Below the pieces are notes generated by a model. The model was not told the origin of the DNA and made no database searches. It saw nothing but the letters and a program-made list of their open reading frames with translations. Position numbers and translations under genes: made by a program. From NCBI GenBank assembly GCA_030390025.1, contig JASTWF010000029.1:3844001-3908000 (forward strand): a DNA stretch of 64,000 nucleotides, given 5' to 3'. The DNA is from Squalus acanthias. Its lineage: Eukaryota. This document shows, one piece after another, positions 1 through 64,000 of the stretch (positions are counted from its first letter, which is position 1; each line of letters begins with the position of its first letter).

Positions 1-585
1 AACACTTCTTAGACCACAGCTAGAGCATTGCTTACAGTTCTGGTCGCCCCATTACAGGAAAGATGTGATTTCACCAGAGAGGGTACAGAGAAGATTTTCG
101 AGGATGTTGCCAGGACTGGAGAATTTTAGGTGTGAGGAAAGATTGGATAAGCTGGGATTGTTTTCTTTGGAACAAAGGAGTCTGAGGGGAGATGTAATTG
201 AAGTGTACAAAATTATAAAGGGCCAAGATAGAATGGAAAGGAAGAACACATTTCCCTTCGCAGAGTGGTCAATAACCAAGGGGCATAGATGTTTAGTAAT
301 TGGTAGGAGAATTAGAGGGGAGTTACGGTGAGGTTTTTTCACCCAGAGGGCGGTGGAGGTCTGGAACTCACTGCCTGAAAGTTGGTAGAGGCAGAAACCC
401 TCACCGTATTTAAATAAAAAGTGCATGGATAGGCACTTGACGTGCCTTAACCTACAAACCACCGGGCCAAGAGCTGAAAAGTGAGATTAGGTTGTACAGA
501 TCGTTTTCGACTTGTGCAGACGCGTTGGGCCGTATGTCCTGCTTCTGTGCCGTAAATGTATATGATTCTATGAGTGTATGATTCT
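1..585 (+). mobile_element. CR1 LINE 3' end (RT C-terminus and 3' UTR)
   Basis: ORF 65-331 reads ERVQRRFSRMLPGL...LGLFSLEQRSLRGDVIEVYKI, the typical CR1 ORF2 C-terminus. It ends in a TATGATTCTATG-type microsatellite tail. Confidence 0.9.
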
Positions 586-1000
586 CTTGTCCACTACTTT
601 AGTCAACTCTTCAAAAAATTCAACCAGTTTTGTCAGCATGACGGACACTTTACAAATCCATGCTGCCTCTCTTTGATCAGATGAAAAACTTGAAGTTGTT
701 GAGTCACTCAATCCTTAATTATAGACTGCAGTAATTTATCGATAATGTATGCTATGCTAACTGGCCTAAAATTCCATACATTCCCATTCTCACCTTTCTC
801 AAATAGTGGAGTGACACATGCAATTCTCCAATCTAAAAGAACGCTTCCTGAACCGAGAGAATGTTGGAAGATCATAGTTAGGGTATCTGCAATGTTCTCA
901 CCTACTTCGTTAAAAACCCTGGGATGAAAACCATCTGATCCTGGAGATTTGCCACTCTTTCGTGCCATTATTTTCTTCATTACTGTTATTTTGCTTTGTT
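586..1000 (-). mobile_element. CR1 LINE RT fragment
   Basis: ORF 708-980(-) reads KSPGSDGFHPRV...WRIACVTPLFEKG...FRPVS. Confidence 0.85.
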
Positions 1001-1225
1001 TGCCATGTCAATTCAGACACTTTTTAAAATGTGTATACAATCACATTCAAAAATCCTCCAGCCACCTGAGCAGCTACTGCAATCCATTTTACTGGAGCTC
1101 ATATTCCAGCTCTTTGCACGATTACAGATTTGTTCTTGGCTGAGATAGTTCATTCTTCAGTTGAAAGGATGCATCGCTTAGCGTCAGACCACCAGTCCCA
1201 CTGAAATGGAGTCAGAAAAAATTCC

Positions 1226-1415
1226 AAAAGCAAAACGCTGCGAAGGCTGGAAATCTGATGTACAAACACAAAATACTGGAAATAGTCAGCAGGTCAGCCA
1301 GCATCAGTGGAGAGAGAAAAACAGAGTTAACCTTTCAGGTCGATGCCCTTTCGTTTGAACTCTGTTTCTTTCTCCACAAATGCTGCCTGACCTGCTGAGT
1401 ATTTCCAGCATTTTC
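1226..1415. repeat. Palindromic Penelope-derived repeat with a decayed hammerhead-like centre
   Basis: Arms at ~1273-1329 and ~1358-1412 are imperfect reverse complements. The same family recurs at ~25820-25905, ~43243-43325 and ~47735-47850. Confidence 0.65.
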
Positions 1416-1486
1416 AGAAAAGATTCCCGTGTGTGTGAATGGAGGGACAGCTGGATAAATCAGAATCCCCTCACTACAGTGGATGT

Positions 1487-1545
1487 GGTTTGCATGGTTT
1501 AATGGAGAGCACCCTGGACATTGAATCCAGTAATTCGATTTCTCG
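1487..1545 (+). pseudogene. Degenerate tRNA-Gln-like sequence heading a ~300-bp repeat (copy 1)
   Basis: GGTTTGCATGGTTTAATGGAGAGCACCCTGGACATTGAATCCAGTAATTCGATT resembles vertebrate tRNA-Gln (GGTTCCATGGTGTAATGGTNAGCACTCTGGACTTTGAATCCAG...). The 3' half is broken. Confidence 0.6.
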
Positions 1546-1789
1546 TTGTCTCATCTATTGGAAAATTTGGGACAAAGAAGGATAATGCACCTGGAAGACA
1601 ATCGCTGCTTTGGGCAATTTGCTGCCTAAATCAATGAGGATTGTTCTCCTTGTATATATCTCAAATCATAAGCTCAGCCTGTCTTTCCCTATTCCAAAGC
1701 AGCGGGAGAGAAAATTGTTTGTTTTCCAAAGCATCGTTAGACTGCACAACAGATTGGTGTTTGCGTAACTTTTCTTTGCAATCTGCAGT

Positions 1790-2590
1790 CAGCAGGCAAA
1801 TGTGTAGACATTCAAAGATATATTAATAGATTAAGCAAATGGCAATAGTGTGACAAAGGTATTTCAATGCAGGCAGACGTCTGGTCATCCACCTTGGACC
1901 TAAAAAGCAAGAGAAGATTATTTTCTAAATGTTAAAAACCTAGTGACAGTGGACGCGCAATTATACTTGGGATTCCATGTACATTGATCATTAAAATGTC
2001 ATGAAATGGTACAGAAAATAATCAAAGTGGCTGATGGAATGCCGGCCTTTATATCTAGAGGACTAGAATAAAAGGGGAAGAATTTATGATACAGCTGTAC
2101 AAAGCACTGGTTAGCTTACTCCTCGAATACGGTGAGCAGTTCTGACCAGCACACCTCAGGAAAGATATTTTGGCCTTGAAGGGAGTGCAGCATAGCTTTA
2201 TCAGAATGATGCCTGGACTCCAAGTGTTAAATTCCGAGGACAGATTACAGAACTAGAGTTGTATTATCTGGAATTTCGAACGTTACGGGGTGATTTGATC
2301 GAAGTTATCAAAATATTAAGGGGAACTGATAGGGTAGATAGAGATAAACTATTTACGTTGGTTAGAGAGACAAGGACTAGGGGACAATATCTAAACATTA
2401 GAGCCAAAATTAGGTCAATTGTTAATTTTAACTGTGGGATTGATAGATTTTTGTTAACCAAATATATTAAGGGACATGCGGCAAAGGCGGGAATATGGAG
2501 TTATGTCACAGAGCAGCCATGATCTCATTGAATGACGGAACAAGCTCGAGGGGTTAAATGGCCTACTCTTGTTCCTTTGTTCCTATGTAT
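1790..2590 (+). mobile_element. CR1 LINE 3' fragment
   Basis: ORF 2259-2522 contains LRGDLIEVIKIL. A CR1 3' UTR follows (...GAGGGGTTAAATGGCCTACTCTTGTTCC). Confidence 0.85.
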
Positions 2591-3329
2591 CAGCCTGGAT
2601 ACCCATATCTCCTTTTTGTTAGACAGGCGTGGAAATCACGAGGATAGAGGGTTTGAACAATTTCACTGTGCTCACACGGATCAGTGGGCATGTTAGAAAC
2701 AGCGAATGCAGGGAATAGCTGTGGATAATGTTTCCGTGTCTCTGGCTAACGATACCTATCCACCTTTGCATTTCATCATCCAGGGATTGGATGAGTGCCA
2801 AGTAACCATCCAGCCCAAGACTTCGCCATCAGCCATCAAACTGGTGCAGGCGGCAGCTGAGCCATCTCCTGCACCGAGTTAACCCAGCTTAATGATCACC
2901 GCTATCTCAGTGTCTTTGACTCAGACACAACATCCAGCACCTTCCCAAACTATAGCCGCCGGGAGCCCAGTTTAGGTCACTACATGAGGGAGTTCATCGC
3001 AAGAGTCAGATACCAAGGTAAACCCTGGGAAAGTGAACATAATCAGGAGAGGAAAATGAAGATTTGCGTGCGAATATCTGGCTGCATTTCCTTAGCATTG
3101 CCCCCAGAGGGTGTTACTGTAATGACCTTTTACATCAGACTGAGGAGAAATGAATAGTGTGGTTGGCATTTACGGACATTCGAACAATGTGGGAGAGGTA
3201 AAGACCTTTGGTACACCCAGCCTTTCCTACACAATTGTGATACTTTGTGTGTCACAATATATACACTTCCCACACCACTAAAAGATCAAGTGGTCTCCTG
3301 GGAGAGCCAAAATACCAGATAAACACCCA

Positions 3330-4000
3330 GGTATTTTGGGGGAAATGTCTAGGAAAATCCTCACCGACAAATCAAAACTAGTCCAGGAGATCTATCTGGC
3401 CCTGCATTCCTGCAGTACCTACCTTCCGTATGAGGGGATGTCTGTTCCTTCCAGAAACAGGTCCAGATCTCGCTTGAGGGAACTCAGACAATGGGCGTTC
3501 ACCGCACGAGATGGCAGCCTGTTCCTGAGGTCTATTGTCTGGGAAAATAATCTCCTCCTCCTGACATCTAACCTAGATCTGGCCATACTCAACTTAAAAT
3601 TATGAACCCTGGTACTCCCTAACCTATTAAATTAGAACAAACTTTCAATAGGAACACAACCTATTCCCTTCATAATATTAAAAACCTCAATCTGATCACC
3701 CAGAAGTCCACGCTTCTCTAAAGTGTAGATGTCCAATTAATTTAGCCTATCTTGATAACTCAGATACTTTATACTAGGAATAAGTCTAGTGGCCCACCTC
3801 TGCACCCTTTCCAACGTCTCAACAGCACCCAACATGTGAGGAGATCAAAACTGGAGACAGTATTCCAAGTAAGGCCCAACTAAAGTCTAGTACAAGGTCA
3901 AAATAGTCTAAAATCAGTTGTCCTTTGAATGCACCCCAAAACGTTTTATCCTCTAGCTACCGCTTCACGGCATTGCTCATGAACCTTTAGAGATCGTTGC
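3330..4000 (-). mobile_element. CR1 LINE 3' fragment (same family as 30850-31700, 33200-34220, 52220-52950)
   Basis: The reverse strand encodes a decayed RT C-terminus. It shares GACATCTAACCTAGATCTGGCC and the 3' UTR with the other copies. Confidence 0.75.
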
Positions 4001-4209
4001 ACAGAAGATGTTGATTCAGTGATCGTGGCAGGCCGTTTGGTAAGGAGGATTTTGGAAGTTACATCCAGATTACCTTGCAGCGCGTGCCTCCCTGGTGACG
4101 TGTTATCCCCACATACATCGCTCTTCCCACATAGAGTGCTAGAAGCTCTCAGAATGTAAGTTAGAACAAAGAATACAGAGGCATGTCACTTTAAACAGCG
4201 TTTACTTAA

Positions 4210-4430
4210 AGAAATATCGGATGTGGGCATCGCTGGCAAAGATGGAATTTATTGCAATCCCGAGTTGCCCTTAAGATGGTGCTGGTGGGTCTTCTTCTAA
4301 GATTTGACACAACTGAATCTCTTTTTAGGGCACTTCTGAGGGAGTTAAAAGTCAACCTCGCTGGTGTGGTGTTGGAGTCACATATAGGCCCAAACGGGGT
4401 AAGGACCGCCGGTGTCCGTTCCTGAATTAG
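4210..4430 (-). mobile_element. LINE 3'-end-like interspersed repeat fragment
   Basis: GATGTGGGCATCGCTGGC...ATTTATTGC...GGAGTCACATATAGGCC resembles a common elasmobranch LINE 3' region (from recall). Confidence 0.4.
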
Positions 4431-4906
4431 TGTGAGAATCAACTGGGGAGCAGAAACTGTCTGAAATGGTATCGAGGACGCAATGAAGACAATAATTCCT
4501 TATTTAAGTAATGAATCTCCAGCCTGCTGATGGGATCTTCAAAGGATCATCGTAAAGCCCAGCGAAAACCGAGTACGGGTCGGAATGGGCGAGCGGCAGG
4601 AAGACGTTCTTCTCACCCAATTTCCGCAACACGTGGTTTGCGTCCGTTTCGAGGATTTAAAGGAGACCAAAACCGATCGCTAAAGTTTCAAAAAAAGGTC
4701 ATGTATGAGTGCTCCAGGAAAGATATTGTCCCCAGGGAAATCCTAGAAAAAAGCTGATTTTGTCTGATTGGATGTAGTGACCTGAATGACATGGGCGGGG
4801 AGACGGGCGAGAAATCTAAGAAGCAAAGGATCAGTTGTAAGGAGAATGTGTAACGGAGATTAGTGTTGTTGAGACTTTGATGATTGTTTTTTCTTGTTTC
4901 TTACAG

Positions 4907-5805
4907 TGAACTTGGTGACGATTTTGATTCTATCCCAGAGGAAGTGCGGGCTCTCGAGATGCATCACTCTCTACTTGGTGGCCATGGCAGCGGCGGATCT
5001 GATGGTGGTCATTACCGACGTGATTTTGAATCACATTGCTCAATATTACTTCCCAGATTCTTCCCTGCGCATCACCCCTGTGTGCAGTAGTATCATTGTC
5101 GTGCTCTGTGCAGCGAGGGAGAGTTCTGTCTGGCTAACCGTCGCCTTCACTTTTGATCGGCTCATAGCCATTTGTTATCAGAAACTGAAAGCAGGATATT
5201 GCATTCCGATAACGGCTACTTCGGTGATTGTAGCAGTGTGTCTACTGTCCTGTTTGAAGAACATTCCCTGGTATTTTTCATTTGAACCTGTCTATATCAT
5301 TGACAACGTGCCATGGTTCTGCCAATCAAAGCCCGTGTTTTACACGTTACCTGCCTGGATTGGATATGCTTGGCTCCACCGAATCCTCACCCCATTCTTG
5401 CCTTTTTTCTTCCTTTTGCTCTTTAATGCTCTGATCGTCAGACACATTGTAGTGGCTAATAGAGTTCGCAGGGGGCTTCTCTCCAATCACGGCGGGGCTC
5501 AGGTCGATCCAGAAGTGGAGAACCGAAGAAAATCCATGATTTTAATCTTCGCCATATCGGGCAGCTTCATCGTGTTATGGATGCCTTATGTCATTAATTT
5601 CTTGAATTATCGAATCAATAAAACTTATTATTACACAAGTCATTCTGATCCTGGATATATCCTACAACAGACAGCGTATATGTTTCAGCTTTCGAGCGCC
5701 TGTACCAACACCTGTATCTATGTGGTAACTCAGTCAAAATTCAGAGAGGAGTTGAAAAATATTGTCAGAACTCCGTTTACTCTAGTTGTTAAGTTACTCA
5801 AATAA
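4907..5805 (+). CDS. GPR139/GPR142-like class A GPCR, copy 1, exon 2 (mid-TM1 to stop); exon 1 not found in window
   Basis: Acceptor TTTTTTCTTGTTTCTTACAG|TG at 4906/4907 in phase 1, then an open frame. Motifs: VNLVTILIL (TM1), YLVAMAAADL (TM2), SVWLTVAFTFDRL (TM3), PWFC (ECL2), LWMPY (TM6), TNTCIY (TM7), SKFREEL (helix 8). Confidence 0.9.
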
Positions 5806-6934
5806 ACACAACTGATGTCACTTGAGAACTAACTTGCTCGCGTTTCTCGTCAATTACATTCGTCACTCAGCGATGTCAATCAGAGCAAGTCATCATACCA
5901 ACCGCAAACTCTGGCCCATAGTCTGTGAATTGCCACGCATATATGGATTGCTCTGAGATTATACTAATCAGCATCAACACGTCTCATCTCACGTATATTG
6001 CCACGACACAGACACATTCAGTAATAACTTCAGATGCACTTGCACAACAGATCCCAAGCCTTCAGGAGATAAGCATAAACAAACAGAAGATAATTCCCAA
6101 ATATATTATTGAACTCCACAACAAACCCATCACTAAATTTCATGTGGAAGTTCGGGTAATGAGAATGAAACTATAATGGAAATTCAGATTCAGTAAAAAT
6201 ATTTTGCAGGTTGTCAACCTGCCACTGAGCGCAACAGGTGCTCTGGACAGATTTAGGGGTAATGGAATTCTGCATTGCTTCAACAAACCTGGGCAAGTTT
6301 GGGATATTTTTTTCAAACAATTTGCCGCATTCACATTATATCACAAGACTGATCATTGCGGCACTGGCAGTAAAGAATCCCATGAATGGAGTTTGCATCA
6401 CCCCAGCCAATTATTCAGTGTTATGGGGTGGGGAATCCGGGAGTCAGATCTCTGACTTACTCAAAAACCACTTATAATTCCACAATAAGTTGAAAAGCAA
6501 CTTGTGAGGAAACGGATCCCTTTTGCGATATTCTGTATAATTTCAAACTACAAATGGATCATTCGCTCAAGTCGTAGAGTGAGTGCAGCTAATAACCTCA
6601 CTCAGATATGCGGTCCAAAAACGATTTTGCTCTTATAGAATGTTAATTCTTTCAGCAATATCCCGCCTCATTCATTTTGCCCAAAGTTGAGATGCACCAG
6701 GATTCCTGAGTACTCTTTTCACACGTAGGTGCTCATAATAGTAAGCAAGGTTAGATAGTAGTAAGGCAGAATACTTACCGATAGATGAGGTAATCATGGG
6801 GTAATCAGGCCCAATGCCAACTCTCGTCAGCAAAGGCTGTGACACTCGGAAATCTTCTGGGAAAGAAGCGAGAATGAGTGAATGAGTGGTCAGACGCCAA
6901 ATCGCCTGATGCACATGTGATCAGGGTCTGGCAA

Positions 6935-7345
6935 CGCCTCGCTTTTAATGATCTCATCATTGTTTTCAAATCCCTTCATGGCCACGCCGCTCCCTATCTC
7001 TGTAACCTCCACCAGCCCTACAATCCCCCGAGAAATCTGCGCTCTTCCAATTCTGGGCCCATTCACAACACCGATTTCAGTCGCTCCACCATTGGCGGCC
7101 GTGCATTCAGCTGCCCAGGTGCTTAGATCTATATTTCCCTTCCTAAACCTCTCCGCCTCTCTGCCACTCGTTCCTCCTTTAAGACGCTCTTTAAAACCTA
7201 CCACTTTGACCATGCTTTGGTCACCTGTCCTTGTATCTCCTTATGCGGCTCAATTTCAAATGTTGATTGTTAATCGCTCCTGTGAAGCGCCTTGGGACGT
7301 TTTACTACGTTAAAGGCGCAATTCAAATGCAAGTTGTTGTTGTTT
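6935..7345 (+). mobile_element. L2 LINE 3' end
   Basis: Peptide IVFKSLHGHAAPYL...RNLRSS...TIGGRAFS, followed by the tail TGTGAAGCGCCTTGGGACGTT...AAATGCAAGTTGTTGTTG. Confidence 0.85.
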
Positions 7346-7434
7346 CCTATATGAAAGGAAATACCTTTTAAAATGTGTAAACAGGTCCATTCTTGAGTAT
7401 AACATTCAAGTATCCCCCAGTCACCTGTGCGGTA

Positions 7435-7510
7435 GGCTCCATGGTGTAATGGTGAGCAATGCGGTCTTTGTATTCCAAGGAATCCCAGTTCTAAATCTCG
7501 TGCTGGAACG
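7435..7510 (+). pseudogene. tRNA-Gln(TTG)-like pseudogene or SINE head (copy 2)
   Basis: GGCTCCATGGTGTAATGGTGAGCAATGCGGTCTTTGTATTCCAAGGAATCCCAGTTCTAAATCTCGTGCTGGAAC has an intact A box and a damaged anticodon arm and B box. Confidence 0.7.
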
Positions 7511-7714
7511 TGAATCATTCCTGTGCTAGACGTTGGAAAATTTGGGAAAAAATAAGTTAAAGGCCCCTGGAAGCTGGCACCTGCTGCTTCAATTTATGAT
7601 CATTGAGCTGCTTGTCTGGATTTCAAATCATAAGATCAGCCTGCCTATCCTTTCCCAAATCAGCGGAAGTGCAAGTTGAATGCTGTACTGCACGACAGAA
7701 TGGTGTTGGCTGAG

Positions 7715-8690
7715 ATTACATTGAGTTCACAGCAATGAAGAAGGCCATTAGGCACAACTGGTCTGTGCCCTCATTTCTGCTCCACACGAGCCTCCACTTC
7801 TTCTTTTAACAAGATCAACATATCCTTCTATTACTTTCTGTCTCATGTGTTTATCGAGCTACCCCCTAAATGCATGCATGCTATTTGCCTCACCTAATCA
7901 TTGAGGGAGAGGGTTCCTCATTCTCACCACTCTCTGCGAAAACAACTTTCTCCTGATTTCTCTGTTGGAAAAAATAGTGAATATTTTTTAGGGCATCTAG
8001 TTCTGGACTCCCCTACAAGTGGAAACACTTTCTCTACGTCTAACCCATCAAACCCTTTCATTATTTTAACGACCTGTTTCAGATCTATTGTCAGAGAAAA
8101 TGGCACCAGCCAATTCATCTTTTGCTGATAAGTATATCCACTCAGATCTGGTATCATCCTTGCAAATATTTTTTGCATCTGCGCCAATGCTTCTATCTAC
8201 TTGTTATAAAATGGAAAATATAACTGCAAGTGTGTTCTAACCAATGTTCTAGGCAAATACAACATAACTTCTCTGCTCATCAATTCCATCCCGCTAGAAA
8301 TGAACCCCAGTGCTTGCTTTGCTTTTTTTTGCAGACATATTAATCCGTTTCACTACTTTTACTGATTTGTGAATGTGTACACCGAGATCGCTTTGCTTCT
8401 CTACACTATTAAGAAATATATTTTGCAAGCAATATGTGGCCTCTTTATTCTTCCTACCAAAAATGTACCACCTGACACTGATCGATACAGAAATTAATTT
8501 GCCAATTACACGCCCACTCTGCAAGTTTATTAATGTATTCTTCTATTTCGTCACATTGTTCCTTTGTGGTAATTAAACTCCCCAATTTGGTGTCGTCCAC
8601 AAATATTGAAATTGTACACCGATTCCTATGTCCAGATTGTTAAAGTAAATTGCGAACAACAGTGGTCCCAGCACCAATCCTTGTGGAACT
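7715..8690 (-). mobile_element. CR1 LINE 3' fragment
   Basis: ORFs 7924-8187(-) and 8294-8524(-) are decayed RT C-terminus. Confidence 0.85.
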
Positions 8691-8694
8691 GCTT

Positions 8695-9570
8695 GGAAGG
8701 CACTATAGACCTCCAAACAGTCAGAGGGAGATAGAAGAGCAAATAAGTAGGTAAATTTCTGAGACGAGCCAAAATAGGGCAGTGATTGTAGGGAATTTTA
8801 ACTTCCCTAATATTAACCGGGAAAACATTAGTGTGAAAGATATAGAGGGAGCAGAATTCTTAAAATGCATTCAGAAGAACTTTTTTAACTAGTGCGTAGC
8901 AAGCCCAACAAGAGAGGGGGCGGTTCTGGATCTAGTTTTAGGGAATCAAGCTGGGAAGGTAGGAAGGTAATCAGTAGGAGAACATATTGGTGGTAATGAT
9001 CATAATTAAGTTAGATTTAGCGTAGTTATGGAAAAGGGCAAGGATAGGCCAGGAATAAATGTTCTCAATTGGGGAAAAGATAATTTTACTATGCTGAGAT
9101 GCGATTTAGCCAAAGTGGACTGGAGACAGAAACTTGAAAGTAAATGTCAACGCAGTGGGATACATTAAAGGAGGAGTTAGTGAGGGTTCGGTGAAAGTGC
9201 GTTCCCTTAAAAAAAAGGTTAGGACTAACAAATTTAGAGCTCCCTGGATGTCAAGGGGCATACAGGGTAGGTAAAAGAATAAAATGGAAGCTTATGACAG
9301 ATAGCGGGGGCTCAGAACTGCAGAAAACCTAGAGGGGTATAGAAAGTGCAGGGGGGAAACAAAAAGGAAATTAGGAAAGCAAAGAGAGAGCATGAAAAAA
9401 TATTGGCAAGTAAAATCAAGGAAACCCCAAACATGTTTTATAAATACATTAAGAGCAAGAGGATAATTAAAGTCAGAGTAAGGCCTATTAGGGGCCAAAA
9501 AGGTAATCTATGTGTGGATTTGGCAGGCATGGGAAAGGTTCTTAATGAATACTTTGCGTCTGCTTTCAGA
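8695..9570 (+). mobile_element. Older CR1 ORF2, 5' part (continues at 13540)
   Basis: YRPPNS and GNFNFP endonuclease motifs. It breaks at LNEYFASAF, and collinear ORF2 sequence resumes at ~13540. Confidence 0.8.
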
Positions 9571-9571
9571 A

Positions 9572-12500
9572 AACTTCCTGTGTCCCTGACAATCATGTGT
9601 GCAGGAGGTGTATCCAGCTGCAGCTACTGACAGACCGCATTGCGGCGCTGGAGCTGCGGATGGATGCATCCTGGAGCATTCGCGATGCTGAGAACATCGT
9701 GGATATCACGTTTAGGGAGTTGTTCACACCGCAGGTAAAGGGTGTACAGGCAGGAAGGGAATGGTTGACCACTAGGCAGAGTAATAGGCGCAGGCAGGTA
9801 GTGCAGGGGTCCCCTGTGGCCATCCCCCTCTCAAACAGATATACCGCTTTGGATATTGTTGAGGGAGATGGCTTATCAGGGGAAGACAGCAGCAGCCAAC
9901 TTCCTAGCACCATAGGTGGTTCTGCTGCACAGGATGGGAGGAAAAAGAGTGGGAGAGCTATCATGATAGGGGATTCTATTGTAAGGGGAAAAATAGGCGT
10001 TTCTGCGGCAGCAAACGAGACTCCAGGATGGAATGTTGCCTCCCTGGTGCAAGGGTCAAGGATGTCTAAGAGCGGCTACAGAATATTTTTGGAAGGGGAG
10101 GGTGAACAGCCAGTTGTCTTGGTACATATAGGTACCAAAGATATAGGTAAAAAACGGGATGAGGTCCTAAAAGCAGAATATAGGGAGTTAGGATGTAAAT
10201 TAAAAAATAGGACCTCAAAGGTGGTAATCTCAGGATTGCTACCAGTGCCACATGCTATTCAGAGTAGAAATAGAAGGATATTTCAAATAAATACGTGGCT
10301 AGAGGAATGGTACAAGGGAGAGGGATTCAAATTCCTGGGGCATTGGAAACGGTTCTGGGGGATGTGGGACCAGTACAAACCGGACGGTCTACACCTGGGC
10401 AGGGCCGGGACCGATGTGCTTGGGGGAGTGTTTGCCAGTGCTCTGTGGGAGTGTTTAAACTAAAATGGCAGGGGGTTGGGAACCAGAGCAGGGAGACAGA
10501 GGAAAGGGAAAAAAAGGATAAAAGCAAAAGATTGGAAGGAGAAAAACAAAAGTAGCAGTCAGAGAAAACAACGGTCTTAATCAAACATGGCCACAGTAAA
10601 TACTAATTCTAATAGGTCTAAGAGCGTTAAAAAAACAAGCCTGAAGGCTTTGTGTCTTAATGCAAGGAGCATTCGGAACAAGGTGGACGAATTCGCTCCG
10701 CAAATAGAGGTAAACGATATGATTTGATTGGGATTACCGAAACATGGCTCCAGGGTGGCCAAGGCTGGAAACTTAATATCCAGGGGTACTCAATATTCAG
10801 GAAAGATAGGCAAAAAGGAAAGGGAGGTGGGGTAGCATTGCTGGTTAAAGAGGGGATTAACACAATTGAAAGGAAGGATATTAGCTCTGATGATGTGGAA
10901 TCTGTATGGGTTGAACTGAGAAATAACAAGTGGCAGAAAACGTAAGTGGGAGTGATATATAGACCTCCAAACAGTAAAGCGGAGGTTGGGGATGGCATTA
11001 AAAGGGAAATTAGAGAAGCGTGCAATAAGGGCACAGCAGTCATCATGGGTGACTTTAATCTACATATAGATTGGGCTAACCAAATTAGTAACACTACTAT
11101 GGAGGAGGAATTCCTGGAGTGTTTACGGGATGGATTCCTGGACCAATATGTCGAGGAACCAACCAGAGATCAGGCCATCTTTGACTGGGTATTATGCAAT
11201 GAGAAAGGATTAATTAGCAATCTTGTTGTACGAGGCCCCTTGGGTCGGAGCGATCATAATATGATATAATTCTTTATTAGGATGGAGAGTGAAGTAGTTG
11301 ACTCAGAGACTAGGTTCCTGAATTTAAATAAAGGAAACTACGATGGTATGAGGTGCGAGTTGGGTAGGATTGATTGGGGAATGTCACTCAAAGGGTTGAC
11401 GGTGGAGAGGCAATGGCAAACATTCAAAGACAGCATGGACGAACTACAGAATGTGTTCATCCCAGTTTGGCATAAGAATAAAACAAAAAGGGTGACTCAA
11501 CCGTGGCTAACAAGGGAAATTAGGGATACTATAAGATCCAAGGAGAGGGCATATAAATTGGCCAGAAAAAGCAGCAAACCTGTGGCTTGGGAGCACTTTA
11601 AGATTCAACAAAGGAGGACAAAGGGATTAATTAAGAAGGGGAAAATAGAATACGAGAGTAAGCTTACAGTGAACATAAAAACTGATTGTGAAAGCTTTTA
11701 TATTTATGTGAAGAGAAAAAGATTAGTGAAATCAAGCATATGTCCCTTGCAGTCAGAATTAGGGGAACTTATAATGGGGAACAAAGAAATGTCAGACCAA
11801 TTAAATACATATTTTGCTTCTGTCTTCACAAAGGAGGACACAAATAACCTCCCAGAGATGTTGGGGAACATCGGGTCTGATGAAAGGGAGGAATTGAAAG
11901 AAATCAGTATTTGTTGGGAAATGGTGTTAGGGAAATTGAAGGGATTGAAGGCCGATAAATCCCCAGGGCCTGATAATATACACCCTAGGGTACTTACGGA
12001 AGTGATCCTAGAAATAGTAGATGCATTGCTGATCATCTTCCAACATTCGATGCTATCTGGAACAGTACCCATGGATTGGAGGGTTGCTAAAGTTACCCCA
12101 CTATTCAAAAAGGGTGGTAAAGAGAAAACGGGGAATTACAGACCGGTAAGCCTGACATCAGTAGTGGGGAAAATGCTAGAGTCCATTATAAAAGATGTAA
12201 TAGCTGAGCACTTGAAAAACAGTGACAGGATCGGACAAAGTCAACATGGATTTACAAAACGTAAGTCATGCTTGACTAATCTATTGGAATTTTTTGAGGA
12301 TGTAACTGGTAAAATAGATAAGGGAGAACCAGTGGATGTGGTGTATTTGGACTTCCAAAGGGCTTTTGATAAGGTACCGCAGAAGAAATTAGCGTGTAAA
12401 GTTAAGGCACATGGGATTGGGGCAAGGTATTGACTTGGATAGAGAACTGGTTGTCAAACAGAAAGCAAAGAGTTGCAATAAACGGGTCTTTTTCCGAGTG

Positions 12501-13538
12501 GCAGGCAGTGACTAGTGGGGTACAGCAGGGATCGGTCCTTGGACCCCAGCTATTCACAATATATATTAATGATCTAGACAAGGGAACTAGATGTAATATC
12601 TCCAAGTTTGCAGACGACACAAAACTGGGTGGGCTTGTGTGCTGCGAGGAGGATGCCGAGAAACTCCAGGATGATTTGGATAGGTTGGGTGATTGGGCAG
12701 AAGCGTGGCAGATGCAATATAACGTGGATAAATGCGAGGTTATCCACGTTGGTGTCAAAAACAGAAAAGCAGATTATTATCTGAATGGCAATGGATTGGG
12801 AGAAGGGGAAATGCAACGAGACCTGGGTGTCCTTGTGCACCAGTCGCTGAAGGTAAGCATGCAGGTGCATCAGGCGGTAAAGAAGGCAAATGGTATGTTG
12901 GCCTTCATAGCGAGAGAGTTTGAGTACAGGAACAAGGATGTCTTGCTGCAGTTGTACAGGGCCTTGGTGAGACCACACCTTGAGTACTGTGTGCAGTTTT
13001 GGTCGCCTAATCTGAGGAAGGATGTTCTTGCCATGGAAGGAGTTCAGCGAAGATTCACAAGGCTGATACCTGGGATGGCAGGAATGACGTATGGAGAAAG
13101 ATTGGGTCGATTGGGCTTATACTCGCTGGAGTTTAAAAGAATGAGAGGGGATCTCATTGAAACTTATAAAATTCTGACAGGACAGGGCAAACTAGATGCA
13201 GGAAGGATGTTCCCACGGGTCGGGGAGTCCAGAACCAGGGGTCACAGTCTAAGGATAAGGGGTAGGCCATTTAGGACAGAAATGAGGAGGAATTTCCTCA
13301 CCCAGTGAGTGGTGAACCTTTGGAATTCTCTGCCACAGAAGGCAGTAGAGGCCAATTCATTAAGTAGATTCAAGAAGGAGTTGGATATATTTCTTAAGGC
13401 TAAAGGGATCAAGTGATATGGGGAGAAAGCAGGGACAGGGTACTGAATTTGGATGATCAGCCATGATCGCGTTGAATGGCGGAGCAGGCTAGAGCGGCCG
13501 AATGGCCGACTCCTGCTCCTATATTCTATGATTCTATG
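9572..13538 (+). mobile_element. Young, near-complete CR1 LINE (ORF1 SGNH esterase, ORF2 APE-RT) nested in an older CR1
   Basis: ORF1 9597-10463 has CxxC plus coiled coil, GDSIVRG, VHIGT and DGLHL. ORF2 pieces from ~10650 to 13450 have ITETW, YRPP, GDFN, SDH, NYRPVSL and FADD, with few stops or frameshifts. The tail is ATTCTATGATTCTATG. Confidence 0.95.
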
Positions 13539-13539
13539 A

Positions 13540-15340
13540 AGAGAGGGTCGATGCAGAAATCGCAATCAGGGAGGAGGAGAGTGAAATATTAGTTGAAATC
13601 AAGATAGCGAAAGAGCAATAATTAAGGGGTTTAGCATTTTGAAGATGGATAAATCCCCAGGCCCGGATAAAATGTATCCCAGACTATTAAGAGAATGAAG
13701 AGAGGATATAGCAGAGGCTCTGACCATCATTTTCCATTCCTCTCTGGGTACAGGTGTGGTGTTTGAGGATGCTAACATGGTGCCGTTGTTAAAAAAGGGG
13801 AAAAGGAATAGACAGAGTAATTACAGGCCAGTCAGCCTAACCTGGGCGGTGGGCAAATTATTGGAATACATTCTGATGGACAGGACAAATCTTCATTCAG
13901 AAAGACACGGATTAATCAGGGACAGTCAGCATGGATTTCTTAAGGGAAGGACGTGTCTGATTAAATTGATTGAATTTTTTGAGGATGTATCAAGGAGGGT
14001 CGATCAGGGTAGTGCGTTTGATATCGTCTATATGGATATTAGCCACGCGTTTGATAAGGTCCCGCATGGTAGACTGGTCACGAACATAAATGCCCATGGT
14101 ATCTAAGGCAAAGTGGCAAGTTTAATCCAAAATTCGCTCAGAGGCAGGAAACAAAGGGTAATGGTCGAAAGGTGTTTTTGTTACTGGATGGCTCTTTCCA
14201 GTGGGGTTCCGCAGGGCGCAGTACCGGGTCCTGTGCTTCTTCTGGTATATATCAATGATATAGACTAGAATGTAGAAAGTACGATTAAGAAATTTGCAGA
14301 TGATACAAAAATTGGCCGTTTAATTGCTAATGAAGAAGAAAGCTGTAGGCTGCGGGGAGATATCAATGGACTGATCAGTTGGGCAGAACAGTGGCAAATG
14401 GAATTCAATCCAGAGAAGTGAGGTAATGCATTTGCGGAGTGCTAACAAGGCAAGGGAATACACAATAAATGGTAGGACAATGAGAAGTGCAAAGGTTATG
14501 AGGGACCTTGGAGTGCATGTCCACAGATCCCTGAAGGTTCCGGACAGGTAGATAAGGTGTTTTAGAAGGCATACGGGATACCTGCCTTCCTGCCATTGGA
14601 TTACATAGGATATACTGCACAGAAACAGGCCATTCGGACCACGCTGTCGTTTATGCTCTACACGAACCTCCTCCTGTCTTTCCTCATCTAACTCTATCAG
14701 CATAACCGTCTTTTCCCTTCTCTATCATATGCTTGGCTAGCCTCCCCTTAAATGCATCTAGGCTATTTACTTCAACCACTCCCTGTGGTAGTGAGTTACA
14801 CATTCTCACCACAGTTTGGGTACAAAAAAATCTACTGAATTCCCTATTGGATTAATTGGTGACTGCCTTTTATTGAAGGTCTCTAGTTATGCTCTTCCGC
14901 ACAAGTGGAAACGTTCACTCTGTATCCACTCCAACAATTTTTTTCATAATTATTAGCCGGTGCACAGGATATAAGAGCAGGGAGGTTATGCTTGAACTGT
15001 AAAAACACTAGTTAGGCTGCAGCTAACATACTGCGTGCAGTTCTGGTCACCACATTATAGGAAGGATGTGATTGCACTAGAGAGGGTGCAGAGGTGATTT
15101 ACGAGGATGTTGCCTGCGCTGGGGAATCTTAGCTTTGAGGAAAGATTGCATAGGCTCGGCTTGTTTTCTTTGGAACAGAGGAGGCTAAGGAGAGAACTAA
15201 TTAATGTGTATAAAATTATGCGGGGTCCAGATAGAGTGGATAGAAAGGATCTATTTCCCTTAGCAGCGGGGTCGATAACCGGGGGGCATAGAGTTAAAGT
15301 AATTGGTAGGAGGTTTAGAGGGGATTTGAGGACAAATTTT
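13540..15340 (+). mobile_element. Older CR1 ORF2, 3' part, interrupted by a minus-strand CR1 tail (~14600-14950)
   Basis: RT ORFs at 13756-14106 and 15107-15364. The insert carries the TACTGCACAGAAACAGGCCATTCGG tail in reverse. Confidence 0.85.
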
Positions 15341-15348
15341 AGATTTGA

Positions 15349-16502
15349 GGTGTTGCCACGATGAGGGAGTTATTGGAGCAAGAGGAAAGGGTCACGTATT
15401 TGCTGGGAATCAGAGGTGGCAGTTCAGTGTCTTGTGCCCAATCAGACATTGGAGTAAGGAAAGGTGAGCTGTTCTGTCCAGCTGTATCTTTCAAACTGTA
15501 AGGTGAGCGCTGTATATCAACTTATGTGATGTGGCAGATCGTGCTTCACCATTGCAAATGTTTACTGTATCCTTCCCACAGGTGGACAACTGTCTTTGCA
15601 CACATGGGATGAACAGTGCGGCGAGTCTGCGGCAGCCGAGGGCATTGGGGAAGGGGTTAGAGATGTAGTGCGAGCAGTAATTGAGGCGGAGGACGAAGAA
15701 TTTGTGAAGTGTCAGCAAGTGGAAGGGGCGGGTAAGGAGCTTATGTGAGCGGCCAGGCGAAGTGGGAACCTTGACCATGATGAAACGCTGCACACCAATG
15801 TTCCATCTCCTGGCCCCGCTGGCTATGTGCGAGGCACAGATGACTGTCGTTTCACAAACCTGATACTGCAGAGCAGGTGGGAAAAGCAGCAAGACATTTA
15901 GCGCAACAGAATGATCTAGAAACTCAGGTTCAAAAAATTGAAGGATTGAGGCAAGAAATGCTTACTCTTCATTGAAAGAAATTTGACTCTCTAGCCTCTA
16001 TCCGGGAGAGGCTTGATGTTATTGGAAGAAATATGTGCAATAAGTTGGACATTAGTCTGCAGAGCATCAATCAGCTTGGCGCAAATGCACAATGATGGGC
16101 AATGTTGATGAGGCGATTAATCAGGTTAACGAGTCTCTCATTAAACTATTACATTTGAAGACAGCAGGTTCGGCTGCCATTAATTGGACTCCCGCAGAAC
16201 CCCCCTTGCCTGCTCCCAGCGCAGACACAGTGCAGGCCCACGAGACAGCAGCTCTGCCAATTATGTTGGAAGCAAATGTTGCCTTTCAGCAGCAGCAGCA
16301 TTCCGGACACGAGTCAACTGATGAAGGGCGAGAGATGGTACACAGGGGCCTTTCAATTGGCATGATGGGGCTCCGATCACGGGGAAGGGGAAGTGCAGGA
16401 GACAGTAGGGTGCCACCTTTTGTACTATCCACCTCCTTCGACCCTCAGGCACGAATGAGAGTGGGCATATCTGTCAATTCTTTAATGTTTGCTCATATTT
16501 AA
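15349..16502 (+). pseudogene. Harbinger second gene (Myb/SANT-like partner), 3' exons only
   Basis: 15349-15463 encodes GVATMRELLEQEERVTYLLG..., like the segment that follows the Myb/SANT domain in Harbinger ORF2 proteins. A phase-1 intron runs AAG|GTGAG (15464) to CCCACAG|G (15581). An acidic, low-complexity exon with stops follows. Confidence 0.6.
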
Positions 16503-16936
16503 ATGTTGCTGTTGTGTTATTTCTTGAAATTTATATTTGTGACTAATAGTGTATTTAAACTTTTCAATTAATATGTATAGTCTGTAGTCACGTTAGAGTT
16601 TTTTAAAAACATATTTTTATTAACAAGCAATTAACATTACAACTGTTGAAAAAGTAGAAACTAGATAATTTACACCTTGATGTAAAGACTTTATTGCACA
16701 AAAAATCCCAAAACGTCACTTTAAACTATTTACATTTTTTATCAGCTCATTTTCATTACAAATGTTTACAAAGTAGAAAATAGCTAGCTAAAAATTTGTA
16801 TTTAAAGACTGAGAACATCAAAAATTACATCAAATTTCATTGATTCTGCAATAAAAGTTCACTGTTTCACTTTAAATTCTGTGTGTTCTTTTCTGTGCCT
16901 TGCTGGGTGAGGGGGGGTTAGGAGGCGACACTATCA

Positions 16937-17980
16937 TCACCTCGCAAATGAGTTCGCTACTAACTGTTCCCTTGCAGCACTGCTCTCGGCAGCACTAGGC
17001 TTCTCCCTATCAGACCTGGCCACAGGGACATTAATGTTGGCATCCTCCATGTCCTCCATTTCAGCAGGGAGCTTTACTGCAGGGTTACGGGTCAACCCAT
17101 CACGCAGGGCAACTTTGTGAAAAGCACAACAGGCCACCACAATCCTTGGCACTTTTAGAGGAGAGTACTGCAAAGTCCCTCCTGACCTGCCCAGGCACCG
17201 GAAGCGTGATTTCAGAACCGCGATTGTCCTCTCCACCACTTGCCGTGTGGACACGTGTGCACGGTTCTATCTCTCCTGTGCCTCATTATTGGTCCTGTGA
17301 CAGGGAGTCATCCGACGCGGATTGAATCGGTTACCCTTGTCGCCCAATATCCATGCGGATCCTGGAGGCAAGTTGCCATATAAGTCCGAGTGATGGTGGA
17401 CGATGGAGTCATGAGCGCTTCCCCGGTGATCTGCTTTCACATTTGGGATCCTCAGTTGAGCATCACAGATGATCATTACATTTTATGAATGAATCCCCTT
17501 CCTGTTGATGTATGTCACAGGTGAATCAATTGGTGCCTTCAATGCAACATGGGCTCCATCGACGGCCTCAATCACTTTGGGGAAGCCAGCAATCCGATAA
17601 AATGCAAGGGCCCTCTCCTTTTGATGCGGAGTGGACAAGTCAAAGTATAGGTATGCTGAAGCCCTGTGGAAAAAGGCATTTGTGACCTGGTGAATGCAGA
17701 CCCTCGCGGTGCTGTGGGCGATGTTTGAAATGTCACCGGTGCCTGAATGGAATGGCCCGCATGCAAAGAAGTTCAGTGCTGCGGTTACCTTCATGGACAG
17801 TGGCAAGGCAATACGGGTCTTCGAGCGTGTTTGAAGGCCGTCCTTTAACACAACACATAGTCGGCCGATTGCCTCTTTACTAAAGCGTAGCCTCATCACA
17901 CACAACTCCTCTGACATCATCTCAACAGAGAGCCTCTCCCTGTACTCTAACTGGAGCGGGAAGTAGTTCCTCCTGATCAT
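16937..17980 (-). pseudogene. Harbinger (HARBI1-like, DDE_Tnp_4) transposase with two in-frame stops
   Basis: Three ORFs share one frame (348 codons). Motifs: RLRFSK, GFPKVIEAVDGAHV, GSAHDS, ILGDKG, RQVVERTIAVLKSRFRCL. Stops are at 17483-17485 and 17267-17269. Confidence 0.92.
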
Positions 17981-18486
17981 GGTTGCTTAATCTTGTTTGT
18001 TGTTCTCTGGCGTCATCGACTCTGTGAGCCAGAATCACACAAAGGTTTGGGTCAAATACGTCATGAAGCGAGCTTCTCCCTCACAAGCTTCTTCTTTAAA
18101 TAGATTCAGTACATGTGGGGAAAATGGAAAGAGGTGTAAAAGTAATGTTAATAAAGTGAGTCGGTGGAAATTCAGGTTGGGCGTTGGTGGGAAACGGACG
18201 GTATCGCATCGGCCGCCCATCATACGCAGTGTCTGATAAATATCACCACCCGAGATGGATTTCTAGGACATTTAAAATTTTTACAAAGTCATACAGACAA
18301 GTTTTAAATAGCATTTAAAATTTAACATTTAAATCATTCATATATTCTGACGTAATTATATTAAACATTATTAAACGTGAAAAAAAACATTTTTAATCAG
18401 TCATTTTCAAGTTTAAATAAAACGAAATCTATTTGAATAGAAAGTTTACCTTAATCTCCGGTTTAATCTCTTAATTTCCTAATCTC

Positions 18487-21400
18487 TTAATCTCTGGATT
18501 TTTGCCTGAGCCACGCGCAAATTGGCACAGGGACAAAGAGATTCGAAGGCTAAATTCGTGGCTCAATTAGTGATGTGGGAGGAAGGGGTTTCATTTCATG
18601 GGACACTGGCACCAGTCCTGGGGGAAGAGGGAGCTGTTCCGGGGTGACTGGCTCAATTTAAAGCGGGCTGGGAGCAGTGTCCTGCCAAATCGAAAACTGG
18701 GGCAGAAGATAGGGCTTTAAATTAATGAAGGGGGTGTCTGGGAGGATTCAGGAAGGGTAAATTCAAAAGCAGTAAGAGAAATGTCAAGACTGTAGAGCAG
18801 AGTAGTAATCTGGGTGAAGATAAGCAGAGTGGGTCAGGAAGGGACAGAAAGATTAATAACGGTGATAGAGCATTAGTGACTAAAGTGACATTAGGGAAAA
18901 GTTGCGAAAAAGTTAACACTAAAGATATTATATCTGAATGCACGAAACATTCACAGCAATATAGAATAATTAATAGTGCAGAGATAAATAAATGGGTTTG
19001 TTTTAATAGCTATTACCGAGACGTGGTTAAAGAGTGACCAAGGTTGGGAACAAAATATTCCAGGATATTTGACTTTTAGAAGAGACAGTCGCAATGGAAA
19101 AGGAGCAGTGGTAGCCCTGTTAATAAAAGAGGGAATAAAGACAGCAGAGAGAAAGCAACTTGACTCTGAAAAACAAAATGTAGAATCAGTTTGGGTGTAG
19201 GTAAGAATCAACAAGGGGGAGAAAATAATAGTTGGAGTAGTCTATCGGCTCCCTAACAGTGGTTGAGGTGGCGGACAGATTATAAATCAGGAAATTAGAG
19301 ATGCATATAACAAGGCTAATACAGTAATCATGGGGGATTTTAACTTTCATATAGACAGGGGAAACAAAATCTGCAGAAATATTGCAGAGGAAGAGTTCAT
19401 GCAAAGCATTCAGGATAGTTATCTAGATCATTATGTCAAGGAACCGACGAGGAAATTTGTTATTTTAGATCTAGTACTGTGCAATGAGAGAGGGTTAATT
19501 AATAACCTTGTACTAAAGGAGCATCTGTGGAGCAGTGATCATAATATGATAGAATTTTATGTTGAGTTTGAGATTGATTTAGTTAAGCCCGAAACTGGTG
19601 TCCTAAACCTGAACAAAGCAAACTACGTAGGTATGAGAGACAAGTTGGCTAATGTCGGTTAAGAAACTAAGTTTAAAAGATAAGACAGTCGAAAAGCAAT
19701 TGCAAGCATTTAAAGAAATAAATCAAAATTCGCAACTTTTCATTGCCTTAAGGAGTAAAAACACCACGGGAAAATTGTCCAAATACGGCTAACAAGAGAA
19801 ATTAAAGATAGGATTAGATTAAAGGATGAGGCTTATAATATTACCAAAAAGATTATTAAGCCTGAGGATTCTGAGGATTTTAGAATTTAGCAAAGGAAGA
19901 CCAAATTGATGAAGAAAGGGAAAATAGAATATGAGATAAAACATGCGAGAGACATAAAAACATACTGTAAAAGCTTCTTTTCGTATGTCATAAGGAGAAG
20001 GCCAGCAAAAGAAATCGTGGGTCCCTTACAGGCTGAAATTTAAATGGGGAATAGGGAAATGGCAGACAATTTTTAAAAATATACGTTATGTCTGTTTTCA
20101 CGGAGGAAGATGCAAAAACCTCGGGAAATAGTGGAGAAACTAGGGTCCAGCGAGAAGCAGGAACTGAAAGAATGTAGTATTAGTAAAAAAAAGTACTGGA
20201 GAAGTTAATGGAACTGAAAGCTTATAAATCCACTGGACCTGATGGCCCGCATCCTAGGGTTTTAAAAGAGGTGGCTATAAATCTAGTGGATATATTTGGC
20301 TGTCATCTTCCGAAATTCCATAGATTCTGGAACGGTTCCAATGGTTTGGAATGCAGCATATGTAACCGCACTATTAAAGAAAAGAGGGAGAGATAAAACT
20401 GGGAACTACAGACCAGTTAGCCAGACAATAGGAGTAGGGCAAACGCTAGAATCTATTATTAAGGACGTGGTAACAGGCCACTTACAAAAAATAACAGAAT
20501 TAGAAAGAGTCAACACGAATTTCTGACAGGGAAATCATGTTTGACGAATCTGGCAGAGATTTTTGAGGTTTTAACTAGCAGAAGAGATAAGGGGGAACAA
20601 GTGGAAGTGGTGTATTTGGATTTTCAGAAGACATTCCATAAGGTGCCACACAAAAGGTTATTAAAAAAAATTAGGGCTCATGGGATTGGGAATAACATAA
20701 TAGGGTGGTTTGAGGACTGGTTAACGGACTGAAAACAGAGATTAGGAATAAACGGGTCATTTTCGGGTTGGCAGGCTGTAACTATTGGGGTACCGCAAGG
20801 ATCAGCGCTTGGCAACAGCTATTCACAATCTATATTCAAGCTTTGGATGAGGGAACGAAATGTAATATGTCCAAGTTCGCTGATGAGACAAATCGAGGTA
20901 GGAATGTAAGTTGTGAGGATGATGCAAAGAGGCTTCAAGGGAATATAGACAGGCTAAGTGTTTGTGCAAGAACCGGGCAAATGGAATATAATGTGGAGAA
21001 ATGTGAAGTTATCCACTTTGGTAGGGAAAATAGAAAAGCAGTGTATTATTGAATGCTGCGAGATTGGGAAATGTTGGTACTGAGAGGGAATTGGAAGTCG
21101 TTTTACAAGAATCACTAAAAATTAAAATGCAGGTAGAGCAAGCAATTAGGAATTCAAATGGCATGTTGCCCTTTATTGCAAGAGGATTTGAGTATCAGCG
21201 TAAGGGCATCTTATTGCAAGTATATCGGGCCCTGGTAAGACCACCCCTGGCGTATTGTGTACAGTTTTGTTCTACTTACCTAAGGAAGGATATACAGGCA
21301 ATAGAGGGAGTGCAACGAAGGTTCACCAGACTGATCCTGGGATGGGGGGATTGACCAATGAAGGAGAGATTGAGTAGACTCGGCCTATATGCTCTGCCGT

Positions 21401-21728
21401 TAAAAAGAATGAGAGGTGCTCTCATTGAAACATAAACAAATTCTTACAGGGCTTGACAGGGTAGATGGAAGGACTGGAAGGATGTTTCCCCTGGCTGAGG
21501 AATCTAGAACCAGAGGTCATCCTCTCATAACAAGGAGACGGCCATTTAGGACTGAGATGAGGAGAAATTTCATCACTCAAAGCATTGTGAATCTTTGGAA
21601 TTCTGTACCCCAGAGGGCTGTGGAGTCTCAGTCGTTGAGTTTATTTAAGACAGAGATCGATAGATTTTTGTATATTAAGGGAATCAAGGGATATGCGGAT
21701 AGTGCAGTAAAGTGGAGAGGAGCAAGTT
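18487..21728 (+). mobile_element. Decayed CR1 LINE of duplication unit A (3' tail resumes at 24122-24215)
   Basis: ORF1 C-terminus (PEPR.NWHRD) followed by APE and RT fragments. Collinear with 37135-41190 and 57975-62810. Confidence 0.9.
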
Positions 21729-24121
21729 AAGCGTTTCCCAACCTGTGGTCCGCGGACCACCAGTGGTCCGCGAGGGTACTGCAGGTGGTCCGTGAAAAAA
21801 ATAATTTTGATACTGTAATAATAATATCATCACGTGTACCTCCTATGTATCATATGCGATATTACATTATTATTCGCAATGTAATATGCTTCACAAGCAT
21901 CCTTGTGATTCTCTGAATATCAATAGTGTGGGGGAGTGGCGCTTTTGCGTGACGTCAATGTGAATCAACGCTCTTAGATTCTGCAAGATTCGACGGTTAG
22001 AGCGCAGAACTCAAAAGATGGATCGGTGGCTTTTATCTGGCATGCGTAAGCGAACTCTCTAATTTGGTCAAAATGAGAGTGAGACATCAGCAAATGAAAC
22101 TCAGCACAACAAAAGTAAGCCAAAAGTGAGGAGAAAATACAGCAGTGAATACTTAAAGCTGGGATTTACTTACACTGGAACTGAGAACGAACCGTTATCA
22201 GTATGTATCCTGTGCTATGAAGTTCTGTCGAATGAAAGCCTAAAGCCCGCTAATCTTCGCCATCATCTTGAGACTAAGCATGTGGAATACGTGTCCAAGC
22301 CAATTGGATTTTTTTACAAACCAGCTCAAAGAATTTCAACACAGCAAGACAATTATGGAATGCACATCTAAAGGTAGTGATAATGCTAAGGCGGTGGAGG
22401 CCTCGTACCGGGTAGCTAGGCACATAGCAAAGACAGGGAAGCCGCAAACAATTGGGGTGGAGTTGATATTGCCAGCGGCTAAGGAGATGGTGGGTATTAT
22501 GCTGGGAGAGGGAGCCTGCAAGCAAATTAACATGATTTCATTGTCGGATAACACAGTTCAACGCAGAATTGATGAGATGGCACAGGACTTGTGTGATCAG
22601 CTAATAGCGAGAATGCAAGCGAGTCGTTTTTCTGCACTTCAAATGGATGAATCAACGGACTTTGCAAACCTTTCAAACCTGATCACCTATGTAAGGTATG
22701 AACACAATGGAGAGATACATGAGGACTTTCTCTTTTGTAAATTGTTGCCCACACGCTCAATTGTAGAGGCTATTTTTGGAATGTTGAACAGCTTCATTTT
22801 TGTAAATGGGATTGATAGATCAAAATGTGTCGGACTTGGCACAGATGGGGCCAGTGCGATGTTAGGCTAACACAGTGGGGTTGTTGCACGTGTAAGAGCA
22901 GTGGGTCAGCCAGCATCATCCATTCACTGCAGCATCCATAGGGAGGCGTTTGCTGCAAAGAAAATGCCTGCTGATCTCAAGACCGTTTTGGAGGAAGCCG
23001 TTAAAACAGTTAATTATATCAAGGCCCGTCCAATGAATTCGCAGATATTTGCAGCTATTTGTGACGAGATTTGCAGAGATCACCTTCAGCTACTTCTGCA
23101 CACCAAGTTCCGCTGTCTCTCCCGAGGAAAGGTACTCACTCGTCTTTTAGAGTTGCATGAGGAGGTGAGAATGTTTTTACTGGACTCAAAGTTTGAACTT
23201 TCACATCGCTTCGGTAATTTTCAGTGGCTTGCCAAATTGGCTTATATGGCAAATATTTTCGATCACTTGAATGTTCTCAATCTGCGACTTCAGGGAAAAT
23301 CAGTGACATTCTTTCATGTGCAGGACAAAATAGAACCGATGATCAAGAAAATAGAGATGTGGACCAAACGACTTGAGCAGTCAAATAACGACTCGTTTGC
23401 AAATCTGTCTGACTTTTTGGTCACGGCAGAGATGCAGCTTCCAAACAGTGTGAAACATATCATCAGAGAGCACCTCCAAAGTTTGAAAATAAACCTACGT
23501 GAGTACTTCCCTGTGCCCAACACAAGATTCAACTGGAGACGAAATCCCTTGGCGAGCCTTGATGATGACATCCTTGCAAGCCTGACATCGAATAAGCAAG
23601 ACAGCCTTGTGGAACTGTCCTGTGACAGTGCTTTAAATCAGTAATTTTCTCGGTAACACCTGACTGACTTTTGGCTTAAAGCTGCTTCGGAATATCCAGT
23701 ACTTTCCCACAACCTACCTTTGCGAAACTGGATTTTCTGCGCTGTCGCTTTGAAGACAAAATGTCGGAATAAACTTCACGTTGAACCAGATCACCGATTG
23801 AGACTGTCATCGCTGGAACCTGACATCCAGTGTTTGACATCTGCAAAACAACTTCAGACTTCTCATTAGGTAAATGTTATCTTTTCCCCACTTGTAGGCC
23901 TACTGCAGGTAAATTTGCTGTGACGAGTGCAATGTATTTGTATTTGTGAGTGAGCACAATAAATGATTAGAAACTGCTGCATTTTTAATACCTGTTGATA
24001 TATAAGTTTGACTCCCGTCAGCCATAGGCAATGTTAAAAAAGTTTTAAATGGCTAGTGTTCCGCAAAAGCTTCTGATGACGTTGTAGTGGTCCGCATAAA
24101 GGAAAAGGTTGGGAACCGCTG
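21729..24121 (+). mobile_element. hAT transposon, Buster/Charlie (SCAND3/ZBED5-like) type, with a decayed transposase
   Basis: 16-bp TIRs AAGCGTTTCCCAACCT and AGGTTGGGAACCGCTG (14/16 match), with subterminal GTGGTCCGC repeats. Peptides: RKYSSEYLKLGF..C..C..LKPANLRHHLETKH (BED finger), LQMDESTD, TDGASAM, HCSIHREA. Confidence 0.93.
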
Positions 24122-24435
24122 CGCTAGAAGATCAGCCATGATCTTATTCAATGTCGGAGCATGCTCGAGGGGCCGATTGGCCTACTTCTGCTCCTACTGC
24201 TTATGTTCATATATTCTTATGAAACTGGTAGTACTAGGGTCTATCGGTAAATCAGTACTGGTTAGTGAGATGGGGGGGTAGTGGAACGGATAGCACAAGG
24301 GTCGGTAGATGAATTGATGTATCTTATTGAGGTGAACGCATGTAAAGGAAATAATGTCCGGCGATTCACTGCTGTCCAGAATATTGAAGGTATGTTGAAG
24401 TGACGTGTACTGCACCCGCAGGCACTTGCAGAAGA

Positions 24436-25255
24436 TTGCATAGGATATACAGCACAGAAACAGGCCATTCGGCCCAAACAGTCTGTGCCGGCGCTTAAGT
24501 TCCACTCGACCCTTCTTCCGTTTTTCCCCATCTAACTCTATCAGCACGCCCCTCCATTCCCTACTCCCTCATATGCTTGTCTAGCCTCCCCTTAAATGCA
24601 TCTATACTATTCGCTTCGACCACTCCCTATGATAGCTAGTTCCACATTCTTACCACTCTCTGAGTAAATAAGATTTTTTGCTGAATTCTCTATTTGATTT
24701 CTTGGTGTATATCTTATACTGATGGCTACTAATTTGCTCTTCCCCGCAAGTGGAAACAAAATCGCTTTGTCTACTCCCTGAAAACCTTTCACAACCTTGA
24801 ATACCTGTATTAGGTCACCCCTCAGCCTTCTGTTTTCAAGAGAAAAGAGACCCAGCCTGTTCATCCTTTCCTGAAAGGTGTAACCTCGCATTTCTGGTAT
24901 CATCCTTGTAAATATTTTTGGCACCTTTCCAGTTCCTCGATATCCTTTTTATAATATGGCGACCATTATTGTCCACACTTCTCCAACTTTGGTCTAGCAA
25001 AGGCACGATACAAGTTTAGTATAACTTCTTTATTTTTCGATTCTATACATCTAGAATTAAACCAAAGGGCTTGCTTATTTATGGCCTTACAAATCTGCAT
25101 CGCTTCTTTTAGTGATTTTTATATTTCTACTCCGAGATCCCGTTGCTCTTCCAACCGATTTAGATACATATTTTCCAAGTAACATGTGACCACCTTATTG
25201 TTCTTACCGAAATGTGGTACTTCATATTTAACTGTGTTGAAATTAATTTGCTCAT
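24436..25255 (-). mobile_element. CR1 3' fragment (paralogues at ~41476-42010 and ~63095-63600)
   Basis: ORF 24607-24924(-) reads FTRMIPEMRGY...RLGLFSLE.RRLRGDL. Confidence 0.85.
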
Positions 25256-26280
25256 TGACGCGGTCAAGTTGTGGTCATATAATTAATCAAAGAACTGATT
25301 CACCACGGCCAATGTAAGAAATGTACGAACAGCGTGGGAAAGGCGAGTGTTGGTCGTTCAGGGTAAGAAGTGAGAAGACAGAGATAGCGGTAGATCGTGG
25401 AATCAGCAACTAGGCAATATCACTAGTTAGGAATTGGCTAAAGGTGAGTCACGCTTGTTGAGATAGTCTCGGTCGAATATGGATAAAGCCCCGAAATTTG
25501 GCGGTGGGATGGTGGAATACAAAGATTTGATTTGCTGGTCTCAATTCCCTCTCCCTTTTAAATGAACAGAAATATTATTCTTTTATTTAAAATTTTAGAA
25601 GTGCCTACACTGCAACAGTGACTACATGTTCTTTATTTCATGCTTTTTTTTGTATTTCTTTATTTTTCTATATTTCTCTCCCTTTCCTTCATTCTGCGTA
25701 ATATAAAGATTCTGACTGGTAACAGTAACTGGAATAGAAGTGTCCAGTGGACTATTGATTTTATTAAACAGGCACGTCAAGAATTAATGGTCAGACTATG
25801 GGTTATGAAATCCTAAAATCAAAGCAAAATACTGCAGATGCTGGAAATCTGAACTAAAAGCAGAACATGCTGGAAACACTCAGCAGATCAGAGAAGATCT
25901 GTGGTAATTGCACAGCAGGGACTGGAAGGAATGGTAAATATAAGGAACAATATTATATAAATTCATATGTTCTGTATTAATTGTGCCCCTCTAAAAGCGG
26001 GCATGTTTGATCGTCTTTTTGATTGATGATACTGGAGCATCCCATTGTTTTATTAATGAAATGTCACCTGTGGAAATTCTTGTTAGGATTATGAGACTTG
26101 TCTCAGTGTATGAAGGTGCAGCATTTATCCTGGTCTTCGGGTCTTTATCTAATTGGAAATTCCGCTGTTGTTGTTAAAAGTTTTGGAGTGAAAATTGTTG
26201 ACATCATCTATTTGTTCAGTGACTGTAATTAAACCCAGTCAGCAGGGGAACCGATTTCTGACCGGATTAATTCTCTCTCC

Positions 26281-26287
26281 TATAAAT
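26281..26287 (+). promoter_or_regulatory. Candidate TATA box of GPCR copy 2
   Basis: TATAAAT lies 97 bp upstream of the ATG and is at the same distance in copy 3. Confidence 0.55.
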
Positions 26288-26377
26288 AAGTGGAATCTTC
26301 ACAATGTTTCAGTCGGAGAATTGCTCCGCGCACCACCACCAACCATCGAATCATCTATTCTAACAGAAAGGCGTAAA

Positions 26378-26474
26378 ATGTCTCTTGGTTTTCTAATCAA
26401 GCTCAAGATTATATGGGCGATAAATGATGTACAAAAGATTTACTATCCCATCCTGGCGGCAGTCGATGTCCCGG
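26378..26474 (+). pseudogene. GPR139-like GPCR copy 2, exon 1
   Basis: AAAATG start encodes MSLGFLIKLKIIWAINDVQKIYYPILAAVDVP, ending at a phase-1 donor CCGG|GTAAGT. Confidence 0.85.
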
Positions 26475-26564
26475 GTAAGTTACTACCTGCAGCTGGTACT
26501 TCAGCAACTGGAGATTAACAGTATGTGGCATCTTCGTCCGTGTGTCCAGTTTTTTTTATTTTAT

Positions 26565-26675
26565 TAATTTCTACACATTGCAACAGTGAATACACTTCAA
26601 TAATACATTGTTGGCTGTAAAGTGTTTCGGGGTAACCTGATTATGAAAGATGCTGTACGAATGCAAGTTCTTTCT
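26565..26675 (+). mobile_element. DeuSINE/SacSINE1-like 3' tail in the GPCR intron (paralogue ~44033-44145)
   Basis: TACACATTGCAACAGTGAATACACTTCAA...GGCTGTAAAGTGTTT...ATGCAAGTTC matches the recalled shark SINE tail. Confidence 0.55.
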
Positions 26676-26709
26676 TTCATTCTGTCTAACGCTCTTTCTC
26701 CCTTGTGTG

Positions 26710-28085
26710 TGTTTGTATATCAATAATTTAGACTTTAATGTATGGGACATGATTAAGAAGTTTCCAGATTAATACAGAAATTGGACCTGTGGTTGATAGT
26801 GAGGAAGAAAGCTGTAGACTGCAGGAAGATATCAACGGACATTCAGGCGAGAGGAAATTGGCAAATGGAATTCAATCCCGTGAAGTGTGAGGTACTGGAT
26901 TTGGGGAGGGCTCACAAGGCAATGGTATACAAAATAAGTGGTAGGATACTGAACATTGTAGAGGAACATAAGAACATTGGACTGCGAGTCCACAGATCCC
27001 TGAAGGTAGCAGAAGAGGTCGATAAGATATTTAAGAAGGCATATGGAATACTTTCCTTTATTACCCAAGACATAGAATATAAGAGCAGGGAGATTCAGCT
27101 TGAAATCTATTAAACATTAGTTTGTCCACAGCTAGAGCACTGCTTACAGTTATGTGCAACACATTATTGGAAAGATGTGATTGCACTAGACAGGCTACAG
27201 AGAAGATTTGAGAGGATGTTGCCAGGCCTGGAGAATTTTAGCAATGAGTAAAGATTACAATGGCTTGGGTTGTTTTCTTTGGAACAGAGGAGGCTGAGGG
27301 GAGACATAATTGAGTTGTATAAAATTATGAGTGTCCTAGATAGAGTGTATTGGAAGGATCTATTTCCCAGAGAACAGTATCTAGTGCCCTCACTGTACTG
27401 TTCCCTACCACAAAACGTTCCTCTTCACTCCCCCACTTGCACTGCCTCCTGTACCACGGTGAAGTGGTCAGTTTGCTCATCCACCCTGCAGACTTTGCCA
27501 TAATTCATACAGGCAACAAGAACTTCGTACGTGTTGGATAAGTGCCAAGGCCGATGTTCCTCCAGCACTGCACCTGAGTCGAATTCACAGCCTCCTGTCC
27601 CTGACCACTCACTTGACGTGTACCACTACATAACCCAAGGGGTGAGACTGCCTCAAGGATCAAAGTGTCCAAGTAACTCTCCCCCTCTCTGATGCCCCAC
27701 AATGTCTGCACCTCGGAGACTAGCTCAAAAAATCTTAGCTGAAATTCCTCGAGATGCCGACATTTATTGCATAAATGTTCGTCCGGGATTGCGATGCTCT
27801 CCACAAACTCACAGATGCTGCAGTTGTGGCACACCATCGGCACTGCCATCCATACATATCCTTATTTATTTATTTAATTTATTAAAGTTTATGTATTTAA
27901 TTAATTTAGCTTTTAGTTTTGTCATTAACTAATTACAAGTTCTAGTTTAATTTACAGGAAGATTGACTTAAATATTTACCTGTAACACAAAGCACTACAA
28001 GTATTGTTGGTTAAAGCAACAACTCGTTCCCCCTCTGCTCTGAAGTCCGATTCTCTCCAAATTCCCAACTTTAACACGCTGTTTA
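26710..28085. mobile_element. Intronic CR1 fragments: RT 3' part (+) and 5' UTR/ORF1 start (-); paralogue ~44175-45495
   Basis: ORF 26781-27113(+) is RT. ORF 27505-27849(-) reads MVCHNCSICEF...CNKCRHLEEFQLR (ORF1 N-terminus). Confidence 0.8.
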
Positions 28086-28220
28086 GAAGCACTCCGTTTA
28101 AGAGCATTCTGTCCAGAACACTCTGAAAACCTACTCCATTAACTTACTTGAAACGAGTCAAAGTACAGTATGTGCCCAGTTTTCGTTGAATAATTTTCAA
28201 TGTTTTCCTCTTGCTTACAG

Positions 28221-29117
28221 TTAACGTGGTGACGATTGCGATCCTGTCTCGGGGAAAGTGCGGTCTCTCCAAATGTGTCACTCACTGCCTGGTGGCCATG
28301 GCATCGGCAGATCTAATGGTTGTGATCATCGATCTGATACTAAGACAGATACCTATTGTTTATCGCGAACTATTCATGTTTGTATGGTACCTTAGAATAT
28401 GTAATATTCATGCCATTCTACTTCATGACGCTACATACTTTTCTGTCTGGTTCACGGTAACTTTCACCTTCGATCGATTTTTTGGCCATTTGTTGCCAGA
28501 AGCTGAAATCTAAATATTGCAACGAGAAAACGGCGGCTGTTGTTTTAGGAACAGTGGCTCTGCTGAGCTGTTTGAAGAACATTTTCTGTTATTTCCTGTA
28601 TACAAGTGAATATTTTCTTTCTAACGATCCCTGGTTTTGCCTCGTGCCAATCAGTGTACATCACTCGCTGGCCTGGGCCATCGTTGAATTAATGCATTAT
28701 ATTTTAACGCCATTTGTTCCATTTCTTTTGATTCTACTGTTCAATGCATTGACGGTGAAACACATTTTAGTGGCCAGCAGAGCCCGCAGCAGACTCCGGG
28801 GTCGGAGCAGTGGCGAGAGTCCCAGTGACCCAGAGATGGAGAGCCGAAGGAAATCCATGATTGTACTCTTTGTTGTATCGGGGAATTTCATACTACTGTG
28901 GGTGGTGTTCATGTTTTGTTCTGTATGGAGACGATTGGATTACGTGGGATATTCTGTTTCTCTGCCCAAATTTGTAACGGAAATCGGCTTCATGCTCCAG
29001 CTCCTGAGTTGCTGCACCAACACTTTTATTTATGCAGTGACCCAAAGGAAATTCAGAGAGGAACTGAGGAATGGAGTGAAATATCCCATTGCAATGATGA
29101 TCAAATTAATTCGATGA
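28221..29117 (+). pseudogene. GPR139-like GPCR copy 2, exon 2, with a +1 frameshift after DRF
   Basis: Acceptor CTTGCTTACAG|TT. The exon is 897 nt versus 896 nt in copy 3. It reads CGA-TTTTTT-GGCC (T run 28478-28483) where copy 3 reads CGA-TTTGT-GGCC. Confidence 0.85.
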
Positions 29118-29435
29118 AATGACCGAACACAATCTAACATTATTATGTAGTTTTGTTTGATATTCTGTAGAATTCACTATTGTCTCCTTTAATTCTTTCA
29201 CTTGGATTTTGTGAAGTTGATTTTGGTGAAACTGTCAGTGTTGGAGATCCCATAAATACAGAGCTACAATCAAAATAACATTGAGAAAGCTAGTTTTCTC
29301 CACAGAAATTGCAAGATCTTTCTGTGAATGTATCTTTGCAGTCAGCGGCGATCACCATTCCTCACTCAAAGACTGCAAATTCTGGGCCTTTATAATTTCT
29401 AAAACATTTCATAATCTGATTCCAACATTTAAGTA

Positions 29436-30025
29436 TGATGCGGAGATGCCGGCGTTGGACTGGGGTGGACAAAAATGAGAAGTCGCACAACACCAGGTTA
29501 TAGTCCAACAGATTTATTTAAAATTACAAGCTTTCGGAGCTGTCGCCCCTTCGTCAGGCAAAGTTACTGTGAGAGAATCTATCAGAATTCACAGAATATA
29601 AAAACTCAGAGAAAATGCACAGATGAAATCTTTCCCTACATCAAAGACACACTAAGTGCACAGCCAAGACAATGAGATGTGTCCCAGGGGGTCCAACGCG
29701 TCAGAACACCTGCTGGCTGCATATCCTCTCCATTTTTTGTGTTTGTTTCTTGTGTTTGTTTGTTTTGTTTTTTTTTAAACTGGAAAGACCGGCAACGATG
29801 TCACGTCACGTTCTATAGCGTGACATGAACCGATTATCCCTATTGAGGCCGTCCTCATGAGTGCGGAACTTGGCTATCAGTTTCTGCTCGATGATTTTGC
29901 GTTGTCGTGTATCACGAAGGCCGCCTTGGAGAACGCTAACCTGCAGATCCGAGGCTGAATGCCCTTGACTGCTGAAGTGTTCCCCGACTGGGAGGCAACC
30001 ATCCTGCTTGGCGATTGTTTTAAGT
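29436..30025 (-). mobile_element. Penelope-like element fragment (GIY-YIG C-terminus and pseudo-LTR) with a 12-bp TSD
   Basis: ORF 29806-30030(-) reads LPVGEHFSSQGHS..DL.V.VL...EQKLIAKF.T...GLNRD. TSD AACATTTAAGTA lies at 29424-29435 and 30026-30037. The paralogous site at ~46820 is empty. Confidence 0.88.
29532..29557 (-). ncRNA. Minimal hammerhead ribozyme core motif in the Penelope pseudo-LTR
   Basis: The minus strand reads CTGACGA-A-GGGGC-GACA-GCTCC-GAAA-GCTT: both core boxes and a 5-bp stem II. Stems I and III are not clearly intact. Confidence 0.55.
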
Positions 30026-30269
30026 AACATTTAAGTAAGTTAATTTCTTAGTCCAGGAAGGTGTAGCCATTTTTCCAAGTGTGTGACCCAGACATGAGTT
30101 ATTTAGAGAGGCGCTTTGAGCAGATACTTGCCCAAGAGCGGGTAACTGCTTCAGACAGTCTAATGCTGAGCTCGCACTCCGGGGGTATTTTCAGAATGAG
30201 CGCTTGTTGTGATTATTTCACCATAATAGGCAAATTGTTCCCAATGTCCCATCTTTCAGGGGGGGTTTA

Positions 30270-33200
30270 GTACCTCAGTGTTAATAGCTTTCTCTGATCA
30301 CTGCTTGTCCATCTTGAACTGGTCCCTTCTGCCACAGAACTGCTCGCAATGCCCCAGGAATCTGAAGCCTTCCCTGCTGCAGCATGTCTGTAGCCACGCT
30401 TCGACCTGCCATATCCCCTACCTCTAATCACACTAATGCGTGGCACTGCGAGTAATCCAGAGATTATTACCTTTGAGATCCTGTTATTTAACTTCCTCCC
30501 TAGCTCCTTAAACTCTGATTCCACGACCTCAACCCTCTTCTTCCCTATGCCTTTGGTTCAGACATTGACCAACAACTTCCAGCTCTTCCATTACACTCCC
30601 CGACCGTCACCCCCCACAGAATGTTCTGCACCCTCTCCGTGATATCCATTCCCCTGACACCAGCCAGACAGCGTACCCCGTAGTTCTCACGCCGATGGTA
30701 GCCGAACTACATATCTGTCCCCCTGACTATCGAATCCCCAAGTCCTGCTGCAATTACAGTTTGGATGAACGCTTGTGCAGTCCTTTGCCTCACGGTGTCA
30801 GACTCTGGACTGCATTCCTTCGAGCGGTTGTCAAGCTCATTGTTATTCAAATTGAGGACAAATATGGGAAATTCCTCTCCGACAAGCCTGGGCGATCACA
30901 ACGTATCCATGAGATCACTCTGGCTCTGATAATTCCTTGCAGTACCTACCTTTTGTGAAATTTGATCGTCGCCCCATCCAGAAACAGGTTAAGCTTGCAC
31001 TCGAAGGAGTTCGGCGAATCGCCGTCCATCGCATGAGATGCCAGCCTGATCTGGAGCTCCACTATTCTGTGGGAAAAGGCCAAGTTCCTGACATCTAAAC
31101 TAGATCTGGCCTCACACAACATAAAATTGTGACCCCTGGTCCTCCCTAACCTATTTAATTGGAACAACCTATCAACTGGAAGACGATCTGTTCCCTTTAT
31201 TATCTTAGAAATCTCAATCAGATCACCTTGACGTCTATGCTTCTCTAATGTATACAGTCACAACACTTTTAGCCCATCTTGATAACTAAGATGCTTCAAA
31301 CGAGAAATAAATCAAGTGACCCTTCTCTGCGCCCTTTCCAAAACCTCATTATCACACACCATATGAGGAGAGCAAAACTGTAATCAATATTCCAAGTGAG
31401 CCCTTGCCATGTTTTATACCAGGACATAATGGTGTGTATCGGCTCATAATCAATTGTCCTATGAATGCACCACAAAACTTTATTTGGTCTAGAATCGCTT
31501 CACGGCATTGCCCATGAAGCATTCCAGATGAGTTTTATAGAAGTTCTTGACTGTAGTGATCGGGTAAGGTCACATAGTCAATAATCCTGTGAATGCCATC
31601 TTTTCTCTCTCGCAATCGCTTCATGGCATTGTACATGAACCTCAAGAGATGCATTCACTGGAACCCCCAGGTATCTTTCTTTTCCCACTTGCTTTAATAT
31701 TTTTTCCTGAAGGATGTATGCAGGGTCGGAGATGGGCAATGTTACTGCGGTGGAAGTAGGCAATCTTGGTGCTGGAGAGGATATGGGGTCAGAAATTCAT
31801 CTCAGGTTCAAATAGGGCGCCAAATTTACAAATGGTCTCTAAATAAGTCTCCTATTATCTCTACACTATATTCCATGCAACTTTCAGTAATATTATTGCT
31901 AACCTGCTCCTCCATCTCCATCTCACTCTTTGTTGGCCTATATAATACACCAAGCTGCGTAATAGCTTCTCTATTGTTTCTGAACTCCAACCAAATGTTC
32001 TGTCTTTGATCCCTCAAGGGCATTCACTCTTTCTAGCACTAAAATACTTTCCTTACTCAAATCTGCAACCAATCCTCCTATTTTCCTTTTCAGTCTTTCT
32101 ACAATACCCTGTAACCAGGAATATTAAGCATCCAATCCACTTTTCAGTTCTCAGTATCGCCACTGCATTATATTCCCACGTTGCTATTTGCGCCTGCAGC
32201 TCACCAACCTTATCAGGAAAACTTCGTGCACTTGAACACATGCAATCCAAACCTAATTTAGACCTCCGTGTATTTTCTATCATCCCACCTAATTCTGCAT
32301 TACCTCTAACTATAACGATCTCTCCCAGTCCTCTGTGCACTTTTATTCTATATTTTAATATTATATCTTGCAGCCCAACCCACGGAACAATTAAGTTAAA
32401 CCCTCAACCTCGCAAGAGTTAACCTTGCCGCCAGGATATTGCTACCACCTCACTTGACTTGCAAGCCGTCCATCTTGAACAGCTCCCTCCTGCCAGAGAA
32501 CTTGTTGCAATGTCTCAGGAATCTGATGCCCTCCCTGCTGCACCCTGTCTGTAGCCACGCTTTAATCTGCACTATCCTTCTGTTTCTAATCTCACTGGTG
32601 CGTGGCACTGGGAGTACTACAGTGATTACGAGCTTTGAGATCCTGCTATTTAACTCCCTCCCTAGCTACTTATAATCTGACTCCAGGACCTCAACCCTCT
32701 CCTTCCCTATGTCATTTGTATTTGTTCAGACATGGACCACAACTTCCGCCCCTTCCATTTCACCGCACGCCGCCCACCCCACCCTCACCCCACACACAGA
32801 ATTTTCTCCACCCTCTCCGTGATATCGCTTACACTGACACCAGAGCGGCAACGTACCACACGGGCCTCACGCCGATGGTAGCAAAAATACCTATACATCC
32901 CCCTAACTATCGAATGCCTAATTACTGCTGCAATTACAGTTTGGATAACCACATGTCCAGTCCTTTGCCTCACGGTGCCAGACTCTAGACTGCACTCATT
33001 CGAGGGGTTTTCAACCACACTGGTATTCAAAATGGGGAAAAATGTGGGAAATTCCTCTCCGACATGGAGACTCAAAAATGCAGATTTGCAGAGAGAGATA
33101 GAGACTGGGAATGTGGACTCGGAGGGCGATGGAGACTGTGGAATGGGAGATTGAGAGTGAAGGTCATTGTGGATTGGAGGTCATTCTGGCCCTGATAATT

Positions 33201-34220
33201 TCTTGCAGTACCTCCCTTTTATTCTCTGGGAAAAGAACAGCATCCTGACATCTAACCTAGATCTGGCCTTACACAACTTAAAATTGTGACCCCTGGTATC
33301 CCTGAACTATTTAATTGGAATAAACTCTCAACTGGAACACAATATATTCCCTTCATAATCTGATAAACCTTAATCAGATCATCACTAAGTCTCCGCGTCT
33401 CTGAAGTTTAGAGTCCCACCTCTTTCAGACTATCTTGAAAAATAAGATGCCTTACACTAGGAATTAGTCTAGTTGCCTTCCTCTGCACCCTTTCCAAAGC
33501 CTCAGTATCATCCACAATGTGAGGAAATTAAAACGGTACACAGTATTCCAAGGTCTTGTAGAATGATAAAATAGTATGTCTTGTCTCATAATCAATTGTC
33601 CTATGAATGCACCCCACAACTTTATTTGATCCTGCTATCGCTTCACGGGATTGCTTATGAAGCTTTAGAGATCAATTGTATAGAAGTTCTGAACTTTAGT
33701 GATCGGGTCAGGTCACATAGTCAATACTCCTATGAGTGCCCAATTCTTACGAGCAATCGCTTCATGGCATTGCACATGGACCTTAAGAGATGCATTCACT
33801 AGAATATCCAGATCTCTTTCTTGCTCCACTGGTTTCAATGCTTTTCCCTGAAGGGTGTATATATGTTAAGCATTCGCACTGCCCACGTGAAAAAATCTGC
33901 ACTTTTCCAAATTATACATCATTTTCCAGTCATGAGCCACTCCCCCAACAATTCAAGATACACCTGAAGCAGTTAAAAATCATCTACTGTCTGGAAACTC
34001 ATATAGATCTTAGTAATATCTGCAACCTTACAGATTCTGTCCCCAACACATACATTTAGATCACAAATAAGAATAGTAAAATGCAACGGTGCTGACACTG
34101 ATCCCTATGGGACAACACTGGTGATTGGTTTCCAGACTGATACAAATCCATCTTTAACTAATTTCTGCCTGCACCTTTCTAGGCAGTCCTCAATCCAGTT
34201 CAATATGTTACCACTAATAA
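30270..34220 (-). mobile_element. Two tandem copies of a composite block (CR1 ORF1 fragment fused to a CR1 3' end), with a short L2 piece at ~31720-31820
   Basis: 30300-31710 aligns with 32460-33850. SGNH ORF1 fragments at 30267-30524 and 32785-33075; RT C-terminus at 30946-31167. Confidence 0.75.
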
Positions 34221-34223
34221 CAG

Positions 34224-34520
34224 AGGGGGAGTGATGGAGACTGGGGAATGGGGGCTCGGGGAGAGATGGAGAGTTGGAATGGGGGCTCGGGGAGAGATCT
34301 AGACTGGGGTGTGTGAGCTCGGAGGGAGAGTTGGAGACTCAAAAATGCGGGTTTGGGGAGAGAGATGGAGACTGCGAATCAGGACTCGTGGGGGAGATGG
34401 AGCCTGTGGAAAAGGGAATTGGGAGTGAAGTTGATTGTGGATTGGAGATTAGGGGAGAGAAGGGGACTGGGGAATGAGACAGAAGGGGACTTGCGAATGG
34501 TGCAGATATGCAGACTGGGG
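34224..34520. repeat. Degenerate purine-rich minisatellite (GAGAGATGGAGACTGGGAATGGGGG-like)
   Basis: Repeated ATGGAGAC and GGGGGCTCGGGGAGAG units. Related tracts lie at ~33065-33180 and ~56125-56290. Confidence 0.7.
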
Positions 34521-35635
34521 TTCAGGGAATTGTGGCTCAGGCGGAGTTGTAGAATGGGATGTGGGTGGGTGGGAGTCCAACATTTCCCACGGAGCTGGAG
34601 CAGCAGCAGGAATGTTTTGAGTAGCCGTCACATTGAGAGAGGGCCCTGAGTGAAACCTGGGACCTGACTGTGTGGAAATAGCGAAAGGTTGGTTCCACTG
34701 GTGGGGAAAGGGGAACTGGGGAACTGAAACCAAGGATTCGCACTGGACGAACCAGATGTGAAGGGAGTAGGAAGGTTCTTGAACTGAGGGCTATATGACC
34801 ATGGGACCCTTCACCATATGTGTTTGTTGAGACAGGGACTCAAACTTCATTTCCGAGGGAAAATGAGAAAGATTTGAAAAGGAGAAATATGACAAGGTTG
34901 GGGGAGTTAATGTGGTCACTGTAGAGAGTGCGAGCACCAGGGTCGAATGGCCTCCTCCTGTGCTGTAACTCCTATCATTCTATGAAAAGTCCCCTTTATT
35001 GAGTCCGAGCTCAGGGAGAGGTTTACAAATGCTGACGATGAGCTTATTTTCGAACGATGTGCTCTGTGAGCCCGCGGCCCTCTGTGCCATCTTTCGGATT
35101 TTTTTCAGTCTCTCTGTGCCACCCAGTTTTGACGTGTGAGGAATAAGAACAGATCAGCTATGACAGAAGATCCTGGTTCAGAATTGTCAGCAATGAGTGC
35201 AGCTTCAGTGAGATACCATTATTTATTGATGGAGTCAAAGTTCCTCCCACCTCTGGTTTCACCTCTGTGAATGGATACCCCCACTTCCGTTTTCCTTCTT
35301 CCCCACCTTCGGTTCTTCTCCACCCCAAATTCGGTTCCACTCTGCCAAGCTCGCTTTCCCCTTTGGTTTCACTCCCAGCGGCGGCGCTATGATTAGACAG
35401 GCAGCTACAGGAACCTTCAGAGCAGCAGAAATTCAAGCAGTGACATCCAGTGCAACAGGTTGGTGATTGGTTGGTAACTATTACAGTTTTATTTAGCCTC
35501 CAAGCTGGAAAGTGTGTTGAACTCAGAGCTAGGAATCTGTAATTTGCTATTTCTTTGCTGTACTGATTCAGTAAATTACACCAGCTAAACCAATGAATTA
35601 ATAAAACTAAATTAATTGATTGGAAAAAACATATA

Positions 35636-36388
35636 GGGCCAGAAATTCGGCTCCCTGGCTTCCCGTGGGTTCAAGGATCGCGCGCGCACCTACCTACCGC
35701 GCCTGCCATTGACCCCTGGGCCCACGAGGAATGCGGCTCCTGGGCCTCCACCAACTGCCGGCGCACAGTGCTTGCGTATCCTCGGGGCATAGTTCGTGCG
35801 ATGCATCCTCTGGGATCACGTGGGTCATGGAGAGCCAATGGCAGCAGATCATCTTTCATTGATAGATTTGTCAAATCTATAAATACAGATCGGCCCCAAA
35901 ACATCCCTAAAACTACAAATACATTTTTAAAAAACATCACATTTTTAAAATAACTATAAATTACATTAACTAACTATTATAAATAAAAATTTCAATTTTT
36001 GAAAAAATTAATTACTCTTTGTAACGGGGTTAAAACTAAACTTACCTTTCTTTAAAGTAATTAAAAAAGATAAATCTGTGAAAAAAATGTTTAAATTTTA
36101 ATAAAATCAACAGTTACCTTGTGAAAAGAAGGCCTTGCGCCTCCTTTTTCAATGTGTATCTTCTCCGTGCTTACGCTCACGGAGGAACCTGTAAAAAAAA
36201 CCCGAAGTGCGAGACGAAAGCTCTGGCCCTCCGGCGTGTGCGTTCGAGCTCAGGACCCCTTCCTTGAGGGGAACGAAAGTGCCGGTTTTCAGCGCATGCG
36301 CAGTGCATGCAAGAAACCGGCACTTTCATTCCGTCCACGGCTGAGTACACAGCGCGTACTCACCCGTGGCGAGACTAATTTCTGCCCC
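35636..36388 (-). mobile_element. Harbinger-type MITE, copy 1
   Basis: TIRs GGGCCAGAAATT and AATTTCTGCCCC with a 3-bp TSD ATA. It is absent from the paralogous site at ~57240. Confidence 0.85.
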
Positions 36389-37572
36389 ATAATAATTAAT
36401 TAACTAATCAAATAAATAACGAAGGTTAGATAGACATGGCAGTGTAGGTGGTGTGCCGTAACTGCAGCATGTGGGTGTTTGTGGAGATCCGAGAGATCCC
36501 GAGCAACAACATCTGTTGTAAGTGTCTACAGCACGAGGAACTTCGGCTCAGAATTGTTGAGCTGGATTAGGAGGTGCAGTCATTGCAGGGCATCAGGGAG
36601 TGGGAGTGTTACATGGACAATTGGTCCCAGGAGGCAGTGAAACCCCTCAGATTAAGTAGAACATCAGAGTTTGTCAATGCTCAGGGACAGGATAGTGTGA
36701 GCGCGAGTCGGGAAGGAATAGGGACCGAGGATATAGTGATGGAGGAGCCTCGGCCCTTGACTTTGACCAACAGGTATGAGATACAACGACTGCAGGGTGT
36801 ATGAGCAAACTGACCATGGCATCATGCTGCAGGAGGCCATTCAATTAGGCGGAGTGAAAACGAAACTACGAGTGGTTGGGGACAGCATAGTCAGGAGAAT
36901 AGTTACAGTTCTCTGCAGCCGTGACCGGGAGTTCCGAAGGTTGTGTTGCCTGCCTGGTGCTAAGGCAAACGTTGTCTCATCGCGGGTGCAGAAGAATTTG
37001 AAATGCGAGGGGGAGGATCCGTTTGTAGTGGTTCATGTAGCAAACAACGACATAGGTAGAACAAGGAATGAGTTTCTGCTGAGAGAGTTTGAGGAGTTGG
37101 GGGTCGAAATTAAAAAGCAGAACCTCACAGGTAATAATCTCTGGATTGTTACCTGAGCCACGAACAAAATGGCATAGGGACAAACAGATGAGCACGTTAA
37201 ATTCTTGGCTCAAAGAGTGATGTGGGAGGCAGGGGTTTCATTTCCAGGGGCAGTGGCACCAGTATTGAGGAAGAGGGAGCTGTTCCTTGGAGACGGAATC
37301 CAATTTAACCGGGCTTGGACCAGTATCCCGGCAAATCGAAAACTAGGGCAGAAGATAGGGATTTAAACTAATGAAGTGGGGTGGAAGGATTCAGGAAAGG
37401 GTAAATTCAAATGCAGTGAGAGAAATGTCAAGGCTGTATAGCAGAGCAATGATCTGGGTAAAGAAAAGCAGAGTGGGTCAGGAAGGGACAGAAAGATTAA
37501 TATATGTAACAGGGCAACAGTGGCTAAAGTGACATGAGGGAAAAATAGAGACTAAGCTAAAGCTAAAGGTAT

Positions 37573-38313
37573 GGCCCAAAAATTAGTGCCGCAACGCGAG
37601 AGTACGGACTGCGTACTCTCGCGTATTCTGTCTCCAATTGACGGTTTTCAGCATGCACTGCGCATGCGCTGAAAACCGGCACTTGGTGATTGGAAAAGGG
37701 GGCGGGTCCTAGGTGAACCGCGTGCGCGCTACAGGCTGCGCGCACGCTGTGCACTGAGTGGTTTCAACGCGCAGGTAAGTACGGAAAATTCTACACATAA
37801 AAAAAGGAGGAGTAAGACCCACTTTTAACAAGGTAAGTAATGAATTAAGTATTATTTTGAATTTTTTTTAACAGGTATATCTTTTTTAGAGACTTTAAAG
37901 ACAGGTAAGTTTATTTTTATAACTTTTTAAAAGATTTTAAATTTTTTCAAAAATTTAATGTTTTATTGAAAATGGTTAATTTATTTAACTGTACTTATTT
38001 TATTAATGTGATGGTTTTTTAAAATTTAATTGAGGTTTAGCGGTTCTTTTGGGGGGCTATAGTATTCATAGCTTTCACAGCACTGATGCGAAAGTTATGA
38101 ATAGAAGATGGTGTGCTGCCATTGGATCTAACTGAGTCACGTGATCCCACAGCTCGCACGAATTAACTACGCCTGTGGGATACGCAAGCCCAGCACAGCA
38201 GCTGTCCAGAACATCAAGTTCGTGCGAGCTGTAACTGAAAAAGCCAACGCGCAGTGAGAGATTGCGGGGAGGCCTTACCCTCGCACGAAGGCTTCCTCAC
38301 GAATTTTTGGGCC
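37573..38313 (+). mobile_element. Harbinger-type MITE, copy 2
   Basis: Perfect 12-bp TIRs GGCCCAAAAATT. The right flank is ATT, and the paralogous site at ~18925 is empty. Confidence 0.88.
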
Positions 38314-41300
38314 ATTATATCTGAGTGCACGAAGCACTCACCACAAAATAGATGAATTAAAAGCGCAGATAGAAATAAATGGGTTTGTTTTAATAGCCAT
38401 TATAGAGACGTGGTTGCAGAGTGAACAACGTTGTGAACTAAGTATTCCAGGATATTTGACCTTTGGAATAAACAGTTGCAATGGAGAAAGAGGAGTGGTA
38501 GCCTTGATAATAAAGGAGGGAATAAAAACAGTAGAGAGAAATAATCTTGGCTCGGAAAAACAATCTGTAGAATCAGTTTGTGTGAAGCTAAGAAACAACA
38601 AGGGGGAGATAATAGCAGTGGGAAAAGTCTATAGGCCCCCGAACAGTGGTTGTAATGGCGGGCAGACGATAAATTAGGAAATTGGAGATGCATGTAACAA
38701 GGCTAATCCAGTAAGCATGGGGGACTTTAACTTTCATATAGACTGGGATAACCAAATTTGCAAAAAATAGAGAAGAGGAAAAGTTAATGCAATACATTCA
38801 AGATAGTTGTCAAGGAACCTACGATGGAATTGGTTACTTTAGATCTAGTACTGTGCAATGAGAGAGGGTTAATTAATCACCTTGTAGTAAAGGAGCCTCT
38901 GGGGCGCAGTGATATTAATATGATAGAATTTTATGTTGAGTTTGAGAGTGATTTCGTTAAGCCCGAAGCAAGGGTCCTAAACCTGACCAAAGCCAACTGC
39001 GTAGGTATGAAAGACGAGTTGGGTCTGGTCGATTAAGAAACGAGGTTAAAAGATAGGACAGTAAAAAAACAATTGCAAACAATTGAAGAAATGATTCATA
39101 ATTCGCAACGACTTTTCATTGCCTTAAGGAATAAAAATACCACGGGACAAAATGTTCCAACTATGGCTAACAAAAGAAATTAAAGATAGTATTAGATTAA
39201 AGGAAGAGGCTTATAATGTTGCTAAAAAGATAAGCAAGCCTGAGGATTGGGAGGATTTTAGAATTCAGCAAAGGAGCTCCAAGAAATTAATGAGGAAAGG
39301 GAAAATGGTATGTGAGAGTAAACTTGCGACAGACATAAATACAGACTGTAAAATCTTCTATATGTATCACAAGAGGTAAACTTCCGCGAAAATAAAGGTG
39401 AAATTACAGGCTGAGACAGGATAAATTATAATGGGGTATAAGGAAATGACAGAGAAATTAAACAAATACATTGTGTCTGTTTTCACAGAGGAAGATGCAA
39501 AAAACCTCCCGGAAATACTGGAGAACCAAGGGTCTAGCGAAAATCAGGAACTGAAAGAAAGTAGTATTAGTAAGAAAAAGCACTGGAGAAATTAATGGGA
39601 CTGAAAGCTTATAAATCCCCTGGACCTGATGCCACGCATCCGAGGGTTTTAAAAGTGCTGGGTATAGACATAGTGGATGGATTAGTTGTCTTCTTCCAAA
39701 ATTCCATTTATTCTAGAACGTTTCCTGTGGATTGGAAGGTGGCAAATGAAACCCCACTATTTAAAAAATGAGGGGGAGAGAAAAGGGGAACTACAGACCA
39801 GTTAGCCTCACATCAGTAGTAGTGCAAATGCTAGAATCTATTATTAAGGAGGTGGTAAAAGGGTACTTACAAAATATATTAGGATGGGACAGAGTCAAAA
39901 CGGATTTATGACAGGGAAATTATGTTTGACGAATCTGTTAGAGGTTTTTGAGGTTGTAACTGGCAGAAGTGATAAGGGGGAAGCAGTGGATGTGGTGTAT
40001 TTGGATTTTCAGACGGTATTCGATAAGGTGCCACACAAAGGTTATTGAACAAAATTAGGGATCATGGGATTCGGGCGAACATAATAGCATGGCTTGAGGA
40101 TTGGTTAACGGACTGAAAACAGAGTGTAGGAATAAACGGTTCATTTTCGTGTTGGGAGGCTGTACCTCGTGGGGTACCGCAAGGCTCAGTGCTTGGGCCA
40201 CAGCTATTCACAATCTAAATCAATGATTTGGATGAGGGGACCAAATGTAACATATCCAAGTTTGCTAATGACACAAACCTAGGTGGGACTGTAAGTTGTG
40301 AAGATAATGCAAAGAGGCTTCAGGGGTATATAGACAGACGAGGTGATTGGGCAAGAAGCGGGCAAATGGAATATAATGTGGAGAAATGTGAAGTTATCCA
40401 CTTTGGTAGGGAAAATAGAAAAGCAGTGTATTATTAATGGTAAGAGAATGGGCAATGTTGCTATTCAGAGGGACCTGGGTGTCCTTGTACACGAATCACT
40501 GAAAATTAAAATGCAGGTACAGCAAGCAATTAGGAATGTAAATGGTATGTTGGCGTTTATTGCAAGAGGATTTGAGTACAAGAGTACAGGCGTCTTCCCG
40601 CAATTGTATAGGGCCCTGGTGATACCACACCTGGCATATTGTGCACAGTTTTAGTCTTCTTACCTAAGGAAGGATATACTGGTCATGGAGCGTGTGCAAC
40701 GAAGGTTCACCAGACTGATCCTGGGATGGGGGGATTGACCAACCGAGGAGAGATTGAGTAGACTCGGGCTATATTCTCCAGCGTTTAGATGAATGAGAGG
40801 TGATCTCATTGAAACATATACAATTCTTACAGGGCTTGACAGGGAAGATGCAGGAAGGATCTTTCCCCTGGCTGGGGAGTCTCGAACCAGGGGTCACAGA
40901 CTCAGAATAAGGGGTCAGTCATTTTGGACTGAGATGAGGAGAAATTTCATCACTCAAATGGTTGTGAATCTTTGGAATTCTCTACCCCAGACGGCTTTGG
41001 AGGGTCAGTCGTTGAGTAAATTCAAGACAGAGATCGATAGATATTTGTATCTTAAGGGAATCAAGGGATATGCGGATAGTGCTGGAAAGTGGAGATGAGG
41101 TAGCAGATCAGCCATGATGTTATTGAATGGCGGAGCAGGCTCGAGGGGCCGAATGGCCTACTCCTGCTCCTGTTACTTCTGTTCATATTTTCTTATGAAA
41201 CCGGTAGTGCTAGGGTCTATCGGTAATTCAGTGCTGGTTAGTGAGATGGAGGAGCGCTGGACCGGGTGGTACTAGGATCTAACGGTAAATTACTGCTGGT

Positions 41301-42129
41301 TATTGAGATGGAGGGGTAGTGGGAAGGATACCACTAGGGTCGGTAGGTGAATTGATGTATCTTATTGAGGTGAACGCATGTAAAGGAAATAATGTTAGTC
41401 GATTCACTGCTGTTCAGAATATTGAAGGTATATTGAAGTGACTTGTACTGTACCCGCAGGTACTTGCAGAGGGTTCCATAGGATATACAGCACAGAAACA
41501 GGCCATTCGGCCCAAACAGTCTATGTCGACGTTTACGCTCCACTCGACACTTCTTACTTTTTTCCTCATCTAACACTGTCAGCGTAACCTTCAACTCCAT
41601 ACTCCCTCATATGCGTGTCTCGGCTCCTCTTAAACGAATCTATCCTATTAGCTTCAAACACTCCCTGTGGTATCGAGTTCCACATTCTTACCCCTCTCAT
41701 GGTAAAGATAATTTTTTCATGTATTCTCTATTTGATTTCTTGTCCTATACCTTACATTGATGGCCACTAGTTTTTCTCTTCCCCGCTAGTGGAAACACAA
41801 TCGCTGTGTCTGCTCTCTGAAAACCATTCACAACCATAATTACCTGTATTAGGTCACCCCTCAGCCTTATCTTTTCGATAGAAAAGAGACCCAGCCTGTT
41901 CATCCTTTCCTGAAAGGTGTAACTTCGCATTTCTGGTATCATTCTTGTAAATCTTTTTTCCACCTTCTCTAGTTCCTTGATATCCTTTTTGCAATATGGC
42001 CACCATTATTGTTAGGAATTGGCTAAAGGTGAGTCACGCTTGTTGAGATAGTCTCCGTCGAATATCGATAAAGCCTCGAAATTTGGCGGTGGGATGATGG
42101 AATACAAAGATTTGATGTGCTGGTCACAG

Positions 42130-42975
42130 GACTTAGTGGCAGGAGGCAGAGGGTGATGTTCGAAGCTTGTTTTTGTGACTGGAAGCCTGTGTCCAGTGGT
42201 GTACCGCAGGGATCGGTGCTGGGTCCTTTGCTGTTTGCTGTGTACATTAATGATTTAGATATGAATGTAGGAGGTATGATCAGTAAGTTAGCAGATGACA
42301 CGAAAATTGATGGAGTGGGAAATAGCGAGGAGTTAAGCCTTAGGCTGCAGGATGATATAGACGGGTTGGTCAGATGTGCAGAACAGTGGCAAATGGAATG
42401 TAACACTGAAAAGTGGGAGGACTAACAAGGCAAGGGAATACAGAATGAATGGTAGGACCCTCGGAAGGATGTGATTGCATTGGAGAGCGTGCAGAGGAGA
42501 TTCAACAGGCTGTTACCTGGGCTGGAGCGCTTCAGCTATGAAGAGAGACTGGACACGCTGGGGTTGTTTCCTTAGAGCAGAGAAGGCTGAGGGGGGACAT
42601 GATTGAGTTGTAGAAAATTATGAGAGGCATAGATAATGTAGCTAGAAAGGAACTTTTCCCCTAAGTGGAGGAGTCAACAACCAGGCGGCATAGTTTCGAG
42701 TTAAGGGGCAGGAGGTTTAGAGGGGATTTGAGGAAAAACATTTTCACCCAGAGGGTGGTTGGAATCTGTAACTCACTGCCTGAAACGGTGGTAGTGGCAG
42801 GAATCCTCACAATATTCATGAAGCATTTATATGAGCACTTGAAACGCCAGAGCAAACAAGGCTGCGGACCAAGTGCTGGCAAATGGGTTTAGAATAGACA
42901 GGGCTTGATGGCCGGCGCAGACACGATGGGCCGAAGGGCATCTTTCTGTGCTGTATAACTCTATGACTCTATGAA
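42130..42975 (+). mobile_element. CR1 3' fragment with an internal deletion (paralogue starts ~63720; absent in unit A)
   Basis: ORF 42117-42425 reads SGVPQGSVLGPLLF...ADDTK. The tail is CTCTATGACTCTATG. Confidence 0.85.
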
Positions 42976-43748
42976 CCTCTCGCTTTTAAATAAACAGCAA
43001 TATTAACCTTTAATTTTAAATTTTAGGAGTGCCTATACTACAACTGTGACTACATTTTCTTTATGTCATGCTTTTTTCTCGTCTTTCTTTTTCTATTTTT
43101 CTCTCCCTTTCCTTCTTTCTGCATAATATAAAGTTTCTGACTGGTATCAGTAAATGGAATAGAAGTGTCCGGTGGAATTTTGATTTTATTAAACAGGCAC
43201 GCCAGGGTTAATGATCAGACTATGTGTTATGAAATCCTAAAAGCAAAGCCAAATACTGCAGATGCTGGAAATCTGAACTAAAAGCAGAACATTCTGGAAA
43301 CAATCAGCAGGTTAGACAGCATCTTTAGTAATTGCACAACAGGTACTGAAAGGAGTGATAAATATAGGGACAATATTATTTAAATTCATAATATTCCTTA
43401 AGTTTCGTTTTGCTTTATGCTAATATACTTTATAAGTTGTGGCCCTCTAAAAGCGGGATTGTTTGATAGTCTTTTTGATTGATAACACTGGAGAATCCCA
43501 TTGTCTCCTTATACTTTTATTAATGAAGTGTCACCTGTGGAAATTCTTGTTAGGATTGTGGAACGTGTCTCAGTGTATGAAGGTGCAGCATTTATCATTG
43601 TCATCGGGGCTTTATCTAATTGGAAGTTCCGCAGTTGTTGTTAAAAGTCTTGGAGTGAAAATTGTTGACATCATCTTCTTGTTCAGTGACTGTAATTAAA
43701 CCCAGTCAGCAGGGGAACCGAATTTCTGACTGGATGGATTCTCTCTCC

Positions 43749-43755
43749 TATAAAT
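43749..43755 (+). promoter_or_regulatory. Candidate TATA box of GPCR copy 3
   Basis: TATAAAT lies 97 bp upstream of the ATG at 43846. Confidence 0.55.
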
Positions 43756-43845
43756 AAGGGGAATCTTCTCAATGTGTCAATCGGAGAATTGCTCCCAGCA
43801 TCACCACCAACCATCGAATCATCTATTCTAACAGAAAGGCGTAAA

Positions 43846-43942
43846 ATGTCTCTTGGATTTCAAATCAAGCTCAAGATTCTATGGGCGATTAATGATATAC
43901 AAAAGATTTACTACCCCATCCTGGCTGCGGTCGGAGTCCCGG
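43846..43942 (+). CDS. GPR139-like GPCR copy 3, exon 1
   Basis: 97 nt encoding MSLGFQIKLKILWAINDIQKIYYPILAAVGVP, ending at a phase-1 donor G|GTAAGT. Confidence 0.9.
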
Positions 43943-45631
43943 GTAAGTCATTACCTGCAGCTGGTACTTCAAGAACTGGAGATTAACAGAATGTAGCATC
44001 TTAGTCCGTGTGTCCAGCTCTTTATTTTATTAATTTCCACACATTAGAGCAGTGAATAAAGTTCAAAAATACTTTGTTGTCTGTAAAGTGTTTTGGGGTA
44101 ACCTGACGTCATGAATGGTGCTGTATGAATGAAAGTTCTTTTTTCATTCTCCCTCACGCTCTTTCTCTCTTCTGTGTGTTTTTATATCAATGACTTAGAT
44201 TTCAATGTCGGGGACATGATTAACAAGATTCCAGATGATACAAAAATTGGACGTGTGGTTGCTAGTGAGGAAGAAAGCGGTAGATTGCAGGAAGATGGGC
44301 AGAAAGTGGCAAATGGAATTGAATCCGGAGAAGTATGAGTTAGTGGATAAGGGGAGGGCTCACAAGGCAAGTGAATGCACAATAAATGGAACGATATTGA
44401 ACATTGTAGAGCAACAGAAGAACATTGGACTGCATATCCACAGATACCTGAAAGTAGCAGAAGAGGTCGATAAGCTAGTTAAGAAGGCATATGGGATACT
44501 TTCCTTTATTAGACAAGGCATAGAATATAAGGGCACGGAGATTCAGCTTGATATGTATAAAATATTAGTTTGGCCACAGCTAGATTACTGCATACAGTTA
44601 TGGTCAACAAATTCCTAGAAAGATGTGATTGCACTAGACAGGCTACAGAGAAGATTTGAGAGGATGTTGCCAGGTCTGGAGAATTTTATCAATGAGTAAA
44701 GATTACAAAGGCCTGGGTTGATTTCTTTGGAACAGAGGAGGCTGAGGGGAGACATAATTGAATTGTATCAAATTATGTGTGTCCTAGATAGAGTGTATTG
44801 GAAGGATCTATTTCCCAGAGAACAGTTTCTAGTGCCCTCACTGTACTGTTCCCTACCACAAAACGTTCCTCTTCACTCCCCCACTTGCACTGCCTCCGGT
44901 ACCACGGTGAAGTGGTCAGTTTGCTCATCCACCCTGCAGACTTTGCCCTCATTCATACAGGCAACAAGAACGTCGTACGTGTTGGATAAGGGCAAAGGCC
45001 GAGTTTCCTCCAGCACTGCACCTGAGTCGAATTCACAGCCTCCTGTCCCTGACCACTAACCAGACGTGGATCAAAGTGTCCAAGTAACTCTCACCTGCCC
45101 TGATGCCCCACGATGGCTTCGCCTCGGAAACTAGCTCAAGAAATCTGAGCTGAAATTGCTCGAGATGCCGACATTTATTGCATAAATGTTCGTCCGCGAT
45201 TGCGATACTCTCCACAAACTCACACATGCTGCAGTTGTGGCACACCACCGGCACCGCCATCCATATATATCCTTATTTATTTATTTAATTTATTAAAGTT
45301 TATGTATTTAATTAACTTAGATTTTAGTTTTGTCTTTAATCAATTACAAGTTCTAGTTTAATTTACAGGTAGATTTACTTAAATATTTACCTGTAACACA
45401 AAGCACTACAAGTATTGTTGGCTAAAAGCAGCAACTCGTTCCCCCTCTGCACTGAATTCCCATTCTCTCCAAATTCCCAACTTTAACACGTTGTTTAGAA
45501 ACACTCCGTTTAAGATCATTCTGTCCAGTCCACTATGCAAATCTACTCCGTTACCTTACATGAAACAAATCAAAGTACTGTATGTGCCTAGTTTTCGGTG
45601 AATAATTTCAATTTTTTCCTCTTGCTTACAG

Positions 45632-46527
45632 TTAACGTGGTTACGATTGCGATCCTGTCTCGGAGAAAGTGCGGCCTCTCCAAATGTGTCACTCACTACC
45701 TGGTGGCCATGGCAGGGGCAGATCTACTGGTTGTGATCATCGATCTGATACTAAGGCAGATTCCTATTGTTTATCGGGAACTATTCATGTTTGTACAGTA
45801 CCTTAGAATATGTAATATTCATGCCATTCTACTTCATGCCGCTACAGACTTCTCTGTCTGGTTCACCGTAACTTTCACCTTTGATCGATTTGTGGCCATT
45901 TGTTGCCAGAAGCTGAAATCTAAATATTGCAACGAGAAAACGGCGGCTGTTGTTTTAGGAACAGTGACTCTGCTGAGCTGTTTGAAGAACATTTTCTGGT
46001 ATTTTCTGTATACAAGTGAATATTTTCTTTCTAACGATCCCTGGTTTTTCCTCGTGCCATTCAGTGTACATCACTCGCTGGCCTGGGCCATCGTTGAATT
46101 AATGCATTATATTTTAACGCCATTTGTTCCATTTATTTTGATTCTACTGTTCAATGCATTAATGGTGAGACACATTTTAGTGGCCAGCAGAGCCCGCAGC
46201 AGACTCCGAGGTCAGAGCAGTGGCGAGAGTCCCAGTGACCCAGAGATGGAGAGCCGAAGGAAATCCATGATTGTACTGTTTGTTATATCAGGGAATTTCA
46301 TACTGCTGTGGGTGGTGTTCATGTTTTGTTCTTTCTGGAAACGATTGGATTACTTGGGATATTCTGTTTCTCTGCCCAAATTTGTAACGGAAATCGGCTT
46401 CATACTCCAGCTCCTAAGTTGCTGCACCAACACTTTTATTTATGCAGTGACCCAGAGGAAATTCAGAGAGGAACTAATGAATGGTGTGAAATATCCCATT
46501 GCAATGATGATGAAATTAATTCGATGA
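45632..46527 (+). CDS. GPR139-like GPCR copy 3, exon 2 (spliced product 330 aa)
   Basis: Acceptor CTTGCTTACAG|TT; 97+896 = 993 nt open. Motifs: GVPVN, LVAMAGADL, TFDRFVAIC, NTFIY, RKFREEL. Confidence 0.92.
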
Positions 46528-46914
46528 AATGACCTAACACTATCTAACATTATTATGTAGTTTTGTTTGATATTCTGTAGAATCCATTATCGGTCTCCTT
46601 TAATTCTTTGGCTTGGATTTTGTGTTGTTGATTTTGGTGAAACTGGCAGTTTTGAAGATCCCATAAATACAGAGTTACAATCAAAATAACATTGAGAAAG
46701 CTAGTTTTCTCCACAGAAATTGCAAGATCTTTCTGTGCAGCAGCGATGACCATTCCTTCGTCACTGACTGCAAATTCCGGGCCTTTATAATTTCTAAAGC
46801 ATTTCACAATCTGATTCCAACATCAAAGTAAGTTAATGTCTTAGTCCAGGAAGGTGTCGCCATTTTTCCAAGTGTGTGACCCAGACATGAGTAATTTAGA
46901 CAGGCGCTTTTAGC

Positions 46915-47110
46915 ACCATCCCTGGTCCCGGTACAGGACATGCCCGGGTCCCGCTGCAGCACACTCACGTCTAAGGTTAAAGCACACCCCTGGACGCAGT
47001 TCATTACATTGCCAGGTCCCAGTACAGCACACTCTCGGATCCTGTTAGAGAACATTCCTGGCCCCAGTACAGCACTCTCCCGTGTCCCGGTGCAGCACAT
47101 TCCCGGACGC
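46915..47110. repeat. Degenerate GC-rich minisatellite (CCCAGTACAGCAC-like units)
   Basis: Units include CCCGGTACAGGAC, CCCGCTGCAGCAC, CCCAGTACAGCAC (twice) and CCCGGTGCAGCAC. Confidence 0.6.
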
Positions 47111-47854
47111 TCGGATTCCACATCTGGAAAAATCAGGTGGCCAGACCGCTTAAAGTGGCTGAGTGATTTAACTGAAACGGAATAGACACCTGCAGCAGCC
47201 CCAGTTCATCACTGTTTGCAGTTTTTGATCAGGGATATACTTTATATGAATCCAATGTGGTGTATCGATTAAACTAATGTTAAACCATATTATGGAATAT
47301 TGTTAAATTCTGATTAATATAAAACACCCTGGGGACATTCATTCCGCCATCTATGCTGTTATTTGTGCCGAAGCTGTTGGAATCAATTGTCCAGCAAGAC
47401 TTTACCCTCTGTTAATTTAATCCAGCTGTGGTTTTAAGAGGTGTGTCCAATGCGAAATACTCGGAATTTAAAATTGGTTCAAAATGGTTTGTTCAATGCG
47501 TTAATATCCGTTGTTATAAATTGATTAATATCCGGTGTGTTAAATGGGTCAATACCCGTCACACAATAGACTGCGGAATTTTAATCTGACAGCTTCAAGA
47601 TTCACATAATAATTCCACAGAAAGTCATTCACAGGTTTAGAAGCGTAACCTGTCCTTGTATTTTCCATAATCCTGGTCTTCTCGACCGAGTCGTACAACG
47701 ACAACAATAACACACAATTTCTGTGAAATGCCATCGATCTGGAACATTAACTTTGTTTCACTTTCCACAGTTGTGACCTGACCTGCTGAGTATTTCCGGT
47801 ATTTTCTGCTTTTATTTCAGATTTCCAGCACGTGCAGTTTTTTGCTTTTGATCA

Positions 47855-48565
47855 ATAAAAACGACTTGCATTTCTGTAGCGCCTTTAGCACAGTAAAACG
47901 ACGCAATGCGCTTCACAGGAGCGTCATCAGACACAATCAGACACCATGGAGGTATTAGTACAGGTGGCAAATGGATGGTGGAATATGTAGATTTTAAGGA
48001 GTGTCTTGAAGCTGGAGAGAAAGGTAGAGAGGCGGAGAATTTTAGGAAGGGAATTCCAGAGCTTAGGACCTAGGCAGCTGATGGCACGGCCACAATGCTG
48101 GAGCGATGGAAATCAGGGGCATGCAAGCCGCCAGAACTGAAGGAGTTCAGAGTTCCTGGAGGGTTGACTTCTGGAGGAGCTTACAGAGATTGCGCGGAGC
48201 GAGAACATGGATCGATTTCAAAAGAGGAATGAGACTTTTTAAATCGAGGCATTGCTGAACCGGCAGCTAATGCAGGTCAGCGAACACGGAGGTGATATGT
48301 GATTGGGACTAAGTGCGAATTACGTTACAAGGAGCAGAGGTATGGATGAGCTCAAGTTGCGAAGGTGCAAGTTGGGAGGCCGAACATGACCGCATTGGAA
48401 TAGTCGAGTCTAGAGGTAACAGGGGCACGGATGAGGGTGTCAGAAGCAGATATGCTGAGGCAGGGTCGGAGATGGGCAATGTTACTGAGGTGGAAGTAGG
48501 CAGTCTTGGTGCTGGAGCGGATATGGGGTCGGAAATTCATCTCAGGGTCAAATAGGGCGCCAGGT
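47855..48565 (-). mobile_element. L2 LINE 3' fragment
   Basis: ORF 48352-48639(-) reads TAYFHLSNIAHLRP.L....TLI.A.VTSRLDYSNA. The L2 tail is at ~47860. Confidence 0.88.
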
Positions 48566-48569
48566 TTGC

Positions 48570-49270
48570 AAATGTTCTGGTAAAGTCTCCTATTATCTCT
48601 ATCATATATGTCATGCACCTTCCAGTAATATTCTTGCAAACCTGCTTCACAATCTACATCCCACTCTTTGTTGGCCTATAAAATACACCAAGCAGCGTAA
48701 TAGCTTCTCTATTGTTCCTTAACTCCAACCAAATGTTTTGTATTTAACCCTCTCGGGCATTTAAGCACTAAAATACTTCCCTTAAACGCATCTGCAACAA
48801 CTCCTCATTTATTCCTTGCATTTCTTCCTTGGATACCCCGTACCCAGGAATATTAAGCATCCAGTACACTTTTCAGGTCTCGTTATCGCCACAACATTAT
48901 ATTCTCATTGTGCTATTTCCGCTTGCAGCTCACCAACCTTATCAAGAAAACTTCGTGCATTTAAACACATGCGCTCAAAACGTAACTTAGACCTCTTTGT
49001 ATTTTCTATGATCTCTCCTAATTCTGTATTCCGTCTAACTGTAAGGATCTCTACCAGCCCTCTGTGCACTTTGATTCTACATTTTGATACTACATCTTGC
49101 TGCCCAACCCACTGCCGAATTAGTTTAAACCCTCTGCCTCGCAGTAGTTAACCTTCCGCGAGGATATTGGTCCCAGCTCGATTAAGGTGCAAGCCGTCCA
49201 ACTTCAACAGCTCCCTCCTGCCACAGAACTGGTCGCAATGTCGCAGGAATTTGAAGCCCCGCCCTGGTGC
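48570..49270 (-). mobile_element. CR1 ORF1/ORF2 junction fragment (continues at ~51750-52950 and ~55750-56120)
   Basis: Collinear with 31830-32530 and split by the RTE and young CR1 insertions. Confidence 0.75.
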
Positions 49271-51745
49271 TTCTTCTTCTTCTTAGGCAGTCCCTTGGAA
49301 CCGAGGATGACTTGCTTCCACATTAAAAATGAGTTCGCAGGTGACTGATGAGTCCAATGCGGTACCTACAGTCTCTGTCACAGGTGGGGCAGACGGTGAT
49401 TGAAGGAGCGGGTGGGTGGGGTGCTTGGGTTGACGTGCGCTCCTTGCGCTGCCTGCGCTTGGCTTCCGCTTGCTTCTGACGAAGAGACTCGAGGTGTTCT
49501 GCACCTTCCCGGATGCTTCTCCTCCACTTTGTGCCATCTTGGGCCAGGGATTCGCAGGTGTCGGTGGGGATATTACACTTTTTCAAGGAGGATTTGAGGG
49601 CGTCCTTGAAGCGTTTCCTCTGCTCACCTGGTGCACTTTTGCCGTGCCGGAGCTCCGAGTAGAGCGCTTGTTTTGGGAGTATTGTATCGGGCATGCAGAC
49701 AATGTGACCAGTCCATCGGAGCTGATCGATCGTGGTCAAAGCTTCGATGCTTGGGATGATGGCCTGAGCGAGGACACTGACGTTGGTGCGCCTATCCTGC
49801 CAATCGATTTGCAGGATCTTGCGGAGGCAGCATTGATGGTATCTCTCCAGTGCTTTGGGGTGCCTGCCATGGTCCATGTTTCTCAAGCATACAACAGGGC
49901 GGGTATCACTGCTGCTCTGTAGACCATGAGCTTAGTGCCGAGTTTGAGGTCCTGGTCTTCAAACACTCTCTTCCTCAGGCGGCCGAAGGCTGCACTGGCA
50001 CACTGAAGTCGGTGTTGGACTTCGTCATCGACGTCTGCCCTTGTTTACAGTAGGCCCCCGAGGTATGGAAAGTTGTTCACGTTGTCCAAGGCCTTGTCGT
50101 GGATTTTGCTAATCGGGTGGCAGTACTGTGTGGCAGGGGCAGGTTGGTAGAGCACCTTTGTCTTACGGATATTTAGTATAAGGCCCATGCTCTCGTATGC
50201 ATCGGTGAATGTGTTGACGAAGATTTAGAGTTCGACCTCAGAGTGAGCGCAGACGCAAGCGTCGTCTGCATACAGTAATTCGACGACAGAGGATGGGGCG
50301 ACCTTGGATCTGGACTGGAGGCGACGGAGGTTGAACAGTTTCCCGTTTGTTCTGTAAATTAGCTCCACTCACAGTGGGGAGCTTACTGAGATTGAGATGA
50401 AGCATTGCAGCAAGGAAGAGCGAGAAGAGCATTGGTGCGATGACACAGCCTTGCTTGAACACGGTTCGTACGTGAATTGGGTGTGTGGTGGAACTGTTGG
50501 TCAGGATTACAGATTGCAAGTCGTCGTGAAGCAGGCGGATGATAGTGACAAACTTTTGAGGGCAGCCGAATTTGAGGAGGACACTCCAAAATCCCTCACG
50601 GTTGACAGTGTCGAAGGCGTTTTTTGTGATCAAAGAAGGCCATGTACAGCGGTTGGTGCTGTTCCCTGCATTTCTCATGTAATTGAGGTGCAGTGAACAT
50701 CATGTCCATTGTGCCCCTCAGAGGGCGGAATCCGCATTGCAACTCTAGGAGAAGCTCTTCGGCCACTGGGAGAATGCGATTGAGGAGGATTCTTGCGATG
50801 ACTTTCCCTGTGGCAGACAAGCAGGGAAACTCCTCAATAATTACCGCCATCGGACTTGTCACCTTTCTTGAAGATGGTCACAATTACGGCATTTCTGAGG
50901 TCCCCTGGCATGCTCTCCTCCTTCCAGATAAGATAAATTAGTTTATGAATTCACGCCAGCAGTTGTTCTCCGCCATGCTTTAGTGCCTCGGCAGGGATTC
51001 CATCTGCTCCTGTGGCCTTGTTGTTCTTCAGTTGTCGGATGGCCTTTTCAACCTCATGTCGGGCTGGGGTTGTGCTGAGATGGTGGGGGGTAGCATGCTG
51101 CGGGATGGAGTTGAGGACACTCGCTTCGAAGACAGAGTCTCGGTTAAGGAGATCATCGAAGTGCTCCTTCCAGCGGGCACTGCCTGCCTCTCTGTCCTTG
51201 ATGAGTACCTCTCCGTTCTTGGCCCGCAGTGGGGTAGGGCCTTGGCTGCTTGGGCCACAGATGGTCTTTAATGCGCTAAAGAATCCATGCACATCGTGGT
51301 TGTCGGCTGGCTGCTGGATCTCATGCGCTTTCTCCACACACCACCTGTTCTTTAGGTCGCGAGTTTTTGTTGGACCTCGGCCTTCTTGCGGCTGTAGAGC
51401 TGCTTTCATGCTCTCGAGTTCTGTTGCTGTTTCCAGATCAGGAATGCCTTGCACTTGCGGCTTATTAGCTCCTGGATCTCCTGGTCGTTCTCGTCGAACC
51501 AGTCTTGGTGTTTCCTGGTCGAGTGACCGAGCGTCTCTTCACAGGTGCGGATTATGGAGGCCTTGATGCAGACCAGGCGCTGTGGGTACTCTGTGTCTCT
51601 GCATCACTGGGAGTCGTCAGGTTGTTTGTGAGTCACAGGCTGAATAGGGATTTCTCAGCGGGTCTTTGAGTGCTCCAGTGTTGATTTTCCTGCGGCATTG
51701 TTTCTGTTGCCGCCGCTGTTTTGGGGCTTAATTGATGGAGATCAT
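49271..51745 (-). mobile_element. RTE-clade LINE, 5' truncated
   Basis: Peptides KATGADGIPAE, QCGFRPLRGTMDM, AFDTVNR, KQGCVIAP, QLRWTGHI and a C-terminal CPTC...GLISHLRTH zinc finger. It ends in a (GAA)n 3' tail. Confidence 0.93.
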
Positions 51746-52956
51746 AACTGTAGCCATGTACCTGTAGCCGCGCTTCAACCTGCCATATTTCCTATCTCTA
51801 ATTGCACTGGTGCGTGGCGCTGCGAGTAATCCAGAGATTTTGACCATTGAGATCCGACTATTTAACTTCTTCCCTAGCTCCTTAAACTCTGATTCTAGGA
51901 CTTCAACCCTCTTCTTCCCTGTGTCATTGGTCTGGACATGAAGCACAACTTTCAGCTCTTCCATTACACCGCACAACCCCCACCCCTCACAGAATGTTCT
52001 GCACCCTTTCCGTGATATCGCTTCCCCTGACAACAGCGAGGCAACGTATCACATGGGTCTCACGACTATGGTAGCAGAACTACCTAGCTGTCCCCCTGAT
52101 TATCGAATCCCCAATTACTGCTGCAATTACAGTTTCGATACCTTCGCAACCAGCCCTTTGCCTCACGGTGCCAGAATCCAGGCTGCACTCCTTCGATGGA
52201 CTGTAAACCTCACTAGTTTTCAAACTGGGGACAAATATGGGAAATTCCTCTCCGACAAGCCTGGGCGATCGAAACTTACACATGAGATGACTCTGGCCCT
52301 GATAATTTCTTGAAGTACCTCCCTTTTGTTAGAGTTGATCTTCGCCCCACCGAGAAAAAGTTCTAGCTCTCACTTGAAGGATTTCGGCAAATCGGCGTCC
52401 ACCACATGAGATGGCAGCCTGATCTGGAGCTCGACAATTCTCTGGGAAAAGGGCAACCTCCTGATATCTAATCTAGATCTGGCCTTAAACAACATAATAT
52501 TGGGACCCCTGTTCCTCCCCAACCTATTTAATTGGAAAAACTATCAACTGGAAGACAATCTGTTCCCTTTATTATCTTAGAAACCTCAATCAGACCACCC
52601 CTAAGTCTACGCTTCTCTAATGTGTACAATCCCAACTCTTTTAGCCTATCTTGATAACTAAGGTGCTGCAAACGAGAAACTAATCTAGTGGCTATTCGCT
52701 GCACACTTTCCAAAGCCTCATTATCACCCACCATATGAGGAGGCCAAAACAGGACACAGTACTCCAAGTAAGGCCTGACCATGGTTTGTACATGGAAAAA
52801 ATGGAATGTATCGCCTCATAATCAATTGTCGTATGAATGCAGCCGTAAACTTTCTGTGATATTGCAATCGCTTCACGGCATTGTCCATGAACATTAAGAG
52901 ATGCATTCACTGGAACCCCCAGATCTCTTGCTTGCTCCACTTGCTGTAATGCTTTT

Positions 52957-55750
52957 CATAGAAACATAGAATCATAGAAGATAGGAGCAGCAGTAGGCCA
53001 TTCGGCCCCTTGAGCCTGCTCCACCATTCAATGCGATCATGGCTGATCATCCAAAATCAGTACCCTGCCCCTGCTTTCTCCCGATATCCCTTGATCCCTT
53101 TGGCCTTAAGAAATATATCTATCTCCTTCTTGAATATATTTAATGAATTGGTCTCAACTGCCTTCTGTGGTAGAGAAATCCACAGGTTCACCACTCTCTG
53201 GGTATAGAAATTCTTCCTCATCTCTTAACCGCCTGCTGCACCTGCATGCTTACCTTCAGCGACTGGTGCACAAGGACATCAACGTCTCGTTGCACTTACC
53301 CTTCTCCCAATCTATTGCCATTGAGATAATAATCTGCCTTTCTGTTTTTGACACCAAAGTGTATAACCTCGCATTTATCCACGTTATATTGCATCTGCCA
53401 CGCTGCTGTTGAATCACCCAACCTATCCAAATCATCCTGGAGTTTCTCAGCATCCTCCTCGCAGCACACACGCCCACCCAGTCTTGTGTCGGCTGCAAAC
53501 TTGGAGATATTACATCTAGTTCCCTTGTCTAGATCATTAATACATATTGTGAATAGCTGGGGTCTAAGGACCGATCCCTGCGGTACCCCACTAGTCACTG
53601 CCTGCCACTCGGCAAAAGGCCCGTTTATTCCAACTCTTTGCTTTCTGTCTGCCAACCAGTTCTCTATCCAAGTCAATACCTTGCCCTCAATCCCATGTGC
53701 CTTAACTTTACACGCTAATCTCTTATGCGGGAATTTATCAAAAGCCTTTTGGAAGTCCAAATACACCACATCCACCGATTCTCCCTTATCTATTTTACTA
53801 GTTACATCCTCAAAAAATTCCAGTAGATTAGTCAAGCATGATTTAACTTTTGTAAATCCATGTTGACTTTGTCCGATCCTGTCACTGTTTTCCAAGTGCT
53901 CAGCTATGACATCTTTTATAATGGACTCTAGCATTTCCCCCACTACCGATGTCAGGCTTAAAGTCTGTAATTCCCCGTTTTCTCTCTACCACTCTTTTTG
54001 AATAGTGGGGCACCATTAGCTACCCTCCAATCCTTGGGTAATGTTCCAGATTCCATCGAATGTTGGAAGATGATCAGCAATGCATCTACTATTTCTAGGG
54101 CCACTTCCTTAAGTACTCTAGGATGTAGATTATCAGGCCCTGGGGATTTATCGGCCTTCAATCCCTTCAATTTCCCTAACACCATTTCCCAACAAATACT
54201 GATTTCTTTCAATTCCTCACTTTCATCAGACCCTATGTTCCTCAACATCTCTCGGAGATTATTTGTGTCCCCCTTTGTGAAGACAGAAACAAAATATGTA
54301 TTTACTTTGTCTGACATTTCTTTGTTCCCATTATAAGTTCCCCTGATTCTGACTGCAATGGACCTGTGCTTGATTTCACTAATCTTTTTATCTTCACATA
54401 TCTATAAAAGCTTTTACAGTCAGTATTTTTGTTCACTGAAAGCTTACTCTCGTATTCTATTTTCCCCTTCTTAATTAATCCCTTTGTCCTCTTTGTTGAA
54501 TCTTAAACTGCTCCGAATACTCAGGGTTACTGCTTTTTCTGGCCATTTATATGCCCTCTCCTTGGATTTTATGCTATCCCTAATTTCCCTTGTTAGGCAC
54601 GGTTGAGTCACACTTTTTGTTTTATTCTTATGCCAAACTGGGATGAACAAATTCTGTAGTTTGTCCATGCGGTCTTTGAATGTTTGCCATTGCCTATCCA
54701 CCGTCAACCATTTGAGTGACATTCCCCAATCAATCCTACCCAACTCGCACCTCATACCATCGTAGTTTCCTTTATTTATATTTAGGGCCCTATTCTCTGA
54801 GTCAACTACTTCACTCTCCATCCTAATGAAGAATTCTATCATATTATGATCGCTCTGACACAAGTGACCTCGCACAACAAGATTGCTAATTAATCCTTTC
54901 TCATTGCATAATACCCAGTCTAAGATGACCTGATCTCTGTTTGGTTCCTCGACATATTGGTCCAGGAAACCATCCCGTAAATAGTCCAGGAATTCCTCCT
55001 CCATAGTATTGTTGCTAATTTGGTTAGCCCAATCTATATGTAGATTAAAGTCACCCATGATGACTGCTGTGCTATTATTGCACGCTTCTCTAATTTCCCT
55101 TTTAATGCCATCCCCAACCTCCACATTACTGTTTGGAGGTCTATATATCACTCCCACTAACAATTTCTGCCCCTTGTTATTTCTTAGTTCAACCATACAG
55201 ATTCATCAGAGCTAATATCCTTCCTTTCAATTGTGTTAATCCCCTCCTTAACCAGCAATGCTACCCCACCTCCCTTTCCTTTTTGCCTATCTTTCCTGAA
55301 TATTGAGTACCCCTGGATGTTGAGTTCCCAGCATTGGCCACCCTGGAGCCATGTTTCGGTAATCCCAATCAAATCATATTCGTTTACCTCTATTTCCGCT
55401 GCTAATTCATCCACCTTGTTCCGAATGCTCCTTGCATTAAGACACAAAGCCTGCAGGCTTGTTTTTTAACGCTCTTAGACCTATTAGAATTAGTATTTAC
55501 TGTGGTCATGTTTGATTTAAACCGTTGTTTTCTCTGACTGCTACTTTTGTTTTTCTCCTTCCTATCTTTTGCTTTTATCCTTGATTCCCTTTCCTCTGTC
55601 TCCCTGCTCAGGTTCCCAGCCCCCGGCCATTTTAGTTTAAACCCTCCCCCAGAGCACTGGCAAAAATTCCCCCTAGGACATCAGTCCCGGCCCTGCCCAG
55701 TTGTAGACCGTTCGGTTTGTACTGGTCCCACCTCCCCCAGAACCGGTTCC
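52957..55750 (-). mobile_element. Young CR1 LINE, 5' truncated, with an internal deletion near 53228
   Basis: ORFs 53296-55447(-) are nearly identical to the CR1 at 10380-13538. The paralogous site AATGCTTTTC|CCTGAAG at ~33845 is empty. Confidence 0.93.
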
Positions 55751-58415
55751 TGAAGTGTGTGCAATTGTTAAGCATTCGCCCTCCCCACGTGAAAAACACT
55801 GCACTTTTCCAAATTATACATCATTTTCCAGTCATGAGCAACTCCCACAACAATTCAAGATCCACCTGAAGCTGTAAAAATTAATCTTCTGTCCGGAATC
55901 TCATATAGATCTTAGTATCATCTGCAAACTTGCAGATTGTGCCCCCAACACCTACATTTAGATCACAAATAAAAATAGTAAAAGGCAACGGTGCCGACAC
56001 CGAACCCTACTTGACACCACTGGTGACTGGTTTCCAAACAGATGCAAATCCATCTTTAACATATTTCTGCCTACATCTTTCGAGGCAGTCCTCAATCTAG
56101 TTCAATATGTTACCTCTAATAACAGAGGGGGAGTGATGGAGACTGGGAATGGGGGATCGGGGAGAGATGGAGACTCAAAATTGCGGGTTTGGGGAGAGAG
56201 ATGGAGATTGAGAATGGGGGCTGGGGGGGAGATGGAGATTGTGGAATGGCGGATTGGGAGTGAAGGTTATTGTGGATTGGAGGTCAGAGGAGAGATCGGG
56301 TGGTCCACTGGTGGGGAAATGGGAAACTAGTGATCGGAAACCAAGCATTCTCACTGGTAGAACAAGGTGGAAAGGGAGGAGAAAGTTTCTTCAACGGAGG
56401 GCTATTAGACCATGGGACCCTTCACCACATGTAGCTATTGAGATTGGGACTAAAACTTCATTTCAAAGGGAAAATGAGAAAGAATTGAAAAGGAGGAATA
56501 TGAAAAGATCGGGGTTTTAATGAGATTACAGTAGCGAGCGCTAGCCCCGGGGCCGAATGGCCTCCTCCTGTGCTGTAATTCCTGCCATCCTATGAAAACA
56601 ATCCCTTATTGTGTCCCAGCTCAGGGGGTGATTTAGAAATGCTGACGATGAGCTGATTTTCGGACGATGTGCACTGTGAGCCCGCGGCCCTCTGCACAAA
56701 CTCAGAGGTTGGTGTAAGTCGCTCTGTGCCACCCAGATTTGACGTGTGAAGAATAAGAACAGATCAGCTCTGACAGAAGCTCCTGGTTCAGAATTGGCAG
56801 CAATGAGTGCAGCTTCAGTGAGTTACCATTATTTATTGGTGGAATCAAAATTCCTCCTTCCTCTGGTTTCAGCTCGCTGAATCGCTCTCCCCACTTCGGT
56901 TTTACCTCTTCCCTACCTTCGGTTCTCCTCCACCACACATTCGGGTCCACTCTGCCACGCTCGGTTTCCCCTCTGTTTTCACTCTCAGCGGTGGCGCTTT
57001 CAAGAGAGAGGCAGCGAGAGGAACCTTCACAAAAGAAGAAAATCAAGCAGTGACATCACATGGCAGCAGGTAGGTGATTGGTTGGTGAGTATGACAGTTT
57101 TTTAGCCTCTTTGCTGGGGAAGTGTGTTAAACTCAGAGCTCGGAAACTGTAACTTGCTATTATTTTACTTTACTTAATTAGTAAATTAATCTAGAGTAAC
57201 CAATCAATTAATAAAACTGAAATAATTGATTGAAAAAATAATTAAAATAATTACTTAACTAATGGGTTAAATAAAGAAGGTTAGCTGGACATGGCAGGGC
57301 AGATTGTGTGCTGTAACTGCAGCATGTGGGAGTTTGTGGAGATCAGCGAGATCCCGAGCAACCACATCTGCAGTAAAAGTCTGCAGCTCGAGGAACTTCG
57401 GCTCAGAATTGTTGAGCTGGAGTACGAGGTGCAGACATTGTGGGGCATCAGGGAGTGGGAGAGGCAACTGGACACATTTTTTCCAGGAGGCAGTCACACC
57501 CCTCAGATTAAGTAGTACTTCAGATTTCGTCAATGGTTAGGGACAGGAGGGTGTGACCGCGAGTCAGGAAGGTATCGCGACCGAGGAAGTAGTGATGGAG
57601 GAGACTCGGCCCTTCACTTTGAAAAACAGGTATGAGATACTAGGACTGCAGGTTAGATGAGCAAACTGACCATGGCATCATGGTGCAGGAGGCAATTCAA
57701 GTGGGGGGAGTGAAAAGGAAAGTGTTAGTGGTAGGGGACAGCATAGTCAGGGGTATAGAAACAGTTCTCTGCAGCCGCGACCGGGAGTTCTGAAGGTTGT
57801 GTTGCCTGCCTGGTGCCAAGGCAAACGGTGTCACCTCGCGGGTGCTAAGAATTTGAAGGGGAAGTGGGAGGATCCAGTTGTAGTGGTCCATGTCGGAACC
57901 AACGACATAGGTTGAACAAGGAATGAGGTTCTGCTGAGGAGTTGGGGTCGAAATTAAAAAGCAGAACCTCACAGGTAATAATCTCTGGATTGTTACCTGA
58001 GCCACGCTCAAATTGGCATAGGGACAAACAGATTGGAAGGTTAAATTCTTGGCTCAAAGGGTCATGTGGAAGGCAGGGGTTTCATTTCAAGGGGCACTGG
58101 CATCAGTACTGGGGAAGAGGGAGCTCTTCCTCGTGGACGGGCTCCACTTAAACCGGGCTTGGACCAGTATCCTGGCAAATCGAAAACTAGGGCAGAAGAT
58201 AGGGCTTTAAACTAATGAAGCGGGGTGGAAGGATTCAGGTAAGGGTAAATTCAAACGCGTAAGAGAAAACTCAAGGCTGTAGAGCAGAGCAGTGATCTGG
58301 GTAAAGATTAGCAGAGAGGGTCAGGAAGGGACAGAAAGATTAATAAAAGTAACAGGTCATTAGTGACTAAAGTGACATCAGGGAAAAATAGAGAAAAATT
58401 AAACCAAAAGGTGTT

Positions 58416-59178
58416 GGCCCAGAAATTCGGCCGAATACGGGAGAGTACGCACTGTGTACTCGCCCGTATCCGGTCCCAAAGTGCCAGTTTCCTGCATGCA
58501 CTGTGCATGCGCGGGAAACCGGCACTTCGGGTATTGCGAAGGAGGCGTTTCCAAAGTGAACCGCGTGTGCACTACTGGTTGTGCGCATGCAGCGCACTTA
58601 GTTTTTTTTCCAGGTTTGAACACGCAGGTAACTGTTGAAGATTTTACACTTAAAGAAAGCAGGCATAAGACCCCCTTTTAACAAGGTAAGTAGTTAATTT
58701 AGTCTTATTTTTAAAAAAATTCAACTGGTTTATCTTTTTTAGAGACTTTAAAGAAAGGTAACTTTATTTTTATAACTTTTAAAAAGAATTTAAATGTTTT
58801 CAAAAATTAAAATTTTTTTTTAATGTGGTTAATTTATTTAAGTATAGTTATTTTATTAATGTGATGTTTTTTTTTTAATTTAATTGAGGTTTAGCTGTTC
58901 TTTTGGGGGCAAGTTGTATTCATAGTTTTGACAGTTCTCCTGTCAAAACTATGAATGAAAGATGGTGTGCTGCCATTGGCTCTAACTGGCTCACGTGATC
59001 CCAGAGTTCGCATCGAACTAACTGCGCCTCTGGGACACGCAAACACTGTGCGCCGGCACCAGGGAGAGGCCCAGGAATGGAAGTTTGTGTGGGCCAGAAC
59101 CATAAAGGCAGGCGCGGTAGGTAAGACCGCGCACGATCCTTACCCCGGCGGCAACCATCGAAGTCTAATTTCTGGGCC
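58416..59178 (+). mobile_element. Harbinger-type MITE, copy 3
   Basis: Perfect TIRs GGCCCAGAAATT and AATTTCTGGGCC. The TSD is degenerate (GTT/AAC). Confidence 0.88.
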
Positions 59179-60330
59179 AACTGTCTGCACGAAGCATTCG
59201 CAACAAAATAGATGAATTAAAAGCGCAGATAGAAATACATGGGATTGTTTTAATAGCCATTACAGGGACGTGGTTGCAGGGAGACCAAGGTTGGGAACTA
59301 CGTATTCCAGCATATTTGAACTTTGCAATAGACAGTCGCAATGGAGAAAGAGGAGTGGTCGCCCTGATAATAAAGGAGGGAATAAAAACAGTCGAGAGAA
59401 AGCATCTTGGTTCGGAAAAACAAACTGTAGAATCGGTTTGGGTGGAGCTAAGAAACAACACGGGGGAGATAATAGCTGTTGGAGTAGTCTATACGCCTCC
59501 TAGCAGTGGTTGTAATGCGGGAAGAGGACAAATCAGTAAATTAGAGATGCATGTAACAAGGCTAATACAGTAATCATGCGGAATTTAACTTTCATATAGA
59601 TTTGTAAAACCAAATTTGCAGAAATAGTGCAGAGGAAGAGTTTATGCAATGCATTCAAGATAGTTGTAAAGGAACCTACCAGGGAAATGTTATTTTAGAT
59701 GTAGTACTGTGCAATGTGACAGAGTTAATTAATAACCTTGTTGTAAAGGAGCCTCTGGGGAGCAGTGATATTAATATGATAGAATTTTATGTTGAGTTTG
59801 AGAGTGGTTTAGTTAAGCCCGAAACTAGGGTCCTAAACCTGACCAAAGCCAACTACGTAGGTATGAAAGACGAGTTGGCTATGGTCGGTTAGGAAACAAG
59901 ATTAAAAGATATGACGGTAGAAAAGCAATTGCAAACAATTAAAGAAATTATTCATAATTCGCAACGACTTTTCATTGCGTTAAGGAATAAAAACAACTCG
60001 GGAAAAATGGTCCAACTATGGCTAATAAGAGAGATTAAAGATAGAATTAGATTAAAGGAAGAGGCTTATAATGTTGCCAAAAAGATTAGCAAGCCTGAGG
60101 ACTGGCAGGATTTCAGAATTCAGCAGAGGAGGACCAAGAAATTACTGAAGAAAGGGAAAATGGAATATGAGAGTAAACTTGCGAGAGACATAACAACAGA
60201 CTATACAAGCTTCTATAGGTATGTCAAAAGGAAAAGATCAGAGAAAATAAACGTGGGTCATTTACAGGCTGAGACAGGAGAAATTATAATGTTGTATAAG
60301 GAAATGACAGAGAAATTAAACAAATACATT

Positions 60331-61091
60331 GGCCCGAAATTTAGACCTAATGCGGGAGAGTACGCACTGTGTACTCTCGCGTATTAGGTCCCGAAGTGCC
60401 GGTTTCCTGCAGGCACTGCGCATGCGCGGGAAACTGGCACTTCGGGTATTGCGAAGGGGGCAGTTCCTAAGTGAACCGCGCGTGCACTGCAGGTTGTGCG
60501 CACGCAGCGCAGTTACATTTTTTTTCAGGTTTGAACGCGCAGGTAAGTGTTGAAGATTTTACACATAAAGAAATCAGGCGTAAGACCCCCTTTTAACAAG
60601 GTAAGCAGTTAATTATGTCTTATTTAAAAAAAAATTCAACAGGATTATCTTTTTCAGAGACTTTAAAGAAAGGTAAGTTTATTTTTATAACATTTAAAAA
60701 GAATTAAAATTTTTCAAAAATTTAAATTTTTGTTTAAAGTGGTTAATTTCTTTAACTATAGTTATTTTATTATTGTGATGCCCTTTTTTAATGTAATTGA
60801 GGTTTAGCTGTTCTTTTGGGGGCTTGTTGTATTCATAGTCTTGACAGCCCTTGCTGTCAAAACTATGAATGAAAGATGGTGTGCTGCCATTGGCTCGAAC
60901 TGGCCCACATGATCCCAGAGGTCGCATCGAATTAACTGCGCCTCTAGGACACGCACACACTGCGCGCCGGCACCAGGGAGAGGCCTAGGAAATGAAGTTC
61001 GTGCGGGTCAAAACCATAAAGGTAGGCGCGGAGTGCGATATCGCGGGGGAACCTTACCCCCGGGCAACCATCGAACTCCAATTTCTGGGCC
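60331..61091 (+). mobile_element. Harbinger-type MITE, copy 4
   Basis: TIRs GGCCCGAAATTT and AATTTCTGGGCC with TSD ATT/ATT. The exact empty site CAAATACATTGTGTCTG is at ~39463-39479. Confidence 0.92.
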
Positions 61092-64000
61092 ATTGTGTCT
61101 GCTTTCATAGAGGAAGACGCAAGCAACCTCTGGAAATACTGGAGAACCAAGGGTCTACGAAAATCAGGAACTGAACGAAAGTAGTATTAGTAAAAAAAAG
61201 CACTGGAGAAATTAATGGGACTGAAAGATTACAAATCCCCTGGACTTGATGACCGGCATCCGAGGGTTTTAAACGTGGTGGGTATAGATTTAGTGGATGG
61301 ATTGGTTGTCATCTTCCAAAATTCCATTTATTCTAGAACGGTTCCTGTCGATTGGAAGGTTGAAATTGTAACCCCAATATTTAAAAAATGAGGGAGAGAG
61401 AAAAGGGGGAACTACAGACCAGTTAGCCTGACATCAGTAGTAGGGCAAATGCTAGAATCTATTATTAAGGACGTGGTAAAAGGGTACTTACGAAAAATAA
61501 TAGGATTGGGCAGAGTCAACACGGATTTATGACAGGGAAATCATGTTTGACGAATCTGTTGGAGGTTTTTGAGGTTGTAACTTGCAGAAGGGATGAGGGG
61601 GAAACAGTGGATGTGGTGCATTTGGATTTTCAGAATGCATTCGATAAGGTGCCACACAAAAGGTTATTAAACAAAATTAGGGCTCATGGGATTCGGCCTA
61701 ACATAAAGCATGGATTGAGGATTGGTTAACTGACTAAAAACAGAGAGTAGGAATAAACGGGTCATTTTCGGGTTGGCAGGCTGTAGCTAGTGGTGTACCG
61801 CAAGGATCAGTGCTAGGGCCACAGCTATTCACAATCTATATCAAAGATTTGGATGAGAGGAACAAATGTAAACTAACCAAGTTTGCTAACGACACAAACC
61901 TTGGTGAGAATGTAAGTTGTGAGGATGTTGCAAAGAGGCTTCAGACCGACATACACAGCCTAAGGGATTGGGTAAGAAACGGTCAAAGGAATATAATGTG
62001 GAGAAATGTGATGTTATCCACTTTTCTAGGGAAAATAGAAAAGCAGGTATTATAGAATGGCGAGAGAATGGGAAATGATGCTATTCAGAGGGACCTCTGT
62101 GTCCTTGTACATGAATCACTGAAAATTAAAATGCAGGTACAGCAAGCAATTAGGAATGCAAATGGTATGTTGGCGTTTATTACAAGCGGATTTGAGTACA
62201 AGAGTAAAGGCGTCTTACTGCAATTATATAGGGCCCTGGTGAGACCACACGTGGAGTATTGTGTACAGTTTTGGTCTTCTTACCTAAGGAATGATATACA
62301 TGCAATAGTGTGAGTGCAACGATGGCTCAGCAGACTGATCCTGGGATGGGGGGATTGACCAATGAGGAGAGATTGAGTAGACTCGGCCTATATTCTCCAG
62401 CGTTTAGATGAATGAGAGGCGATCATTGAAACATATAAAGTTCTTACAGGGCTTGACAGGGAAGATACAGGAAGGATCTTTCCCCTGTCTGGGGAATCTA
62501 GAAGCAGCGGTTACAGTCTCAGAATAAGGGGTCGGCCATTTTGGACTGAGATGGGGAGAAATTTCATCACTCAAATGGTTGTGAATCTTTGGAATTCTCT
62601 ACCCCAGATGGCTACGGAGGGTCAGTCGTTGAGTAAATTCAAGACAGAGCTCGATAGATATTTGTGTATCTTAAGGGCATCAAGAGTTATGGGGATAGTG
62701 CAGGAAAGTGGAGATGAGGTAGCAGATCAGCCATGATGTAATTGAACGACGGAGCAGGCTCGAGGGGCCGATTGGCCTACTCCTGCTCCTGTTGCTTATG
62801 TACATATTTTCTTATGATCGGTAGTACTAGGGTCTATCGGTAATTCAGTGCTGGTTATTGAGATTGAGGGGTGGTGGAGCGGGTGGTACGAGGATTTAAC
62901 AGTAAATCAGTGCTGGTAAGTGAGATGGAGGGGTAGTGGAACGGATAGCACTATGGTCGATAGGTGAATTGATGTATCTTATTGAGGTGAACGCATATAA
63001 AGGAAATAATGCTAGGCGATTCACTGCTGTTCAGAATATTGAAGGTATGTTGAAGTGACTTGTACTGTACCCGCAGGTACTTGCAGAGCATTACATAGGA
63101 TATACAGCACAGAAACAGGTAATTCGGCCCAAACAGTCGATGTCGACGATTACGCTCCACTCGAAACTTCTTCCTTCTTTCCTCATTTAACTCTGTCAGC
63201 GTCACCGTCTACTCCCTACAACCTCATAAGCGTTTCTAAGCTCCTCTTAAAGGCATCGATAATATGCGCTTCAACCACTCCCTGTGGTAGCGAGTTCCAC
63301 ATTCTTACCCCTCTCATGGTAAAGAGAATTTTTTCATGAATTCTCTATTTGATGGCCATAGTTTTTCTCTTCCCCGCAAGTGGAAACACAATCGCTGTGT
63401 CTGCTCTCTGAAAACCATTCACAAACATAATGACCTGTACAAGGTCACCCCACAGCCTTCTCTTTTCAAGAGAAAAGAGTCCCAGCCTGCTCATCCTTTC
63501 CTGAAAGGTGTAACTTCGAATTTCTGGTATCATTCTTGTAAAACTTTTTTCCACCTTCTCTAGTTCCTAGATATCCTTTTTGCAATATGGCGACCATTAT
63601 TGTTAGGAATTGGCTAAAGTTTAGTCACGCTTGTTGAGATAGTCTCCGTCGAATATCGATAAAGCCCCGAAGTTTGGCGGTGGGATGATGGAATACAAAG
63701 ATTTGATGTGCTGGACACAGGACTTAGTGGCAGGAGGCAGAGGGTGATGGTCAAAGGTTATTTTTGTGACTGGAAGCCTGTGTCCAGTGGTGTACCGCAG
63801 TAATCGGTGCTGGGTCCTTTGCTGTTTTTTGTTTACATTATTGATTTAGATATGAATGCAGGAGGTATGATCAGTAAGTTAGCAGATGACACGAAAATTG
63901 ATGGAGTGGTAAATAGCGAGGAGGGAAGCCTTTGGCTGCAGGATTATATAGACGGATTGGTCAGATGTGCAGAAAAGTGGCAAATGGAATTTAACACTGA

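What the first reader, a model, noticed from the sequence alone, without database searches (positions are those of the whole stretch)
4907..46527. Tandem array of divergent GPR139/GPR142-like orphan receptors evolving by birth and death: a candidate expanded chemosensory or metabolite-sensing family
Seen in sequence: three co-oriented 7TM genes share a phase-1 intron inside TM1 (GVP|VN). They have DRF/DRL in place of DRY, NT(C/F)IY in place of NPxxY, and a conserved ICL3 motif DPE(M/V)E(S/N)RRKSM. Copies 2 and 3 have a very short N-terminus with no N-glycosylation sequon. One copy is strongly divergent, one is broken and one is open. Established knowledge (from recall): mammalian GPR139 and GPR142 are single-copy aromatic amino acid (L-Trp/L-Phe) sensors, and GPR139 has its intron at the equivalent GLP|AN position. 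Inference: short-N-terminus, tandemly amplified, pseudogenising class A receptors show the genomic pattern of OR/TAAR/taste repertoires. This may be part of a lineage-specific ligand-sensing repertoire derived from the GPR139 branch. Function cannot be read from the sequence.
Basis: partly seen in the sequence, partly recalled or inferred. Interest (0 to 1): 0.78.

Follow-up and report, generated by a model that had tools for sequence, protein, structure and literature searches.

The report
Huge shark orphan-receptor gene family
The three receptor genes here belong to a very large, apparently unstudied family of cell-surface sensors in sharks and skates whose ligand pockets differ widely, which suggests a big hidden set of chemical detectors in animals thought to have few, although where they are expressed is still unknown.

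Summary
The three co-oriented class A GPCR genes are real. They lie in a 17-22 kb tandem unit that repeats again at the right end of the window. Copy 2 is frameshifted. Copy 3 is open but lacks the ECL2 cysteine found in all 120 nearest relatives. Copy 1's first exon is not in the window.

They belong to a very large shark/skate family that databases label 'probable GPCR 139' (2,358 clusters at E<=1e-10; at least 56 paralogues in one shark). They are not GPR139/GPR142 orthologues. Their sister is a one-per-species amphibian/sturgeon gene (support 99/97), and human GPR139 scores only 62 bits against the family profile.

Deep paralogues are hypervariable at pocket positions and conserved on the G-protein side; the amphibian orthologues show the reverse. 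The Arg/Asn pair that GPR139 uses to bind Trp/Phe is absent in 120 of 120 near relatives but kept (as Lys/Asn) in 20 of 20 amphibians.

Best reading: a diversified ligand-detection repertoire. A chemosensory role is the most likely single option (0.4), with immune or somatosensory roles as rivals. No expression data could be obtained. Ten literature searches found no description of the family.

The parts
4907..5805 (+). Copy 1, main coding exon (second half of TM1 to stop), open; divergent subfamily; first exon not found in the window
   Evidence: exon-1 searches negative; nearest relative held is 57% identical
25548..29435 (+). Duplicated gene cassette of copy 2 (promoter, two exons, intron, 3' flank), 88.5% identical to 42976-46830
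   Evidence: self-blastn
26281..26288 (+). TATA-box-like TATAAATA, 97 nt before the ATG of copy 2
   Evidence: promoter function inferred
26378..26474 (+). Copy 2, coding exon 1 (32 codons + 1 nt; DVP before the phase-1 donor)
28221..29117 (+). Copy 2, main exon, frameshifted just after the DRF motif (extra base in T-run 28478-28483); probable pseudogene
   Evidence: substitutions at two near-invariant TM3 sites carried by 0 of 120 relatives
42976..46830 (+). Duplicated gene cassette of copy 3
43749..43756 (+). TATA-box-like TATAAATA, 97 nt before the ATG of copy 3
43846..43942 (+). Copy 3, coding exon 1 (short N-terminus and first half of TM1, GVP before the phase-1 donor)
   Evidence: 61 of 120 relatives have an equally short N-terminus
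45632..46527 (+). Copy 3, main exon, open (330-aa product), ECL2 Cys replaced by Phe
   Evidence: 7TM fold
55749..64000 (+). Further repeat of the region upstream of copy 3 (33847-42409, offset about 21.6 kb); predicts another gene cassette starting near 64.6 kb, outside the window
   Evidence: the gene itself is not seen

Best explanation
The genes are members of a chondrichthyan expansion of one ancient GPR139-clan receptor, which survives as a single gene in amphibians and sturgeon. Tandem and segmental duplication multiplied it. Copies keep a common intracellular face (inferred: one shared G-protein pathway) while the outer half and the pocket diverge, so different copies would bind different ligands, and many copies decay. 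The membership and diversification steps are shown (about 0.85). The last step is inferred: the repertoire detects external chemicals, most likely peptides or hydrophobic/aromatic small molecules rather than free Trp/Phe, in sensory or barrier epithelia (nose, taste buds, solitary chemosensory cells of skin, gill or gut), working like V1R/TAAR/TAS2R repertoires.
For: SIZE: 2,358 of 3,356 candidates at E<=1e-10; 118 of the best 120 are named shark proteins from 8 species, 56 from one species. There are 133 clusters at 50% identity with E<=1e-30; a skate member is named.
CLUSTERING: 11 and 14 Heptranchias hits and 14 Heterodontus hits share a contig length; the window holds a tandem unit.
ORIGIN: the expanded group plus amphibian/sturgeon gene is supported 99/97, the expanded group alone 92/79. 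The ICL3 D-P-E motif is shared with amphibians (D 100%, E 100%) and not with the other single-copy clade.
POCKET: mean entropy at 30 pocket positions is 2.62 bits against 1.68 for random TM positions in 64 deep paralogues (0 of 10,000 draws as high), but 0.12 against 0.40 in 20 amphibian orthologues. Outer/inner entropy ratios are 1.8-3.2 in paralogue sets, and 0.62 and 1.08 in the two single-copy clades.
CONSTRAINT AND DEATH: copy 2/3 dN/dS is 0.35, Fisher p=0.0003; copy 2 is broken.
Against: There is no expression or ligand evidence. Pocket hypervariability cannot tell positive selection from relaxed constraint. Within the nearest subfamily the pocket excess is weak: P=0.076 for all 120, 0.009 for 56 Heptranchias, 0.30 for 28 Heterodontus. 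Catshark olfactory neurons are reported to be essentially all microvillous, TRPC2/Go-positive and V2R-dominated (PMC10116579), which leaves no obvious need for another nasal family. The 63 unnamed deep representatives are assigned to sharks only by best named hit. True GPR139/GPR142 sequences were not in the tree.
Confidence: 0.4

Rival explanations
1. The same diversified repertoire, but used by immune cells or somatosensory neurons to detect microbial, parasite or tissue-damage peptides, in the way FPR and MRGPR clusters work in rodents.
For: All sequence evidence for diversification fits equally well. Cartilaginous fishes are reported to lack MAS1 and its relatives (PMC8455134 passage), which leaves that role open. 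The wider clan consists of peptide receptors (PMC8514136). Some paralogues carry glycosylated N-terminal repeats.
Against: No immune or ganglion expression data. The immune analogy rests on recalled knowledge of FPR/MRGPR clusters.
Confidence: 0.25
2. Receptors for an endogenous, co-diversifying peptide family (neuroendocrine or reproductive signals), like the invertebrate MIP/sex-peptide, FMRFamide and proctolin receptors of the same clan.
For: The clan relationship is stated in PMC8514136 and PMC12208981 section 8. Atlas neighbours include Srw/FMRFamide-receptor-like clusters. The amphibian orthologue has a nearly invariant pocket, as expected for a fixed endogenous ligand.
Against: Dozens to hundreds of paralogues with divergent pockets and rapid turnover are not typical of hormone receptors (established knowledge). 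No matching peptide expansion was looked for.
Confidence: 0.15
3. A largely non-adaptive by-product: a rarely used receptor carried along by LINE-rich segmental duplications and decaying.
For: Of the three copies, one is broken, one has lost a conserved cysteine and one lacks a visible first exon. The unit is mostly repeats. Six of 120 database models have N-termini that match window repeats, which hints at weak transcript support.
Against: dN/dS is 0.35 even with a broken copy in the pair. The intracellular face is conserved across paralogues only 40-60% alike. The copy-2/3 subfamily is kept at 70-82% identity in at least 7 shark genera. The proximal promoter is 93% identical between copies against 87% for the intron.
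Confidence: 0.12
4. Amplified GPR139/GPR142-type sensors of L-Trp/L-Phe (metabolite or food amino-acid sensing).
For: GPR139 is the best PDB match (E 4e-16). In the nearest subfamily the deep aromatic cage is kept: 3.33 Tyr/Phe 96%, His5x43 98%, Trp6.48 100%. These positions matter in GPR139 (PMC5430874).
Against: 6.51 is never Arg/Lys and 7x38 never Asn in 120 of 120 near relatives; both together occur in 0 of 64 deep ones. N271A strongly reduces Trp/Phe responses in GPR139. The family is not orthologous.
Confidence: 0.08

Closest known systems
GPR139 and GPR142 (class A orphans activated by L-Trp/L-Phe; PDB 7VUG, 9M42)
   Same: Best sequence match among solved structures. Shared N1.50, D2.50, R3.50, H5x43 (near subfamily), W6.48, and N-x-x-x-Y without Pro in TM7.
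   Different: Only 62 bits against the family profile, compared with 188 and 171 bits for non-mammalian relatives. The family has an ICL3 DPE insert, has lost R6x51/N7x38, mostly lacks P6.50, and is multi-copy.
Unnamed amphibian/sturgeon gene labelled 'probable GPCR 139' (P0228, P0389-P0408)
   Same: Sister group in the tree (99/97); shares the DPE..RRxS ICL3 motif and the ECL2 cysteine.
   Different: One cluster per species in 20 amphibian species, 66-74% identical to P0228. Its pocket is nearly invariant and keeps F3x33, W6x48, K6x51 and N7x38.
GPR210A/B of Rinne et al. 2019 (PMC6504862; passages read)
   Same: Non-mammalian orphans placed next to GPR139/GPR142 in coelacanth, gar and fishes. 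The second single-copy clade found here (P0237, P0271) may be one of them.
   Different: The word 'shark' does not occur in that paper's main text and no expansion is described. I could not match its Ensembl ids to my proteins.
Vertebrate chemoreceptor and MRGPR/FPR repertoires (OR, TAAR, V1R/ORA, TAS2R; shark V2R/OlfC)
   Same: Tandem clusters, birth and death, conserved intracellular side with variable pocket (pattern recalled; shown here).
   Different: Different sequence family (Pfam 7tm_1 only), with an intron in TM1. It is probably far larger than the 34 catshark V2Rs. Sensory expression is not shown.
Invertebrate MIP/sex-peptide, FMRFamide, RGWamide, proctolin, myosuppressin receptor clan (Srw-like)
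   Same: Reported common origin with GPR139/142; feature neighbours in the Atlas.
   Different: No Srw Pfam hit for the window proteins. The vertebrate expansion described here is separate.

Membership tests
Class A (rhodopsin-like) GPCR | 7tm_1 domain above the curated cut-off | tested here: met
   64.1, 60.0 and 43.7 bits against cut-off 30.5
Class A (rhodopsin-like) GPCR | Seven-helix fold | tested here: met
   model pLDDT 68.6; class A receptors match with TM about 0.6-0.68; the fold does not single out GPR139 (rank 6)
Class A (rhodopsin-like) GPCR | TM3-ECL2 disulfide cysteines | tested here: inconclusive
   both present in copies 1 and 2 and in 120 of 120 relatives; the ECL2 Cys is Phe in copy 3
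GPR139/GPR142 orthologues | High similarity to human GPR139 and grouping with it | tested here: not met
   38 bits and 62 bits; closer non-mammalian genes exist. GPR139 itself was not in the tree and GPR142 was not compared.
GPR139/GPR142 orthologues | Trp/Phe site F3x33, H5x43, W6x48, R6x51, N7x38 (PMC5430874) | tested here: not met
   aromatic cage kept in the near subfamily; R6x51 and N7x38 absent in 120 of 120
GPR139/GPR142 orthologues | Intron at the equivalent TM1 position | not testable with these tools
Wider GPR139/142/GPR210 clan | GPR139 as nearest characterised receptor | tested here: met
   best PDB sequence hit for copy 3, the family profile, the catshark single-copy gene and the Xenopus orthologue
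Chemosensory receptor repertoire (works like OR/V1R/TAAR) | Large clustered family with gene birth and death | tested here: met
Chemosensory receptor repertoire (works like OR/V1R/TAAR) | Variable pocket on a conserved signalling face | tested here: met
   strong across deep paralogues, weak inside the nearest subfamily
Chemosensory receptor repertoire (works like OR/V1R/TAAR) | Sparse expression in sensory cells | not testable with these tools
   no RNA holder listed; catshark supplements not readable
Chemosensory receptor repertoire (works like OR/V1R/TAAR) | Activation by external chemicals; positive selection at pocket codons | not testable with these tools
   needs assays and coding sequences of many paralogues; only protein sequences were held
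OR, TAAR, V1R, TAS2R families themselves | Family-specific Pfam profile or sequence grouping | tested here: not met
   one search returned only 7tm_1 (plus one sub-threshold SUR7 hit); nearest relatives are GPR139-like

The most novel reading that the evidence does not exclude
This is a further vertebrate chemosensory receptor family and the largest in cartilaginous fishes: hundreds of GPR139-clan class A receptors expressed sparsely in olfactory, taste or solitary chemosensory cells. It would overturn the view that sharks smell and taste with only a few dozen receptors, and the single amphibian orthologue would give the ancestral ligand.
Probability: 0.3. Interest if true: 0.9.

Novelty: new variant of a known kind. 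Interest (0 to 1): 0.66.

Why it matters
Published work stresses that cartilaginous fishes have few GPCRs and few olfactory receptors despite a keen sense of smell (PMC8455134; PMC10116579). A family with at least 56 paralogues in one shark and over two thousand database clusters sits under an automatic label and was not found in print by my searches. Whatever tissue uses it, it is a major unexamined receptor repertoire. The question is directly testable with existing catshark tissue RNA-seq. The conserved single-copy amphibian orthologue, with a GPR139-like polar pocket, offers a tractable route (Xenopus) to the ancestral ligand.

Tried and rejected
GENOME COUNT: no genome is held for this window, so paralogues in this species were not counted.

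EXPRESSION: no RNA holder listed. Three same-species runs, only guessed to be RNA and kept as contigs, gave short pieces about 83-92% alike over exon 2 but also covered the intron, and no joint matched the intron. This is no evidence either way.

COPY 1 EXON 1: not found by profile, donor scan or tblastn.

UPSTREAM CODING EXON FOR COPIES 2/3: considered because an acceptor-like sequence lies just before the ATG. Set aside because a TATA box lies 97 nt upstream in both copies and 61 of 120 relatives have an equally short N-terminus.

FOLD SEARCH: does not discriminate among class A receptors.

SEQUENCING ERROR AS CAUSE OF THE COPY 2 FRAMESHIFT: possible, because it lies in a T-run. Judged less likely because copy 2 also differs at 10 other columns that are at least 90% conserved (12 listed, two of them at the break), against a median of 4 in relatives. 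Copy 3 has 7.

LITERATURE: no description of the family in ten searches: gpr139+shark (4 papers), 'coupled receptor 139'+shark, six-term search (14), evolution terms (27), binding-site terms (36), shark GPCR expansion terms (44), gpr142+shark, gpr139+cartilaginous, gpr139+skate, gpr139+olfactory epithelium (71, 9). The white shark genome paper is not held. The catshark supplement is unreadable. Whale shark supplements (24 readable files, 6 not) gave one GPR142 orthogroup of 70 proteins in 35 taxa. Eight catshark cartilage supplements gave nothing.


Full report
OBSERVATION. The window is repeat-rich, shark-type DNA (GC 43%). tblastn of the window with the receptor exons finds three loci, all on the + strand, and each scores above the Pfam 7tm_1 cut-off. 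Copy 3 has exon 1 at 43846-43942, a phase-1 GTAAGT..TTACAG intron of 1,689 nt and exon 2 at 45632-46527, giving 330 aa. Copy 2 has the same layout (26378-26474; 28221-29117), with DVP instead of GVP and one extra base in a six-T run that ends the protein at 129 aa. Both have TATAAATA 97 nt before the ATG. Copy 1 (4907-5805) is open, about 50% identical to copy 3 and has a phase-compatible acceptor. Its first exon was not found by a profile of 87 exon-1 peptides, a donor scan or tblastn with 231 N-terminal pieces. The shared intron is thus fully shown for two of three genes.

ARRAY. The cassettes of copies 2 and 3 are 88.5% identical over 3.9 kb and lie in a 17-22 kb unit. The stretch 33847-42409 recurs collinearly at 55749-64000 (six pieces, 79-90%; one piece of 2,946 columns at 90%), which predicts another cassette from about 64.6 kb. 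Between copies 2 and 3, dS is 0.115 and dN 0.040 (ratio 0.35; Fisher p=0.0003). Both show wear. At 152 columns conserved in at least 90% of the 120 nearest relatives, copy 2 departs at 12 (two of them at the break) and copy 3 at 7, against a median of 4. Copy 3's departures include the ECL2 cysteine, whose Phe replacement is carried by 0 of 120.

FAMILY SIZE. Copy 3's main exon finds 2,358 clusters (90% identity) at E<=1e-10 among 3,356 candidates; only the best 120 were seen. Of these, 118 carry shark names: Heptranchias 56, Heterodontus 28, Pristiophorus 17, Stegostoma 8, Scyliorhinus 5, Mustelus 3, Carcharodon 1. Two are unnamed (tally). 117 are labelled probable/putative GPCR 139. The best identity is 82%. 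Many hits share a contig length (11 and 14 in Heptranchias, 14 in Heterodontus), so clusters exist in other sharks. A profile of 28 sequences finds 133 clusters at 50% identity with E<=1e-30 and 635 with E<=1e-10, so the family is old and deep. Of the 150 listed I used the 63 unnamed ones aligned over at least 265 residues that were not among the nine distant rows. All 63 have a shark or skate protein as best named hit. A skate member is named. No named chimaera member appeared in the rows I saw.

ORIGIN. Human GPR139 is the best PDB match but weak: 38 bits for copy 3 and 62 for the profile. Two non-mammalian genes score far higher, 188 and 171 bits. Gene A (25 hits among 1,675 candidates) is one cluster in each of 20 amphibian species plus sturgeon; the remaining four hits are shark/skate family members. 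Gene B (145 hits, 120 listed) is about one per species in coelacanth, three sharks, sturgeon, teleosts, amphibians, turtles and squamates, with no mammal or bird among the named rows. Neither is GPR139 (62 and 69 bits). In a 50-row careful tree, the 33 expanded rows form one group (92/79), sister to gene A (100/100), together 99/97; gene B is apart (100/99). The quick trees agree. Gene A shares the ICL3 DPE motif; gene B and GPR139 lack it. True GPR139/GPR142 were not in the trees, and the word-indexed searches can miss distant relatives. Rinne et al. 2019 named non-mammalian neighbours of GPR139/142 'GPR210A/B' without mentioning sharks (PMC6504862, passages).

POCKET. I anchored generic numbers on conserved residues of copy 3 and chose 30 pocket positions, from the GPR139 mutagenesis paper (PMC5430874, passages) and from recalled class A positions. 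Across 64 deep paralogues (the 63 plus P0062), pocket entropy is 2.62 bits against 1.68 for random TM positions (0 of 10,000 draws as high). In 20 amphibian orthologues it is 0.12 against 0.40, and in gene B 0.82 against 0.92. Outer-half to inner-half ratios are 3.2 (56 Heptranchias), 1.9 (28 Heterodontus), 2.3 (all 120), 1.8 (deep), 0.62 (amphibians) and 1.08 (gene B). Against this reading, the pocket excess inside the nearest subfamily is weak (P=0.076 overall; 0.009 and 0.30 by species), and entropy cannot separate positive selection from relaxation. GPR139's polar pair R6x51/N7x38 is kept as K/N in 20 of 20 amphibians, in 0 of 120 near relatives and jointly in 0 of 64 deep ones. HMMER aligns the Xenopus residues to F109, W241, R244 and N271 independently. 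The near subfamily keeps an aromatic 3.33, H5x43 and W6.48. I infer that the ancestor bound an amino acid or peptide as GPR139 does, and that shark copies moved to other, varied ligands.

N-TERMINI. Of 120 near relatives, 100 have a well-formed TM1 start. 61 of these are as short as copies 2/3 and none of the 61 has a sequon. 39 are longer, 34 of them with sequons and 19 with two or more units of a 14-residue DWN-containing repeat. The short N-terminus is therefore a subfamily trait.

HOW IT LIKELY WORKS. Shown: class A fold, duplication, decay, a conserved cytoplasmic face and a variable outer face. Inferred: one G-protein output shared by many receptors of differing specificity, that is, a detection repertoire (about 0.85 for the family and diversification claim). 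Tissue is a judgement: external chemosensation 0.40, immune or somatosensory 0.25, endogenous peptides 0.15, non-adaptive 0.12, GPR139-like amino-acid sensing 0.08. Expression could not be tested (see Tried and rejected). The catshark nose is described as microvillous and V2R-dominated (PMC10116579, abstract and passages), which lowers but does not exclude a nasal role.

NOVELTY. The genes are in public annotations under an automatic label. Ten searches of the held library found no paper on the expansion. Term searches of three shark genome papers showed no GPR139 mention in the main text (PMC11979771: passages and section 13; PMC8455134: passages and 24 supplements; PMC10620051: passages). 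The same held for a 2026 OR preprint (passages). I also saw PMC8514136 (passages), PMC12208981 (passages and section 8), PMC12294341 (passages) and PMC13188829 (supplement search only). The white shark genome paper, the catshark supplement, six unreadable whale shark files and subscription papers were not seen and may bear on novelty and expression.

EARLIER NOTES OF THIS SCAN (unchecked AI notes, not evidence). One describes the same family in a ray genome as confined to cartilaginous fishes; my data add the amphibian/sturgeon sister gene. Another reports hundreds of members, a TATA promoter and a 26-bp satellite in this genome. The TATA box is seen here and the satellite is not. A word search and a sequence search of the notes returned nothing.

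VERDICT. The feature is real. It is a new variant of a known kind: a lineage-specific GPCR repertoire, from a branch not known to form one. Interest 0.66, held back by the lack of any expression or ligand evidence and by the poor state of the copies in this window.

Noticed in passing
P0060, P0062-P0064, P0066, P0070, P0075, P0076, P0079, P0083, P0085, P0088, P0090, P0093, P0094, P0107, P0111, P0113, P0118 (all Heptranchias); also P0222, P0223, P0269: Paralogues carry about 2-8 tandem units of a 13-14-residue N-terminal repeat, most units starting with Met and holding a DWN-x-T glycosylation sequon, an Arg and a Trp. It could be a variable glycosylated stalk or a protease-released tethered ligand; untested.
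   Followed up: partly
P0228, P0389-P0408: An unnamed one-per-species amphibian/sturgeon receptor with a nearly invariant, GPR139-like polar pocket (F3x33, W6x48, K6x51, N7x38) but S1.50 and N2.50; a good deorphanisation target.
   Followed up: partly
P0237, P0243, P0271-P0388: A second conserved GPR139-like orphan from sharks to reptiles, not seen in mammals or birds among the named rows. It has Ser/Cys at 6.48, and two models are named as TMEM183A isoforms, which suggests it lies beside that gene.
   Followed up: partly
window 10345-13538 (+) and 52965-55750 (-): Two copies of a CR1-type LINE, 93% identical over 2.5 kb, with long ORF pieces; other CR1-type copies lie at about 18.9-21.7, 38.3-41.2 and 59.2-62.8 kb. 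The family label is recalled, from no call.
   Followed up: no
window 16940-17986 (-), 22063-23641 (+), 49326-51538 (-): Decayed ORFs that look like a Harbinger-type transposase, a hAT/Buster-type transposase and an RTE-type LINE. The labels are recalled, from no call.
   Followed up: no
window 34226-34476 and 56127-56296: A G/A-rich 31-32-bp minisatellite present in both copies of the duplicated upstream unit.
   Followed up: partly
P0029, P0065, P0068, P0084, P0097, P0098: Six of 120 database models have N-termini that match repeat sequence in the window, so public gene models of this family are sometimes mis-spliced.
   Followed up: partly
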